DNA of 64,000 bases from a virus. A model generated the notes under the pieces. That model searched no databases. It was not told the origin of the DNA and saw nothing but the letters and a program-made list of their open reading frames with translations. Position 1 is the first letter of the stretch. Every line of letters begins with the position of its first letter. Positions 1 through 64,000 of this stretch are shown piece after piece. The stretch is from IMG/VR virus record IMGVR_UViG_3300045256_000135, positions 119,245-183,244 of that record; one strand, 5' to 3'. Position numbers and translations under genes: made by a program.

Positions 1-1
1 T

Positions 2-337
2 TTGCCAAATTGGGGAGCATGGCTAAACCGCCCGGTGCAAGTCGACTCTCGCAACATCATTGGATCGACCAAGTCAATCACGCACTCCATTGTCTGGCAG
101 TCGGATTGTTCGACGGAGTATGGGTTCTGGCACTGCAAGTTTTGGGATGGACGATTTGTACCAACAGCTACAGGTCCTAGAAAGCTGTATTCTACGTTTG
201 GTGGGGTGAACTCCCAACCCTTCAACTACTCGTATCTCCTGCAAATCGACAAGATCTCAGCAGCACTTGGAGCTCAACCTGGCCAAGCTGATGCAAATCT
301 CAGTGCAGTCTTTGACACGATTAGGAATGGACGATGA
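2..337 (+). CDS. 3' end of a tail/baseplate protein (partial, runs off window)
   Basis: Open from the window edge; ATGA-coupled to the baseplate spike-like gene. Confidence 0.45.
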   Translation: MPNWGAWLNRPVQVDSRNIIGSTKSITHSIVWQSDCSTEYGFWHCKFWDGRFVPTATGPRKLYSTFGGVNSQPFNYSYLLQIDKISAALGAQPGQADANLSAVFDTIRNGR

Positions 338-1767
338 GACCTAGAACACCGCAAGACAAAAACCCAACTACTGCTGCAAGAAACGCGGATCAATTCTACT
401 CTCGGGTCCAAAGAGCGGTTATCACAACCATCGATACGCAGCGAGGAGTTTGCTCGCTCGAATTCGAGAACACACCTGGAGAGCGGTCCGGTGTAACAGT
501 TCCCATCGGTTGGCTCTCCTTGCCTCGCTCGAGAGCAAGGGCTGCTTGGAGCCGATACATGCCCCAACTCGGGGATGTGGTGCTGGTTGGCTTTGATTCA
601 AACTCAGACGCCAGAATCCTTGGTTATGATGCGATTTCGTATGAGCTTTTGACCAAGCTACAGGAAGAGGAGAACATTACGTTCTTCGACCTTCAACCGG
701 GTGAGTTTGACAGCAAAAGCTCAGGGAACGCGTATATCAAGGGTGATCGACTTGGGGTGCTTTTACTTGCTGGTGGTCTTCAGAGCATTGTACTGGACAA
801 GCAGAGACGAGAGTTGGTCGTAAAAGCATCGACCCACAAAGAGGTTCTAGATGCGTCGATTTCTCGACTTGGTGTGGCAAAACGAACCTCCACCACGAAT
901 AGCTCTGACGTAGTAGCTAAGCGTGGGTTTGGGGTTCCTGCTGAACCTAATGGTGCAACAGCTTCAGCACCTAATCTATACGAGAAGACAGTAGATCTTC
1001 GCCAGGTAACCACTGGAGTCCCGTTTGGTACTCCGATGGCCTTTGAGTCTTTGGGCGATGTACTAGATCCCGATGTGGATGAGATTGAGCAAGGTAACTG
1101 GGGAGCTGCTGGCCCAGCTGGAGTCAAGCAGATGAGGGCCACCGGGCAGTTCGTCAGAGCACTACTTCGAGTATACGACTCAACCCCTAATGGCACAGCT
1201 CTGGGGACTCCAGGCCCCGTTGGCGGGTCTGCAAAGCGTCCATTCGAATATGCTATTGACGTACTTGGTAATGTTGTCGTGAACCAAGGTCAGCTTGCGT
1301 CAGCGGGTGTATTCGCTTACCTACCTATAAGTGTAGAGCTTCAAACTCTGCTGTTCACACTTCACACTGCTACCGCAAAACTTGGGGACAAAAACACCGC
1401 TACCGAGCCAGTTGTATGTGGCAACTTGTTCTTAGACGCTACGTCTACGTTCATGACAGCACATGCTACATACATAGCTGCAGTTGAAGCGTGGTCAGCA
1501 GCAGTAACCGCATACAACGTTGCGGTTGGAGGTGCATTTGCAACAGCTGGTTCAGGAAGCGGCTTGATTACTCCAGCTATTGCTGCTACAATGGCTGCTG
1601 CCGCTACTGCGTATGGGTTAGCTGAAGTCAACTTCGCAGCTGCTACTACAACTTTCAATGCAGCTATTTCAGCGTATGTTACTGCAGTGACGAATGCTCT
1701 GTCTAAGGCAGTTTTTGTCTCGTTGAATCCAGGTGTTCTGCAACCTACGAGTGAGAAACAGATATGA
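334..1767 (+). CDS. Baseplate central spike-like protein (gp5/gpV-type N-terminal OB fold)
   Basis: N-terminal RAVITTID...MPQLGDVVLVGFD pattern typical of gpV/gp5 OB folds; lies upstream of gp25-like and J-like genes. Confidence 0.6.
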   Translation: MRPRTPQDKNPTTAARNADQFYSRVQRAVITTIDTQRGVCSLEFENTPGERSGVTVPIGWLSLPRSRARAAWSRYMPQLGDVVLVGFDSNSDARILGYDAISYELLTKLQEEENITFFDLQPGEFDSKSSGNAYIKGDRLGVLLLAGGLQSIVLDKQRRELVVKASTHKEVLDASISRLGVAKRTSTTNSSDVVAKRGFGVPAEPNGATASAPNLYEKTVDLRQVTTGVPFGTPMAFESLGDVLDPDVDEIEQGNWGAAGPAGVKQMRATGQFVRALLRVYDSTPNGTALGTPGPVGGSAKRPFEYAIDVLGNVVVNQGQLASAGVFAYLPISVELQTLLFTLHTATAKLGDKNTATEPVVCGNLFLDATSTFMTAHATYIAAVEAWSAAVTAYNVAVGGAFATAGSGSGLITPAIAATMAAAATAYGLAEVNFAAATTTFNAAISAYVTAVTNALSKAVFVSLNPGVLQPTSEKQI

Positions 1768-2267
1768 GCTTCTGCACGGATATCAAGCTGGGCAAGTTCG
1801 AGGTGTGTATTGTCAACACACTGTTAAATCTTAGTTCTACTGCACTGCAGCAACTGCAGAACCTTCTACGAGCTCAGATCCCGATTCTCGACGCCTTGAT
1901 CTGTGAAGCAATCCTCAGTATCGGATCCGCTGATCTGCAAACCCAACAGCTCCGAATACAGTCTGACATAGCACAGCAGGCGATCACCCAAGCGAAGTCA
2001 ACACTCAACAGCATCCCTCTGGGTACTTTGGACACTGCATGTACTGATTGGGCGATTGTGAATGGCTCGATCAACAGTCTGTTTCAGAATGAGATCTTTG
2101 CTCGTGCAGACCAATTACTGCAAGAGTTTAAGCGAGCCACCTCAATCCAAAGTGAAGCTTCAGCTCTGAAAGCCGAGTACGAGGAGCAGAAGCAGTTGCT
2201 GTTGGATTTCATCTCTCTGTTAGATTCGATCATTCTCGAAGCAAAGTGTCGAGAAGCTAAGGCGTGA
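1764..2267 (+). CDS. Hypothetical helical virion-module protein
   Basis: 167-aa ORF coupled by ATGA within the baseplate operon; coiled-coil-like. Confidence 0.55.
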   Translation: MSFCTDIKLGKFEVCIVNTLLNLSSTALQQLQNLLRAQIPILDALICEAILSIGSADLQTQQLRIQSDIAQQAITQAKSTLNSIPLGTLDTACTDWAIVNGSINSLFQNEIFARADQLLQEFKRATSIQSEASALKAEYEEQKQLLLDFISLLDSIILEAKCREAKA

Positions 2268-2312
2268 AACAATCCTTTGGTGGAGGGATTGTTAACATTG
2301 TCTTAGCTGGGA

Positions 2313-2738
2313 ATGTCGCAAACGTTCAAGTTCCGCAATCAAGATGTAGTTCTCGATGCAGCTGGCGCTCTCGAGATGGTCGCTGACTACGACAAACTAC
2401 GTCAAGACCTATCGGAACTGTTCTCTATCGGCATCACCAACAATGGGTTTGGTGCCGGACTCATTGACCTTGTTGGCGCGTCAGATTCGTTTGATGACGG
2501 ATATGCTAGCAACGTCGAGTTCACACTTCGTGATCGAATCGAGTCTGCAATTTCTCGGTTCCAGGTCCTGCAGAAGCGCAATTTGAACAATATGCCACCA
2601 GCAGAGCAAGTGGTAGGATTGTCGGATCTTAACGTACAACAAGACCCAACCAACCCCACTACCTACCGGTGGAAAGTAGTCCTGCGGACTCTCGCTGGTG
2701 AAGTCACGCGATCCGGCAAGCTCTCTATTCCTGGTTGA
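2313..2738 (+). CDS. Baseplate wedge gp25/W-like protein
   Basis: 141 aa; D-V-V-L-D-x-x-G-x-L...KLRQDL...GFGAGL pattern; immediately before baseplate J. Confidence 0.7.
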   Translation: MSQTFKFRNQDVVLDAAGALEMVADYDKLRQDLSELFSIGITNNGFGAGLIDLVGASDSFDDGYASNVEFTLRDRIESAISRFQVLQKRNLNNMPPAEQVVGLSDLNVQQDPTNPTTYRWKVVLRTLAGEVTRSGKLSIPG

Positions 2739-2741
2739 ACC

Positions 2742-4175
2742 ATGCCCGTTCCCAAGACAACTGCCACCCAGTTTGAACAGAAGATTGCGCTAGGTATTAA
2801 CCAGCGTGATCAACGGCAAAAGACAGAATACGGTCCGATCCGAGACATCGTTTGCCGAGCTCCATCAGTTGTACTGGAAGCGCAGAATGAGCGAATCAGG
2901 TCTCTGTTTCAGCTGTTGTCCTTACAGCAGGTTGATTCACTTGATCCAGCAGATATTGACGCGTTTGTGTACAACGAACAGGTGATCCGCAGTCAAGGAA
3001 CGTCATCGTTCACAACTCTGACGTTCTTTAGAAAGACGCTACCAGTTTCAAACATTACAGTCCCGACTGGGTTTCCGGTCGGAACTGATCGCGACCCGGT
3101 AACAGGAGCTCAGATCACGTATGTTACGCTTGAGCCTGTTACGCTTGTGGCACTAAACGCATCTGCGTACTTTAACGGCGTGACTGGTCGATACGAGTTA
3201 ACCGTAACTGCAGGGTCCGTAACCACGGGAACCAATACCACTGTAGCAGCTGGTGCTCTCAAGAACCCACTACGACCTCTGATTGGGTTCGATGGCGTGA
3301 CCAATTCTGAGTCAACTGGTGGTCTTCCAGCAGAAACAAACCAACAAGTAGCTGATCGATATGGACTTAGAGTTCGTGGTACAGAGATTGGTACACCACC
3401 AGGTCTTAGTAGATATGCTAGGCAAACGTTTGGTAGCATCCAAGACCTCTACCTTGTCTATGGGAATGATCCATTTCTAACCAGAGCAGCAAAAGACGCG
3501 GGTGCGGTTGACGTTTGGGTGCTAGGTAGCAGTCCGGTTCAACGGGTAATGACTGCTCCGTTTCCTGGGCGCTTGATCCCAATTGCATTCGATAAACAAC
3601 CAGGGATCGACATTGTTTCGGTTCAGTCAGGTGTAACCTACACACAGAACGTCGATTATCAATACTACAGCGACCCCGGTGTTTGGTCTAGATCAACACG
3701 TGGTTCAGACGGAGTCGTCTTCACATCCACAGGTGCAGCTCCCGCGATTGGGGATCCCGTTACAATAACGTATCGATACGACAATCTTATCATTGCTTTG
3801 CAGTCGTTTTTTACCATTCCAGAGTACTACGAAACAGGTCGTGATGCACTGTTCCGCAGAGGAATTGAAGTTGGCTTCTCAATCTCAGGCAATTTGAAAG
3901 TGAATGCTGGGAATCCGCTAGTAGTGCAGGGCCAGTCAGCTCAAGCACTTCTAGACTACTTCAATGGCAACCAAATCCAGCGTGGCCTCAGATTGGGGCA
4001 AGCTGTCGAGCTGTTTGACCTTGATGCTGAACTAAGTCGTGTACCCGGCGTGGACAACTTTACCTACACACAACTTGCTCCTTTAGGAGTAGTTGGTGTA
4101 AATCAAGACACTCCCATGCTTCCAAACCAATACGCAAGACTCAACATTGCTGACCTAACGATCACGTTGGTGTAA
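2742..4175 (+). CDS. Baseplate J-like wedge protein
   Basis: TLTF...ITVPTGFPVGT, GTNTTVAAG, VTN..STGGLPAET, GAVDVWVLG motifs of Baseplate_J. Confidence 0.85.
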   Translation: MPVPKTTATQFEQKIALGINQRDQRQKTEYGPIRDIVCRAPSVVLEAQNERIRSLFQLLSLQQVDSLDPADIDAFVYNEQVIRSQGTSSFTTLTFFRKTLPVSNITVPTGFPVGTDRDPVTGAQITYVTLEPVTLVALNASAYFNGVTGRYELTVTAGSVTTGTNTTVAAGALKNPLRPLIGFDGVTNSESTGGLPAETNQQVADRYGLRVRGTEIGTPPGLSRYARQTFGSIQDLYLVYGNDPFLTRAAKDAGAVDVWVLGSSPVQRVMTAPFPGRLIPIAFDKQPGIDIVSVQSGVTYTQNVDYQYYSDPGVWSRSTRGSDGVVFTSTGAAPAIGDPVTITYRYDNLIIALQSFFTIPEYYETGRDALFRRGIEVGFSISGNLKVNAGNPLVVQGQSAQALLDYFNGNQIQRGLRLGQAVELFDLDAELSRVPGVDNFTYTQLAPLGVVGVNQDTPMLPNQYARLNIADLTITLV

Positions 4176-4176
4176 G

Positions 4177-7100
4177 ATGAGCACAGCCCTCATTACGATC
4201 AATCAGTCCGGTAAGCCTGCAGGTGTCTCCGATCAATCAAGAGATGACCTCGCTCTCTACACAGGACCAGGGACTGAGATTCAACTAAGCTATTCAGGGG
4301 TCGGAGCGACCACGTTTCAGTGGCTTATCATTGATCAGCCACCCGGAGCAACCGCCACTCTTTCAACACCAACTCTCGCAACTACCAACTTGGTAAATGC
4401 AACGGTAGCTGGTAGCTACCTAATCCAACTGGTAGTCGATGGTGGTGGTTCTATTGGGCAGATTACCCGAAGAATTGCCGCAATTCAGATGAACACTCCA
4501 AGCTGGGTAACTCCAAGCTTGAACCGGCCACTCCGCATCCCCGCCACCTCCGAGACCAACGAGTTTAACGTTGACTCAAGTCCTGGGTCAGGCACCAACC
4601 TTCGCGGTTGGGCTTTGGAGATGGACCACTTTTTCAGAACAATCGTCAACTTTGCGTTTGGCACGATTGTCTCAGTTAACGGTGTTCAAGTTGGCACAGA
4701 AGCATTTCGACAGATTAACTTCTCCTCAGCGTTCTCCGGTGCTGATGCTGGTTCTGGGCAGGTAGACATTGGCTTGTCTGGATCGGTAGGTGGGATCTCA
4801 AACCTCAAGAACAACAATGTTGCTGTTGCTGGTTCTCCCTTCACAACCCTAGATTCGATCACACCAGACATCGCCACATCGTTTACGTATCAACCCACGC
4901 TAAACGTACAGTTTGAGAATGGTAGTAGCAATACCGGAAGACTGATCGCGACTGCAGGTGCCCACCAAGATCTTTCGCACGCACCTGGTATCGTTAAGGA
5001 TCCAACTGTAACGCAGGCTGGGCTAGCCACTACGGTTAACACGGGTCCGAATCCGATGACAGTTGCTGTCGCCGCACTTAATGCAGGTGGCACGCCAATT
5101 AGTGTGGTAACAAAGGGTCGAGTCGTAACACCTACCCAACTCCCATCAGGGTTTACTGTCTCGCTCGCATCTCCTGGTACTACGCGCACTTTATACGATG
5201 TGTACCTCAAGTCGACCGACCTAACCCTAGACTTGTACGTGTACGCACAGACACTGAGTGCTAATGCTCCAGCAGTTCTGATTAACACGTCTCCGAATTT
5301 TCCAACGGGTTCCTACACTCTTGCAGTTGATGGGGCTGGTTTGTGGACGTTTGGGGGTGGTGAAAGCGTACTACAAGACGTGACCCAAGCTCAAGAAGTG
5401 ATGCGGCTGTATTTGCCGAACGCCGTTGACTGGGTTGAGATCTATCGTTACACCACCTCCGGTGCTGTTTCTGATAGTTGGACGATCAATGCCTGCAACC
5501 CCAACCACTACCTACCAATCTTTAGAGCACCCTACTGGCTAAACCCAGCTGGTAGCGTTAGCACATGGGGTTGGGCACAAAGCGGAACCCAGCGAGTCAT
5601 TGACACTCGTCCCTACGGTACTGAGGATCTAGCACATGCACAAGACTCAATTCTGAAGCGAATCGATCTTGTTGGTGCTGACCAATGTCTGGACTTCGGG
5701 GTTGTGTTTTCGCACAAGCGAACTCTCAATTCTGCAACAGACCAAGGTGTTGACAGCTTTGCACTTACTACAGCAGGCGGTGCAGCTCCAGCAAACGCTA
5801 CAGGTATCACAGGCGGTGCTGTTTGGATTCGAGGCCGCCGCTATGAAGTGAAGAGTACGACACTGTTCTCTTCGCTCGGGTTGCTTTCAACCTACGCTGT
5901 TGTGGGTGTGACCGTTGGGCCAAATCAAACTCCAGCGATCACTGCAGTAACTGCGGTTTCTCCGGCAAATCTTATCAGTTTCGTACGCGCTCAAGTGCTG
6001 AAGCTGAAGCTGAATCCAACAGGGCAAGACATTGAAGAGACTGTGTTTTGCCCGCTGTACTTTGGGTCGATTAACGCCAGCTCCGTTATGGTGGTAGACG
6101 AACGAATCGATCTGCGCAGAAACGTTGGCAGTCTCAATACGTGGACTGTCGGAACTCGTACCTACGATGCTCTGACTGCTATCGGCACTGCCCTTCAAGG
6201 TTCAGTTGCGTACAACGGCAACATGGTAACCGATTACTTCGGTCCAGAGTACGAGAGCGTAGCATCCGCTCTACTTTGGCACGGTGTGATCACAGGTTCG
6301 AACAACCTGGAGCGTAACGGTGGTACGCTAGATAACCCGCCAACAAAGATTGAAATCATTCGCGACACTTACGAGACCTTCCCGATTACGCTGTGGAATA
6401 ACGTCTCTATCAGGGGTTGTGGCTTCCCTGCCATCAATATCACTCCGAGAGGCAACTCAGCCTATCATGGGGCTGGGTTTCTCTACATTGGTGGCACTAC
6501 GGCGCTAGCTGCTGGTGTTGGTAATCAGCTCTGCTACAACGTTGAAGTCAGTGGTGTTCGAATTGTAGCTACTGCTATCACTGGCACTGCCGTTGGCACG
6601 GAGCTGCTAAAGCTTACCGCGCCGAAGTGGGACAACACCAACTACACAAACGTTAAGCAGCCCTACGCGAGCTTGAAGAACGTCAAGATTTCGAACGTAG
6701 AGTTTGCTGTCAGCAACGGTGCAGGTTATGTGGTTGGCTCGGGGCTTGCTGCCATCCGTGTAGTTCCAGAGAGCGGAACAGCACCGTTTACGTCTGGATT
6801 CACAAGTGATCTGAAGTTTGATCACCTAGAGCTCGCACCTCAGGCTTTCGATTCAACTGCTGCTTCCACTCTGGTGTTTTGGGACACAGCAATTCATTTT
6901 GCCGGGACCTCAGTTGCACCACAAGTTTATACGGGTGAGAACACACTGATCGAAGGCTCCGATCTTCGTTCAAATGTGGTCGGGTTAAAGTTTGCTTCTG
7001 CTGGACAGAAGAAGCTGAGACTGTGCAATAACAAGGTTGATGTCCTAAGCAGCACAGCATCTAAGGGTCTGGAAATCACAGACTCAAAGATGCAATTGCA

Positions 7101-8976
7101 GGTGGTTGACAACATTTTTACACTGACATCGACAGTTGCCACTGCATATGGTGTTGAGGTAACATCGTCAGCACTTCTGCAGTCGATCATCTCTAGAAAC
7201 ACACTTGGGTTAAGTGGCACCAACAACTCTCTGTCAATTGGTGTTTATCTCAATTCAGCTGGTACGAATGACCTGCAGTTCACAGGCAACAGACTTGCTG
7301 GATTTAGAACGGGATTCTCTGCTCAAGACGTTACCACTGTGACCGTAGCTCAGAACACGTTCACGATTGGTACGGCTTCAATCGATGGAAGCTCGAGAGG
7401 GTTGGTACAGTCCGGGCTGCAGACTGATTTCAATGTACGTGGAAACACATTCATTGGCTTCAGAGAAGCGATTGAGTTGACTGGTTCAGGTGCTTGCCAA
7501 GGCATTCTGGTTGCGGAAAACACGATTCGCGGCCAGATTGACTACATCACTGAGGGTAGCTACCATGCCAGAGGGGTACTTTACACCTACTCTGGTGCCG
7601 TATCGTCGGTTGACATCGGATTGGTGATCCGCGACAACCTCATCCAAGACCTGGTTGGCGACGCTGGAGTCAGTGATCCTTATGGCATGCCTGGTGGTGG
7701 CATCATTGTTGGAACCTCCGCAAGAACTGGCGTGTTTTACGGCGTGACCATAAAGGGTAACACGATCAGATTCAATCATGGCGTGAGTCGAACCAGCATC
7801 TCCACAATGTGGGCCGCGGGAATCTACTGCGCTGGAAACTTCGCTGGCAGTTCTATTCGGCAAAACCACATCATCAATAACGACACAAAGTTCAACAACA
7901 CAGCCCTCGGAAACAATGGCATCGTTGTTGACAACGCTGTGGCCTATGCTGGATTGGTGGATGCAGGGGTAGACATCTCTGACAACACCATTCTGTGGAT
8001 GTCTTGCAATGCCGTTGACTCTGGCGGCACTCCAGTCTGGGACAAGCAGGCGGGCATCTCGCTATTCGGTCGTTCCGACTTGTCCTCGATCAAGAATAAC
8101 ACAATCAAGCTTCAGTGCAGATTGGAAACTGCTGGTAGCCGGTATGGCTACATGCATGGCATTCTTGTTGGCCAGATTGGCACTTTGACGAATGCAGCGC
8201 AAAGACTGTCAATTGTCGGTAACACAATCGAGGGTTGTCAGATTGATTCGACTGTCAATATTCCAGGGACTGTTGGTGCTGCTATTCAGGTTGCTGGAAA
8301 CGCGGTGGACATTGACATCCTCGACAACAGTGTGAAGGGCATTTTCGTCGCGCATCCCAGCTACACGATTCCAGCACTGACCAGCCTGATAACTGTTGCT
8401 GTTGAAGGTAGTGCTGCACACTCTGGCATCGGTATCAATAACAACAAGATTGTCGGACTCAGCTCTGCAGCATTTTCTGGCGTTCCTGGTGCTCAACTTG
8501 GCGCAGGTATCAGAGTTGGATCGACCGTCTGCGCAACTTCTTCGAACGTAAGCATTCGTGGAAATCATGTTGATGTTGAGCTTAACAGTAATGCGTCTCT
8601 AACTCACTCTGGTGCGATCGTACTAGAAGCACTTGATGCGGGGGTAACCACGGTTGGTTCTCATGCAATCATCAGCGCCAACTTTGTAAAGCGTACAGAC
8701 CAAGGAGGTGCTCAGAGATCTAGAGGCATCAAGGTGGTTGGGTACAACTACGGGTCGTTCAAGGCCAACAAAGTTGTCCATGCAGCTGGGCAGGCGTTCG
8801 AAGTTGAGGACATTGCAGGCACTGGTTCGGTTGTAGCCAACAACTGGGGCCAGAATCACTGCGGTCAGATCGGGGCGGTTGGAACACACTCTCTAGACGC
8901 GGCTTCGTATCTTGCTGATCCTGTTACAGGTGTCGGCAACGTTGGTACAAACACTGATGGAGCGATCTTCTTCTGA
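4177..8976 (+). CDS. Tailspike / receptor-binding protein with right-handed parallel beta-helix (possible depolymerase)
   Basis: 1599 aa; PKD-like N-terminus; C-terminal ~850 aa of repeated I-x-x-N-T-I beta-helix rungs. Confidence 0.75.
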   Translation: MSTALITINQSGKPAGVSDQSRDDLALYTGPGTEIQLSYSGVGATTFQWLIIDQPPGATATLSTPTLATTNLVNATVAGSYLIQLVVDGGGSIGQITRRIAAIQMNTPSWVTPSLNRPLRIPATSETNEFNVDSSPGSGTNLRGWALEMDHFFRTIVNFAFGTIVSVNGVQVGTEAFRQINFSSAFSGADAGSGQVDIGLSGSVGGISNLKNNNVAVAGSPFTTLDSITPDIATSFTYQPTLNVQFENGSSNTGRLIATAGAHQDLSHAPGIVKDPTVTQAGLATTVNTGPNPMTVAVAALNAGGTPISVVTKGRVVTPTQLPSGFTVSLASPGTTRTLYDVYLKSTDLTLDLYVYAQTLSANAPAVLINTSPNFPTGSYTLAVDGAGLWTFGGGESVLQDVTQAQEVMRLYLPNAVDWVEIYRYTTSGAVSDSWTINACNPNHYLPIFRAPYWLNPAGSVSTWGWAQSGTQRVIDTRPYGTEDLAHAQDSILKRIDLVGADQCLDFGVVFSHKRTLNSATDQGVDSFALTTAGGAAPANATGITGGAVWIRGRRYEVKSTTLFSSLGLLSTYAVVGVTVGPNQTPAITAVTAVSPANLISFVRAQVLKLKLNPTGQDIEETVFCPLYFGSINASSVMVVDERIDLRRNVGSLNTWTVGTRTYDALTAIGTALQGSVAYNGNMVTDYFGPEYESVASALLWHGVITGSNNLERNGGTLDNPPTKIEIIRDTYETFPITLWNNVSIRGCGFPAINITPRGNSAYHGAGFLYIGGTTALAAGVGNQLCYNVEVSGVRIVATAITGTAVGTELLKLTAPKWDNTNYTNVKQPYASLKNVKISNVEFAVSNGAGYVVGSGLAAIRVVPESGTAPFTSGFTSDLKFDHLELAPQAFDSTAASTLVFWDTAIHFAGTSVAPQVYTGENTLIEGSDLRSNVVGLKFASAGQKKLRLCNNKVDVLSSTASKGLEITDSKMQLQVVDNIFTLTSTVATAYGVEVTSSALLQSIISRNTLGLSGTNNSLSIGVYLNSAGTNDLQFTGNRLAGFRTGFSAQDVTTVTVAQNTFTIGTASIDGSSRGLVQSGLQTDFNVRGNTFIGFREAIELTGSGACQGILVAENTIRGQIDYITEGSYHARGVLYTYSGAVSSVDIGLVIRDNLIQDLVGDAGVSDPYGMPGGGIIVGTSARTGVFYGVTIKGNTIRFNHGVSRTSISTMWAAGIYCAGNFAGSSIRQNHIINNDTKFNNTALGNNGIVVDNAVAYAGLVDAGVDISDNTILWMSCNAVDSGGTPVWDKQAGISLFGRSDLSSIKNNTIKLQCRLETAGSRYGYMHGILVGQIGTLTNAAQRLSIVGNTIEGCQIDSTVNIPGTVGAAIQVAGNAVDIDILDNSVKGIFVAHPSYTIPALTSLITVAVEGSAAHSGIGINNNKIVGLSSAAFSGVPGAQLGAGIRVGSTVCATSSNVSIRGNHVDVELNSNASLTHSGAIVLEALDAGVTTVGSHAIISANFVKRTDQGGAQRSRGIKVVGYNYGSFKANKVVHAAGQAFEVEDIAGTGSVVANNWGQNHCGQIGAVGTHSLDAASYLADPVTGVGNVGTNTDGAIFF

Positions 8977-9245
8977 TGCATTTCTCAAACCTCAGTCCAG
9001 GTGATCAAGAGCAGCTTGACCTGTTGTCTCAAGAGGTTGAGCAAGCTAAACAAGCATACCTTGAGAAGGTTAAGCGGTTAGCAGAACTCGAAGCATCACT
9101 GCGTAAAACGTACGAAATTCCACTCAGCTATCTAATCCTCAGAACAAGCGAGAAACAGGTAGAAGACAGTCCTAACGTGTCAACGAAGGATCCAGAGCCA
9201 TTAGCACCACCTCTACTTGTAAAAGGGAAGTCTAAGCGAAGATGA
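8976..9245 (+). CDS. Small coiled-coil protein (possible fibre assembly chaperone)
   Basis: 89-aa ORF coupled to the tailspike stop; function inferred from position only. Confidence 0.5.
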   Translation: MHFSNLSPGDQEQLDLLSQEVEQAKQAYLEKVKRLAELEASLRKTYEIPLSYLILRTSEKQVEDSPNVSTKDPEPLAPPLLVKGKSKRR

Positions 9246-9673
9246 GCTGGGGACTCGGTTTTGGACTACTGCCATGGGGGCACTGCATCGGAGGTGGACC
9301 TGACCTTGATGCTCCGGTGATTTCATTGCAGTCCCCAGCGAATGGTTCAGTGTTCGTTCCCAATTTCGCTCCAGTGCAGTTTAGACTAACTGAGCCAACC
9401 AGTAAGGTTGACCTTGGTAGTGTGCAAGTCCGAATTCAGCAAGGCAACCTCAGCAAGATTGCTCTAGCTAATGGTTTGTTTCAAGCTCCGTTTGCAAGTG
9501 GTTCAACGATTGTAGCAAATGGGTCGGGATTTGATGTGGTTATTCGTCCCGGAACTCCTTGGTTTCAAGGAGCGTCAGTGACTGTGTACGTTGAGGCAAC
9601 TGACTGTTACTGCAATACTCTCACAGCATCCTGGTCGTTTACTATCGCCCCGTGTTATGGGTGCGTGACCTGA
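9242..9673 (+). CDS. Ig-like virion protein
   Basis: D-x-x-AP-x-I-x-x-x-SP-x-NG...VTVYVEATD...ASWSFT Big/Ig-like pattern; N-terminal WG/PWG motif. Confidence 0.65.
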   Translation: MSWGLGFGLLPWGHCIGGGPDLDAPVISLQSPANGSVFVPNFAPVQFRLTEPTSKVDLGSVQVRIQQGNLSKIALANGLFQAPFASGSTIVANGSGFDVVIRPGTPWFQGASVTVYVEATDCYCNTLTASWSFTIAPCYGCVT

Positions 9674-9683
9674 TAGGTTTAAC

Positions 9684-12533
9684 ATGGCTGCTATTATTCG
9701 GATAGATCAGGCTGCAAACACAACGCCAACCGGCACTGCTGGGAAGGCGCGAATTGATCTGTGGCAAAATCAGACCATCTCTCTGGTTTGCACCCAGATC
9801 AACAGTTCATATCAGTGGAGCTTTCTCGATAAGCCTCTGACTAGCTCAGCAACCATCACAAACCCAACTTCGCAAACTGCAACGTTTGTTCCAGATGTTC
9901 TGGGGTCGTATCGAATTCAGCTCATCACAAATGGTGGCGGGCCTACTAACCAGTCGGTTCTTGTTGCAGTTGTTCGTTACAATAACGCGGGTGTACTCCA
10001 ACAGAGTGGGATGTTTGTTCCAGCTTTGGGTGAGCTGCCTGGAGAGAACAACTACAACACCACTCAGCAGCCCTCTGGTAATACACGGAGCTGGGACTAC
10101 CCATTCGAGTTAATTATCGCGGCGATCATCGCTGGAGGGGGAGGCGGTTCTGGAATCACCCAACTCACTGGAGACGTGCTAGCTGGCCCAGGGTCTGGAT
10201 CACAAGTAGCTACAGTTGTAAAGCTTACAGGTACAGGTGGCGTTGTTAACGGGCAGTCAACCGCTATCAAGTGGACTGACGGCGCTGGAACGCCTCCCGC
10301 TGCTGGAGGGAAGCTTAGATTCCCAGCACCCGCAGCTGGACTCTACAACGAGTATCCGCTTATCACCGTTCGGAAGTCTGATGGGTCAGGGGACTTGGAT
10401 GTTCTGAGATCCATTGAGACCAACTCAACATCGACTACCCTGATGGTGGGTGATCCTAACCTTCAGTATAGCACACTGGTGGGTGGTGTAGCTGCTATAG
10501 CTACTGCAGTTACAGGTGGTGGTCCATCGGGTGCTTATGTTTTGGTACGACCAGACGGGTTGGTCGGAATCAATGCAGCCGGCGGCCTGGGAAACCCAGT
10601 TGTTGAGCTAAGCGACAATCTGGTAGCAGATTATGCTGTAGAGTTTGCTCTAGACTATAACGGCACGACGATCCTTCAGTTTGGTCCGCAAGTCACATCA
10701 GCTGTTATCAAACAGGTTGACTCAGCTGGAGCTGGAGCTGATCTGAAGATTCAAGCAGCCAATGCAGGTGGTGCAAACAACTCGGGTGGCAACCTTAGGC
10801 TTGTAGCTGGTACTGCAACAGGCTCTGGTACTACAGGGACAATCAGAGCCCACAATGATATTCTGCTTGATAGTAGCATTGGATCCTTCCCAGCCCAGGG
10901 ATTCATTAGGACCAAGCTCTATGCAGGTGCTACGGATCTTTGGCGAGGCATTAACTCAGGTGGTGAGGCCACAGTTCTTCGCCAACAGGGAGCTTCACTA
11001 ATCTTCGGTGACTCAAACGCAGTGAGTGGTTGGAGCACTCAGCTGAGTGGGTTTGATGTTGCCGCTAACGCAAGAAACAGTTTGGTATTGTACGCTCCGT
11101 ACATCGCCCTAGCTGATTTTGCTACTGCTACAGAACGTGGAAGGTTCATTCCAGCAGCTGGATCACTGACACTTCAGTCTGTAGAAGCGAACACCACCAC
11201 GTTAATAACGCAGGCTGCTAGAGCGTCTGATTCAGTCACTAACGACATTACGGTGCAACCGCAGCCTCCGTTTGCATCAGCTGCAACCAACAAGAGTGGT
11301 GGCAATTTTGTGGTAGCTACTAAAGCTGCCACTGGTGGAGTTTCTGTAGGGCCATTCCTCAAAGTAACATATGATCAGGGAGGAGGTACTGTCCCATCTA
11401 TTTCGATGGGGAACTACAGCAATGGTGGTTACGGCGCCATGTGGTTCATGCAGACGTCACCTAGCACCTCAAACTGGTCGTTTCTTGGCAGTGCTGCTGA
11501 CATCTATTTCAATGCGCCAACCACCAACATCTACTTTGGTGTTGCAACGTCCTACAAGGTGCGTCTCAACAACACCACACTGATAATTGGCTCCGATTAT
11601 GCGACGCCAAGCTACACGTTTGATCTATCAGCCACAGCAAAGATTCGTTTCAATGATGCGGCAACATCAGCTGCAATAATCTTTGATCAGAGGGGCTCTG
11701 ACGCTACTACCCGAGCTCTGACAATCACCGGCCAGCAAGCATTTACAGGTGCAACTGGTGGTAACCGAAATGGTGGCTCTGTAACCATTACGGGTGGTGC
11801 TGCAGACGGTGGTGGTACAGGCGGGTTGCTCAAACTTCAAGCTGGCTCGTCTACTTCTGGTACTGGTGGTCAACTGCAGTTGTACAGTGGCGGTCCAACG
11901 GCAACACCAGGACTTATCACTATTCAAGCTGGAGGCAATAGCGCGAATGCTACTATCTGGATCAACCAGACTAGCATTGAACTCGGTGGAGCTGGTGCAA
12001 ACGTTGCGAACATCTATCTTGAAGCGCCAACCATTACGTTCAGAGACAATTCGAATAACCCGATTCTAACTCTGAGCCACACTACGGGAACAACGAATCC
12101 CACATATTCGGTGGCAGCTAACGTTACAGGCTTTACACTCAAGCAAGCCGATCTTACTACCAACTCGGGTACGGGTGCTACGTTTACCATTCAGTCACAG
12201 AATGAGACTGGCACAACGTCTGTTGGTGGTCCTCTGCATCTCGTATCAGGAACAGGAACAACGAGCGCTGGAGCCATCAGGGCCAAGCTCGGTGGGAACA
12301 CAATGATCGAAGCCGCAGAGGTTGCGGCCGGACGTCGAGTAGTATCCCTGGCCTTTGGTTCTGATCTCACCACCACACAAATGCCAGCAAACACTGGTGA
12401 TAGAGTGGTATTCCTCGCGGATGCAGCTACTGTGCCAACTGCAAACCCAGTGGGTGGTGGGATCTGGTATTCATCTGGTGGTTCACTATACTGGCGTAAT
12501 CCAAGCGGACAAGTTACGCAGATTGCTCCCTGA
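9684..12533 (+). CDS. Tail fibre protein (Gly/Thr-rich)
   Basis: 949 aa; PKD-like N-terminus similar to ORF 4177; GITQLTGDV and GG-x-L-x-L-x-AG fibre repeats. Confidence 0.75.
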   Translation: MAAIIRIDQAANTTPTGTAGKARIDLWQNQTISLVCTQINSSYQWSFLDKPLTSSATITNPTSQTATFVPDVLGSYRIQLITNGGGPTNQSVLVAVVRYNNAGVLQQSGMFVPALGELPGENNYNTTQQPSGNTRSWDYPFELIIAAIIAGGGGGSGITQLTGDVLAGPGSGSQVATVVKLTGTGGVVNGQSTAIKWTDGAGTPPAAGGKLRFPAPAAGLYNEYPLITVRKSDGSGDLDVLRSIETNSTSTTLMVGDPNLQYSTLVGGVAAIATAVTGGGPSGAYVLVRPDGLVGINAAGGLGNPVVELSDNLVADYAVEFALDYNGTTILQFGPQVTSAVIKQVDSAGAGADLKIQAANAGGANNSGGNLRLVAGTATGSGTTGTIRAHNDILLDSSIGSFPAQGFIRTKLYAGATDLWRGINSGGEATVLRQQGASLIFGDSNAVSGWSTQLSGFDVAANARNSLVLYAPYIALADFATATERGRFIPAAGSLTLQSVEANTTTLITQAARASDSVTNDITVQPQPPFASAATNKSGGNFVVATKAATGGVSVGPFLKVTYDQGGGTVPSISMGNYSNGGYGAMWFMQTSPSTSNWSFLGSAADIYFNAPTTNIYFGVATSYKVRLNNTTLIIGSDYATPSYTFDLSATAKIRFNDAATSAAIIFDQRGSDATTRALTITGQQAFTGATGGNRNGGSVTITGGAADGGGTGGLLKLQAGSSTSGTGGQLQLYSGGPTATPGLITIQAGGNSANATIWINQTSIELGGAGANVANIYLEAPTITFRDNSNNPILTLSHTTGTTNPTYSVAANVTGFTLKQADLTTNSGTGATFTIQSQNETGTTSVGGPLHLVSGTGTTSAGAIRAKLGGNTMIEAAEVAAGRRVVSLAFGSDLTTTQMPANTGDRVVFLADAATVPTANPVGGGIWYSSGGSLYWRNPSGQVTQIAP

Positions 12534-12544
12534 AGGTTAATGAA

Positions 12545-12928
12545 ATGGCTGCTCCCGCATTCAACAAGAAAGTTCTCGTCAACGAGAAGCTAATTCCAGC
12601 CTCCTTAGCTGGCTCACCACTCACTAGCGATCTGTATGATTTTGCTGCAGAAGCTACTGATCGATTCTTTCGTGTGAGACTTGAGTGGCTTGTTCGAAAC
12701 GATTCAGATCTCTCACAAGGGCGAACGGGTGGTCGACACTGTTTGGTTAGGTGGCCAGGTTCAGGTACTATGTCGATCATAGCTCAAGCTGCACTAGAAA
12801 CAGATGCAGCTGCTGGTGCTGGTGGCACCTTTGTTTTTGCAGTTTCTGGATCGAAGGTCCAGGTAACTTTCTCAAACGATGCTGGTGTTACGGGAGAGAT
12901 TGAGTACATTCTGTCTATCTACTCTTGA
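12545..12928 (+). CDS. Hypothetical tail-module protein
   Basis: 127-aa ORF following the fibre gene. Confidence 0.55.
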   Translation: MAAPAFNKKVLVNEKLIPASLAGSPLTSDLYDFAAEATDRFFRVRLEWLVRNDSDLSQGRTGGRHCLVRWPGSGTMSIIAQAALETDAAAGAGGTFVFAVSGSKVQVTFSNDAGVTGEIEYILSIYS

Positions 12929-12936
12929 GGTTGAAA

Positions 12937-13302
12937 ATGCGAGCGATTGTAGTTCCGGAACAAGTGATGCTGTCAGTTTCTACCACGAATCAGAGCACCG
13001 GAGCTCTGGAGGTGGTGAAGATGCCACTAGACTTCGTTTCAAACTTCATCATGACCACAATTCTACATGATCCGAAGTGGGGCAAGTCAGTGGAATGGCT
13101 GCATGCCGCTTTTGATATCAAAGTGGCCTTCAGTAAAGCCACTCCCGGAAGTGTAGTGTCACTCACGACTGAGTGTTTTGCTAAACTGGAGGATGTGGTT
13201 CGAAACCCCACCGCGGGTTACAATCCAGTTGTCATGCTCGAAGCGATGTCGTTTATCGACGCCGTGCTAACAGCGCAAACCGTCGGGGTTGAATCCAAGT
13301 GA
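12937..13302 (+). CDS. Hypothetical tail-module protein
   Basis: ORF with GAGG upstream of ATG 12937; coupled to the next gene. Confidence 0.55.
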   Translation: MRAIVVPEQVMLSVSTTNQSTGALEVVKMPLDFVSNFIMTTILHDPKWGKSVEWLHAAFDIKVAFSKATPGSVVSLTTECFAKLEDVVRNPTAGYNPVVMLEAMSFIDAVLTAQTVGVESK

Positions 13303-15176
13303 GCTGTGTTCCTGCAGGTTGGGGTTTCGGTCAACAGGGGCTTGATCCATGGGGTGGGCAGGCGTTTGTTCCGGGGGGTCCTTTACCTGTAGCTACACCG
13401 TTCAATATCTACTGCATTGGTCCTTGTGGGCCAATGAGTGCGATCCTAAGCTACGTTGGAGTTACGGAATCAGGATCAGCACTGAGCCGATTTATTGACG
13501 GTGTTACAGAGGACCTGGTAATCGGTGCTGGTGTAGTGTGGCCAGCGAATTTCCAGTTGTTTGTTGCATCTACTGTAGCTGGTACTTGGACACTTGACTT
13601 CACTGTCATGTTTGTGTCGTTGCCAAACGACTTCTCAAATATTCCAAGCGACGGCCTGTACGTCGGTCAAAACACAGTTGGTGGTAATAACGGAGGCTTG
13701 TTTTTCTCTAAAGCTGGCATAGCTTGGGCACCCTGTGTCAGAGTGGTAGCTGGAGCACTCACACCAGATTCATACTCAGTCCTCCCTAGCTCACAGTTTC
13801 TGATCTCTGAGGGTGAGTATTACTCGTTTAGGATTGCTGTTAGTCAGACATCTGGAAAGAGCTACATCTACGTAACAAAAACGAGTGATTTGTCGACCAT
13901 TGGTCACCAGCTAAGATACGTACTCGCTGCAACATCATCGGCAACTTGCCTAAGTTCACAGAGTCGCACCATTGTTGGTGCGAATGGGCTAGCAACTGCG
14001 AACGTTTTGTCACTGGATTCAATCTGTCTTGCGGATGGGCTGATTGTTCCTGACACCTGCGATCCAATTCACACTATCACCAAGAACCTCTCTATGCAGT
14101 GGGGCCTTGGCATGTGGGGATTGCAGGCTTGGGGAGGGGCGGGGTTATACACGTTCACCGTAGTTGGAGCTGGACAGCCAAATCCAACGCAGATTACACC
14201 CATCACGGGTTCCACTATCGGTGGAGACGAGTTCGTACTCACTGGGACGGATCTAGCTACGTTTTTCTACAACGACACCTTTTCAGATGGTGTTTTGAAC
14301 AACGTATTGTGGGGGCAGCTTGGACCGAATCCCGTAACAGAGGGACCAATTGGACCAGCTGGTGCAGTACAGTGCAACACTGGTAGCATACCAGGATCTT
14401 ACTCTGGCATTGAAGCGCAATTACTCAAGCTAAAGGGTGATTTTCACGACCAGATTGACTTCAATATCAGCACTAACTTTCTGAAGAACTTGCCTGCTTC
14501 AGAAGTAACACTAGCAGCTATTGAAGCGTATGACGATCCAGGCAACTTCATCAGACTGTCGTATATCGTCAAGGGGCCTACAGCCAAGACTGGTACAATT
14601 CGCTGCGAAGTTTGGAAGGGTGGTGTTCAGCTCCACGTGCTCGAGCAGCCATACTCAGCTTCTACCGGAACGCTTGGTATTATGCGATACTACGACGATG
14701 TTGAACAAGACTCTAGAGCAGTCTTCTGGTTGAACGGGAACCAGATTCAGAAAACGTTTGACGCACCCTCCTGCACACTCACGCTCAGGATCTTCTCGTT
14801 CAATGGTGGATCGCCATATCAGATACAGTCGTCGTTCGATTCGTTCAAAGCCAAAACTGTCGTGTTGTTCAAAGGGCCATCTGGGGTGGAACCATCTACA
14901 GCAGTAATCGAAGTGTCAGAGTTCAGAGTGCGTGGCCTGACTCCAGCAACGGTTGGCGAATGGGCTGGACTTGTGGACATTCAGGTGTCCAATGGTGCTG
15001 GCACGTGTTGTCGTGGGACCTTAGCTCAGGCGTTTACGTATGTGTACCCTGAGGCATTCGTTGTGGGTAGAGCTCAACCCTTCCGTCCAACCACAAGAGA
15101 GATGTCCCTTACGAACGACCCTGCACTTCGAAACATTGGACCTAACGTTGGCAATAGTTTGAGAAAGCAATTCTGA
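13299..15176 (+). CDS. Virion protein with lectin-like beta-sandwich and IPT/TIG-like segments
   Basis: TQITPITGSTIGGDEFVLTGTDL and AFTY IPT/TIG signature; two WG/PWG motifs. Confidence 0.6.
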   Translation: MSCVPAGWGFGQQGLDPWGGQAFVPGGPLPVATPFNIYCIGPCGPMSAILSYVGVTESGSALSRFIDGVTEDLVIGAGVVWPANFQLFVASTVAGTWTLDFTVMFVSLPNDFSNIPSDGLYVGQNTVGGNNGGLFFSKAGIAWAPCVRVVAGALTPDSYSVLPSSQFLISEGEYYSFRIAVSQTSGKSYIYVTKTSDLSTIGHQLRYVLAATSSATCLSSQSRTIVGANGLATANVLSLDSICLADGLIVPDTCDPIHTITKNLSMQWGLGMWGLQAWGGAGLYTFTVVGAGQPNPTQITPITGSTIGGDEFVLTGTDLATFFYNDTFSDGVLNNVLWGQLGPNPVTEGPIGPAGAVQCNTGSIPGSYSGIEAQLLKLKGDFHDQIDFNISTNFLKNLPASEVTLAAIEAYDDPGNFIRLSYIVKGPTAKTGTIRCEVWKGGVQLHVLEQPYSASTGTLGIMRYYDDVEQDSRAVFWLNGNQIQKTFDAPSCTLTLRIFSFNGGSPYQIQSSFDSFKAKTVVLFKGPSGVEPSTAVIEVSEFRVRGLTPATVGEWAGLVDIQVSNGAGTCCRGTLAQAFTYVYPEAFVVGRAQPFRPTTREMSLTNDPALRNIGPNVGNSLRKQF

Positions 15177-18040
15177 TGCCGATCGACCCGAACATCTCCA
15201 GGTATCGCGACCTTCTTTCGCAGCTGCCGACTGGGGACTGGTATGGCTCAGATGGCATTGTGGTACCAGTTCGCAGTTCTCCGTACGAACTCAGATACAC
15301 AACAAACAAGCCAAACAATCAATGGGGCGTGTTCGTCAACACGATCTTCCAAGGTGTTGCAAAGAGCGATGCTAACGGTAATCTGGTAGTTACCGTCAAT
15401 CTGCCGCTGGGGGAATGCACGGTACAGATTGTCGACTCAATTGACAAAGAGACTACTACGTCTCTTCTGACTACGAGGATTTACGCAACCTGGTTCGCAG
15501 CTTACGCTGAAACTCTAGAGCAACTCGACGACTACATTGACACGATTCGATTGGACTCGTGTTTAGCAACATGTCTAGCACAAGACCTTAGCGCGGTTTG
15601 GGGCAATCGACTAGGTCAAGGAAATCCGAGCTACGACTCTAGCACCTATCGTTTAGTGCTCGAAGAACTTCTGCAAGCACAGAGGCTGTTCGGTGCAAAA
15701 CTGCACGGGCTTGAGGTGGGGGTTGGCGCATTCACTCAAGTGCCTCCACTTGACTGGTTTCGACTCTTCACTGGTAAGAGATGGGTGCTTGGGTGGTCGT
15801 TTGTTGAGAATCGAAACTTTGGACAGTGGGAGTTTCAGCAAACTCCCAGCTCCGACATCTCTGGAGTCTCTGTCACGAAGTTTGGTCCATTCGCTGCTCC
15901 CGGTGGTGCGAGTTACCAATGGAATGTCGGAACGAAGGTACTAACATACACTGACCCACTCCTCGGTCCAAAGACTGTAACAATCGATCCAGCAAGGTCT
16001 GGACGCTACGTTGTACCAGGAGAAGAGCTACCAGCAGTTATTGTCAGTCTCCCTGGTCCGTTCAACATCGTTTTGGGTCTAAACGACACGCTCGAATTCG
16101 ATCTCGACAGCAAGGGTATCATTCAGATCACCCTCCCACCAGGTGTACAGAACAACGCTGCAATTGCAGCAAGCATTAACGCAGCATTGAACGCAGATCT
16201 ACGTTACGGCGTAGCATATAACACTGCAGCGTCAGTTTTTGGTGGATCAGTCAGATTCCGGTTAATCAGCGTTTTAACTGGTGACAGTGCGTCACTAAGA
16301 ATCTATCCTTCGAACGGGGTGTCGACTGTTTTTGGCCTAACTAGCACTGACCTACCGAAGGCTATCTCTGGGTTCACCGATACGTTACTGGATCTGAACG
16401 TAGTTACAGAGTCTCTTCCGTTGGTGAATGTGATAGCACCTGTTGTGATTGCAAAGAGTCCGTTGCCAACAGGTTGGATAGCTCTTGGTGGTTCTGCATC
16501 GCTCAGCCATCAGAATCCAAGACTTTCGGCTGTGGTCGACACAAATCTGCTACTTACGTCACTTGGTTCTGATGTTACACTGTCAAAGCAAGTTGTTGCA
16601 GAAGCATCGCAATACAAGGGTTTCAGCTTCACTCTCAGTTGCTGGTTGAGCACTCAAAGTGTGGGTGTGACTCTCTATCTCGGAGCGTCGTTCGATGGTG
16701 GTGCTACATGGATTGAAAGTACTGCAATTCCAGTTACGCAGACCGACGATCCATTTGTTCTCCCGACGAACTACCAGTGGGATTTCATCTACGACCCAGA
16801 TGCAACTGATCTGTGGGTTAGACTGAGACTTTCCTCTGGTGGTCCAGCGTTCTCTCTGAACGTTGCGGATGTACAACTTGAACAGAAATTCGTCACCGCC
16901 GCGTATACAGCATCTAACACAATCCCACGTTATCGCCATAGATCGTTCTTTGGCCATTTGCTGTGGGGGTGGTCACCCGTGCGTTTGAGTGCGTTTGAGC
17001 AGGAGTCGATCGGCTACGCGCCTTTCAGTAACCCAAAAGGTCAGATTGACAAGCTTAGCGCTGCACACACGCAGATTGATAGATTTGACGTAACCGAATA
17101 CGACTTGATTACAGACGAGCCTCTGAACCTCAAAGGTGTGATTAACGAAGCTGATTGGTCTTTTGCCACGCTCACAAATCTAGAACTAGTGGCAATGAAC
17201 CCCACTCGCTTCTCCTACGTTCGGTCAATAACTTCCGCGCCAGTGCTGACGGAACAGTTGACGTTCCCTAACGCACCACCCTACAATGCTGTTCTGCCAC
17301 TAAAAGGCGATCAAGACCAGCTGGCCTCAATTCTGTTCGAGGGTGAAGTCCCGCTACCACAGGACCAATGGTCTTATGTGGACGCTCAAACAATCAACGT
17401 GGTAAACGCTAGCTTCGACCCGAATGCTGTGTACACGTTGAGGTACAACCCACTCTTGCAGGCTGAGTCTGATGTTATTGATCTAGGTCCGAGTTGGTCA
17501 GATTACGTTTGGTACTCTGACTATCACCTCTATCAGCGATTCTCAGCTGAGAATGCAGAACTTGACCAAGATATTGTTCTGTTTGTTGATTTCGGCTCGT
17601 ATACAGCGACTCTGGACCGACCAGCAAATATTGACGTAAACACAGCGTCTATCACCAGAACTGATGGCACTTCTGAAGTCGAACTGCCTAGTGACTCATG
17701 GTCTTGGTTAAGCCCATTGGTGATCTCTTTTGATGGTCGAGCAATTGTGAAGGGTGCGATCTACCGACTAAAGTATCGCGAAGTCGGCCAGAAACACGAA
17801 CCAGTCATCTCGACAACATTCGAGGTTCGTTCCGGGCCAAACCCTGCAGCTGTTTTACTAGCTTCTTACAAGCAGATCGGCCGAAACACTCCAATAAAGA
17901 CACATAACCTCAATCGTTATCATCAACTACGTCTAACCCTTCGTGGCCTCTCGGATATCCGAGATTTGCGTTTAAGTTCGATGTGCTTCAAGGGGTTGAA
18001 CGCATTCGGTGTGAATGGTACGATTCCCGGTCTGCGATAG
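15176..18040 (+). CDS. Large baseplate/tail structural protein
   Basis: 954 aa; DLSAVWG..LG....YD..TYR pattern resembles baseplate wedge (gpI-like) proteins; beta-rich remainder. Confidence 0.55.
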   Translation: MPIDPNISRYRDLLSQLPTGDWYGSDGIVVPVRSSPYELRYTTNKPNNQWGVFVNTIFQGVAKSDANGNLVVTVNLPLGECTVQIVDSIDKETTTSLLTTRIYATWFAAYAETLEQLDDYIDTIRLDSCLATCLAQDLSAVWGNRLGQGNPSYDSSTYRLVLEELLQAQRLFGAKLHGLEVGVGAFTQVPPLDWFRLFTGKRWVLGWSFVENRNFGQWEFQQTPSSDISGVSVTKFGPFAAPGGASYQWNVGTKVLTYTDPLLGPKTVTIDPARSGRYVVPGEELPAVIVSLPGPFNIVLGLNDTLEFDLDSKGIIQITLPPGVQNNAAIAASINAALNADLRYGVAYNTAASVFGGSVRFRLISVLTGDSASLRIYPSNGVSTVFGLTSTDLPKAISGFTDTLLDLNVVTESLPLVNVIAPVVIAKSPLPTGWIALGGSASLSHQNPRLSAVVDTNLLLTSLGSDVTLSKQVVAEASQYKGFSFTLSCWLSTQSVGVTLYLGASFDGGATWIESTAIPVTQTDDPFVLPTNYQWDFIYDPDATDLWVRLRLSSGGPAFSLNVADVQLEQKFVTAAYTASNTIPRYRHRSFFGHLLWGWSPVRLSAFEQESIGYAPFSNPKGQIDKLSAAHTQIDRFDVTEYDLITDEPLNLKGVINEADWSFATLTNLELVAMNPTRFSYVRSITSAPVLTEQLTFPNAPPYNAVLPLKGDQDQLASILFEGEVPLPQDQWSYVDAQTINVVNASFDPNAVYTLRYNPLLQAESDVIDLGPSWSDYVWYSDYHLYQRFSAENAELDQDIVLFVDFGSYTATLDRPANIDVNTASITRTDGTSEVELPSDSWSWLSPLVISFDGRAIVKGAIYRLKYREVGQKHEPVISTTFEVRSGPNPAAVLLASYKQIGRNTPIKTHNLNRYHQLRLTLRGLSDIRDLRLSSMCFKGLNAFGVNGTIPGLR

Positions 18041-18047
18041 GTGAAGG

Positions 18048-21000
18048 ATGAGACGGTCTCTATATCCCGATGGCGTACTTGTTCAGCAACCAAACCTCGA
18101 ATTTACTGAAGATTCGAAGTCTGAGCAGATTCTGGTTAGCAGGACCAACACCTGGGAGTCTGGCATTTATGCTGGGCTTGCAGTAACAGTTAACTCTGTA
18201 AATCTGGATCGTGTTGACCTTGCAACTGGCTCTGGCTATGCACCTAATGGGGAGTTGGTGGTTGTTGGTTCTGCACAGCTCAATCAAAGCTTAGCAGACA
18301 CCACGCTTGGTGCGTCCAACCTCGCATTTGTATTCTACACTGAGCTTTTAACAGATCCTGAGCCACACGAGACAAATGGACTCACCTACCCCACCAAGGC
18401 GGAAGCATCGTTCAGGTTCAGAATCCTGACTCCGGCTCAGTTTGCTGCACTTCCTGCAACGGACCCAACCATGACTAACGATGCTCAAGATCGAGCGTTG
18501 CTAGTCGCAAGGATAACGGCCACTGGTGGAAATCTGGTTCAGGGTAACATTGAGAACAGCGTGCCGTGGCGCGATCTCAAGTTCGCTACTGTAGCGTCAC
18601 CGGGTATCAACGGCGTTTCGATTCGTAATGTTTCGGATACCACTCCAGAAGGTCTGAATGGGCAGCTGATTTTCTCAGTCTCTCCCAACAGGTTGCAGTG
18701 GAAGGCTCCGGGTGAGGTCGGGCCTGGTGTAGCAGTCAACGTTCCGAATGAAGCTGACTACACTCTGACAGCGTTGGGTGGTTCGACCATTGTTGTGCAT
18801 GTGATTCCGTCAGCATTGCCAATAGCAGCACTGACGGTCACCGTTGCAATTACTGGGGTGTACTCCCAATCAGTACCGAGGATGTCGGCAGCGGATCGAC
18901 ACCACCGCAGTCTGGTTGGCACCGGCATTCCAACGAAGACAAACCCACATGGTCTGTCCATCAAGGACATTGACCCAGACTTCGTATCAGAGCTTACGAT
19001 TCACCAAGAGCTGATGCATGCAGCCGGGATTTGGCGTGGTTCAAGTCCAGCGTGTCTACGCACAGATATCGTTGAGGTACCTGGCACCGATTACCTCTCA
19101 ATCATTGCCCCAACTGGTGATGATACGTACTGGTGCGAAGGGATTCGCCTCACTTCGGTCCAGAACAACCAAGTTACGTTCACTGACGCAACTCCCGGCC
19201 CAACCAGAGAGGTTTTCGAAATCTTTGTTGATGACGCAGGGATCGTAGGCAAGAGCAAGAGGTCGTCGTTCCCACTGGTATCGCTGTTGACCGGTGTGGA
19301 GAACGGACTGGTGTTCTTATCACCGAGCATTCAAGCCGGAACCTACGCATTGTCGTGGACTTCGAATGGTCCAGGGTTGGGTGGCTCACTTAAGTGGGGA
19401 ACTGGAAAACCGACCCTAGTTCCAGCAGGTGTTTCATCCGGACTGTTTTCACTGTTTGACGGTGAAGACGAGGTTAAATTCTTCATTTCCAACGTAGCTC
19501 TCCTTCCGCAGCCAGCCGGGATTTATACAGACAACATCACTGTAAACGCAGCAGTTTCAAGAGACAGATTTGTTGTTACCGCTCAGGTCTTTTGGACTGG
19601 GTCTGGAACAGGTTCGCTTGGTTACACCCCAAATCGCGGGTTCGTTCCAGCGAAGCTGATTGATCAGAGACTGTTCGGCAATCTGACAGCCGCAGACATT
19701 CGTGACGATGCGCTTGAGGACGTGTTTTACAAGGCTACGTATGAGAAGTCTTGTGACGGCGTTCTGCTTGGAACAATTGATGCAGCTTCTGTTGACGGAA
19801 GCTTGTCGCCAACTCCGGCCGGAGGGCTCTTCGTTGATATCAATGGCTACGCTCCCGTGTATGTTCGGGGGAAGCGGATGGTGGTTCGTGGAGCTCAAGT
19901 AGCAGTTCCGAACAATGCACTGAGTGTCATCTATGTTGATGTCGACGGTAACCTCCAAGTAACTGATCTGCAGACTGCAGCCTTTCTCAACAATGGCAAC
20001 GAAGTGCTCCAACTAAATGCAGAGGCCTTCGTACAGCATGGAGCTGCTCTAGCATTCGTCGGAACAGCTGGTGGCACGATTCTGTTTACAGTTGACCTTA
20101 GACGAAACCTCGGTGGCGGAAACGAAGCAGTTGAGCCGTGGACTGTTGGCATTGCTGAGAGACCCGGCCTCTTCACCAGAGGTGCAGAGTTCTTTGACCT
20201 TTCTGGTGCTTTGCTCTATGCAGCTGCAGCTGGTCAAACTGCTCTCCGTGTGCTCACAACTAGAGTGAAGAACCCGGTGATCATTGGTCCGGGCTCCATG
20301 TCGATCAGTGACGGTACTATTCTGGTTGATAACAGTGCTGTGAATGGGTCCACTTCACTGTTTGCGTTGACAGGTGGCGTTTCCGTAACTGCTCCTGGAT
20401 CTCAGTTGGTGCTACGAAACGTAAAGGTGCTACCTGGAACTGGTGTGGTTAACGCACTAACGTGCTACCTAGTGACAACTGCAGCGTTCACTTCTACCGT
20501 ATTGACTGGCCTGTTGGTAAAGCTAGATCAATTCGGTGGGCTGATTCGAAATGCTGGCCCAAACAGCTTTGGCACAATCCTAGAGAATGTTCGGTGTGAA
20601 CTCACCACTGCATACTCCGATCTGATCTTGCAACAAGTGCCAGGTCAAATCTCCATTAGCGGTCTTGATTTAACGGCCAGTACTGCACTTGGCACCGTGG
20701 CTGTTGTAAATGCTAGCACTACTTTAGCATTTACAAGCATCGCACAAGTAAGGGGTACGGGACAGAAGCTGGTAAGTGGCGCTGGTTCGATCACAAATCT
20801 GTCGTGCACTAATTGCAGTGGTGTTCGACTCGGGTCTATGACCAGTGTGATCTCTGACGTGCTGTTCGACCACTGCAACTTCGTTGATACCACACCTGGT
20901 TCAGTCGTAAACGCGGCCTCAGTTCGAGTTCAGTTCAGAGGATGCCAGTTTGGAAATTCAGTAACGCTACTGACTGCTTCCGACGTGTGGTTTGACAGTT

Positions 21001-22211
21001 GTGTGTTTGTCAACCAGCTGTCTCTTGCAAATCTCTGCTCTGGCGTTCGAATCTCCAACTGCAAGGGAACTGACGTTGTTCAGACCTCCACTTTGTACCA
21101 GGTGCTCTCACTCCTGCTCGAAGGTACAACACTCAATGGCACCTTGAATCTTGTTGGGACTACAAACAAGTTCATCAAGATTAGTAAATGCTCGATTCAG
21201 ACCCTACAGGGCACCTATGACGAGCTTGGCGTCGACAACTCGAGTATTACAACGGTTGAGCCAGGAACAACCAACAACTTCTCCAACGCAAAGTTTTCGC
21301 AATGCACCATTGGTCGAGCTGGTCTCCAGTGGACTTCGGGAAGTCGTTTTGCCATCGAATTTGAGGGGTGTACGTTTACAGCTCTGGTAACAAACAAAGT
21401 AGCTGCGTTCGAAGTAGGTGGTGCGACTCTTTCTCGACCCACTCTGGGGTTGAAGCTGATCAACTGCATCATGCCAGGTGGCCCAGCTCAAGTTACTGCA
21501 GTCTACATTGACAATTGCAGTGACGTATTGATTCAAGGGTCAACCTTTAACGATCAGCGTATCACAGCAGCTGGTGGACCAGTGATCAACGTTGGTCTTG
21601 GTTTTGCTAGCAACCCAGCTCACACCTATGCGGACGTGAAGATTGACGGAAACACGTTTGACGTTACCTCTAACGATGCTGGTCCAGGCATTGCTGACTT
21701 TGGTAACTGGTTGGTGTTGTTCTCCACCCACACGTCAGACCCAGGGCTCTCGTATCCTGGCGGTAGCAAGTTTTCGAACAACACTGTTATTTGCAGAGAA
21801 CCTGCATTCAACAAGCTGCTGTGTGTTCTTCATGTTGGCACAACTCGTGGCTTCCAATGCAGAAACAACAACCTCGCCTATTTAGGAGCTAACGCCAACG
21901 TAAACTGGGCGTCTCCTGCTGGTGGTGGGGCACAAAGCCAGGCAGCTCGGGGTGCACTTTCACCGATTCCAGCATATCCGCTCGCTCTAATCTACGGGTT
22001 GAACACCTACCCAGGAGCGGTGGTTGGCAACCTTGGCAACATGAACACTACCCAGATCTCCGGAAATGCGGTAGCAAATCTTGGAGCTGCCTCAAGATGG
22101 GTTTGTGCTGCCATCTCCGCTGGAGCAAACCTTAACGAGCATAGCAATGCAGTAGGGCCCTATTTCGACTTCTCGGTAATTGGCCAGCCAGATCGTCAAA
22201 TCAACAACTGA
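18048..22211 (+). CDS. Tailspike / fibre protein with C-terminal beta-helix
   Basis: 1387 aa; baseplate-attachment-like N-terminus (GIYAGLAV...GSGYAPNGE), TNPHGLS motif, F-x-x-C-x-F beta-helix rungs. Confidence 0.75.
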   Translation: MRRSLYPDGVLVQQPNLEFTEDSKSEQILVSRTNTWESGIYAGLAVTVNSVNLDRVDLATGSGYAPNGELVVVGSAQLNQSLADTTLGASNLAFVFYTELLTDPEPHETNGLTYPTKAEASFRFRILTPAQFAALPATDPTMTNDAQDRALLVARITATGGNLVQGNIENSVPWRDLKFATVASPGINGVSIRNVSDTTPEGLNGQLIFSVSPNRLQWKAPGEVGPGVAVNVPNEADYTLTALGGSTIVVHVIPSALPIAALTVTVAITGVYSQSVPRMSAADRHHRSLVGTGIPTKTNPHGLSIKDIDPDFVSELTIHQELMHAAGIWRGSSPACLRTDIVEVPGTDYLSIIAPTGDDTYWCEGIRLTSVQNNQVTFTDATPGPTREVFEIFVDDAGIVGKSKRSSFPLVSLLTGVENGLVFLSPSIQAGTYALSWTSNGPGLGGSLKWGTGKPTLVPAGVSSGLFSLFDGEDEVKFFISNVALLPQPAGIYTDNITVNAAVSRDRFVVTAQVFWTGSGTGSLGYTPNRGFVPAKLIDQRLFGNLTAADIRDDALEDVFYKATYEKSCDGVLLGTIDAASVDGSLSPTPAGGLFVDINGYAPVYVRGKRMVVRGAQVAVPNNALSVIYVDVDGNLQVTDLQTAAFLNNGNEVLQLNAEAFVQHGAALAFVGTAGGTILFTVDLRRNLGGGNEAVEPWTVGIAERPGLFTRGAEFFDLSGALLYAAAAGQTALRVLTTRVKNPVIIGPGSMSISDGTILVDNSAVNGSTSLFALTGGVSVTAPGSQLVLRNVKVLPGTGVVNALTCYLVTTAAFTSTVLTGLLVKLDQFGGLIRNAGPNSFGTILENVRCELTTAYSDLILQQVPGQISISGLDLTASTALGTVAVVNASTTLAFTSIAQVRGTGQKLVSGAGSITNLSCTNCSGVRLGSMTSVISDVLFDHCNFVDTTPGSVVNAASVRVQFRGCQFGNSVTLLTASDVWFDSCVFVNQLSLANLCSGVRISNCKGTDVVQTSTLYQVLSLLLEGTTLNGTLNLVGTTNKFIKISKCSIQTLQGTYDELGVDNSSITTVEPGTTNNFSNAKFSQCTIGRAGLQWTSGSRFAIEFEGCTFTALVTNKVAAFEVGGATLSRPTLGLKLINCIMPGGPAQVTAVYIDNCSDVLIQGSTFNDQRITAAGGPVINVGLGFASNPAHTYADVKIDGNTFDVTSNDAGPGIADFGNWLVLFSTHTSDPGLSYPGGSKFSNNTVICREPAFNKLLCVLHVGTTRGFQCRNNNLAYLGANANVNWASPAGGGAQSQAARGALSPIPAYPLALIYGLNTYPGAVVGNLGNMNTTQISGNAVANLGAASRWVCAAISAGANLNEHSNAVGPYFDFSVIGQPDRQINN

Positions 22212-22218
22212 GATCGAC

Positions 22219-22530
22219 ATGCAAAAGGTTGAGTACGCAAATCTGAAGAAACTGCACTTAGTCCTTGGTGAATTGGCTCTGTCTAGACTAGCGCCTTTCC
22301 CGTCAAGAGATCGAGTTCTGCATAACTGGCTCGCAACCGGCAAGTTGGTCTTTACAGAGGATGGTGCAACAGTACACCTGGAGCAAACAGAGCCAAAAAA
22401 GGTGATCCTCGATTACGACGTAGCAAATCACCAGATAATCTGGCACGTTGGTACATTCAGGTGGACGCCACTGATCCCGCCGGAAAAACAGTTGTTAGAC
22501 TTGACTCTAGTCAATGAACAGAACGACTAA
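22219..22530 (+). CDS. Hypothetical protein
   Basis: ATG 22219 just after the tailspike stop; last gene of the structural block. Confidence 0.5.
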   Translation: MQKVEYANLKKLHLVLGELALSRLAPFPSRDRVLHNWLATGKLVFTEDGATVHLEQTEPKKVILDYDVANHQIIWHVGTFRWTPLIPPEKQLLDLTLVNEQND

Positions 22531-22574
22531 GCTATATAGTTAGCTGTAGCATTCTGACTGTTCTAAGTCAATTT

Positions 22575-22621
22575 TCATCGAGCTCCTTGATTTGAGGCGA
22601 AACATCTTTATGATGAACGTT
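22575..22621 (+). promoter_or_regulatory. Repeated early promoter, copy 1
   Basis: TTCATCGAGCTCC-TTGATT(22587)-16 nt-TATGAT(22609); ATG at 22622. Confidence 0.7.
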
Positions 22622-23242
22622 ATGGAGGCCACGATGAAAAAGATCGCAGTACTAGTTGGCCTGCTTAGCGTTTCTGCCTGTACGGCGGACGTGTTTAGCA
22701 GCCCGTGTTCAGAGACCACTTGCACGCCGTCGGAAGAGATTCCGCCCGATGCGAAACTGATCGACGGTTCGCCAGTCCCTCAAGACTACGTTCCGAATTT
22801 CCGTTCAGTGAACGGGTGCAAGGTATGGCACGACTATCGCTATCTAGCGCCGCAAGGTTCTGGAGCGTCTGTCAAGCTGGATTGGGTTCTGCCCCAAAGT
22901 CAACGCTGCGTAATCATCATGTCGGCCACTCTGGTGAAGTTCGTTGGAGCTACCGCTACTAACCAGGTACTTCTCGGAGGTGGTGATCTGGATCCGCAAC
23001 AGTTCCCGATTAAGTTCTTCGAGTATCAAACGGACGATGTTGGCAACCCATTTCAGTGGGTCAGCTTCACGGGTGGGTACCCTGGGGTGTTTGGGTTCGT
23101 CAATCCAAACAACAAGGCAGTTTCTGGTGCAGTGATGGTCTGCATGGGAGATCAGTGGAGCTGGGATGGCCCATGCTACTGCAACCCCGAGCCGTCTGGC
23201 AAGATCACTCACGCTGCCTGCAATCCGGTCGTTGCGAAGTAA
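22622..23242 (+). CDS. Lipoprotein
   Basis: MKKIAVLVGLLSVSA-C signal peptide with lipobox; start 22622 or 22634 (GGAGG upstream of the latter). Confidence 0.7.
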   Translation: MEATMKKIAVLVGLLSVSACTADVFSSPCSETTCTPSEEIPPDAKLIDGSPVPQDYVPNFRSVNGCKVWHDYRYLAPQGSGASVKLDWVLPQSQRCVIIMSATLVKFVGATATNQVLLGGGDLDPQQFPIKFFEYQTDDVGNPFQWVSFTGGYPGVFGFVNPNNKAVSGAVMVCMGDQWSWDGPCYCNPEPSGKITHAACNPVVAK

Positions 23243-23257
23243 GCTGAATCGGATTTC

Positions 23258-23296
23258 GCTCCTTGATTTCACGCCAATCATTATTATGATCATTGT
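23258..23296 (+). promoter_or_regulatory. Repeated early promoter, copy 2 (leaderless)
   Basis: TTGATT(23263)-16-TATGAT(23285)-CATTGT-ATG(23297). Confidence 0.8.
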
Positions 23297-23713
23297 ATGA
23301 CCATCAGAGGATTCCATTTCTCAGACGAGTTGATTGACGCTATCTCAAAACGTTCGATCTCGATGTCGATTGGATGGGAGATAGTTAGCGAGACGAAGAA
23401 TGGATCTGTCCATTATCTCGGGAAGAGGACCCTGCGTAAATCGGTCGCGTCTGAGTTCGGGGTTTGGTATATCGACCCGACGACAAAGAAGCGTAAGTTG
23501 GTCTACGTTATGGTAAAGATTAGCGAATATGCCAATGGGGTGATGCTCCATCTCTACCATGAGATGTTGAATGCCGATCCCGCCACCGAGTGGGCGTTGG
23601 GAGAAACCAAGAGCCAGATCTCGGCTTTGATCTCTGAGTTCGGGAAGAAGATTGAGCCTCGCCAACCCGGTGAGCCTCGGAAGAACCTGGAAGGAGTTTC
23701 GTTCAAATGGTAA
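23297..23713 (+). CDS. Hypothetical early protein
   Basis: 138-aa ORF starting at the promoter-repeat ATG. Confidence 0.65.
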   Translation: MTIRGFHFSDELIDAISKRSISMSIGWEIVSETKNGSVHYLGKRTLRKSVASEFGVWYIDPTTKKRKLVYVMVKISEYANGVMLHLYHEMLNADPATEWALGETKSQISALISEFGKKIEPRQPGEPRKNLEGVSFKW

Positions 23714-24066
23714 ACCAAAGCTGCATCTCTTGCGGTGGGGATGGGAAGATTCAGAACGCAGCTGGAAACCGAGCAACGTGTCCGATGTGCCGTGGATCGG
23801 GGCTTGCTGGTGCGTTCGACGGATGGGGCGTTCGTGATGTAACCAAAACCAAAACTCGGAAGCCGAACAAGGTTGTTCGGCCAGAACGTCCGAAGGCTCC
23901 GACGACTGTTGGTGGTGAAGCACTAGCGACTCTCGTTCAGAACGCAGTGCTTTCAGCCGAAACGAAAGCAAAGCTGGTAAATAGCATCATCGATTTTGAA
24001 ATCGAAAAGGGCTCCATTACCGAGACCTTCCGCAAGAAGCTGATGAAGCAGATTCGAGGAAAATGA
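23707..24066 (+). CDS. DnaJ-type zinc-finger protein (no J domain)
   Basis: CISCGGDG...CPMCRGSG: two CxxCxGxG repeats. Confidence 0.65.
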   Translation: MVNQSCISCGGDGKIQNAAGNRATCPMCRGSGLAGAFDGWGVRDVTKTKTRKPNKVVRPERPKAPTTVGGEALATLVQNAVLSAETKAKLVNSIIDFEIEKGSITETFRKKLMKQIRGK

Positions 24067-24671
24067 CGTTCCAACCTCTCGATCTCCAAACGTACATCGC
24101 CAAGCGGCTGGATCAGGAGCTGAACTTCGATAAGAGTTCTGAGCTTGATCAGTGTCTCTACATTCGCGATAAACTCGCCCAACCACTTGGCTACCAGCAG
24201 ATCTACCAAGGTCAGAAAGAAGGCGAGTTGGCCCGCTATGGCAGATCGGAGTCTGCAACTGCCTCTGCCAGAGTCATTTCGGAACATCGATCAAAAAGCT
24301 GTACGCTACCAGTCGTTGATATCATACACGATTCTGGTCTGACTCTGACCGTTCGTCAGAACTTCTACAACTGGAAGCTGTCAGTGGTATCCCCGAAGCA
24401 TCTGTCAGAGCATCTGTCAGAGCATCTGTTTGATGGGCTCTGTCACACCACCCCACCGGTGGATCCGGAATATACGGGTAACCCGCTGAACCCAGTGTAC
24501 TTCGAGGGTTTCCCTAGTGACAAGATCTATGGGTACTTTTCGCAGGATCGATCTCGATTCTCCCTGGAGCTTTGGCAACTCGACGGGATTCAGATTGCAC
24601 TGTTTCTGATCATGCGAGAGCTTGGGCTTCGTCCGGCTCTGATCTGGTCAAGTCGTAAGAAGGAGACGTGA
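24063..24671 (+). CDS. Hypothetical protein
   Basis: 202-aa ORF coupled by ATGA. Confidence 0.65.
   Translation: MTFQPLDLQTYIAKRLDQELNFDKSSELDQCLYIRDKLAQPLGYQQIYQGQKEGELARYGRSESATASARVISEHRSKSCTLPVVDIIHDSGLTLTVRQNFYNWKLSVVSPKHLSEHLSEHLFDGLCHTTPPVDPEYTGNPLNPVYFEGFPSDKIYGYFSQDRSRFSLELWQLDGIQIALFLIMRELGLRPALIWSSRKKET
24397..24429 (+). repeat. 12-bp in-frame tandem repeat AGCATCTGTCAG x2.75
   Basis: Read directly; encodes HLSE-HLSE-HL. Confidence 0.85.
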
Positions 24672-24676
24672 AATAT

Positions 24677-24723
24677 TTCATCGTGCTCCTTGATTTCGCA
24701 ACGATCATTATTATGATCATTGT
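24677..24723 (+). promoter_or_regulatory. Repeated early promoter, copy 3 (leadered variant)
   Basis: TTGATT(24690)-16-TATGAT(24712)-CATTGT-ATA; the downstream gene has an AGGA Shine-Dalgarno instead. Confidence 0.8.
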
Positions 24724-24761
24724 ATAAGGGAAGTAGGATCCCTCAACAAAAGGAAAAGACA

Positions 24762-25013
24762 ATGACGACGGAAATGATGACTGAGGCCCAGACGACGGAG
24801 ACGACGGAGACGACGGAGACGACGGAGACGGTGGAAAAGAAGCAGCGGAAGTCTCCGACTCCGAAGAAAGTGGCTTGCGGAAAGTGCGGGACCGTTCGGA
24901 ACTCTCAGGCGATGCGCGCCTCGGTGGATCCGAACGGGGTTCGGTCGTACGAGTGCAAGAAGTGCCCAACCGAGCCGGTTGGTGCTGATGCTCAGGTGAA
25001 GGTGGCAGAATGA
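24762..25013 (+). CDS. Small zinc-ribbon protein with TTE repeats
   Basis: AGGAAAAG SD then ATG 24762; CGKC...CKKC. Confidence 0.65.
   Translation: MTTEMMTEAQTTETTETTETTETVEKKQRKSPTPKKVACGKCGTVRNSQAMRASVDPNGVRSYECKKCPTEPVGADAQVKVAE
24791..24830 (+). repeat. 9-bp tandem repeat GACGACGGA x4.4
   Basis: Read directly; encodes (TTE)4. Confidence 0.9.
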
Positions 25014-25945
25014 TGCCAGAGAAAAGGGGAACGTTCCGGGTTGATCGCGCTCTCGGCGTTTTCCTCGGAGGAGCACTCGGAGATGCACTGGGTGCTCCAT
25101 ACGAATTCAAGTCTCGCTCGCTTGATCCAGTACCACTCCATATGAACGGTGGTGGGTCTTTCAATTGGAGAGAGGGTGAGACGACGGACGATACTGAGAT
25201 GGCGATGGGGGTCGCCAAGATGTATCTGCAAACGAACGGACTGTACAGCGAGCAAGAGCTGAAAGCTAACTGGCTCGCCTGGATTGACACTCATCCAAGA
25301 GACGTTGGGGCTTGGACCCGGCACGCAATGGGTGGTCTTCGTCGCGGTCAGCATCCAAAGCAGTTGTGGCAAGCAGCTGGTAGGAAAGATGCTGGTAACG
25401 GTGGCGTGATGAGGGCTTGGGTGACGCCATTGGTTCGGAGAACGTGGAAACAAATCGAGCGCGATACGGTTCGAATCTGCGAATTGTCTCACCCCGATCC
25501 GCGTTGTGTAGCAAGCTGCATTGCAGTCCATTCAGCGATCCACGAAATGATCGCCGGGCGGAACAACTTACGAGCCATCGTAACGAAAGCAGCTATCCGA
25601 GCACGGGAATACAGCGAAGAAACTTCTGATGCAGTGGTGTCAGCTCTAGTGACTAAGCCACTGGAGTTCCACAACTCGGGGTACACGGTTGGAACTGTTC
25701 ACAGTGCATTCACTGCGCTGGTTACGACTCAGTCGTACGAAGATTGCCTCCGAGCGGTCTGCCAAGTCGGAAACGACGCTGACTCTGTCGGAGCGGTTGC
25801 TGGCGCACTAGCTGGTGCGTATTACGGCTACACTGAGATCCCCAAAGAGCTTGTATCGAAGCTTCGCGGGTCTGGTTCGTGGTATCATTTCACCGAAGTG
25901 GACTACCTTCGAACGGCGATTCGTCTTCTCTCCATTCGCAACTAA
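25010..25945 (+). CDS. ADP-ribosylglycohydrolase (DraG/ARH family)
   Basis: GGALGDALG, TTDDTEM, GNGGVMR, SHPDPR and DADSVGAVAGALAGA motifs. Confidence 0.92.
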   Translation: MMPEKRGTFRVDRALGVFLGGALGDALGAPYEFKSRSLDPVPLHMNGGGSFNWREGETTDDTEMAMGVAKMYLQTNGLYSEQELKANWLAWIDTHPRDVGAWTRHAMGGLRRGQHPKQLWQAAGRKDAGNGGVMRAWVTPLVRRTWKQIERDTVRICELSHPDPRCVASCIAVHSAIHEMIAGRNNLRAIVTKAAIRAREYSEETSDAVVSALVTKPLEFHNSGYTVGTVHSAFTALVTTQSYEDCLRAVCQVGNDADSVGAVAGALAGAYYGYTEIPKELVSKLRGSGSWYHFTEVDYLRTAIRLLSIRN

Positions 25946-25962
25946 TTCATCGAGCCCCAATT

Positions 25963-26259
25963 ATGGCAAGTTACAAACAGTTCATGGATCGCTACGCTCT
26001 TGTTCTTGAAGCTTGCGTCCGCCGACTGCAACATCTCAAAGGCAAGTTTGCAACTCGTAGGGAGCTTGCTCAATGGGTCGCAGGCGATCTGCCTACCCTG
26101 TATGCCAAGACGTTCTGCAACGGACGTGAGCGTAGTTCCGAGAAGCTCCACGTGAAGGTGTGGCGGGTCCAGCAGATGCTTTCGACTGCCGTGTTCCTCG
26201 GAGCGGTTCGTGGTAAGGGGATGCAGTCAGTCATCCGAGTGGTTCGGAAAGCTGGGTGA
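25963..26259 (+). CDS. Hypothetical basic protein
   Basis: ATG 25963 (MASYKQF...) after the ARH stop; preceded by a TTCATCGAGC remnant of the promoter repeat. Confidence 0.55.
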   Translation: MASYKQFMDRYALVLEACVRRLQHLKGKFATRRELAQWVAGDLPTLYAKTFCNGRERSSEKLHVKVWRVQQMLSTAVFLGAVRGKGMQSVIRVVRKAG

Positions 26260-26280
26260 TCTCTTAGCACAATCTTGTTC

Positions 26281-26321
26281 GAGCTCCTTGATTTCTCTAC
26301 AATCATCATTATGATCATTGT
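26281..26321 (+). promoter_or_regulatory. Repeated early promoter, copy 4 (leaderless)
   Basis: TTGATT(26288)-16-TATGAT(26310)-CATTGT-ATG(26322). Confidence 0.8.
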
Positions 26322-26518
26322 ATGGAACAATCCAAGTATATCGAATCTCTCCGGTTCGTTCGAAAAGACGATCAAAAGGTTTCACTGTAACGAATTACGG
26401 GCACTGGACCGACATTGTTTCGCCTGATGGTGAGACAGATCGGGTGAAGTGGTTCGGTCCAGAAGAGTTCGGTTACGTTGGGGTCCAGGGTAACGTCTAC
26501 AACAAGGTGGAGGTGTAA
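26322..26518 (+). pseudogene. Frameshifted small early gene
   Basis: ATG 26322 gives a 22-aa peptide MEQSKYIESLRFVRKDDQKVSL*; the -1 frame continues FTVTNYGHWTD... to TAA 26518. Confidence 0.5.
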
Positions 26519-26519
26519 C

Positions 26520-26903
26520 ATGGCTGGTCTGATTAAGGGCTCGCAGCAGACGAAGTTGACGAAAGAGGGCCTGTCGCCTTATAAGCGCCCAGTCCTTCAG
26601 AAGCTGCTGGAAACCGCGGTTCGAGACACTATCAAGCAGCTGGGAATTACCCGGGAGCAACGCGATCAGCATCGAGTGTATCGAGCGCTGATCCGAATGT
26701 CGGCTCGAATCGCTCTGTTCATGGGTTACAGTCTTTCCGAGCACTTGGTGCTCGTAACCGAGCTGTACGAGAAGTGCCGACTCGAATTCGAAGCCCAGCA
26801 AAAGTCACTTCCGGCGAGCAAGGTGACGTTCCAGAACGCTGTGTTGAGTTCCGAGCACTTGAAGGAGCTGCTCCAAGCAGAGACGAAGAAGCTGGGGAAG
26901 TGA
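26520..26903 (+). CDS. Hypothetical protein
   Basis: GGAGG SD before ATG 26520. Confidence 0.65.
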   Translation: MAGLIKGSQQTKLTKEGLSPYKRPVLQKLLETAVRDTIKQLGITREQRDQHRVYRALIRMSARIALFMGYSLSEHLVLVTELYEKCRLEFEAQQKSLPASKVTFQNAVLSSEHLKELLQAETKKLGK

Positions 26904-27304
26904 TGGTTGATTTCGACAAGTTTGCGGGTGGTTATCGAGATCAGCCAGTGGTTGTTCGCGAGCTCGACAAACCCATCCCGTGGTATCGCAGGTTTCTTAG
27001 CACTCTCGCTGCCAGGTTGCAAAGTCCCTGGTCAGCGTTTAAGGCAGTGCTACGTATGGGGCTGTGGTATAACCATAAAGGGTTGTTTGTGGCTCCGCCT
27101 ATGCCACCGATGTCTCTGTGGAGTAATCCGCGAATCTTTCGGAAGAGGCAAGCCCAGCTTAAACAAGAGCTGCAAGAGATGCGATTGTCGATCAAATCGC
27201 TTAACGCGATCAATGACGAATTCCTTCGTGGGATCTCTAGCAGTCGTGTGAAAACAGTGGAACGCATTCAGGAGCGTATTCGTGAGCAACGAAAGCGTCG
27301 TTAA
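26903..27304 (+). CDS. Hypothetical protein with C-terminal coiled coil
   Basis: TGATG coupling to the preceding gene. Confidence 0.55.
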   Translation: MVDFDKFAGGYRDQPVVVRELDKPIPWYRRFLSTLAARLQSPWSAFKAVLRMGLWYNHKGLFVAPPMPPMSLWSNPRIFRKRQAQLKQELQEMRLSIKSLNAINDEFLRGISSSRVKTVERIQERIREQRKRR

Positions 27305-28370
27305 GCATCTCCAAGAGATTGCAGAGCTTCTGTTCCTTGCAAAAGAGGATCAGCGAGGCTATGCGTACGCTAAGGCCGCGAATAGTATCAAGGCTTCTGA
27401 GAAGTTGGTCACGCCAGCAATCAAGCCAGGAGAGCTGAAGTACGTTGGACCGTCCATTGTTGCTGTAGTTCTCGAGTTTCTCGAAACCGGTACGAGTAGC
27501 ACTTTCGAGAAGCTTTCTTCGACCGTGGAACGCCCACCTGCCGATATTAGCGCTGAGCTACAGAAGATCCAAGGGGTTGGTCCGGTGAAGGCCATGACCT
27601 TGTGGAAAGCAGGATTCAAAACCATTGCCGACGTGGAAGCCGCGTTAGCATCCGGAGCTCTAAAAGACGAGCGTCTCAAGAAGTCTGTGGAGTACGCTAA
27701 AAACCAATCTGAGCGGATTCCGTTCCACAAGGCATATAGTTTAGCTGCACCGATCCTCGACAAGGTAAAGTCGATCTGTACCAGCGATGGTCGTAGTCTT
27801 ATCCAGGAAGCAGAGTACGCTGGCTCCCTCCGTCGAAGAAAAGAGACGGTAAAGGACATCGACATCCTATGCTCGATCGCTACAGATTGGGACCGAAATC
27901 TAGTTCGGGAGCACATCAAGACGTTCTGGCCGAACGATATCATTGCTGATGGTGTGAGTCGAACTCGGCTTCGGATTACCGATCGCCAGTGTGATATCAT
28001 CTACACGCAGCCGAACACGTGGGGAGCTGCACTTCAGTATCTGACTGGCAGTGCTGATTTCAACGTTCGACTACGTGCCTATGCAAAGACGCTGCATTTC
28101 AAGGTAAGCGAGTACCAGCTTCTCCGCTACCCCGGAACGCCACATGAAGAGAAGCACGATGTCCCATCTGAGCAAGCGTTGTTTGAGAAGCTTGGGATCT
28201 GGTATGTCGAGCCCCATGATCGCGAAGGAGTTCGAAACCTCGAGCTAGCTATCGCTCTGAAGGAGATGCGTCAAGTGCCGGATATGACGTTCGACAAGGC
28301 AATCTGGCTTCGAACGAATCTAGGTATATGTACTCCAGCGGAGCTGAAAGCTCACCAGGAATCGACATGA
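27282..28370 (+). CDS. polX: DNA polymerase family X (no PHP domain)
   Basis: AYAKAA 8-kDa domain, HhH GVGP motif, AGSLRRRKETVKDIDIL, LQYLTGSADFN. Confidence 0.92.
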   Translation: MSNESVVKHLQEIAELLFLAKEDQRGYAYAKAANSIKASEKLVTPAIKPGELKYVGPSIVAVVLEFLETGTSSTFEKLSSTVERPPADISAELQKIQGVGPVKAMTLWKAGFKTIADVEAALASGALKDERLKKSVEYAKNQSERIPFHKAYSLAAPILDKVKSICTSDGRSLIQEAEYAGSLRRRKETVKDIDILCSIATDWDRNLVREHIKTFWPNDIIADGVSRTRLRITDRQCDIIYTQPNTWGAALQYLTGSADFNVRLRAYAKTLHFKVSEYQLLRYPGTPHEEKHDVPSEQALFEKLGIWYVEPHDREGVRNLELAIALKEMRQVPDMTFDKAIWLRTNLGICTPAELKAHQEST

Positions 28371-28552
28371 CTAAGTCAGAGAAGACGTGTCTCAATTGCT
28401 TGCATCGGTGCATGGATATGGATATGGATCCGTATTGCTCTGCTGTTAACCAGCCTTGGGGGTTGGTTTTGCGTCAGGGCAAACCAGAAGACTGCGGATC
28501 AGAGTCCAAACTATGGGAGAAGGATACACGTGGGAACAGTCCTGCTGGTTGA
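28367..28552 (+). CDS. Small Cys-rich protein
   Basis: CLNCLHRC...YC...C; ATGA coupled. Confidence 0.55.
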   Translation: MTKSEKTCLNCLHRCMDMDMDPYCSAVNQPWGLVLRQGKPEDCGSESKLWEKDTRGNSPAG

Positions 28553-29495
28553 CGGTAATCCGCTCGTATGGCGGAGCGTGGACATCTACAAGAATCTCAG
28601 AACGAAGACCGGAAAAGCTACAGGAGCTATCTACGGAGCGTTCGAGATTCTCTTTAGAGCAATCGACCACGTAAAGCCAGACTCGATCGTAGTGACGTGG
28701 GATGTTGGTAAGTCTCGGTGGCGAAGGGCCTTGTCTCCAGACTATAAAGCCTCTAGAGAGGCGAGGAAGCCGAACGACGGTGGGTTGCCGTTTGAAGAGA
28801 TCATCCCTCAGTTCAGTGACATTCAGAGGCTGCTTATGCTCGCCGGGATTCCGCAGTTTGGGATCCAAGGTGTTGAAGCCGACGATCTCATTGGTTTGCT
28901 AGCATCCGGCTTAGCAAAAAGTCAATCACATGACATTGTGATCTTGTCGTCTGATGGAGATCTCAATCAGCTGCTCTCAGAGAAAGTCCGTCAGTATGAC
29001 TCAGTTGGGAAACGGTGGGTTGACCTTGAGAAGGTCAAAGAGGTCTACAATGGTCTCACTCCAGCTCAGCTAATTGAGCTGAAAGCAATTACAGGTGATG
29101 GTGGTGATGACATTAAGGGTGTGAAGGGTATCGGCCCTTCCGGAGCTCACAAGCTGTTGACGACTTTTGGCTCTTTGGATGCGTGCTTGGATGATGCGAA
29201 CCAAGCTCAGATCTCAAGTCTTGGGAAACGCCTTGCTGCATTTACCGAGGCTAGGGATACGGTCAAGCTTGCTCGGAAGCTTGTGACCATCACCACCGTT
29301 GATAACTACAAAGAGTTCTTGTCTGCTGAAGAGATTGCTGTTTTCGTAACACTCCTCAGAACGAAAGTTGAGCCAAATCGTTTCAGCTTTTCGCAGGTTG
29401 CAGATTCCCTTGAGCTCGAGCGGGTGAATCGACGGGCGGGCTTGCTTTTTGTCCCTAGTCCGGAATTAGAGCAGGTTTCGCAATGGTTTATGTAG
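28530..29495 (+). CDS. 5'-3' exonuclease / flap endonuclease (PolI N-terminal family)
   Basis: LLVDGN, WRRALSPDYKASR, GVEADDLIG, SSDGDLNQ, GDGGDDIKGVKGIGP. Confidence 0.92.
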   Translation: MGTVLLVDGNPLVWRSVDIYKNLRTKTGKATGAIYGAFEILFRAIDHVKPDSIVVTWDVGKSRWRRALSPDYKASREARKPNDGGLPFEEIIPQFSDIQRLLMLAGIPQFGIQGVEADDLIGLLASGLAKSQSHDIVILSSDGDLNQLLSEKVRQYDSVGKRWVDLEKVKEVYNGLTPAQLIELKAITGDGGDDIKGVKGIGPSGAHKLLTTFGSLDACLDDANQAQISSLGKRLAAFTEARDTVKLARKLVTITTVDNYKEFLSAEEIAVFVTLLRTKVEPNRFSFSQVADSLELERVNRRAGLLFVPSPELEQVSQWFM

Positions 29496-29845
29496 AGCTG
29501 CAAGAGACTGAAGAGTACGGGGAGATCAGGTTTGACATCACAAAGAATGTGACCGCCTACGTTAGCCCCGTCTTGCTCCAGCCTCCGGTTGCGGGTCTGA
29601 CCTGTGTTCTGAATACTCAGCTTCCGGTCTACTCAGCCTTCGATTGGCTGGTGTTTGAGGTAGTGAAGTTCGCGAAAGTACAGCTCGACCTTCGTGGGTT
29701 TCTTGGCCACGACGTGAACGTCTTGTTAGAGTACAGCAGAATCACGGATCCACAAAAGCAGATTCGCAGTGTGAACAGGCAGTGGTTTAACCAAGCAGTT
29801 CAAGCTCGAGCCGCACTTCTCAGACAGAAGGTGAAGTACCCGTGA
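29483..29845 (+). CDS. Hypothetical protein
   Basis: 120-aa ORF overlapping both neighbours in the operon. Confidence 0.55.
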   Translation: MVYVELQETEEYGEIRFDITKNVTAYVSPVLLQPPVAGLTCVLNTQLPVYSAFDWLVFEVVKFAKVQLDLRGFLGHDVNVLLEYSRITDPQKQIRSVNRQWFNQAVQARAALLRQKVKYP

Positions 29846-30120
29846 AGACCTGGTGGGTGTACATCATCCAAAACCAGAAGGGAGTGCTCTACACGGGGAT
29901 CACCACCGAGTGTAGTACTAGGATTAGTGCGCATAACAATGGATGTGGAGCAAAGTTTACCCGTGGTAAAGGGCCGTGGCACCTGGTTGCCTCACTAGAG
30001 GTACCAACTAGATCAGAAGCCTCCAAAATTGAGGCAGCTATCAAAAAGCTTCCCAAAGACAAGAAGGTTGTTGAATTACTTCTCAGAAGAGACTTGATTT
30101 CGCGAAATACATCATTATGA
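29842..30120 (+). CDS. GIY-YIG nuclease (YhbQ/YazA, SLX1-like)
   Basis: WVYII...LYTGIT...RISAHNNG.GAKFTR...ASKIEAAIK. Confidence 0.9.
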   Translation: MKTWWVYIIQNQKGVLYTGITTECSTRISAHNNGCGAKFTRGKGPWHLVASLEVPTRSEASKIEAAIKKLPKDKKVVELLLRRDLISRNTSL

Positions 30121-30127
30121 TTGTTGT
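30093..30127 (+). promoter_or_regulatory. Repeated early promoter, copy 5 (leaderless)
   Basis: TTGATT(30094)-16-TATGAT(30116)-TGTTGT-ATG(30128); overlaps the GIY-YIG 3' end. Confidence 0.75.
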
Positions 30128-30406
30128 ATGAGCACTCTCCAAGCGTTTCGATTGAACCCGGCAATTCTCGAGTTCGAGTTTCAAGAAACCGACACCACGT
30201 TTCTGGGGGAGAAGCGCCAGTTACTGTACACGCTCATCGGATCAAATGACGCGATGACTCGAGGGCATGCGGTAGAGATTTACATCGACGATGGCTCTAT
30301 CCACGTTATGGACATCAAGCAAGGGCGAGAGGTTGAGTCGAGGCCTTGGAGTCTTGACACTCTCGGAAACCTGCTTGAGAAGTATAAAGCCAAGGATCAG
30401 CCCTGA
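30128..30406 (+). CDS. Hypothetical early protein
   Basis: 92-aa ORF starting at the repeat ATG. Confidence 0.65.
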   Translation: MSTLQAFRLNPAILEFEFQETDTTFLGEKRQLLYTLIGSNDAMTRGHAVEIYIDDGSIHVMDIKQGREVESRPWSLDTLGNLLEKYKAKDQP

Positions 30407-30419
30407 AGTCTCGAGATCT

Positions 30420-30466
30420 TTCATCGAGCTCCTTGATTTCTCGTACATCATCATTATGATCATTGT
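30420..30466 (+). promoter_or_regulatory. Repeated early promoter, copy 6 (leaderless)
   Basis: TTCATCGAGCTCC-TTGATT(30433)-16-TATGAT(30455)-CATTGT-ATG(30467). Confidence 0.8.
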
Positions 30467-30670
30467 ATGAGCTACTCCAAATTCAATGAAGAGTTTGCCA
30501 ACGCCAAGACGCGTAAAGCGAAACAGACACTGCTGGAGTCAGTTTCGAAGGGTGATTTCGGAGCCCAGGTCAAATCCTCGATCTTTGGCCTGGGGGATTT
30601 TGATCCTAACCACGATCTGACTCGAGAGCGCCTGGCCGAGATCAAGAACGCTCAATTCGGAGATCACTGA
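30467..30670 (+). CDS. Hypothetical early protein
   Basis: 67-aa ORF starting at the repeat ATG. Confidence 0.65.
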   Translation: MSYSKFNEEFANAKTRKAKQTLLESVSKGDFGAQVKSSIFGLGDFDPNHDLTRERLAEIKNAQFGDH

Positions 30671-30825
30671 TGCTACAGATTGCAATTCTGATCGTAGCCA
30701 TTTGCATTCTGATCGTTCTGATCAGAATCGCTTACCTGTTGGACGTACTCAACGACAACATTTGCAAAAGCTCAGTCATCATTTCTCGGCAGATCGACGC
30801 ACTCGACATAAAGGTGAAGAAATGA
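30670..30825 (+). CDS. Small membrane protein (51 aa, not in ORF track)
   Basis: MLQIAILIVAICILIVLIRIAYLLDVL...; coupled by TGATG upstream and ATGA downstream. Confidence 0.6.
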   Translation: MLQIAILIVAICILIVLIRIAYLLDVLNDNICKSSVIISRQIDALDIKVKK

Positions 30826-32099
30826 AGGTTTTTGAAGTTCTCGAGAAGCTCGAAGCAACCTCCAGCCGGCTCGAGAAGGAGAAGATCCTGCGAGAAGAGG
30901 TGGACAACTCCGAGTTGAAGCTACTGTTCGTCCAGTCGATGGATCCATACGTTACGTATGGAGTTGCAAAGTTCAAGATGCCACCGGCGTCTCAAGAAGA
31001 GGCATCAGGTGTTTTGACAGGATTCGTTGATGTTCTGAATCAGCTTTGTCTTCGGCAAATCACTGGGAATAAAGCGAAAGACAAACTCGAATCTATCTTT
31101 TCGGAAATGACCGAACTCCAGCAGAAGTGGCTCAATCGTGTTCTGCTGAAGAATCTCAAAATCGGGTGTACGTCGACCACGATCAACAAAGTCTGGCCGA
31201 AGCTCATCCCGACGTTCGAAGTGCAGCTGGCTGAAGAGGTTGCAACGACGCAAACGAAGGACGCGTTCACAATCAACGACGAAGTTCGCTATCCTTGCTG
31301 GGTTGATCCAAAGCTGGATGGGCTTCGAATGATCGCGATCAAGCGAAACGGGGAGGTTACTCTGCTGAGTAGAAATGGCCAGGTGTTCGAGAACTTTCCC
31401 TCCATCGCCGAGGCTCTCAAGATCGCAGAGTACGACAACGTGGTGCTCGATGGCGAAGTGATGGGAGCTGACTGGAACGAGAGTCAGTCGATCGCGTTCT
31501 CGAAGTCTTCAAAGAAGAGCGATTCGAACATGATCTATAACGTGTTCGACTGCCTGCCACTGACCGATTGGGTAACGCAGATTTCGAGTCTGAGCTACCG
31601 TGACCGTTTGACGCAGCTGAAGCACATCGTCGGACTGACGAATGACAAGATTCGGCTGGTGGTTGGGACTGAAGTGATGGACGAGGCTCATCTGCTTCTC
31701 TATTACCAGGATCTGTTGAATCAGGGTTTCGAAGGGGTTATGCTCAAGGACCTCTCCAGCCCTTATCAGTTCAAGCGGACGAAGGCTGTTCGAAAGCTGA
31801 AGCCAATCGCTACTCTCGAGGGTGTGGTTTCTGGCTGGTTCTTGGGGCACAAGAACAGCAAGTGGGAAGGGAAGTTCGGTGGATTTCTGGTTCGGTTGCC
31901 AAACGGAGTTGAAACTCGGGTGGGTGGTGGCTTCTCGGATGAGCAAAGGAAGCAGTTCATGGAAGACCCTAACTCGCACATCGACAAGGTTGTGGAGTGC
32001 CAGTGCCAGCCTCCGCTGACTGCAGATGGGAAGATGCGATTCCCGGTATTCCTTCGGTTCCGTAACGAAGCCGACGTAGATCCCAAGGTGCTCGGATGA
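30822..32099 (+). CDS. lig: ATP-dependent DNA ligase
   Basis: DPKLDGLR (motif I), VLDGEV, YNVFD, EGVMLK, KLKP, RFPVFLRFR; likely start ATG 30822. Confidence 0.93.
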   Translation: MKVFEVLEKLEATSSRLEKEKILREEVDNSELKLLFVQSMDPYVTYGVAKFKMPPASQEEASGVLTGFVDVLNQLCLRQITGNKAKDKLESIFSEMTELQQKWLNRVLLKNLKIGCTSTTINKVWPKLIPTFEVQLAEEVATTQTKDAFTINDEVRYPCWVDPKLDGLRMIAIKRNGEVTLLSRNGQVFENFPSIAEALKIAEYDNVVLDGEVMGADWNESQSIAFSKSSKKSDSNMIYNVFDCLPLTDWVTQISSLSYRDRLTQLKHIVGLTNDKIRLVVGTEVMDEAHLLLYYQDLLNQGFEGVMLKDLSSPYQFKRTKAVRKLKPIATLEGVVSGWFLGHKNSKWEGKFGGFLVRLPNGVETRVGGGFSDEQRKQFMEDPNSHIDKVVECQCQPPLTADGKMRFPVFLRFRNEADVDPKVLG

Positions 32100-32227
32100 A
32101 ACACAAACACATCAAGCCAAGGTTTGAACAGTGCTCCCAGTGCAAACGACGAAACAAGACGGTTAAGGCAAGGAACTTTGGGTTCGGCCTTGTCCTGCTC
32201 TGTTGCTCAAGGTGCTGCTCAAAATGA
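32096..32227 (+). CDS. Small zinc-finger protein (43 aa, not in ORF track)
   Basis: MKHKHIKPRFEQCSQC...LCCSRCCSK; ATGA-coupled on both sides. Confidence 0.5.
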   Translation: MKHKHIKPRFEQCSQCKRRNKTVKARNFGFGLVLLCCSRCCSK

Positions 32228-32463
32228 CAAAGAGAAAGAATCCTCTCGAAGGCGTCACGATTCGCTATGGCAGTATGACCTTCAAAGTAACGAAAGGTCA
32301 ACCAGTCCCTGAAGAGCAGATGGTCGATCTAGCACGCGAGTACAACCAAGAGAAGGTGTTTCGAAGCTGCGACTATTGTGGAGTCAAGATCCTGGTCAGT
32401 CGAGGCAACATGGGACCTTCTGGCACATACTGCATGAACTGTCTTGCGGCAAGCTCAATGTAG
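32224..32463 (+). CDS. Small zinc-finger protein
   Basis: CDYC...CMNC. Confidence 0.55.
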   Translation: MTKRKNPLEGVTIRYGSMTFKVTKGQPVPEEQMVDLAREYNQEKVFRSCDYCGVKILVSRGNMGPSGTYCMNCLAASSM

Positions 32464-32471
32464 GTGAGATC

Positions 32472-32963
32472 ATGATTCGAATGTTCAACGGTAAGTTCAG
32501 CTTCTTGTCCAACTTCCACCCGTCACAAATCAAGATCTGGAACATGACGTTCCCAACAGTCGAGAACGCGCACCAAGCGCGGAAGACTCTCGATTGGAGC
32601 TTGCGCGAGACCTTTCAAGCAATGACACCTGGCCAGGCAAAACGTGCTGGACGAAAGCTCGCAATGGCTCCAGGCTTTGACGGGATCAAAGTCGACCACA
32701 TGCGTACATGTCTCCGTCGGAAATTCCTGATTCCAGAGCTTCGCAGGCAGCTTGAAGAAACAGGGCAACTTCGTCTCGAAGAGGGCAATACTTGGGGTGA
32801 TCGGTTCTGGGGAGTATGTCAAACTGGGCCGCTGACTTGGACTGGTGCCAACAATCTGGGGCTCTTGCTCATGGAGGTTCGTAAGGATCTTCAGACAGGT
32901 AAGTTCAAGGAGTGGGAAGAGTTTCTCGCTAAAGATTCTGAGGCGATCTATGGGAATTCGTGA
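32472..32963 (+). CDS. NADAR (YbiA-like) family hydrolase
   Basis: FLSNF, FPTVENAHQARK, EGNTWGDRFWGV, GANNLGLLLMEVR. Confidence 0.9.
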   Translation: MIRMFNGKFSFLSNFHPSQIKIWNMTFPTVENAHQARKTLDWSLRETFQAMTPGQAKRAGRKLAMAPGFDGIKVDHMRTCLRRKFLIPELRRQLEETGQLRLEEGNTWGDRFWGVCQTGPLTWTGANNLGLLLMEVRKDLQTGKFKEWEEFLAKDSEAIYGNS

Positions 32964-33132
32964 CGTACATCACGTGGTGAATACATGCCCTCGGTGTGGG
33001 TTCCACCGACAGACTCGTACCACGGAATGCAAGATCTGCAGCTGGAACAAAGAGGATCGTGAGGAGTACAATTCTCTGAAGTCCACTGAAGAGCGCGCCG
33101 CCTTCCGCAAACGTAAGATGCACGGACTATGA
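32950..33132 (+). CDS. Small zinc-ribbon protein
   Basis: CPRC...CKIC; start at ATG 32950. Confidence 0.55.
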   Translation: MGIRDVHHVVNTCPRCGFHRQTRTTECKICSWNKEDREEYNSLKSTEERAAFRKRKMHGL

Positions 33133-33596
33133 CTGAAGAACCTACAGAATACGTTGTACTGGTACAGATCGGTTTTCAACGCGGTGCCGGAAAGAAACCG
33201 GGTCAATTAGTAAAGGCCTTCCACCAGTTTAAAACTGGTGGAGAGACCGAAATTACCCGCGGAACGACCGAAGAAGAGGGGAAGTGGCTAACCGACCTTT
33301 CTGACCGGCTTGTCAGACAGTGGTACATGGCCAAGGTGCGTATGTCAGAGGGAGATTCCATCCGCTACGAGATCTTCACTGGCTACGCCGGGAGAGGTGA
33401 AGATCAAAACCTGACACAGAAACGCATGTACATTGTCGATTCAAGTGCCCCAATCCGCACCTTTGAGTTGCCTCAGGTTGGCTTCAATCGCTACCCAATT
33501 CTGAAAGGGCGACTCCTAGAGGTAGAGTCGGTGACAAAGAGGGAAGAAACTGATAGGGAAATTGAAGGTTTCATTGACGACGAATCGGGGATGTGA
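33129..33596 (+). CDS. Hypothetical protein
   Basis: 155-aa ORF, ATGA coupled. Confidence 0.6.
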   Translation: MTEEPTEYVVLVQIGFQRGAGKKPGQLVKAFHQFKTGGETEITRGTTEEEGKWLTDLSDRLVRQWYMAKVRMSEGDSIRYEIFTGYAGRGEDQNLTQKRMYIVDSSAPIRTFELPQVGFNRYPILKGRLLEVESVTKREETDREIEGFIDDESGM

Positions 33597-33611
33597 CAGG
33601 TTGAACGTAGG

Positions 33612-33623
33612 TATAATAGTACG
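33612..33623 (+). promoter_or_regulatory. -10 box of a probable leaderless promoter for the SNF2 gene
   Basis: TATAAT(33612)-6 nt-ATG(33624); no SD and no good -35. Confidence 0.5.
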
Positions 33624-35444
33624 ATGCCTATTGATCTCGATGTGACACCGGATGGCTCAAAACTGATTGTCTGGTTGGTTGATCCACGTTTTACCAACCA
33701 GATGAACCTTTTGCTATCATCTCTGCTGACGAGTCAGTTAGATCGCGTTCACGATCAGTGGTTGGTAACTTGGAGCGACTTCAAGCAACTCCGCGTAAAG
33801 ATGGACCAACTGGGTCTCACAGAAGGACGTTCAGCCACACAAGCTGCAGTCTCTTGGATCGCGGATCAGGAAGCTAGAGACGTTGAGGTGGAGTCGATCA
33901 AAGAGGGGAAACAAAACCATCTTGTCCATCTCCCAAAGACGGTTGTAACTAAACCGTACGAAGATCAGATCACCGGGATTCGATTTCTCACGGCTATACC
34001 TTTCGCTGTTCTGGCTGATGAGATGGGTATCGGCAAGACCCTTCAGATCCTAAGCGCCTTCGCTGTGCTCAAGTCGAAAGGCGAAGCGAAGCACATGCTG
34101 GTGATCGCACCCAACAGTGTCAAAACTGGATGGGTCAAAGAGGTTAACAAGCACACCACGTTGACAGTATCCGCCCTCGGAAACGGCTCAGTACAGTTGG
34201 AGCAGGACTTCGACAAGTACAAAAAGAAGCGAACTGATGTGTTGGTTGTGCATTACGATGCACTTTCCAGTACGAAGACGAAGCACAACCGGCGACGTCT
34301 ACCGTACTCTCATCTGGTTGAAGAGGCTCTAAAGCTTCCCTGGGACTTCATCGTGTTTGATGAAGCACATCAAGTCAAGTCTCTAGAAACGAAGCGAGGT
34401 CAAGCTTCATTGCACCTTGCAGCAAACGCTAAGACTGACAAGAAGACTAGAGCCAGATTGTGCTTAGCCACCGGCACGCCAGTTTCAGAAAGCCCGATGG
34501 ATGCATGGTCAGTGCTAAACTTCATCGACAAGAGCCAATTACCAAAGACTTACAACAAGTTCGAGAACTATTTCACCATCAAAGTTCGAAAAGAGATGGG
34601 TGGTCGCGTATGGGGTGAGACAACAGGCTACAAAAACCTGGGCGAACTGAAACAGCTACTTCAACGCTCGATGATCCGTCGACTGAAAGTGGACATCAAA
34701 GGGATGCCAGAGAAAGTATCGCAGTTTCGCTATCTTCAGATGACTGGAGCTCAACAGCAACTGTACAACGACATCAAGCGTGGTCTGTACGATACAATCG
34801 AGCAGGACCCAAACAACAAGCTTTCGATCGCCTTTGCTATGACAAAGTGCATCAGATTGAGGCAGGCTCTGAATCACCCCTCGCTTGTTGAAAAAGAGGG
34901 AGAGAGTGCTAAGTATCAGATTGTGGATGAGATTCTGGACGAGGTGCTCACTGACCCAATGTCCAAAGTTGTACTCTGGACAGAGTTTAGAGCAGCTGCA
35001 GACTTGCTGGTTGAACGGTACGAGAAGAAGTATGGCTGCATCAAGCTAGTCGGTGGTACTTCACAAGAGCAGCTGAGCTACTGGTCCAAGAATTTCGACC
35101 ATATGCCTCAGCGCGTTGCAGTTGGTATCCCGCTGTTTGGTGGCACTGGTGTTGACTTCTTGAGTCGGTGCCGAACCGCGATCTACCTAGAGCCACCCTA
35201 CAGTCTGATTACTTTCAGGCAGTCTTGTGATCGCATCCATCGCAGAGTTGGCACAGGTAACGACCCGATCGAAGTGATCAAGCGATCTCCAGCCAACCTC
35301 ATCTTCTTGCAAGTTGAGAAGTCCATCGATGAGCTGTGCTACAAACTGCTAGCACGAAAAGGCGACATGGTCGATCTACTGCTTACCAGCGACGAGAAAC
35401 TTGAGCAGATGGGCAAGACAGAGCTCCTAGAGTACCTCAAGTAA
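33624..35444 (+). CDS. SNF2-family helicase/ATPase
   Basis: LADEMGIGKT, VFDEAH, ATGTP, MIRRLK, LRQALNHP, GTGVDF, DRIHR. Confidence 0.92.
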   Translation: MPIDLDVTPDGSKLIVWLVDPRFTNQMNLLLSSLLTSQLDRVHDQWLVTWSDFKQLRVKMDQLGLTEGRSATQAAVSWIADQEARDVEVESIKEGKQNHLVHLPKTVVTKPYEDQITGIRFLTAIPFAVLADEMGIGKTLQILSAFAVLKSKGEAKHMLVIAPNSVKTGWVKEVNKHTTLTVSALGNGSVQLEQDFDKYKKKRTDVLVVHYDALSSTKTKHNRRRLPYSHLVEEALKLPWDFIVFDEAHQVKSLETKRGQASLHLAANAKTDKKTRARLCLATGTPVSESPMDAWSVLNFIDKSQLPKTYNKFENYFTIKVRKEMGGRVWGETTGYKNLGELKQLLQRSMIRRLKVDIKGMPEKVSQFRYLQMTGAQQQLYNDIKRGLYDTIEQDPNNKLSIAFAMTKCIRLRQALNHPSLVEKEGESAKYQIVDEILDEVLTDPMSKVVLWTEFRAAADLLVERYEKKYGCIKLVGGTSQEQLSYWSKNFDHMPQRVAVGIPLFGGTGVDFLSRCRTAIYLEPPYSLITFRQSCDRIHRRVGTGNDPIEVIKRSPANLIFLQVEKSIDELCYKLLARKGDMVDLLLTSDEKLEQMGKTELLEYLK

Positions 35445-35917
35445 CCCTGCTCTACCATGTCTTTCCCACATCTAGCTATCTAAGCTAATGCACATGACGA
35501 GTCTAATGATACGTCAAAGAGCCAAGAATCTCCGGAGTTTAAACGAGCAGCTTGATGACGAGGAGCATTGTACGTTGGATGCACGCTTGGCTTGAACTAC
35601 TCATGCACAGTATTTACCGTACACTGTCTCTGACTGCTGGTCGACAGCTGCACAAGGGTGTATATACACCCTTCATCTTTTATTCTCTAAACTAGTCTTT
35701 TTCTTCTAGTCTATGATTCTTAGCTAAGAGACTAAGAGACTAAGAGCTAGATGATCATTTGGACCTGCAAAAACCAAAACCGGAGATTGTCGATCCGTTG
35801 GCCGAAAAGAGTTCGGTGGTTCTCTACAGTAGACTAAACTGAGAACAGTAGGTAAATCAACTCTGTCGATCCGAGTAGTCAATTCTTGGAGTCGACAACA
35901 TAGCCACGTAGGGAACG
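35445..35917. other. Long non-coding region, candidate replication origin
   Basis: Perfect 20-bp palindrome at 35654-35673, T-rich tract, and CTAAGAG(A) x3 at 35724-35746; upstream of initiator/loader/helicase genes. Confidence 0.5.
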
Positions 35918-37162
35918 ATGGGACTAAAGCCTCGAAAGTCACAGGCGCCAGTAGCTGTTGCATCGGATCTTTCACCGGTTTACCCGAAGTTGTCAGAACT
36001 GGGTGAGATCTACACCAAAGCTCGACCGCCGAACTTTCACCGCGTACTCCTTGAGATTGCTCAAGAAGTAGCAGCTTCCGATACGATCAAAGCGAAAAAG
36101 TACGCTCAGATTTCAGACAAAAGTACTTGGGTGTACAAGGTACTGTCTGGAACAGCGGGTCTTCAGCAAGTTGCGTCAACGCTTACGGGGATGGTGCCGA
36201 AGGTTGGCGGACTAGTGAAGCTATTCTCGCATCTTGGCTACACTGACCCGGACGACTACTTGATCCTCGCAGGCAAGTTTCTGTCGAAGCTCATAACGGA
36301 TCCAACGCTTTTCAGAAAGCCACGAAGTTGGTTCACACCGTCTCAGAGCATGAATTCTCAGGGAGGTAAGTACTGGTCCAACCCATTGACTAACTTGGTT
36401 GAATCGGTCTGGTACAGTTACGGTCAGGATCCACAGAGATCACTGGATTTGCTTACTCACACCACAGCTTTGGTGCACGAAGGCAATCTAGTCGAGACAA
36501 GGTTTGACGGGTCAAAAGTGGTTTGGGACTTCACTGTTCTCGCCAAGATAGAGCAGTTCTGCGCTCAGCGAAAGAAGTCTGTCATTGGCGTTCTCCGTTA
36601 TCTGACGGAGAAGTTTCGGTTGAAGAAGCAGTGGATCGATGGACAGCAGTTTGCTAAGCATCCAACGTATTCCCAGCTGTTTTCCGACCTTTGCTTCGAC
36701 ACTGAGACAATTACACGTTTGCCAGACGCAGACCAAGAGTGGAAAGTGGACCTCGCACTTCACTTTGGCATCCCAGGAATGCCAAAGATTCCAAACGAGC
36801 TTTTGTTTGGACTCGATCTGCGTTCGACTGCTATGCTTGACAAAGAGCTGATTGCTATTGCTAAGAATGGCGATCGAGTCTACAAAGACAAAACAGGCAC
36901 AGTTCACTCCGAGGGTCACCCCACGAGTAGAATCCAGCAGGTGGTGAATTGGGGTAAAGCGATTCAGATTTGGGTGAATGAGGGCAACTGGGAAGAGCTG
37001 AGATCTGCTTGGGATTCGCCTCCTGAACGATGCCCGTGGGTTTGGTACGAGAAGTGGGGGAACAAGCTATATCGAGACGATGGCACTGCGATTCATCCCG
37101 ACGCTAAGCTGCGTCCACCGGTTGAGTGGCTGGAGATGTTGAATGCAAAGAAGACTGGATAA
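35918..37162 (+). CDS. Hypothetical protein, candidate replication initiator
   Basis: 414 aa; assignment from position before the DnaC-like loader only. Confidence 0.45.
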   Translation: MGLKPRKSQAPVAVASDLSPVYPKLSELGEIYTKARPPNFHRVLLEIAQEVAASDTIKAKKYAQISDKSTWVYKVLSGTAGLQQVASTLTGMVPKVGGLVKLFSHLGYTDPDDYLILAGKFLSKLITDPTLFRKPRSWFTPSQSMNSQGGKYWSNPLTNLVESVWYSYGQDPQRSLDLLTHTTALVHEGNLVETRFDGSKVVWDFTVLAKIEQFCAQRKKSVIGVLRYLTEKFRLKKQWIDGQQFAKHPTYSQLFSDLCFDTETITRLPDADQEWKVDLALHFGIPGMPKIPNELLFGLDLRSTAMLDKELIAIAKNGDRVYKDKTGTVHSEGHPTSRIQQVVNWGKAIQIWVNEGNWEELRSAWDSPPERCPWVWYEKWGNKLYRDDGTAIHPDAKLRPPVEWLEMLNAKKTG

Positions 37163-37955
37163 CGTTGAAGATTGGTGCGCAAGCTGTCCGTTGTGCCAAG
37201 GCAGCATGTTCCTCAGTGCAACTTCGTCAGAGAGATGCCCATGCTGGCGATTGTTTATGTCAACCAACAGGTTGATAGCCTGCGGGTTTCCAAGAGCGTA
37301 CACATTGTTCAACTGGGACAGTATGTGGCCGACGAAACTTCAGACTTCCAAAGAGTGGGAGGCACAGTTTCCAGATTCGTACGCTTGGGAGTTTGACCAA
37401 GAGACAACTGACGAAGAGGCAATTCGTTACTGGGTAGACAATCCTGATCAGGTGCAAACTCGAGGACTTTCGTTGCTTCTGTTCAGTGGCAAAGGGGTGG
37501 GAAAGACTTCGCTCGCTACTACTCTAGCAAAAGAGTATACGAAAAGAGTGGGGGTTGACGATTCCGGTGCCATCGGAAGCTTCACTCCGCGATTCATTGT
37601 AACGGATACTCTGTATGAGCTGATTCTGACGAGATCGTGGCACGGACTCGAGCTGTATCAGAAAGCAATCTCCTCGGATCTGCTGGTTTTGGATGATCTT
37701 CGACTGTCATTCAAAGGGATGGGTGCCAACGACTATTTTGAGCGTTTGCATTCGTGTCTTCAGCATAGGGCTGCAAACAACTTGCCAACGATCATCACTG
37801 TGAACAAGATTGATGATCGCAAAGATTTCCAGGCCAACTGCGTAACAGATTTCTTGGGTGTGCAAGCAGCTGAGCTACCAGACAAGTTTGGTAAGTACAG
37901 ATTTGTTAGGTTGAGCAATACTGCCCTCCGACCAGAGCCTGAGTGGGGAATCTGA
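37143..37955 (+). CDS. DnaC/IstB-like helicase loader ATPase
   Basis: N-terminal CPLC...CPC; SGKGVGKTS Walker A; LLVLDDL Walker B; LPTIITVN. Confidence 0.85.
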   Translation: MQRRLDNVEDWCASCPLCQGSMFLSATSSERCPCWRLFMSTNRLIACGFPRAYTLFNWDSMWPTKLQTSKEWEAQFPDSYAWEFDQETTDEEAIRYWVDNPDQVQTRGLSLLLFSGKGVGKTSLATTLAKEYTKRVGVDDSGAIGSFTPRFIVTDTLYELILTRSWHGLELYQKAISSDLLVLDDLRLSFKGMGANDYFERLHSCLQHRAANNLPTIITVNKIDDRKDFQANCVTDFLGVQAAELPDKFGKYRFVRLSNTALRPEPEWGI

Positions 37956-39331
37956 TGGACGTTAAGCCGTTTGCCGATCCAGATCTGGAAGAGACATTCT
38001 TGTCAGCTGTAGCTCAAGGACACGAGTCTGCCAAATCCGTGTTGAGCATCGTTAAACCAGAGCACTTTGACACTCCGACATATCGTTGGTTTCTTGAGGT
38101 TATCAAGCAGCGTTCTGATTCAGTGCCGACGAAAGGCATGCTGATTCAGATCGTTGACGATACGTTTAAGGTGAAAGATGAGCAGGACAAGTACAAGCTG
38201 TCCCTGTCTCGTTTGTATTCGCTGAATATCGAGCAGGGTGCATCTGATGCCGTTTTGACTTACAAGAGGTTCATTTCGCTTCAGCAGACAAGTACAGCTA
38301 TCAAGCGGTTTTACGACGATTACGGCAGAACAAGGAAGCTAGAGTTCGCACTTCGAGATCTCGAACTTGGCTTGGCGGACGCGAAGGAGGCTCTGTCCAC
38401 TAAGCAGCTTCAGGTAGTAGACTTCGCCAAGACATTCAAAGAGCGAGAGGCCGTACGAAAGTACAAGCGAGACAATCCGGATCTGTTCCCTAGGATGCGA
38501 TTCGGTATACCAAAGCTTGATGCACAGTTGAAGTGTGAATTCGGAACAGTAACGCAATTCCTTGCACCAATGAAGCGGTACAAGTCAGTGATCCTAGCCA
38601 CAGGTGCATTCGCTTCTGTATTGCAAGGGTTTAACACTGTTCTAGTCGTTGTTGAGAACTCCATCGAACTGACCATGAATCGGCTGGATTCGATGTTCAC
38701 TTCGATCAATTACGATCGAGTTGTCAACTACTTGAAAGACTCACAAGAGCGAAAGCACGTTGACCAGCTGTTTGAGAAGATCGACAAGTGGCCACAGCGA
38801 CTGAAGGTGATCAAAGGCAATCCGAACGAGCTTACCATCCCCGACTTGGATCGAGAACTACGGAGACTCGAACGAGAAGAGGGGTTCACCGCTGAAGTCA
38901 AAATCATCGATTACTTGAACCTGATGAAGGCGTCTACAGCAGTACAACGTGACAATGACGAGCAAACCGAAATCTGTTGGGATATGCAGAAGTCTGCGAA
39001 GGATCCAAGCAGGCCTTCGATCTTCATCACCGCCTCTCAGGCGAACATGGCTGGCGCAGAGATCGATAAAGACGGAAAGCCGGTGAAGGTTCGTCAGCAC
39101 CACCAAGGAAGATCGATTGGTATTGCTCAGGCTGTAGACAATTCAATCGGTATCGACGTTGAGTATACAAAGGGACAAGATGGTTCAGCTGCTCCGCCGA
39201 ACATTATCTTGAGTCCGTTGTTCTTTAGAGACGGATCGATCATGTACCCCGAGGTTCGTCTAGTTAGCGAAATCGATCGGATGTGTATTGACCGATCGAT
39301 CAACAAGCTCTGGGAAGAAGCAGAGTGGTAA
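37955..39331 (+). CDS. dnaB: DnaB-like replicative helicase
   Basis: FGIPKLDAQL, atypical Walker A APMKRYKS, VVENS, IIDYLNLM, ITASQAN. Confidence 0.8.
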   Translation: MDVKPFADPDLEETFLSAVAQGHESAKSVLSIVKPEHFDTPTYRWFLEVIKQRSDSVPTKGMLIQIVDDTFKVKDEQDKYKLSLSRLYSLNIEQGASDAVLTYKRFISLQQTSTAIKRFYDDYGRTRKLEFALRDLELGLADAKEALSTKQLQVVDFAKTFKEREAVRKYKRDNPDLFPRMRFGIPKLDAQLKCEFGTVTQFLAPMKRYKSVILATGAFASVLQGFNTVLVVVENSIELTMNRLDSMFTSINYDRVVNYLKDSQERKHVDQLFEKIDKWPQRLKVIKGNPNELTIPDLDRELRRLEREEGFTAEVKIIDYLNLMKASTAVQRDNDEQTEICWDMQKSAKDPSRPSIFITASQANMAGAEIDKDGKPVKVRQHHQGRSIGIAQAVDNSIGIDVEYTKGQDGSAAPPNIILSPLFFRDGSIMYPEVRLVSEIDRMCIDRSINKLWEEAEW

Positions 39332-39412
39332 ATACACTCTTTCTCATTCCACGGCTTGTGTACATTATCATCGCTAGCTCTCTTAGCTTTGTAACCTGAA
39401 CGGAGCAGAACA

Positions 39413-40126
39413 ATGACCAAAGCAGCACTCGTAGCGTACGTTCTCAAAGCAATGATGTCTTGGAGTCCGGTGTCTCAGCATACTCCAGCAGAGAAGCAGG
39501 AAGATGCTGAAGCACGGTACAAGTCAATTGCTGAGGACATCGCTGAAGTCGCAATGGATCCGATCGAATCAGTTGCACCAGTGGACCTTAGATCAGTCGA
39601 CGGAAGAGTTTTGGTTCAGTCGAGTGATGCTAAGAATGCAATCCTAGTGGCTGCAGTTGCTAGTCTTGAGACAAATTTCGCAAAGTTTGTCGATGATGGC
39701 ACGTGCAACCAACCAGGGTACAAGCCTGATGCACGAGGTTCGTGCGACGGTCGAAATGCGTGGACGATGTGGCAGTTGCACACAATGGGTGGGATCGTAA
39801 TTCGTGGTGACGAGATTGTGGGTCGTGCCTACGCCACTCCAGAAGAGCTTGCCAATCCATCGCTCTTGTGGACTGGTCCTAAGCTAGTTGCCGATCGGAA
39901 GGGAGCTGCTCGAGTGGCTCTCCACGAGATGCGTTACTCAATGCGGAGAACAAAAACTCTGTGCCTCTACGCAGGTGAGACCGATCGAGAGCATCCCGGT
40001 TCGTGTCGAGTTGTATGCTCGGGATCACCAGAAAAGTGCGTGGTGGCGATTCCGCTGGCAACTGCCAGATTGTCGAGGGCTGTGTCCTACTTGGCACAGA
40101 ATCCAGTTGAAGTGTCGGAGATTTGA
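39413..40126 (+). CDS. Putative lysozyme-like / lytic transglycosylase-like protein
   Basis: Hydrophobic N-terminus; VAAVASLETNF...TMWQL resembles the SLT ES-x-F...GLMQL motifs. Confidence 0.45.
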   Translation: MTKAALVAYVLKAMMSWSPVSQHTPAEKQEDAEARYKSIAEDIAEVAMDPIESVAPVDLRSVDGRVLVQSSDAKNAILVAAVASLETNFAKFVDDGTCNQPGYKPDARGSCDGRNAWTMWQLHTMGGIVIRGDEIVGRAYATPEELANPSLLWTGPKLVADRKGAARVALHEMRYSMRRTKTLCLYAGETDREHPGSCRVVCSGSPEKCVVAIPLATARLSRAVSYLAQNPVEVSEI

Positions 40127-40171
40127 GAAAGTCTCTGGTATATAGACGAACATACGCCCTAAGGAGGCAAT

Positions 40172-40543
40172 ATGTCTGGTAGAGATCAGTTGGTTGTTAA
40201 GGTGAATGAGAAGATCAAGAGTGACCCTGGGCTTGAGTCACTTAAGCCCCAGCACGTTGATCTTCTGTCCGAGGCCATTGTTGAGATGGTCAAGGGTGGA
40301 GATCGTGTCACTCTGCAAGGGTTCGGTTCGTTTTTCCGGCGTCCTCAGGCTGCTCGGGTAGCTCGCAACCCGAAGACTGGTGAGCCGATTCAAGTGTCTG
40401 CTCGGGTCCGATTGGATTTCCAAGCAACAGTGCCTGCTTTCGACCTGACCGACGAAGAGACGGCCAAGCTTGCAAAGGCGGCGGCGAAGGCCGCAGCTCC
40501 CGCTAAGCCAGCGCCTGCTCCCGCCAAGAAGGCCACGAAGTAA
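40172..40543 (+). CDS. HU/IHF-family DNA-binding protein with Ala/Lys/Pro-rich tail
   Basis: VTLQGFGSF...ARVARNPKTGEPIQV; strong TAAGGAGG SD. Confidence 0.92.
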   Translation: MSGRDQLVVKVNEKIKSDPGLESLKPQHVDLLSEAIVEMVKGGDRVTLQGFGSFFRRPQAARVARNPKTGEPIQVSARVRLDFQATVPAFDLTDEETAKLAKAAAKAAAPAKPAPAPAKKATK

Positions 40544-40555
40544 GACTGTTTTCCC

Positions 40556-40610
40556 CAACCCGGAGTTGACTAGGTGCCCCTACCACTGATGTCCTCCGGG
40601 TTGTTTTTTT
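40556..40610 (+). terminator. Intrinsic terminator
   Basis: CAACCCGGAG...CTCCGGGTTG stem followed by T7, right after the HU gene. Confidence 0.8.
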
Positions 40611-40619
40611 GAGATTGTA

Positions 40620-40655
40620 CTTGATTTCTTTTGTAGAGATCATTAAGATAGGTCT
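40620..40655 (+). promoter_or_regulatory. Diverged copy 7 of the repeated promoter (leaderless)
   Basis: C-TTGATT(40621)-17-TAAGAT(40644)-6 nt-ATG(40656). Confidence 0.65.
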
Positions 40656-40955
40656 ATGGAAGAAGCGAAGATCAGATGCGCCAATGTTCTGAGCCCTGAT
40701 CAGTGCGGAATCAGTACCGGGGTCTGTGAACGCTTGACCGTTGGCCACGGTAGGCTGTCGTTCCACGGGTACTGGGAGTTCCCATGCCTCGCCTGCGCAA
40801 AGCGAATTGGTGCGAACCCAAAGCTGGCTCAATACGGTGTTTGGCCAGCAAGTGAGGAAGAGGCAAAACCAGGCGATCCAGCACTTTATGATGAAGAGGA
40901 TGAGAGGTGGGCATCGTACGGAGATGAGTGCTGGACTGATTTGGAGTTAGACTGA
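40656..40955 (+). CDS. Hypothetical Cys-containing protein
   Basis: 99-aa ORF at the promoter ATG. Confidence 0.6.
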   Translation: MEEAKIRCANVLSPDQCGISTGVCERLTVGHGRLSFHGYWEFPCLACAKRIGANPKLAQYGVWPASEEEAKPGDPALYDEEDERWASYGDECWTDLELD

Positions 40956-41035
40956 TGCAAGCACATGATGCTGCGATTGAGCTAGCTGACTACCTTGATA
41001 GTCTTCGCTCGGCTTCGTCTGAGATGCTAGAATGA
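40955..41035 (+). CDS. 26-aa mini-ORF coupling to primase
   Basis: MQAHDAAIELADYLDSLRSASSEMLE; TGATG and ATGA overlaps fill the gap exactly. Confidence 0.4.
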   Translation: MQAHDAAIELADYLDSLRSASSEMLE

Positions 41036-41973
41036 ACGTTGAAGATTACATTTCCCACCACCCTCGCCTCAATCTCAGAGGAGGTGGAACTCGAGGTGAG
41101 TATCGGGGGCACTGCCCGTTCCATCCAGGTGGCGATTACGACTGTTTTGCGATTAACGTAGAAACGGGACAGTGGTTGTGTAGAGCCTCCTCTTGTGGCC
41201 TTCGAGGTTCATTCCCGCTTTTCTACAAGTTGCTGGAAGGAATCCAATCGTGGAAGGAGGTGCAGTCAAAGCTTGGGTTGCACCGCCCGCTGAAGAGTTA
41301 CGCTGAGCTCCTTGACTTTCAAACCAAGCTTAGTGCCGTTCGAGTCTCTGAGGTGCGATATCAGGAGCTTCCAGTGACTCAGGTACCCGTCACTGCAGAG
41401 AACTTCCCTCCGTACCTTCGCTACGAACGAAGATATGATGAAACCCTGCTTAACCTTGGGTTTGATCTCAGAATTGGAACTAGTGGCAGTGTTCTGAATC
41501 GATTGGTTATACCGTTCTACGACATGGACAATCGGTTGTGTACATGGACAGCTAGATCCATGGACCCAAACAATTCGCTTAGGTACACATTCCCTGAAGG
41601 AGCGACTACAGATCAGTTTCTTTTTGGTCTGCACCGCTTGAACCAGGTAGATAAGCTTCGCCGCATTTTCTTGGTTGAAGGGCAGTTTGACGTATTCCGC
41701 TTGGCAACGTTTGGTGAGGTAGCACTGGGCATCTCGACAGCTAAGCTATCCAACGCCCAAGTTCTTCTGCTAAAGAAAGTATTCGACTTGTTCTGCGTTC
41801 CTGTATGGGTCTGCTTGGACGCTACTGCACAAGTATCTGCTAGAAACGTCTGGCTGGAGCTTCGTTCAGTAGGGGTGAAGTCAAAGCAGGTGGACATCTC
41901 TGAATTCGCTAAAGATCCAGATGAGCTTACTTTCGAGCGATTCAAGCAGTTCACACGTAGGTACGAGGTTTAG
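41032..41973 (+). CDS. dnaG: DNA primase (CHC2 zinc finger + TOPRIM)
   Basis: CPFH...C...C, RLVIPF, LVEGQFD, CLD, KDPDE. Confidence 0.9.
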   Translation: MNVEDYISHHPRLNLRGGGTRGEYRGHCPFHPGGDYDCFAINVETGQWLCRASSCGLRGSFPLFYKLLEGIQSWKEVQSKLGLHRPLKSYAELLDFQTKLSAVRVSEVRYQELPVTQVPVTAENFPPYLRYERRYDETLLNLGFDLRIGTSGSVLNRLVIPFYDMDNRLCTWTARSMDPNNSLRYTFPEGATTDQFLFGLHRLNQVDKLRRIFLVEGQFDVFRLATFGEVALGISTAKLSNAQVLLLKKVFDLFCVPVWVCLDATAQVSARNVWLELRSVGVKSKQVDISEFAKDPDELTFERFKQFTRRYEV

Positions 41974-41976
41974 GTC

Positions 41977-42231
41977 ATGGGTACAGAACCAAGATTGATG
42001 AGTGACATGTTCTCAATTCGCCAAGCGGCGGCCATTCTGAACAGATCAGCTTACGCTATATGGTATCATGCCACTCATCATTATGATGAAAAGCCTGTTA
42101 GGGGTCGCAACATCTTGCTTCACCGCGACATGTTGATCGACATTGTACAGAATCACTTGCGACTCAAGGACAATGAGTCGAAGCAAGAGCTGATCGAACG
42201 TGTAAAAACTGCAGTCTCTGGATCAGATTGA
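41977..42231 (+). CDS. Small HTH DNA-binding protein
   Basis: FSIRQAAAILNRSAYAIW excisionase/MerR-like HTH. Confidence 0.65.
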   Translation: MGTEPRLMSDMFSIRQAAAILNRSAYAIWYHATHHYDEKPVRGRNILLHRDMLIDIVQNHLRLKDNESKQELIERVKTAVSGSD

Positions 42232-43160
42232 CCAGAGACTCCAACGGCAGTAGGGAGCCAATGGACAAAAGCATTCTGGGTGAGTCATTCTTTGCACGGT
42301 TGGAAAAACAAGACAAAGAGTATGGAGAACAGGTCAGACGGTGGAGTCCCAAGGTCAACTTTCTCTCGTTTCAATTGCGGAAGTTGACTCATGAGCCGTT
42401 GCAGGACATCGTCAGTGAGTTTCTCGAGAAGATGTGGGTGGATGTTCAAGCGTTTCGAACACCACAGGTACGCTACGAAAAGAAGATCTACACGGTCTTG
42501 TCTGAGGACAATGGTCAGTTGCATCTTCGAAGAAGTGGTGTTGATCGAATCGTAGACAAGACTCTGATAGAGACGGTAAAGAAGCCGTCGATGTTCACAT
42601 ACGTATACGCGGGTATCGTGCAGTACTACTGCGACCGGTGCTCGCGTATGTTCACGTCAAAGAATGGCTATGTGGTAGATCCAGAGAAGCCATCATCCGA
42701 GGTGACGGTGGTCACCAAGCTAAAGCGTCAAGTGAAGACGAAGACGTTCCCAAACTACGTCAGAGTCGCTGGCATTCGAGCAAACATCATCAGTGACGAT
42801 GTGGATCTGGATCCACTGGACACTGTTCCGAATGAGTTGGGCACTCCTGAAGACCAGTTGGTGTACTGCGAACTTGTTGAGTTTGTTCGAGAGCGTTTGT
42901 CTGATCCAGCAAAGGAGCTGTTTAGCTTTCTGTTGCAAGAGAACGACGACTTCTCCACCCAGTCATCTCTGGTAATTCTAAATCATCAGACGCAGAAGCT
43001 GCAGGTTCCCATCATCAAAGCTGATAGGTCGTCTGCTGCGAAGTTTCTGCAGAAGTCTGCTGTTGACATCAAGCAGCTGTTCAACGAGATCATCTCGGCA
43101 TTTCCAGTGAGCTTTAAGGTGTTCGACCAGTTCAATCTCGCGACTAAGGGAGTTGTATGA
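42228..43160 (+). CDS. Divergent phage sigma factor (sigma70/ECF-like)
   Basis: QDIVSEFLEKMW...FTYVY (region 2-like); TPEDQL...RLSDPAKELF...AAKFLQKS (region 4-like). Confidence 0.55.
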   Translation: MTRDSNGSREPMDKSILGESFFARLEKQDKEYGEQVRRWSPKVNFLSFQLRKLTHEPLQDIVSEFLEKMWVDVQAFRTPQVRYEKKIYTVLSEDNGQLHLRRSGVDRIVDKTLIETVKKPSMFTYVYAGIVQYYCDRCSRMFTSKNGYVVDPEKPSSEVTVVTKLKRQVKTKTFPNYVRVAGIRANIISDDVDLDPLDTVPNELGTPEDQLVYCELVEFVRERLSDPAKELFSFLLQENDDFSTQSSLVILNHQTQKLQVPIIKADRSSAAKFLQKSAVDIKQLFNEIISAFPVSFKVFDQFNLATKGVV

Positions 43161-44383
43161 AGTTCTCAATCCTCGCTGATGTGCTTCGCCCACAGTTGAA
43201 CCGTTGCGCAAAGGTCGCAACTTTCGATACTGCGAATAGCAAATCTGGTGGCTTGAAGCCTATCTACGGTTACGTCCAATTGTCGGTAGACAACATGCTA
43301 CTGACAATGCGAGCTCAAGATCCCACGCTGCATTTCGAAGCTAGGGCAATTGTTTCGGCGATCGATTCACCCGGATCAGCTCTGGTTGAGTGTGATCGTC
43401 TGGTAAGCATCCTGAAAACAAGAGTCGACGGCTATCCGATCACGATGTGGGTGGAGGGTGAATTTCTCCATCTCAAGCAGGGTGAGTTTCAAGCCAAACT
43501 GCCTCTGCTAAAGAATGAAGAGATCCCTTCGTTGAACTTAGAGCAGCAGTACGACTTCAAGTTCGATTTCGAGCCCAAGATTCTCGAGTATACAAAGCGT
43601 TGCGGCAGTGTAGTCGAGGACGAGAAGTCTGATTCACCATTCAAGGGATTGCTATTCGACTTGTCGGAACAGGGTGTTCTTCGATTGGCTGGTTTGTCTT
43701 CTAGCCTTTGCCACATTGCTAGGTTCACCCTCCCTAACCATACCGAGAAGGACTTGATGAGGGTTGCAGTACCATTCAGAGCACTTCCATTGATTGAATC
43801 CCTGTCGGGTAATCTGCCGATGACGTTGGGTATCAACAAGCTTGATGGTCGTGTCTGCATCTCCTCTTCTGAATGCTCTATGAGCATTCGTTGCATCGAG
43901 GACACGTATCCGAAGACTTACGTTCAGTTTCTCGGATTTCATCGACAGGCGGAACACGTGTACCCATTGGCTAAGCTAGACGCTGATGGGAACATTGTGG
44001 CTGAGCAAACTAGAAACTGGATCAGGTTCAATCGCAACGACTTTCTGAACGCTCTGACATCCGCTTCTTGTCTCCTTGGCAAAGAGGACAATGCTGTTGA
44101 GTTGTCGATTAAGCAGAAGTTGCCAGATGGCAGGTTCATCGTTCAGCTAACAGGTTTGAATCGTTTCACTAAGGCTACGGCAGTAGAGAAGATTCTTGCT
44201 GACTCTGATCTGCCAGGTCTGTTGACGATAGGTCTGCATTTCGGGAAGCTGAAAGAGGCGCTTCGTCTCATGACTGAGGACACGTTCACAATGCTGGTTA
44301 TCGACAAGAATACTCCGGTAGTGCTTGTTGAGGACAAGCAGCAAGTGATGGCTAGTGTTAATGTTCCGCTGAGGTTGAGCTGA
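43157..44383 (+). CDS. dnaN: DNA sliding clamp (Pol III beta-like)
   Basis: MKFSI start, KPIYGYVQL, GSALV, YPKTY, FNRNDFLNAL, C-terminal VPLRL. Confidence 0.8.
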   Translation: MKFSILADVLRPQLNRCAKVATFDTANSKSGGLKPIYGYVQLSVDNMLLTMRAQDPTLHFEARAIVSAIDSPGSALVECDRLVSILKTRVDGYPITMWVEGEFLHLKQGEFQAKLPLLKNEEIPSLNLEQQYDFKFDFEPKILEYTKRCGSVVEDEKSDSPFKGLLFDLSEQGVLRLAGLSSSLCHIARFTLPNHTEKDLMRVAVPFRALPLIESLSGNLPMTLGINKLDGRVCISSSECSMSIRCIEDTYPKTYVQFLGFHRQAEHVYPLAKLDADGNIVAEQTRNWIRFNRNDFLNALTSASCLLGKEDNAVELSIKQKLPDGRFIVQLTGLNRFTKATAVEKILADSDLPGLLTIGLHFGKLKEALRLMTEDTFTMLVIDKNTPVVLVEDKQQVMASVNVPLRLS

Positions 44384-44928
44384 TGTCAACTAAGACTAGC
44401 GATGCAATCAAATTCCTGGCAAAGGTACTTACAGGTCACCAAGGATCTGAAGCCCTAAACAGACTTGCTAAGCAGTTGGTTTGCGGAGCAGCCAAGAGCA
44501 AAGGGTTTTGGGATCATTCAAACGACTCTTTGCAAGACGTGTACGACAGAGATTGGGTGGTACTTGGGTCGTTTAACGTCCTCACACGCTTCTCATTTCC
44601 AACAGGTTATGGGTCCTTCTCTTGGGATTTTGCAGGTGGTGTTAGTGAGGGTAAAGCGCTCTCAGGATACGCCTCGTCAAAAGGTCGACACTCAAAATGG
44701 GTAGGTGATGGGGCACGGAAGTTGTGGGAAGAGCTAAACATTACCGGGGTGGTTCTAGTTGGTTTTGACGAAGAGATCAGCTTCTACTACCTGACAGCGG
44801 AAGAGTTTCACGCTCTTGATAAGGATCGTTTGCTGTACAAGCCCGATTCACCTCAGCTGGTACAGTGGGCTAAGAATTGGGATCAGTTGTTGTTTCAACC
44901 AACATTTGCAAGTTTGATGGGAAAGTGA
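44383..44928 (+). CDS. Hypothetical protein (possible PD-(D/E)xK-like)
   Basis: 181 aa, coupled to dnaN; WDF....SEGK segment. Confidence 0.5.
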   Translation: MSTKTSDAIKFLAKVLTGHQGSEALNRLAKQLVCGAAKSKGFWDHSNDSLQDVYDRDWVVLGSFNVLTRFSFPTGYGSFSWDFAGGVSEGKALSGYASSKGRHSKWVGDGARKLWEELNITGVVLVGFDEEISFYYLTAEEFHALDKDRLLYKPDSPQLVQWAKNWDQLLFQPTFASLMGK

Positions 44929-44929
44929 A

Positions 44930-45409
44930 ATGCAAACAGTCACTGCTACTCGTCGCCTCGAGTTCGATTCAGCACACCGCTTGGTTCATCACAAGTCAAA
45001 GTGTGGAGCTCTGCATGGTCACAGATACCGGGTGGATGTGACCTGTGTCGCTCCAATTCTGTCAGATGGTATGGTGATCGATTTCTCTACCACCAAGGCA
45101 GTGTTTGGTTCGTGGCTTGACAGTGAGTTAGATCACACTGCGATTCTCAATGCGGAGGATAAGCAACTGATCGAAGTTGTGAACTTGGTGCATGCGAATG
45201 CTGGGAAGAAGCCAGTGCACGTAGTCAACTTTGAGCCAACCTCCGAGAATCTTGCTTTCTACTTTCAAGAGAAGGCGCAGGAGCTTCTCGAACCACACCG
45301 GGTGGTGGTATCAAGGGTTCGAGTGTTTGAGACGCCGAACTGCTGGTCCGACTCGGAGGTAAGTAGTTTGGTGTTGAACAAACTACTCTCTTCTATCATC
45401 AATCGGTGA
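44930..45409 (+). CDS. queD: 6-carboxy-5,6,7,8-tetrahydropterin synthase
   Basis: FDSAHRL, KCGALHGHRY, GMVIDF, LDH, PTSENLA, VFETP. Confidence 0.93.
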   Translation: MQTVTATRRLEFDSAHRLVHHKSKCGALHGHRYRVDVTCVAPILSDGMVIDFSTTKAVFGSWLDSELDHTAILNAEDKQLIEVVNLVHANAGKKPVHVVNFEPTSENLAFYFQEKAQELLEPHRVVVSRVRVFETPNCWSDSEVSSLVLNKLLSSIINR

Positions 45410-45413
45410 TCGA

Positions 45414-46142
45414 ATGACAGCTAAGTCTTCACTCCCTATTGCTTCTAGCAGTCTGGTGGTGCCAGTCACCGAATGCTACACAGATGTTCTGCAGGGCGAG
45501 GGGCCATCTGCTGGAACGTTCTGTTCGTTTTTAAGATTCACTGGATGTCACCGCTCATGCGACTGGTGTGATTCAACTCACACTTGGAAGAAGGGCGAGA
45601 TTCAGACAACCAAGCTGTCGTTGAGCAGCTTGTACGATACCCTGCACAAAGGGCGAGCAAGAAAGTTAGTCCTAACCGGTGGCGAACCACTGCTGCACCA
45701 AGATAAGCCCTACTTCAAAGAGCTGCTGAAGTGGCCAGGTTGGCAGTTCGAGATCGAGACAGAGGGAACGTTTGCTCCATCGCAACAGCTCCAAGAGCTT
45801 GCTGATGACTTTATTCTGAGGGTGAACTGCTCTCCGAAACTGTCGCACGCGGGCATGGGGGATTTGTCTGCAACCTATAAGCAGAGTTTGCCACGACTAC
45901 TCGAAATGCCTCTGACAATCCTGAAGTTTGTTGTCCGAAATGAAGCAGATGTTCAAGAGGCATGGGACCTGGCTTACGAGGTAGGTGCTAGCACTGCACA
46001 GGTCTACCTTATGCCAGAAGGGCAGACAAAGCAGGGACAGATTGATGCGATTGAAACTGTGTATGACTTGGCTGTGAAGTATGGGTTGAACTTCATGCCA
46101 AGACTACACGTGCTAAGGTGGGATAAGAAGAAGGGTGTGTAG
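45414..46142 (+). CDS. queE: 7-carboxy-7-deazaguanine synthase (radical SAM)
   Basis: LQGEGP, FLRFTGCHRSCDWCDS, LTGGEPLL, IETEGT, SPKL, PRLH. Confidence 0.93.
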   Translation: MTAKSSLPIASSSLVVPVTECYTDVLQGEGPSAGTFCSFLRFTGCHRSCDWCDSTHTWKKGEIQTTKLSLSSLYDTLHKGRARKLVLTGGEPLLHQDKPYFKELLKWPGWQFEIETEGTFAPSQQLQELADDFILRVNCSPKLSHAGMGDLSATYKQSLPRLLEMPLTILKFVVRNEADVQEAWDLAYEVGASTAQVYLMPEGQTKQGQIDAIETVYDLAVKYGLNFMPRLHVLRWDKKKGV

Positions 46143-46154
46143 GTAATTCAACCT

Positions 46155-46553
46155 ATGGATCTCTTCCCTGTAGTGTTCTCAGTCTCTGACTTTACGGAGA
46201 CATACACACCAGATCCGGTACAGACGCCAGTCTCACCCGCCTCCCACGAACGAATCTGTGATGTGGGGTTTCGATGTGAGTTTTGTTTGCGAATGTATCG
46301 TGTGAGTTTTACGGGAGGTGAGTGGCACTTTCCTGTGGAACAGGTATTTGTTACCAAAACTGGGCTTGAAGCGAGTCGGTGGGGCGGTGGTGATCCAGTT
46401 TGGCGGTGCCAGATTTGCGCTGCTAACGGTAGGTTAGTGACACGGTCTGGAATGATCACAGTGCCTCCAAAGGTTCCAGAAGCTACCGCCTCGGACGTCA
46501 AAAACAGAATTGGTAACACTGTCTTCTCAAAGGTTCAGTCGATAAAATGGTGA
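46155..46553 (+). CDS. Zinc-ribbon protein
   Basis: CEFC...CQIC. Confidence 0.6.
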   Translation: MDLFPVVFSVSDFTETYTPDPVQTPVSPASHERICDVGFRCEFCLRMYRVSFTGGEWHFPVEQVFVTKTGLEASRWGGGDPVWRCQICAANGRLVTRSGMITVPPKVPEATASDVKNRIGNTVFSKVQSIKW

Positions 46554-46557
46554 CCAG

Positions 46558-47316
46558 ATGAGTTTCGTGCCGAAAATCGCTCCGAAAATCCCTCTTTCTC
46601 TCCCAGTGTTGCAGGAGGTGAATGCGTTCTCAAGACTAAACTTGGAGCCATCACGGACTGCGACAACCGCCTGCTTTTCGAATCCAGTGATGGATGCGTT
46701 CCTTTGCCATCCGTCTGACGAGAATGCAAAGAGCCCGAACCCGAACGATCCATACTGCGCCATTCACTGGATCTGCAAGGTGTACTTTGCGGCTCGTTTG
46801 GGTGTTGGAATCCCAGAGGGTGGCACGTATGATTTCGAGAAGTCTAAGAACTACGCTAGAAAGCTAACGTACTCAGGACTCGTCAAAGCGATCAAGGCCA
46901 AGCTAAAGGGCGAGCCAGAGCCGGCTGGACTCGAACTTGAAGCGGTTGCTGAAGCTACCGAGGAAGACAAGAAGATTCTCGAAGAGAAGAAGGCTGAAGA
47001 ACCTGCTAAGAAGGTGGTTGCCCCAAAGCAAGCTCCTAGTACTAAGGTAGCATCTCCACCCAAGGTAGAGACAAAGCCAGAAACGGCTAATGGTAGTCCA
47101 GCTCCTTCCACAGGATCAGTTCCTGCAGCTTATCAACCAGGATCCATGGGTCACTTCATCCTGTCGCAACTTCAAACCACTACCACGGTTGAGAAGCTGT
47201 GGGCCTTGGTTGAGGCGAAAGGGTGGAAGTCGAAGCCACGGTTTGATAAGCAGCTTGCTGCTATGACGACTGAGGGTAGAATCAAGATCGACGGTGGTAA
47301 CGTCTCAGCTTCGTGA
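46558..47316 (+). CDS. Hypothetical protein: 4-Cys N-domain, low-complexity linker, winged-helix-like C-terminus
   Basis: C-x10-C-x16-C-x5-C; Lys/Glu/Pro linker; ...AMTTEGRIKIDGG terminus. Confidence 0.55.
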   Translation: MSFVPKIAPKIPLSLPVLQEVNAFSRLNLEPSRTATTACFSNPVMDAFLCHPSDENAKSPNPNDPYCAIHWICKVYFAARLGVGIPEGGTYDFEKSKNYARKLTYSGLVKAIKAKLKGEPEPAGLELEAVAEATEEDKKILEEKKAEEPAKKVVAPKQAPSTKVASPPKVETKPETANGSPAPSTGSVPAAYQPGSMGHFILSQLQTTTTVEKLWALVEAKGWKSKPRFDKQLAAMTTEGRIKIDGGNVSAS

Positions 47317-47324
47317 GGTGAACT

Positions 47325-47615
47325 ATGCGATTCGGTGACGCTCTGAACATTCTCAAGTCTGGCGGGAGAGTGGCTCGTGGTGGGTGGAACGGGAAGGACA
47401 TGTTTCTGTTTATGGTGAACCCCACGCCAGCTGAAGATGCTGATTCAATTGGTGTTTCATTGCCGAATAGTGTACGCGATCTTTGGGACCTGCCACAACT
47501 TCCGTTTCTGTGTATGAAAACTGCTCAGAACACAATCAATGTTGGGTGGCTGGCAAGTCAGACTGATATGCTAGCTGAGGACTGGATGGAAGTTCAGCCT
47601 CCAGCAAAGGGTTGA
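47325..47615 (+). CDS. DUF2829 / Tad2-like immune-signal sponge protein
   Basis: MRFGDALNILKSGGRVARGGWNGKDMFL...GWLASQTDMLAEDW. Confidence 0.85.
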   Translation: MRFGDALNILKSGGRVARGGWNGKDMFLFMVNPTPAEDADSIGVSLPNSVRDLWDLPQLPFLCMKTAQNTINVGWLASQTDMLAEDWMEVQPPAKG

Positions 47616-47632
47616 CAGGTACAAGGACGAGC

Positions 47633-48883
47633 ATGAACCAAAGACTAATTGAGTCTGGGCCACACGCTGGCAAACCCGCACTGACAAAGGCTGAGATCCT
47701 CTTCACTCGTCGATGCCCTCTGCGTTGTGCTGGCTGCGCAATGTACCGAGTGGACGAGAAAGGTCGATCTGCCAATGACAGGTCGGATCGTGAAGAAGCT
47801 CCGATGGATCGATGGTTCGCAACTATCGACAATCTGAAAGAGCTTGGGTGTGGGTTCATGGCGATCTATGGCGCTGAGCCAGCCCAGGTACCAGAACGCA
47901 CTGCACAGTTCGTGAACTACGCGACCACTGTGGGGATTCCAAACAGTGTAATCACATCAGGCGTTGGACTTGACGAGCAGATGCTTGATTATTGGTGGGA
48001 CAACAAGCTGTACTCACTGACGATGTCAGTTGACGCTCTTGTAGATAGCATCGCCGAGCAAGCGTCTAACAAGTCAAGCAAGATCAAGACCGACCGAGCG
48101 TACCGGTTTCTGACTTACTTCATCGACAAGTACGGAAAGCGTCCAGAGTTTCGTGATGTCGAAGCCTGCATGACACTGACGCGGAAGAATTTCCGCGCCC
48201 TGCCAGAGTTGATTGAAGCGCTCTCAGCTAAGGGCATCTGGCTTCACTGGGACCTTGTACATGCCAATCGTGGGCAACCGTACAGCAAGGTAGAAACGGT
48301 CGAAGACATCGCAGAGCTTTCGTTCCGTCCAGAGGATCAGCTGGAGCTTCGATCCGTGCTTGAACAGGTTAAGAGTCTCAAGAAGAAGGGTTGCCTGATT
48401 CATCCTAGCAGTGCAGCCATCGATATGATGAGCTCCGACGATGGGTTAGCCTACAAGTGGCAGTGCATGAAGCTTCCCAAGGAGGAGTTCATTGGCATGG
48501 TCACACTCGATGTGAATTGTGTTGTCCGAGTTTGTGACGACTTTCACCCACCTGAGATGGACGTGCCTTTGGATCATAGGACTGTTAGTCCTGAGCGCAT
48601 GGGGCTGAGTGTTAGCAAGGGAAAGTTGCGATTGCCACAACTAATTGGCACGTATGCTTTGGAGAGACTAGAAGCTGAAGAGCGGGCGAACATCAAGAGT
48701 GACCCAGTCTTCGGTTGGGAGTTATCAGCTCGCTGGGAAGAGTACAAGCAGCGTGCTAGGGATATGGTCCGCAAGTACGATTGTAGATGCTCTTGGGCAA
48801 CCCACATGGACGCAGAGAACATCTACAATGGGGTGGGTACTGACTTGGAGCACTACATTCACAAGAAGGTGGCGGATCTATGA
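47633..48883 (+). CDS. Radical SAM enzyme with SPASM/Twitch-like C-terminus
   Basis: TRRCPLRCAGC (CxxxCxxC), YGAEP, ITSG, MSVD; C-terminal WQC...VCD...CRC. Alternative TTG start at 47612. Confidence 0.85.
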   Translation: MNQRLIESGPHAGKPALTKAEILFTRRCPLRCAGCAMYRVDEKGRSANDRSDREEAPMDRWFATIDNLKELGCGFMAIYGAEPAQVPERTAQFVNYATTVGIPNSVITSGVGLDEQMLDYWWDNKLYSLTMSVDALVDSIAEQASNKSSKIKTDRAYRFLTYFIDKYGKRPEFRDVEACMTLTRKNFRALPELIEALSAKGIWLHWDLVHANRGQPYSKVETVEDIAELSFRPEDQLELRSVLEQVKSLKKKGCLIHPSSAAIDMMSSDDGLAYKWQCMKLPKEEFIGMVTLDVNCVVRVCDDFHPPEMDVPLDHRTVSPERMGLSVSKGKLRLPQLIGTYALERLEAEERANIKSDPVFGWELSARWEEYKQRARDMVRKYDCRCSWATHMDAENIYNGVGTDLEHYIHKKVADL

Positions 48884-49464
48884 CAAAGCTTGCTGAGCAA
48901 CTCCAAGTGCTGCTTGATTTGTTGGTTAAGACGGATCAAAGCCTCGGAAGGCCATCGATTAGACTTAATCGACAGGACTTGACAGCTATAGCTGAACTCG
49001 CTAAGGGCGACGACTTTCCCTACTGGGATGCAGTTACTAGACGCGAACTGATCCGTGAGGGCTGGATCGCAACGTATCGGCGAACAGACAGAGAAGTTGA
49101 CGTTTACTTGCCGAGGGTACGTATGGCGAACGATCCAGAGAACGAGGACTCGTGGCCACTCCCTGGGCAGTTTGTGGTGCAGTTTGACAGAGAGCGTCCG
49201 TCCACATCCCACCCGCAATCTAAGCCAACGGCATCTCACCTAGAGAAGGGTATGTCTGTTGTCTTGCGTTGCACTGGTGACGCTATGCTCGACGGCAGGC
49301 AGGGTGTGATTGTGAGTAACGAGATCCTTGCGGAATCCCTCCACCCTGCTCTCCAGGGTAGAGGCTCGTTTCGGAATGTGCATGTACGCGATAGTTCGAG
49401 AGAGCCACAGTTGGATCAGGTGTTTTGCATTCGAGAGAGCGAACTAGAGGTGAAGAATGTGTAG
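48880..49464 (+). CDS. Hypothetical protein
   Basis: 194-aa ORF coupled between the radical SAM and GAT-QueC genes. Confidence 0.6.
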   Translation: MTKLAEQLQVLLDLLVKTDQSLGRPSIRLNRQDLTAIAELAKGDDFPYWDAVTRRELIREGWIATYRRTDREVDVYLPRVRMANDPENEDSWPLPGQFVVQFDRERPSTSHPQSKPTASHLEKGMSVVLRCTGDAMLDGRQGVIVSNEILAESLHPALQGRGSFRNVHVRDSSREPQLDQVFCIRESELEVKNV

Positions 49465-51085
49465 CATTTTCGGAGCGGTTGTTTGGCTGGCACACGACTA
49501 CGCTCCAGTGGTCGAACATCTCACGCGGCTGGCTGTGGCCGGCGAGGATCGAGGACGAGACGGGGTTGGCATTGCAATCCTGAATCGAGGGACACACGAA
49601 CCAAAACTGTTCCTCAGCTCTCTGACTGCGTCTGACTGCGTTGACGGTATCCGACGGTTCTTGAAAGAGTTCGTGACAGGCCCATGCATTGTTGTCGGGA
49701 ACAACCGCTACCAGCCGATGCCTCAGCCAGACTCCACCGAATCTACCGCTCGTCAGCCAATCGTTGCAGCGCACTGCATCGGCACACACAACGGTACGTT
49801 TCCCGAGGATGACTTGCTGAACTCGAAGTACAACTTTGAGTCGGTGACCGGCATCGATTCTGAGGTGCTCTTGCACCTCTACCGCCACAAGAGTCGAACT
49901 ATAACGACATCGATTCCACAGTCGATCGCACACCGGGCAAGATTCATTGAGTCGGCTCTTGCAGAGCTTGCTGGAGGGTTTGCGTTTGGATTGGTCGATC
50001 TTGAACACCCAGACGAACTGCATCTGTTCCGAAACTTCAAGCCGCTGAACCTTGCGTACCGCAGAAACATGATTGAGGACGTTCTGTACTTCGGCTCTGA
50101 GAAGAAAGCCCTGCTACAAGCGTTCGACATCAAGCTGAGCGCGTCTGGGCTGTTCGACACACAGATGAAGTTTACCCAGCTGCCACCCTACTCAGGGATG
50201 TCGTTCAGCCTTGTGAATCGTGAGATTCACGAGTGGAAGGCAGAGAACAAGATCCTTGCGCATCTGCCAGCAGCTAAGGGCAAGCAGAAGGCCTTGGTGA
50301 TCTGCTCGGGTGGCATGGATAGCTCGCTAGCAGCAGCCGTAGCTCGTAAGGTGGAAGGTTGCGATGTGAACCTCCTTCACATGGATTACGGACAGCATGC
50401 CAAAGATAGAGAGCGTGAGGCCGTCAAGGCAGTAGCCAAAGCCTTGGATTGCCAGTACACATTCGTGGATGCCAAGACGATTGGGGAGTGGCATCCTGGC
50501 AGTCCGTTGACGAACGCTGATATTCCAGATGGCATGCGAAGTGCTGAGTCCACTCTGTGCTGGGTAGCTGCTCGGAACATGGTGTTCTTGACGATGGCTG
50601 CGGCGTATGCTGAGAGCCAAGGGTACCAGTTCATCTACAGCGGGTTCAATCTCGAAGAGTCGGGTAGCTACCCTGACAATACGATTGAGTTCTTCAGACG
50701 GTTTGACGATGTCTGCGAGTTCGGAACACTGACTCGCATCAAGACGAGGTTGTCAGTAGCTCGAATGATGAAGCCAGACATCATTCGACTTGCCCATCAT
50801 CTGGGAGTGCCGATGGGGCACACTTGGAGTTGTGATAGCGCCGGGTTTGTGCTTTCGGATCACCCGCAGTACGGGAACATTTCGGACGATCGAGATCGTG
50901 TTCCCTGCGGGAAATGCGGTTGCTGCTGGACACGACGAATTGCGTACAAGAAAGCTGGGATCGAGGATCCGCAAGGTTACGCATCTGACTTCGTAGGTCC
51001 GGTGCCTGAGTGGTACAAGACTGACAAGTTCAAGCGACCAACGGCCACGATCGAGCAACTGCTTGAAGAGGTTCAGAAGCGCTAA
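49457..51085 (+). CDS. gat-queC: GAT-QueC fusion (class II glutamine amidotransferase + QueC)
   Basis: M-C-SIFG (Ntn Cys2), RGRDG, HNG, DSE; then CSGGMDS, ARNMVF, YPD, TWSC...CGKCGCC. Confidence 0.92.
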   Translation: MCSIFGAVVWLAHDYAPVVEHLTRLAVAGEDRGRDGVGIAILNRGTHEPKLFLSSLTASDCVDGIRRFLKEFVTGPCIVVGNNRYQPMPQPDSTESTARQPIVAAHCIGTHNGTFPEDDLLNSKYNFESVTGIDSEVLLHLYRHKSRTITTSIPQSIAHRARFIESALAELAGGFAFGLVDLEHPDELHLFRNFKPLNLAYRRNMIEDVLYFGSEKKALLQAFDIKLSASGLFDTQMKFTQLPPYSGMSFSLVNREIHEWKAENKILAHLPAAKGKQKALVICSGGMDSSLAAAVARKVEGCDVNLLHMDYGQHAKDREREAVKAVAKALDCQYTFVDAKTIGEWHPGSPLTNADIPDGMRSAESTLCWVAARNMVFLTMAAAYAESQGYQFIYSGFNLEESGSYPDNTIEFFRRFDDVCEFGTLTRIKTRLSVARMMKPDIIRLAHHLGVPMGHTWSCDSAGFVLSDHPQYGNISDDRDRVPCGKCGCCWTRRIAYKKAGIEDPQGYASDFVGPVPEWYKTDKFKRPTATIEQLLEEVQKR

Positions 51086-51333
51086 TGAGTGCAGGTAGAG
51101 TTTACCGTCAGGCTTTCGCTAGACCAACTTCCGATCAGCTGAAGAGCCTCAGGGAATTCTTCGCCAGAAACGGAAAGCGCATTGGCTGCAAGATGCTCGG
51201 TGTTTCTGAAGTAACTATTGGTATAATTCTTGGAGGCGGTGATTCCAAACAAGCCACGCTTACGCGACTCTTCGCTAACTTGAGCAAGATCGAAAAAGGG
51301 CCAGAACAGGTTTCGACGGAGGAGACGAGCTAA
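51085..51333 (+). CDS. Small HTH protein overlapping the tmRNA 5' end
   Basis: GCKMLGVSEVTIGIILGG...KQATLTRL XRE-like HTH; TAATG coupled. Confidence 0.55.
   Translation: MSAGRVYRQAFARPTSDQLKSLREFFARNGKRIGCKMLGVSEVTIGIILGGGDSKQATLTRLFANLSKIEKGPEQVSTEETS
51219..51227 (+). promoter_or_regulatory. Extended -10 (TGgTATAAT), probable tmRNA promoter
   Basis: About 70 nt upstream of the mature tmRNA 5' end, inside the HTH ORF. Confidence 0.5.
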
Positions 51334-51656
51334 CATTGCGCACACCAGCTCTCCTTGTAACTGGTCAAGTACAGGGAACGTCATCTGCGAACGACAACGT
51401 GGAACTCTCGGAAGCCGCGGAAGCGGCCTGAGACGGGTGATCCAGAGAAGCTCTGGTATGGTGATCCTGCAAACCACAAGAGCGGGCAGCTGGAAAGACA
51501 GCATACGTGGCCCAGGACACGGTCTAAACACAGGGTGGTGGAAGCTGCCGGTTTTACCGGTTCGCCCCTGAGGTGCTACAGCTCTACTGTAGATACTGTG
51601 CGTAGATGGTGTTAGTGAAGCTCTTTCGGACCCGGGTTCGATTCCCGGCTGGTCCA
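51298..51656 (+). ncRNA. ssrA: tmRNA; tag (A)ANDNVELSEAAEAA at 51387-51431
   Basis: Acceptor stem GGGCCAG/CTGGTCC with G3-U and discriminator A; GGTTTCGAC 5' motif; T-arm CCGGGTTCGATTCCCGG; AND-type tag; 359 nt; CCA not encoded. Confidence 0.95.
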
Positions 51657-51684
51657 CTAGTGGTAAATGTTGTGAGAGGAAGAG

Positions 51685-52491
51685 ATGACAGCGTACATTT
51701 GCTGCAGTGGTGGGATGGATTCAATCATTGGCTGGTTCTATCTTTCAACCAACAACCCAGTTGTCCCACTGTATGCTAGATTAGGTCATCGCTACCAGTC
51801 ACAAGAGCTTGAAGCATTAGAGCACATCCAGCACTTGTTATCATTGTTGCCAACTCGATTCCCCTTCAAGTTTGAGCAATCAATGGCACTCGGTGCGTAT
51901 GGTAAGAACTATGAGCAGAGTGACGCAAATATTCCAGCAAGGAATCTGCTCTTAGCTGTTGAAGCAGCTAACCGAGGTGCTACTGAAATAGCCATTGTTT
52001 GTCAAGCAGATGAGCGAACGCTTCCGGACAGAAACGAGATGTTCTTCAAGAGAAGTTCCGATCTGCTCTCCCAACTGTACGAGAAGCACGTTCGCGTAAG
52101 CCCTGTGTTCCAAGAATGGGACAAGACCGATATGGTCAATTGGTTCCTTGACACGCATGACCTCGATTTGTCGTATCAAGACAGAGTCAATGTTTTGCTT
52201 GCCACTACTGCTTGTTACCAGCCAGTTGAAATTGACAAGAAGCATCAACAGTGTGGTAACTGTCCTGCGTGCTTTAGACGAGCAGTGGCTCTGATTAACA
52301 ATGGTCTAACTGAAACGTATGCTCAGAACGTGTTTGAATCAGATGTGGCGCGAGAGTACCTTGACAAGCTCGGGCGTTACTCTGTTCTGCGTCAGAAGCG
52401 GACTGTGATGGCTTTGTACAAGTCGGGGAGTTCGTTGTACAAGCAGGCTTTGAAGTTGACCCAAGATCAACGTTCACTGGAGTCAAGATGA
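51685..52491 (+). CDS. queC: Second, stand-alone QueC-family PP-loop ATPase
   Basis: CSGGMDS, IPARNLLL, LPD, DKTDMV, TACY...QCGNCPACFRR. Confidence 0.88.
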   Translation: MTAYICCSGGMDSIIGWFYLSTNNPVVPLYARLGHRYQSQELEALEHIQHLLSLLPTRFPFKFEQSMALGAYGKNYEQSDANIPARNLLLAVEAANRGATEIAIVCQADERTLPDRNEMFFKRSSDLLSQLYEKHVRVSPVFQEWDKTDMVNWFLDTHDLDLSYQDRVNVLLATTACYQPVEIDKKHQQCGNCPACFRRAVALINNGLTETYAQNVFESDVAREYLDKLGRYSVLRQKRTVMALYKSGSSLYKQALKLTQDQRSLESR

Positions 52492-53102
52492 AGCTGAACT
52501 ATATGGCAGGCACAGTGATTGAGTTGGGGTCCGTGCATGTTGACTGTTGGATCCCACCGTTTGTTGAACACGGTTGGTCTAAGGTTTGGGAAGGCTGCTG
52601 GGAGGGTCCTGTCCTCGGAGTACAAGAAGCAAAGCCTACGCGATACTACAAAATGCAACACCCCAATGACTTGAGCATGATTCAAGCTGCAACAGTAGAC
52701 GAGATCTACTCTGCCCACGCTATGGAGCATCTCAGTCCAAACAATGCGTACACGATTCTTGGCGAATTTCAGAGGGTGCTGAAGCCTGGCGGGAAGATGC
52801 ATCATGTCACACCCGACTTTGATTCGATGGTCAAACTCTGGAACGACATGTCCAATGTCTACAACACAGAGCTCGGGGCGTTCGACTACGAGCGTTACAT
52901 CACTATCTGTAACGGGGTGCTATGCCCATGGGACGGAGTAATGGCAAACTACCCAGGGCACAAGAGTCTTTGGGGCGTTGATGTGGCTCAGTTCCTGCTC
53001 AAGCGCTGGGGGTTTGAAGACACGTTTGCAAAAGTTGAGGGGACTGATCTGCACTTCGGTGGGTCGACTCCCAAGGGCATCTACAACATGATCAGGGCGT
53101 GA
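52488..53102 (+). CDS. Class I SAM-dependent methyltransferase
   Basis: VDEIYSAHAMEHL...RVLKPGG...TPD; motif I degenerate (LNYMAG). Confidence 0.8.
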   Translation: MKLNYMAGTVIELGSVHVDCWIPPFVEHGWSKVWEGCWEGPVLGVQEAKPTRYYKMQHPNDLSMIQAATVDEIYSAHAMEHLSPNNAYTILGEFQRVLKPGGKMHHVTPDFDSMVKLWNDMSNVYNTELGAFDYERYITICNGVLCPWDGVMANYPGHKSLWGVDVAQFLLKRWGFEDTFAKVEGTDLHFGGSTPKGIYNMIRA

Positions 53103-53362
53103 ACATGCTAGCTGTTTTCTACGCTTGCGGAGATGGTGATCACCACTACATGCTCACAGCTGATGAGGCTGGGGCTAGACGGATGTACACCGAGCTGATC
53201 AATGACGATCCGGAGGCACTCGAGGACATGGTGTTTAAGCAGTTGCCACCTGATCGCCCTTTGACGTTGTTGGACGAGGCTGGACTAGAAGCTACCCGAA
53301 CCTGTGCTGAATGGGCAGTGGGCAAGGTTGAACCAGAGCTGCTTGGAAGCACGTGTGCATGA
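53099..53362 (+). CDS. Hypothetical acidic protein
   Basis: 87-aa ORF coupled between the methyltransferase and TGT genes. Confidence 0.55.
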   Translation: MNMLAVFYACGDGDHHYMLTADEAGARRMYTELINDDPEALEDMVFKQLPPDRPLTLLDEAGLEATRTCAEWAVGKVEPELLGSTCA

Positions 53363-55206
53363 CCATGGAACAGAAGATTGGGCGCAGTATTTGGTTTCCG
53401 GTGATGTTCTTCTCTGCAGAGCGGGAGATGAGGGACAAACCCTTGCTCCTGGGGAAGCCTCACTCGTTCTGGACTCATTGGTACAAAGAGCAGTCGGTCT
53501 TCTACCACCCCGCGCTGTTGTTGAACGCGTTCACCTCTCGAGCAGAAGGTGACAAACGACATGATCTGAACATTGGACCGGATACCAGGGTTCTGATTGA
53601 CTCTGGTGGGTTTCAGTTGTACAAGCAGACTGTGATTCAGGGAAAGACCCTGAACATTCAGCCCATTGAGATCTTGCGGACGCAAGAGCTTTGGGGAGAC
53701 GGTCCCAATGACGCAGCATTCATCATCGACTATCCAGTTGGTGCTGATGACAATGATGACATGTTTGACTTTTGCTTGAAAGAAACTGAGAAGAATTGTC
53801 AGTTCTATCAAGACAACATGAAGTCAAACACACTCCGGATGCTGAACGTTTTGCATGGTCACACCATGGAACGAATCAAAGTCTGGTACGACCTTTTTCA
53901 CAAGTTCAAGTACAACGGAAGGACCGGTTGGTCAGTCGGCTTTCATCCCAGCTCAGATGTGATGAATCAGGCACGCATGTTTGCGTTTATCTGGTCACAA
54001 CAGACTGAGTCTGAACCGCTGAACTACTTCCACTTTCTTGGTGTTTCGGGATGGAACACCATGCCATTACTCGTATACGCTTCGCGCTTTTGCGATGAGG
54101 TGGTCTTCGACTCGTCCAGCTATGGGGCTGGTTACAAGACGAAGACATACATGGTTCCACCAGATGTGGATCGTGGTGGCGATGTAGTGTTTGGTGACCA
54201 GATCCAAAGCTGGCATGAGTTGGTAAACCCACCATGCAATTGTCCGGTATGCATCGTTGTTCGTGATTCTGGTAAAACGTTTCCAGAGGCGATGCTAGAC
54301 TCGAATGGTGGTGGCCATCTCATTAGCCTCCACAACATGTTTCAGTACATTGATCGCAGTCGAAAGCTACACGCTTTGGTTGCTGATAAAGAACGCTACT
54401 TGAAGTATGTCAAGTCGCATTGCTCTGATGAGGCATTGCTAGCAATTCTGTATCTTGATGAAGTCAAACGCAGTGGATTCGAGATCGCTACAAGAGAGTT
54501 CGGGCGTTACTTCAAACGGCTGCATGAGAATCAGTTGACCACCACCTTCGGATCGATGTTTCAAACGTCGGGTTTGGGCAAGATCAAGGAGAAGGATGCT
54601 ATTCGGAAACCAGCGGATCCGAACAAGCAGAGGAAGCGTGGTCGAAAGAAGAAGGGTGAACCTGAGTCAGTTGTTGGGGAGGCTCTCGCTGAGGAGAAGG
54701 TGGAGCTAGTCCAAGCACCCCCAGCGGAGCTAGAGTCCTCGAGCAAGCTTTCAGTTCTCGACTCTCTGCCTGAAGTGGAAGTTGATCCAGCAGTCCTTGA
54801 TTCGGATCTTGGCAAGGCAGCGATGGCATCCATGTTTGAAGATTCGGATGTGATTGTGACGAGTGTTGCGGTTGAGTCTAATTCACCGGACATAGTCGTG
54901 CCAGAAGTTCAGCCATCAGCAAAGGTGTTGTCAGAATTCAGTTTGTCAGGTGTTACAACTGGTCGAGTTCAGACTGCATTCCCTAACACTTCAGCTCTCC
55001 CACGCGAACAGAAGCAGCGACAGAAGAAGGTAAAAGAAGCTCCTAAACTCTTGGAATTGCCTGAACTATCAGAGGTTGTTCATCTTGATGTAATTCAGTC
55101 AAAGCCAGAGTGCTACGGTCAATTCGAAGCTGAAGTGTGTGATGGAAGCTTTTGTGGACAGTGGTTACAGCCCTGTTCACAGGACACGAAAAAGGAAGAC
55201 AAATGA
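53359..55206 (+). CDS. dpdA: TGT-fold guanine transglycosylase (DpdA-like) with long C-terminal extension
   Basis: LIDSGGFQ, IIDYP, LNVLHG, HFLG, FDSSSY, CNCPVC...SLHN zinc site; que-gene context. Confidence 0.8.
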   Translation: MTMEQKIGRSIWFPVMFFSAEREMRDKPLLLGKPHSFWTHWYKEQSVFYHPALLLNAFTSRAEGDKRHDLNIGPDTRVLIDSGGFQLYKQTVIQGKTLNIQPIEILRTQELWGDGPNDAAFIIDYPVGADDNDDMFDFCLKETEKNCQFYQDNMKSNTLRMLNVLHGHTMERIKVWYDLFHKFKYNGRTGWSVGFHPSSDVMNQARMFAFIWSQQTESEPLNYFHFLGVSGWNTMPLLVYASRFCDEVVFDSSSYGAGYKTKTYMVPPDVDRGGDVVFGDQIQSWHELVNPPCNCPVCIVVRDSGKTFPEAMLDSNGGGHLISLHNMFQYIDRSRKLHALVADKERYLKYVKSHCSDEALLAILYLDEVKRSGFEIATREFGRYFKRLHENQLTTTFGSMFQTSGLGKIKEKDAIRKPADPNKQRKRGRKKKGEPESVVGEALAEEKVELVQAPPAELESSSKLSVLDSLPEVEVDPAVLDSDLGKAAMASMFEDSDVIVTSVAVESNSPDIVVPEVQPSAKVLSEFSLSGVTTGRVQTAFPNTSALPREQKQRQKKVKEAPKLLELPELSEVVHLDVIQSKPECYGQFEAEVCDGSFCGQWLQPCSQDTKKEDK

Positions 55207-55835
55207 GCAAGCCGGACGAAAACGAGATCAAGGGCCCAGTGTACAAGCGCAAGCAAATCGAAGCTGGCGTCCGCCAGATGCTTCAAGGGCTTGGTGTAGA
55301 TCTCAACGATGAGAATTTTGCTGAAACACCAGCTCGTGTAGCAAAAGCATACATTGAGATGTGCTCAGGTCTGTACACTTCCGAGAAGAAGGCAGAGGAG
55401 ATCTTCGGAAAGAAGTTCAGGTCTTCGTACAAGGGTATGATCGTTGTTGGTCCAATTTCGGCAGCTGGAGTTTGTCCGCATCATTTGCTTCCAGTGCACA
55501 TGACCGCAGTGCTCGCGTATATCTCTGACGCAAAAGATGGCTACAAGCTCGGGCTGTCAAAGCTAGCGAGAGCATTTAGACTGTACGCAAACCGCCCGAT
55601 GATGCAGGAATCCATTTCGCATGACCTGGTTGAGGCTTTCGAGAAGTACACCAAGTGCTCGGGGGTGGGTTTGTGGATCAACGGACGCCACTCTTGTATG
55701 TCTGCACGAGGCGTACTTGCACATGAATCAGCTGCAATCACCCAGGACGTTCGTGGGTTGTTTGAGACTGATCCTGGTGTGAAGACTGAGTTCGCTGAGC
55801 AGATTCGTCATCTTACTGAACGGGTGCGTAGATGA
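55203..55835 (+). CDS. folE: GTP cyclohydrolase I
   Basis: ETPARVAKAY, CPHHLLP, GLSKLAR, MQE, HSCMSARG. Confidence 0.95.
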   Translation: MSKPDENEIKGPVYKRKQIEAGVRQMLQGLGVDLNDENFAETPARVAKAYIEMCSGLYTSEKKAEEIFGKKFRSSYKGMIVVGPISAAGVCPHHLLPVHMTAVLAYISDAKDGYKLGLSKLARAFRLYANRPMMQESISHDLVEAFEKYTKCSGVGLWINGRHSCMSARGVLAHESAAITQDVRGLFETDPGVKTEFAEQIRHLTERVRR

Positions 55836-56071
55836 AGTTGTTGCAGCCACCCTACGAGTCAGAAGTTCGCTGCCGAGTTTGCAATCCCAGCGATCAGCCA
55901 GAGCCACCATTGCTGATGGTTCGCAATCACGGTTCCAAGAGTGGTAACGTTGTCGAACGAACGCTCATCTGTCCCAATTGCGACGCAAGAGAGGTTGACC
56001 ACAAGGACCTTGTTTCTGGTGTGGTATCCTGGGCTTCCTATCGAAACGACGGGCAAGCGAAGAGGTTCTGA
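55832..56071 (+). CDS. Zinc-ribbon protein
   Basis: CRVC...CPNC. Confidence 0.55.
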   Translation: MKLLQPPYESEVRCRVCNPSDQPEPPLLMVRNHGSKSGNVVERTLICPNCDAREVDHKDLVSGVVSWASYRNDGQAKRF

Positions 56072-58252
56072 ATGCTTTTTTCGAACATTTCGGAGAGCTT
56101 GCTGCGAAAGAACTATGTTCTAGTGAGTTCTCCGAAACGTTTGCATTGGCTGTTTAGTCAGCTGAATGCAGCGTCAGAAGTCGCTGTTGACATCGAGACA
56201 AATCACCCTACCAAGGAGGGACATGCCCACGAGCTAGCGAGAAAAGACATTCGAATTGGTGGGTTATCTTTCTCATGGGGAAAGGACACCGGCGCGTTTG
56301 TACCGCTGCATTCAGGCTTGTCATCAGAACCGTATTGGAAGGGTGATACAGCAAATCTGGTTCTGACGCAACTCGAGAACTTTCTTGGTAGTGACACACC
56401 AAAGTTTGGCCAGAACTTCAAGTTCGATGCTCAGTGGTTGTTCAACTGCTACGGTATTCGTGTTCGAAATCTCGTTATGGACACGATGCTAGCACACCAC
56501 TTGCTTGATGAAGAGGGCAAACTTACATGCAGGCATGGTCTGAAGGTGATGGCTGCTTACTATCTCGACCCCAAGGCGAAAGTCTTTGAGCAAGAGCTAG
56601 ACGCAGCTTTGTCGTATTACGACGAGCGTTACAGACGCTACACTAGCGTACCATTAGAGATTCTGTACCCATATGCTTGCTCTGACACGGACTACACGTA
56701 TCAGTTAGCTCATATCTTCAAAGCACAGCTTGAGGAGCAGGGTTTGTACGATCTCTTGAAGTACATTGTGCTCCCACTTCAGCGAACGTGCATGTTTGCA
56801 GAGATTCGTGGGCTGAACCTTGACGACTCTAAGATTGAAGAACTAGCTATGTTCTTCAGCATCAAGCGAGAGGAGTTGAAGAACCAGATCTACACTCTGG
56901 CTGGTTACTCGTGGGATCTGACAAGTCCTCAGCAAATGGCTGACGTCCTGTATCAGAAGCTACAGTTGCCAGTGCAGATGAAGAAGGATAAGGTGACGAC
57001 TGATGCGGACTCCCTCGAGGCACTTAAGGACAAGCATCCAGCGATCAAGTTGATTCTCGAGTATCGCTCTGTTGATAAGCTCGATGGCACTTATGTACAA
57101 GGCGTAGTTAAGCGACGAGTACAAGACGAGCATGGCACCCGCATCTTTCCTTCATTTCTGCTGCATGGTACAAAGACTGGGCGATTGTCTTCGGAAGATC
57201 CGAACGTACAGAACTTGCCGAGAGCAGAGAATGGTGGTGATCTTGTCAAGAGCATGTACGTAGCTGCTCCTGGCACAAAGTGGATCATGTCGGACTACTC
57301 ACAGATTGAGTTGCGAGTGGCGGCACATCTCTCCAAAGAGATGGTGTGGATTGAAGCAATGAAAGCGGGGTTTGACGCACATTCGGCCACCGCTAAGCAG
57401 GTGTTCAATCTTGAGTGTGATGTAACAGAAGTGTCCAAGTTGCACAAACCACTCAGAACGAAAGCGAAGAGCGTTAACTTCGGCATTCTGTATGGTCAGA
57501 CTGAGTATGGACTTGCTGAGCAACTCGACATGGAAGTCGATGAAGCGGTGAAGTTCATCGAAGACTACTTCAAGGCACTTCCGACGCTTAAGAAGTGGAT
57601 TGATGACACCATTAGTCAGGCGAGAGTTTCGAAAGAGGTGGTTAATCTGTTCGGTCGAAAGCGTCGGTTTCCGGATTGGCCCGACTTCATTCCACCGAAG
57701 CCATGGAAGCCAGCTGGAGCTCCAAAGTGTTGGGGTAAGTCTGACGCACCACCCGTACTGAAAGTGCTAGGGATTGCTGGTAACGCTTTGCAGAACAATA
57801 TGCACGTGCTACAAGAGACTAAGCATCTGCAGTTGACTGTAGCGAACGAAGTTCGAAGCACCAAGTACGAACAATGCAAGACATGTCCGCTCATTGGGTC
57901 TTGTGTCCAGGCAAGAGAGGCTCAAAAGCAGAGCTCAATGGAGTCAGAGTTCGGCAGACAAGCTGTTAACGCTGTTGTTCAGGCAGGAGCCTCAGATCTA
58001 ACTTCGAGTGCTTTCAGCGCCGTGATTGACAACGCAGTCTCTGCTGGTATGCCCCTAGCTCTGAAGCCAGGAGAATTTGGTATCTCTCCAGTGCTTACGA
58101 TTCACGACGAGTTGGTGTTTCAGGTCTCGGACGAGTTGGTCGACCAGGCGAAGGTGCTGATTCGGGATACGATGGTAAACATCCACCCTGATCTCCTTGT
58201 TCCGTTGGAAGTTGACCAAGCGGTTGTCTCAAAGTGGAGTGACAAGGTTTAG
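56072..58252 (+). CDS. polA: DNA polymerase family A (3'-5' exonuclease + polymerase)
   Basis: VDIET, NFKFD, YACSD; TKTGRLSS, DYSQIELR (A), KSVNFGILYG (B, Phe at the 762-equivalent), TIHDEL (C). Confidence 0.96.
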   Translation: MLFSNISESLLRKNYVLVSSPKRLHWLFSQLNAASEVAVDIETNHPTKEGHAHELARKDIRIGGLSFSWGKDTGAFVPLHSGLSSEPYWKGDTANLVLTQLENFLGSDTPKFGQNFKFDAQWLFNCYGIRVRNLVMDTMLAHHLLDEEGKLTCRHGLKVMAAYYLDPKAKVFEQELDAALSYYDERYRRYTSVPLEILYPYACSDTDYTYQLAHIFKAQLEEQGLYDLLKYIVLPLQRTCMFAEIRGLNLDDSKIEELAMFFSIKREELKNQIYTLAGYSWDLTSPQQMADVLYQKLQLPVQMKKDKVTTDADSLEALKDKHPAIKLILEYRSVDKLDGTYVQGVVKRRVQDEHGTRIFPSFLLHGTKTGRLSSEDPNVQNLPRAENGGDLVKSMYVAAPGTKWIMSDYSQIELRVAAHLSKEMVWIEAMKAGFDAHSATAKQVFNLECDVTEVSKLHKPLRTKAKSVNFGILYGQTEYGLAEQLDMEVDEAVKFIEDYFKALPTLKKWIDDTISQARVSKEVVNLFGRKRRFPDWPDFIPPKPWKPAGAPKCWGKSDAPPVLKVLGIAGNALQNNMHVLQETKHLQLTVANEVRSTKYEQCKTCPLIGSCVQAREAQKQSSMESEFGRQAVNAVVQAGASDLTSSAFSAVIDNAVSAGMPLALKPGEFGISPVLTIHDELVFQVSDELVDQAKVLIRDTMVNIHPDLLVPLEVDQAVVSKWSDKV

Positions 58253-58333
58253 TCCTGGTAAACCTGACGTAACACCAGTTCTGGATACACGTAGCTATAT
58301 ATAGAGTTGTGGCATTTTCTGAGGAGGTAGGGC

Positions 58334-58837
58334 GTGGGTTTGTACAGTTTACTTGTGTTAGACATCGATGGCACTCTCGCAGACTGCTCACACCGCCTAG
58401 CTCTCGTGCAGGACATCAATAGCAGGTTTTCACATCTGTCAGGGCCAGAGAAGTACGATGAGATGAACAAACTGTGGAATCAGTTCTACCTCGCTTGTGA
58501 AGCGGATACTGTGATACCTGGCACCGTTGAAAGTGTAGCTTGGCTAACTCGACAAGTTCGTCGAGTCGTTTACTTGACTGGACGTTCAGAGGTTTGTAAG
58601 TCTCAAACGCAAAACTGGCTTGAGCGTAACGGGTTCCCAAAAGCTGAGATTAGGATGCGGGGTTTGACCGACTACCGGAAGAGTGTTGACGTGAAGAGGG
58701 AACATCTAGACGTTTTGTCTGGATTTGAGACCATTCACGCTTTGGTTGACGATGAACCAGACATTCTCAGAATGGCGTATATGCGTGGCATACAAGTACA
58801 TCACGCACCGCACTGCTGGAGCTATCTCCCTAGGTAG
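58334..58837 (+). CDS. HAD-superfamily phosphatase (PNK 3'-phosphatase-like)
   Basis: LDIDGTLAD, LTGR, MR...DYR...K, VDD; GAGGAGG SD. Confidence 0.85.
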   Translation: MGLYSLLVLDIDGTLADCSHRLALVQDINSRFSHLSGPEKYDEMNKLWNQFYLACEADTVIPGTVESVAWLTRQVRRVVYLTGRSEVCKSQTQNWLERNGFPKAEIRMRGLTDYRKSVDVKREHLDVLSGFETIHALVDDEPDILRMAYMRGIQVHHAPHCWSYLPR

Positions 58838-58850
58838 GTAAGTCTTTCTG

Positions 58851-59999
58851 ATGACGTATGTTAGCTCTTCAAGACGTCTACGACCTCAGAGATTCGCTGA
58901 AGTTTTAGATCAGCCAGTCATTGTTCGCATCCTGCAGAATGCGATTGCCCAGAACCGCATAGCTAATGCTTACGTCTTCTCTGGCATACGTGGTACTGGC
59001 AAAACGACGCTAGCTAGGTTGTTAGCAAAGGCTTTGAATTGTGACGATCTCCAGGACCAGTTGAAGTCTGGTCAGCCCCCTGAACCATGCAACAAGTGCG
59101 CTTCATGTGTTGACATCACTGCTGGCAAGGACATGAACGTGCTAGAGATCGACGCCTCTAGCAATCGTGGTATCGACCAGGCAAAAGAGATCACGCGTAT
59201 AGCTCAGCTTCAGAGTGCTCCAGGGAAGTGGAGTGTGATTATTCTGGATGAAGCGCACGGCTTGACCAAAGAGGCACAAAATGCTTTGCTTGCTTTGTTC
59301 GAGCAGCCACCATCTAGTTTTCTTCCCATTCTGTGTACGACAGAGCTTGACAAGATCTTGCCAACGATTTTGAGTCGCTGCTCTCGCCTTGATGTCAAAG
59401 CTTTGTCGATGGTAGCTATTGCTTCCAACGTTCAGAGAATCTTTGACGAAGCAGGCGTGAAGAGCACCGAAGGGGCAGTTCATGCAATTGCACGTCTGGG
59501 CAATGGATCTCTCCGAGACGTACAACAAGTGGCAGATCAGGTTGTGAATTGTCTTGCCGAGGGGGAGATTGCTGATGAACAGTTCCTCGAATCTGTCGTT
59601 GGGATTCCAACGTCTCTGATCTATCGAAGAATTGCTGGGGTGATGAACGTAGCTTGGGTCGAAGGCCCTCAGAGTTGGTTTGAGCTATGTGAGGATCTTG
59701 CGGAACAAGGAGCTGATTTCCAGCAATTGTTCTTTCAAGTGGTATCAACTTTGTTACGAGACTTTCGAGTGTGCGTTGTGAGTAAAGCTCTGGCACAACC
59801 CGTTGTGCCCTATTGGTCCGGGATTCCACATGACACATTCAAGCAGAGAACTGTGTTCACTCATGACGATCTGGACATACTCAACCAAAGCTGGGACGAT
59901 TCGGTCCATCAGTTCAGCTTCTCAAGCAAGTTGGGCCCTCGTCCCGTCTTCGAGTTCTTCTTCTTGAGGGCTTGGGACTACAAACGAGCTAAGGGGTGA
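58851..59999 (+). CDS. dnaX: Clamp loader subunit (Pol III gamma/tau-like)
   Basis: RPQRF, GIRGTGKTT, PCNKCASC, EIDASSNRGID, IILDEAH, TILSRC, GSLRD. Confidence 0.93.
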   Translation: MTYVSSSRRLRPQRFAEVLDQPVIVRILQNAIAQNRIANAYVFSGIRGTGKTTLARLLAKALNCDDLQDQLKSGQPPEPCNKCASCVDITAGKDMNVLEIDASSNRGIDQAKEITRIAQLQSAPGKWSVIILDEAHGLTKEAQNALLALFEQPPSSFLPILCTTELDKILPTILSRCSRLDVKALSMVAIASNVQRIFDEAGVKSTEGAVHAIARLGNGSLRDVQQVADQVVNCLAEGEIADEQFLESVVGIPTSLIYRRIAGVMNVAWVEGPQSWFELCEDLAEQGADFQQLFFQVVSTLLRDFRVCVVSKALAQPVVPYWSGIPHDTFKQRTVFTHDDLDILNQSWDDSVHQFSFSSKLGPRPVFEFFFLRAWDYKRAKG

Positions 60000-60178
60000 A
60001 GCTACAACCACCACTGAAGATTCGCTGTCCGTTGCCACAATGTCGGTATGAATGGATGCGGCCACGAGCTGGATTTCTGAAAGAAAACGGAGATCTAGTG
60101 CGACTGTACGTTTGTCCGATCTGTGGTGAACGAGAGGTAATTATACGTAAGCAGAGCTTGCCCAGATTCACCAAATGA
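59996..60178 (+). CDS. Small zinc-ribbon protein
   Basis: CPLPQC...CPIC. Confidence 0.55.
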   Translation: MKLQPPLKIRCPLPQCRYEWMRPRAGFLKENGDLVRLYVCPICGEREVIIRKQSLPRFTK

Positions 60179-60927
60179 AGATCGACACGAATTACACGCT
60201 AACCTCAAATGTTGACTCAGTCGAAGAGCAGCAAGCTTCCATTGATTGGAACGGCAAGGTTGCGCATTACAACATAGCGTCACTGCTTGGGTTCAAAGAG
60301 AATCTAGAGAACGCCATTGCTGATCACGCTGCTACTCAGTCGTACTGGGAACAGCTCGCAATTGAATTTCAGTCTCAAGCTCAAAAGTTTGAGAACGAGG
60401 GTTACGCTAGATGGTGGGCGCATGCACGCCGATATGCAAGACTCGTTATGCGAGCTTTGCAAGTGTCTGAGACTCTAGAGAGCTTGAGAGATTGGGTGAT
60501 CACAATCTACTCTGCTGACACCTCTACCGAAGAGCTAGACGGTTATGTTGAGACAGGCTATCGAGGTTGGCTTCTCGAACGCCATGGTACGCTGCATAAG
60601 GTTGATGTCTTTCTGAAGAAGCAAGAAGAGGCTGGCTCCCCGAAGCCAGATTTCGGAGCGTTCAAGTCGATGATGCTGTCGTACGCATTGACTGGGTGGA
60701 CGTACGAAAAGGTGGTTTCGTCACTCCGCGATCTGAAAGATCAGGCAGCAAAGGTTCAGAGTGTTGCTAGGTCCTTGAACAATGCTGCTTTCAACATGAA
60801 AGCATACAAAGACCTGCAGACCGCAAAGTTTGGTAATGTAGACCCTAAGCTTACTTCCAGTAATCCGCAACAGTTGACACCGACTAAACCAATTTCACCA
60901 TTCAAAACATCAAGAAGTGGAGCCTAA
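60175..60927 (+). CDS. Hypothetical helical protein (possible recombination mediator)
   Basis: 250 aa, coiled-coil-like; upstream of the SSB-like and recA genes. Function inferred from position. Confidence 0.5.
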   Translation: MKIDTNYTLTSNVDSVEEQQASIDWNGKVAHYNIASLLGFKENLENAIADHAATQSYWEQLAIEFQSQAQKFENEGYARWWAHARRYARLVMRALQVSETLESLRDWVITIYSADTSTEELDGYVETGYRGWLLERHGTLHKVDVFLKKQEEAGSPKPDFGAFKSMMLSYALTGWTYEKVVSSLRDLKDQAAKVQSVARSLNNAAFNMKAYKDLQTAKFGNVDPKLTSSNPQQLTPTKPISPFKTSRSGA

Positions 60928-60928
60928 T

Positions 60929-62254
<1,326 letters not shown>

Positions 62255-62257
62255 CAT

Positions 62258-62310
62258 TGTGATCGCAGCTGGCAGACCTGCGTAGGGCATTAGCCTTGTC
62301 TGCCATCACA
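62258..62310 (+). other. Stem-loop upstream of recA
   Basis: TGTGA...TGGCAGAC...GTCTGCCA-TCACA nested inverted repeat, no U-tract. Confidence 0.55.
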
Positions 62311-62326
62311 TTTCAAGGAGGAATCT

Positions 62327-63379
62327 ATGCCCGCGCCACAACCTGTCAAGCCCGTGTTACCAAAGACCGTTGAAGTACCGTCAAACATGGCGCGGCTTCT
62401 TGAGATTCAGAAGCATGTAGCATCGACTGTCAAAGACGCAGAGCTGATGCTAATGACTGGAGAGATCAAGAAGATCCCAGTCATCTCGTCTGGTTCTTTA
62501 GCTGTAGATGTAGCACTTGGAGTGGGTGGGTATCCGCAAGGAAGGGTTGTTGAGGTGTTCGGTCCAGAGTCTTCTGGCAAAACAACACTGACCTTGCATG
62601 CAATCGCTGAAGCCCAAAAGCTTGGTGGTATTGCAGCATTCATCGATGTTGAGCATGCGCTAGACCTCAAGTACGCAGCTAACCTCGGAGTGAATACAAA
62701 AGAGCTCTTGCTGCTTCAACCAGACTTTGGTGAGCAAGCAATTGACACGGTCGATCACATGACGGAAAAGCTTCGTCCAAACGACATTGTCGTTGTGGAC
62801 TCAGTGGCTGCCTTGACTACCAAGGCTGAGATCGAAGGTGATGCTGGCGATCATCACATGGCTCAGACAGCTAGACTGATGAGTCAAGCACTCAAGAAAC
62901 TGGTTCAGAAAGTAGCTAAGAGTGGTTGCGTCTTGTACTTCACGAATCAGATTCGTGACACGATTGGCAACCAAGGATACGGTCCAACTACGGACACACC
63001 TGGTGGTCGAGCCTTGAAGTTCTACGCTTCACAGCGTCTGAGCATTAAGCGAGTGGGAACCACCATGACAGCTTCCACTGATGGTAAGACACAGGTTGCC
63101 ATTGCAAACAAAGTGGTTGTGAAGATTGTCAAGAACAAGACAGCACCACCGTTTGCGGAAGTGAACACCACCATTCGTTTTGGGGTGGGTGTGTCAAAGC
63201 TAGACGAAGTGCTGGACTATGGCGTAGCCTACAAGACGATCGAACAAAACGGTTCATACTTCAAGTTTAAGGGCAAGTCGATTGGTCAAGGGAGAGAAAA
63301 CGCGATTGACTGGCTCAGGGAGAATCCTGCAGAAATTTGCGAGATCGAACTCGACATTCGCAAGGGGTTGGGGCTATGA
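62327..63379 (+). CDS. recA: Recombinase A
   Basis: GPESSGKTT, FIDVEHALD, VDSVAAL, NQIR, PGGRALKFY, KNK; AAGGAGG SD. Confidence 0.97.
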   Translation: MPAPQPVKPVLPKTVEVPSNMARLLEIQKHVASTVKDAELMLMTGEIKKIPVISSGSLAVDVALGVGGYPQGRVVEVFGPESSGKTTLTLHAIAEAQKLGGIAAFIDVEHALDLKYAANLGVNTKELLLLQPDFGEQAIDTVDHMTEKLRPNDIVVVDSVAALTTKAEIEGDAGDHHMAQTARLMSQALKKLVQKVAKSGCVLYFTNQIRDTIGNQGYGPTTDTPGGRALKFYASQRLSIKRVGTTMTASTDGKTQVAIANKVVVKIVKNKTAPPFAEVNTTIRFGVGVSKLDEVLDYGVAYKTIEQNGSYFKFKGKSIGQGRENAIDWLRENPAEICEIELDIRKGLGL

Positions 63380-63987
63380 GCGTTCTTGCTGGCAGAGCAA
63401 TTCAGAAGTTGGTACTTGCAGGTGACATCACCATCACACCATTTAGTGCTGAGCAGTTGAATCCTGTAAGCTACGACGTTACTCTCGGTGAGCATTTCAA
63501 GGTGTATAGAGACTCTGTACACCTCACAGGGAGTGGTTTACCTGATCTGAACTACCTCACCCCTCGACAGCATGATAAACCACTCTTCTCTCAAGGTCGA
63601 GAAGAGACTTTTGAGTACATTTTTCGATATGGTGACAGTGTGACCCTAAGACCAGGCATCGGGTACTTGTGCCATACACGTGAGGCAGTTGGGTCGAAAC
63701 ACTACGTTCCAGTGCTTGATGGTAAGAGTTCGATCGGTCGAATGTTCGTGAATGTGCACGCAACCGCTGGTTTTGGTGACCCTGGCTTCGTGGGTCAGTG
63801 GACCCTCGAGATCAGTGTAGTCCAGATAGTAACATTGAAAATTGGTATGCGTATTGCACAGGTGCGTTTCATGGAGATTGCAGACCACGGTCTTGGGTAT
63901 GATCTCTACCAAGGGCATTACGGAGCAGATGCGATAGGTGCTGTAGAGTCCCGCGTTGACCAGCAGATCAAGGAGCATTTCAAGTGA
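63376..63987 (+). CDS. dcd: dCTP deaminase
   Basis: QLNPVSYDVTLG, DGKSSIGR, HATAGFGDPGF.GQWTLE, RIAQ, YQG.Y. Confidence 0.92.
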   Translation: MSVLAGRAIQKLVLAGDITITPFSAEQLNPVSYDVTLGEHFKVYRDSVHLTGSGLPDLNYLTPRQHDKPLFSQGREETFEYIFRYGDSVTLRPGIGYLCHTREAVGSKHYVPVLDGKSSIGRMFVNVHATAGFGDPGFVGQWTLEISVVQIVTLKIGMRIAQVRFMEIADHGLGYDLYQGHYGADAIGAVESRVDQQIKEHFK

Positions 63988-64000
63988 GCATTGAAGAGTT

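Follow-up and report, generated by a model that had tools for sequence, protein, structure and literature searches.

The locus analyzed here raises the question of whether a phage can run a set of genes from promoters placed so close to the start codon that their messages begin with it. It lies in a 64,000-nt stretch (the window, positions 119,245 to 183,244 of IMGVR_UViG_3300045256_000135; unmarked coordinates are those of the window) of the 183,244-bp source genome of an uncultured phage, referred to here as G000. A promoter-like cassette recurs along this genome, and as its promoter sequence stands, in most copies, exactly six bases before an ATG, the messages probably begin at the start codon and would have no need for a ribosome-binding site.

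A repeated cassette in two phage genomes

The initial annotation described seven copies of the unit in the window. Six of these are confirmed by a pattern search, at 22587, 23263, 24690, 26288, 30094, and 30433, as TTGATT-N16-TATGAT units with zero to three mismatches, and the same pattern gave no match in 100 dinucleotide shuffles of the window. The genome-wide profile scan suggested at that stage was run and returned 17 strong copies in G000, every one on the + strand and scoring 28 to 52 bits with the family profile, the next match being at 11.6 bits; with six copies inside the window and 11 outside, the family is genome-wide. The seventh proposed copy, at 40621, is only a diverged look-alike (40620 to 40955, + strand), in which CTTGATTTC is followed by a 17-nt spacer, TAAGAT at 40644 to 40649, AGGTCT, and an ATG at 40656, six nucleotides past TAAGAT, that opens a 99-aa ORF. 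It shares the geometry but, judged by its score (3.0 bits against 28 to 52), is not a clear member of the family.

Alignment of the copies bears out the shared consensus proposed for them, with its elements in the order CTTGATTT, 16-nt spacer, (ATCATYAT)TATGAT, and NNTTGT. The -35 element TTGATT, preceded by C, is unchanged in 16 of 17 copies and matches TTGACA at four of six positions, while the -10 element TATGAT is present in all 17 copies, 16 nt further on, and matches TATAAT at five of six. A conserved dyad, ATCAT-N4-ATGAT, overlaps the -10 hexamer, and TGA stop codons sit inside both hexamers.

All six copies in the window lie on the + strand. The first (22574 to 22636, 35.7 bits) has TTCATCGAGCTC upstream of a -35 element at 22587 to 22592, a 16-nt spacer, and a -10 element at 22609 to 22614; as described earlier, it is the one copy with a 7-nt distance, its ATG at 22622 opening an ORF that ends at 23242, and a GGAGG-N5-ATG at 22634 offers an alternative start as good as or better than ATG 22622. 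The N terminus of this ORF is lipoprotein-like in appearance. In the second copy (23249 to 23713, 45.8 bits; -35 at 23263 to 23268, -10 at 23285 to 23290, then CATTGT), ATG 23297 opens a 138-aa ORF (23297 to 23713) without known relatives; a database search with its product returned that 138-aa protein and nothing else, and the gene call of the source therefore used the same ATG. The third (24676 to 25013, 48.8 bits; -35 at 24690 to 24695, -10 at 24712 to 24717, then CATTGT) carries ATA at 24724 in place of ATG and, just as had been reported, is followed by a Shine-Dalgarno (SD) leader, with AGGA at 24751 to 24754 and then ATG 24762, which opens an 83-aa ORF ending at 25013. The fourth (26274 to 26518, 50.3 bits; -35 at 26288 to 26293, -10 at 26310 to 26315) has its ATG at 26322, from which 22 codons only can be read (to 26390), and coding signal resumes in the -1 frame to 26518. 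In the fifth (30080 to 30406, 36.0 bits; -35 at 30094 to 30099, -10 at 30116 to 30121, then TGTTGT), ATG 30128 opens a 92-aa ORF. The sixth (30419 to 30670; -35 at 30433 to 30438, -10 at 30455 to 30460, then CATTGT) is the best-scoring copy at 52.4 bits, and its ATG 30467 opens a 67-aa ORF with no second start codon within the first 30 codons; a DNA ligase gene lies downstream at 30702. A distance of six nucleotides between the -10 element and the ATG had been claimed for five copies in the window; it stands for ATGs 23297, 26322, 30128, and 30467, and the fifth, 40656, belongs to the look-alike.

The cassette is also carried by a second phage, G001 (42% GC), which is syntenic with G000, 73 of 195 ORFs matching at 23 to 75% identity (mostly 30 to 60%). 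G001 has 12 copies, 11 of them with an ATG at six nucleotides; the spacing from -35 to -10 is 16 or 17 nt, and that from -10 to ATG is constant. A block of about 20 nt, from approximately -20 to +3, is nearly invariant among the copies of both phages. What the sequences show directly is a repeat of set geometry with ORFs in frame behind it, an alternation of ATG and SD sequence, described below, and conservation of the cassette in this distant relative. Motif scans of viral contigs returned G001 and chance matches only, and a metagenome motif scan (a single run with an 11-nt gap, which fits 17-nt-spacer copies only) found, besides G001 itself, one more contig that is identical to it over two 1.2-kb loci. 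Megablast of 9 kb against phage records gave no match, the one contig returned by a DNA ligase search is unrelated, high in GC, and devoid of the motif, and a search with the SNF2 protein and an SNF2 alignment gave no relative besides G001. PolA is at most 33% identical to its counterparts in cultured phages, among which no relative was found, and a RecA scan covering 3 of 64 parts of the genome contigs gave 47 to 56% identity to many phyla.

Which polymerase would read the cassette

The hexamers and their spacing (TTGATT, TATGAT, 16 nt) are of the sigma70/sigmaA type. The modal start position of sigma70 promoters is the seventh nucleotide after the -10 element, and it is here that the A of the cassette ATG is found, with a T before it. 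A generic promoter scan of the region returned 19 sites versus 12 ± 3.6 expected. Bacteroidetes-type promoters read TAnnTTTG, and this type was rejected by eye, as TATGAT, which does not vary, fits sigma70 and an SD-like core is found ahead of 61 of 192 gene starts (10% background). On the phage side, Pfam searches of G000 detected no Sigma70_r2, T7-type RNA polymerase, Rpb1, or Rpb2 domain, and no phage polymerase emerged among the large ORFs from Pfam and PHROG scans or, for four giant ORFs, from PDB sequence searches. The blank for PF00940 is a weak negative, given that its control was also blank in every control genome, and a motif scan found no DxDGD motif common to orthologous large ORFs. 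As neither an RNA polymerase nor a sigma factor of phage origin was detected, the sequences are best read as sites of host sigma70-type transcription that yields leaderless first genes, a reading that we consider likely.

The cassette would then be a strong sigma70-type promoter used by the host RNA polymerase holoenzyme, with transcription starting at the A following TTGT, which in most copies opens the ATG. Each small operon would have its first gene expressed from a leaderless mRNA that begins with its AUG and lacks a ribosome-binding site, and ribosomes would presumably bind this mRNA directly at the 5' end; the transcripts of copies lacking the ATG would instead start with, or soon reach, an SD sequence. 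Promoter activity, start site, leaderless translation, and timing are what we infer for the cassettes; a search for sequencing runs covering 22400 to 31000 returned no RNA run.

It is unlikely that the cassette is read by a polymerase or sigma-like factor that the phage encodes or carries in its virion; the cassettes would then form a middle or phage-specific class, and not a host-read early one, whose messages could still be leaderless. The near invariance of -20 to +3 between phages whose proteins are only 30 to 60% identical exceeds what sigma70 contacts explain, and the many large ORFs (949 to 1599 aa) that matched nothing in Pfam, PHROG, or PDB sequence searches could include a highly diverged polymerase. 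However, the two-block layout, the spacer varying between 16 and 17 nt, and the combination of TTGAnn with TAnnnT amount to a sigma70 signature, and neither an RNA polymerase or sigma domain nor a shared DxDGD motif was found in G000.

Start codons six nucleotides past the -10 element

An ATG lies exactly six nucleotides past TATGAT in 12 of the 17 G000 copies, and nine of these ATGs are the first possible start of an ORF of 59 to 215 aa (background 7.2%, p = 9e-9); when only ORF length is scored and the first-start criterion is dropped, significance is modest (p = 0.004). The promoter-plus-ATG geometry pointed out in the initial annotation is indeed non-random, and nine of the 11 such ATGs in G001 are likewise first starts, here of 48- to 256-aa ORFs (p = 9e-11). 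Cassette ORFs were judged real by their length and codon usage, from the crude gene call of this analysis. No SD core precedes any of the 12 ATGs in G000, only one is followed in frame by another start that has an SD-like core, and three of the ORFs are without any other start in their first 30 codons; one G000 ATG, apart from two that open only short ORFs (see below), has an in-frame TTG within the spacer. The first starts and the missing upstream SD cores agree with the earlier proposal that the cassette ATG acts as a start codon. Four G000 copies have no ATG: three carry AGGAG or AAGGAGG directly after TGT, and one is the ATA copy with its SD leader. As the sole ATA copy of G001 also has an SD leader, the suspected rule of either ATG or SD holds in both phages. 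In G001, the 40 nt that follow the ATG show less structure than control 40-mers do (p = 3e-5), with the same trend, not significant, in G000 (p = 0.08).

We regard it as quite improbable that the ATG is merely initially transcribed promoter sequence, with translation starting elsewhere or after short leaders, so that the genes would not be truly leaderless. Some of the ATGs do open very short ORFs (22 and 32 codons in two of the 12 G000 copies, 7 and 36 in two of the 11 in G001), the copy at 22587 has its downstream GGAGG-N5-ATG, and at G001 61053 a GAGGA-N4-ATG downstream of the motif ATG opens, in another frame, an ORF of about 550 aa. The purine at +4, present in 23 of 23 copies versus 32 of 51 SD-led genes, could also reflect a transcription preference. 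Such a role would nevertheless leave unaccounted for the first starts of long ORFs at 9/12 and 9/11 ATGs, the presence of an SD-led alternative start in almost no copy, and the gain of an SD sequence by copies that lose the ATG in both phages.

The distance itself is favored in G000, where TAnnnT stands exactly 6 nt upstream of 15 first-start ATG ORFs of at least 50 aa, versus 0 to 5 at each of the other spacings from 0 to 15, except at 9 nt (n = 9), where three cases are cassettes re-read via an overlapping TATTAT, one is a degenerate copy at genome 34420, and the remaining five are unexplained. Only five first-start ORFs show TAnnnT-6-ATG outside cassettes, and a general leaderless habit of G000 was rejected on this count. 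The SNF2-type helicase gene (33612 to 35444, + strand), which had been credited with the same geometry, does have TATAAT at 33612 to 33617, six nucleotides, and ATG 33624, but the arrangement is lost in G001, where the gene has a TTG start with GGAG upstream. Neither a cassette nor a convincing -35 element was found upstream of this gene in G000.

Gene context and relation to known systems

Sixteen of the 17 copies lie within two variable regions of G000, in which 14 of 90 genes have a homologue in G001, whereas 36 of 47 do in the replication module. At the head of short operons, the cassettes precede small genes that evolve fast and lack known relatives, as well as some DNA-metabolism genes. 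Nearly all cassette ORFs are without homologues, and Pfam recognizes only one of 22, that at genome 60914, as a dual-specificity phosphatase. They are not homologous across the two phages either: one of 14 cassette or look-alike ORFs queried matched, SNF2 aside, and none of 11 G001 cassette ORFs matched G000 in the reverse search. It is highly improbable that the repeats serve chiefly as recombination joints or as a small mobile element and resemble promoters only incidentally: their concentration in the variable regions fits this, and an extra upstream TTC(A/G)TCGAGCTC, common to a subset of G000 copies and absent from G001, hints at copy-to-copy homogenization, but joints would not need co-orientation with genes, a fixed 6-nt distance to the ATG, or near-consensus hexamers, repeat-bounded indels can be compared only with the distant G001 and its identical copy, and a joint role would be compatible with host-read promoters rather than exclusive of them.

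Because they lie in regions whose gene content differs between related phages, the cassettes are most likely promoters of the early class, or of the early and middle classes; the early assignment is drawn only from their sigma70-like sequence, the variable small-gene regions, and the failure to detect a phage RNA polymerase.

The leaderless-class promoters of Thermus phage phiYS40 are not known to have a -35 element, and transcription from the sigma70 promoter lambda PRM starts at the A of the AUG. The cassette is a variation on such known phage strategies and no new principle; none of the literature searched describes a phage cassette in which promoter and ATG are joined. As described by Arbiol et al. 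(2010, PMC2839356) and Comeau et al. (2014, PMC4122927), the promoter-early stem-loops (PeSLs) of T4-type phages likewise carry a strong sigma70-like promoter in many nearly identical copies, which share the orientation of the genes and lie in variable (hyperplastic) regions of small genes without known relatives. Unlike PeSLs as portrayed there, the cassette promoter is fused to a start codon without leader or ribosome-binding site, no terminator-like hairpin adjoins any cassette in 22000 to 41500 (15 sites versus 16.8 expected in this range, which covers copies of the window only), and G000 is not recognizably T4-like. Phage phiYS40 produces leaderless middle/late transcripts (Sevostyanova et al. 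2007, via PMC3594737 and PMC12340547), a system that the review PMC3594737 ties to raised IF2 and lowered IF3. Both are large phages with an entire transcript class, predicted in the present case, that lacks leader and SD, but the phiYS40 class is reported as middle/late, whereas the cassettes have a clear -35 element and look host-read and early. According to Zhong et al. (2025, PMC12340547), a TAnnnT a few base pairs upstream of the ORF drives leaderless genes in Deinococcus-Thermus, and adding a -35 box enhances their expression. That system, as outlined there, is host-genome-wide with diverse sequences, whereas here a single cassette of about 45 nt is repeated in a phage, and the geometry is scarce outside the cassette (the five other cases in G000). 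Finally, lambda PRM-cI is a model leaderless mRNA (cited in PMC9031893; Shean and Gottesman 1992 is among the references of PMC12340547), and concerns a single regulatory gene of a temperate phage, whereas the cassette is repeated and heads many operons.

If the start sites are as predicted, this phage lineage would run a probably early operon set without ribosome-binding sites on its first genes, driven by one compact promoter-plus-ATG unit that has outlasted the genes behind it. Such a unit could serve as a ready-made minimal expression signal and provide a start-calling rule for uncultured phages, in which SD-expecting gene finders may err, and it would show leaderless translation to be a routine phage strategy beyond the few cultured examples. 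It had also been suggested that leaderless genes are favored in stressed or toxin-activated cells; nothing in the present analysis bears on this idea, and the review PMC9031893 relates that other laboratories failed to reproduce the MazF "stress ribosome" model.

It is conceivable, if rather doubtful, that the cassette is a portable module long kept in the lineage, combining promoter, regulator-binding dyad, start codon, and TGA stops. The dyad could be the site at which one regulator turns off the whole set. As the cassette ATG has no ribosome-binding site, the first gene could be translated only from transcripts of its own promoter and not from read-through, and recombination could plug new genes in behind the cassette. 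Within this portable-module reading, the TGA stops in the -35 and -10 hexamers would end the upstream gene; the ORF upstream of the fifth copy (29842 to 30120) stops at the TGA within its -10 hexamer.

A repeated, probable promoter unit with a built-in start codon

Six copies of a repeated unit, TTGATT (-35), a 16-nt spacer, and TATGAT (-10), lie on the + strand of the window, with -35 sites at 22587, 23263, 24690, 26288, 30094, and 30433. They were located with the pattern TTGATT-TC-N6-ATCATYAT-TATGAT at up to three mismatches, which gave no matches in 100 dinucleotide-preserving shuffles of the window. The initial annotation, made from sequence alone, had counted seven copies; its consensus is borne out by alignment, but the site at 40621, which has CTTGATTTC, a 17-nt spacer, TAAGAT, and 6 nt before ATG 40656, is otherwise diverged. 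The genome-wide profile scan that it had suggested, with a profile built from the copies, returned 17 strong matches in the 183,244-bp record (28 to 52 bits), all 17 on the + strand, where nearly all genes lie; the best hit below them reaches 11.6 bits and the 40621 look-alike 3.0 bits. Eleven copies are therefore located outside the window, between 16.5 and 86 kb of the genome; the window forms the final 64 kb of this record.

An ATG is present exactly 6 nt after TATGAT in 12 of the 17 copies (in the window at 23297, 26322, 30128, and 30467) and 7 nt after it in one (22622, where GGAGG-N5-ATG at 22634 offers an alternative start), in agreement with the spacings first noted. Nine of the 12 are the first possible start of ORFs of 59 to 215 amino acids, compared with a background of 7.2% among + strand ATGs (first start, ORF of at least 48 amino acids; p = 9e-9); with ORF length as the sole criterion, the comparison is 10/12 against 41% (p = 0.004). 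One ATG (genome 48538, 61-aa ORF) has an in-frame TTG within the promoter spacer, and two open short ORFs, a hydrophobic one of 32 amino acids (genome 85815) and one of 22 amino acids (window 26322). None of the 12 is preceded by a Shine-Dalgarno (SD) core, one has an SD-like core at a start farther downstream in frame, and three lack any other start in the first 30 codons.

The spacing was also recovered independently, by counting TAnnnT hexamers at each distance from 0 to 15 nt upstream of first-start ATG ORFs of at least 50 amino acids. At 6 nt there are 15 ORFs, 10 at cassettes (look-alike 40621 included) and 5 elsewhere, and the remaining spacings hold 0 to 5 ORFs each, with the exception of 9 nt. 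The nine ORFs at that distance comprise three cassette copies via an overlapping TATTAT, one degenerate copy (genome 34420), and five unexplained cases.

All four copies without the ATG carry an SD in its place. At genome 16563, 34013, and 59597 (+ strand), AGGAG or AAGGAGG follows TGT directly, at the predicted start, while the copy at window 24690 reads ATA (24724) followed by AGGA-N7-ATG 24762; alignment confirms this as the single ATA copy with an SD leader described initially. The TGT-A junction is intact in all four, which suggests that its A is the transcription start and that the first element of the transcript would be an AUG or an SD. At other genes the phage does rely on SD sequences: SD-like cores stand before 61 of the 192 starts of longest ORFs, compared with a background of 10%.

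Gene calls throughout are our own crude ORF and codon-usage calls, and almost all cassette ORFs are without homologues. The 138-aa protein at window 23297-23713 falls into a database cluster found on two contigs, the longest of 366,137 bp; at about twice the genome length, this contig may be a concatemeric assembly. At window 26322-26518 (+ strand), the 22 codons from the cassette ATG are followed by about 45 further codons of coding signal in the -1 frame; an indel in the assembly, a frameshift, or an overlap of two small genes could account for this. In the genome 34013 copy (L003:14013-14420, in genome stretch L003), AGGAG replaces the ATG and is followed by a 3-codon ORF. This cassette faces an 89-aa minus-strand ORF (genome 34084-34353), one of only three in our gene call, and its predicted transcript would thus run antisense to this ORF; farther on, at genome 34420, is a degenerate cassette that has an ATG.

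The cassette in a distant relative

In IMG/VR, motif scans identified one other genome with the cassette, G001 (152,626 bp, 42% GC, estimated 80% complete), which is syntenic with the present genome, G000: 73 of 195 of our own ORF calls match, at 23 to 75% protein identity and mostly 30 to 60%. Its 12 cassettes consist of CTTGATT, a 16- or 17-nt spacer ending in ATCATTAT, TATGAT, usually GTTTGT, and ATG, which lies 6 nt after the -10 in 11 copies. Nine of these 11 ATGs are first starts of ORFs of 48 to 256 amino acids, against a background of 4.9% (p = 9e-11). One ATG has GAGGA-N4-ATG behind it, which opens an ORF of about 550 amino acids in another frame, and another opens 36 codons. After the lone ATA copy come AGGAAG and, 14 nt on, an ATG, the same arrangement as in the window copy at 24690.

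Only one of 14 queried G000 cassette and look-alike ORFs (SNF2 not counted) has a homologue in G001, and none of the 11 G001 cassette ORFs matches G000 in the reverse comparison. The unit is consequently conserved between the two phages, and its cargo is not. A TATAAT-6-ATG arrangement had also been pointed out at the SNF2-type helicase gene (PHROG 62); it is present at window 33624 but is not kept in G001, where the gene begins at a TTG preceded by GGAG. Another metagenome contig shows no difference from G001 across two 1.2-kb loci and so does not represent an independent genome, leaving the cassette known in two independent genomes only.

Predicted transcription and translation of the cassette

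With a -35 and a -10 block of the forms TTGAnn and TAnnnT and a spacer variable by 1 nt, the cassette has a layout that is, as read from sequence, a sigma70 signature. The 7th position after the -10, the modal sigma70 start position, is a purine preceded by T. Domain searches found no Sigma70_r2, Rpb1, or Rpb2 in the genome and no T7-type RNA polymerase, the last a weak blank as the positive control was also silent. A PDB sequence search with four giant ORFs gave zero matches, and a DxDGD motif is not common to any orthologous large ORFs. Given a sigma70 layout and no phage polymerase or sigma factor found, the host holoenzyme is the most economical candidate for reading the cassette.

What counts against the host holoenzyme is a stretch of approximately 20 nt, from -20 to +3, that hardly varies between the two phages and exceeds the need of sigma70. 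This block could be the site of a regulator or of a phage-specific factor; it contains a small dyad, ATCAT-N4-ATGAT, and the idea of ATCATYATTATGAT as a candidate operator may be entertained. The +4 position is a purine in 23/23 cassette copies versus 32/51 SD-led genes (p = 2e-4), a bias that could stem from transcription or translation. Lower 5' structure after the cassette ATG is significant in G001 (p = 3e-5) and not in G000 (p = 0.08).

Full-text literature searches found no account of a conserved promoter-ATG cassette in a phage. T4-type phages carry PeSLs, in which a strong, sigma70-like early promoter is repeated together with a stem-loop terminator; these lie in hyperplastic regions and mediate gene shuffling (PMC2839356, PMC4122927). 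The cassettes resemble PeSLs in the repeated promoter and in their location in variable regions, but have a fused start codon and, among the window copies, no stem-loop. According to a review, most middle and late mRNAs of Thermus phage phiYS40 are leaderless, which is linked to IF2/IF3 changes (PMC3594737), and -10 regions adjoining ORFs are described as common in Deinococcus-Thermus in a further report (PMC12340547). The authors of the AR9 study state that phage transcripts are frequently leaderless (PMC5312081); phiKZ, in contrast, showed none (PMC8244752). The proposal that leaderless early genes favor translation in stressed or toxin-activated cells is not supported; it rests on a MazF model that, according to a 2022 review, other laboratories were unable to reproduce (PMC9031893).

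Genomic setting and neighboring features

Sixteen of the 17 copies fall into two regions, 15 to 63.8 kb and 141.5 to 150 kb, whose 90 mostly small genes include 14 with a G001 homologue, versus 36 of 47 in the replication module. Nameable cargo includes a dual-specificity phosphatase, and ADP-ribosylglycohydrolase, a PolX-like protein, an exonuclease, and DNA ligase are encoded in cassette operons. These look like early or host-takeover regions, a timing that we infer.

No terminator-like hairpin was found beside the window copies, and transcripts from upstream probably run through the cassettes. As the SD-less ATG would be internal on such a read-through transcript, translation of the first genes may require transcription from their own promoter. 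At window 30118-30120 and genome 16565-16567 and 54458-54460, the TGA within TATGAT or TTGATT ends the preceding gene as its stop codon, and this gene thus overlaps the next promoter.

Another motif repeated between genes is palindromic, of the form ACAGCTA-N6-TAGCTGT (e.g., GCTATATAGTTAGCTGT), and occurs on both strands, at window 22531-22547 and near 21.9, 51.7, 85.7, 91.7, 117.0, and 177.5 kb of the genome. In three cases it lies 50 to 70 nt upstream of a cassette; it may serve as an operator or as a promoter of another class, or form a weak hairpin.

Five tRNA genes (Asn-GTT, Arg-TCT, Ile-TAT, Leu-TAA, and Ser-TGA) are situated among the cassettes at L004:6212-15514 (genome 46 to 55.5 kb); several of them decode codons ending in A or T, a hint that the host has a higher G+C content than the phage. 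A phage tmRNA is encoded at window 51298-51659 (+ strand), with the ARAGORN tag ANDNVELSEAAEAA and an Rfam RF00023 score of 79 bits against a gathering score of 47. Window 47612-51085 encodes a radical-SAM protein and a glutamine amidotransferase-QueC fusion, possible members of a 7-deazaguanine DNA modification pathway.
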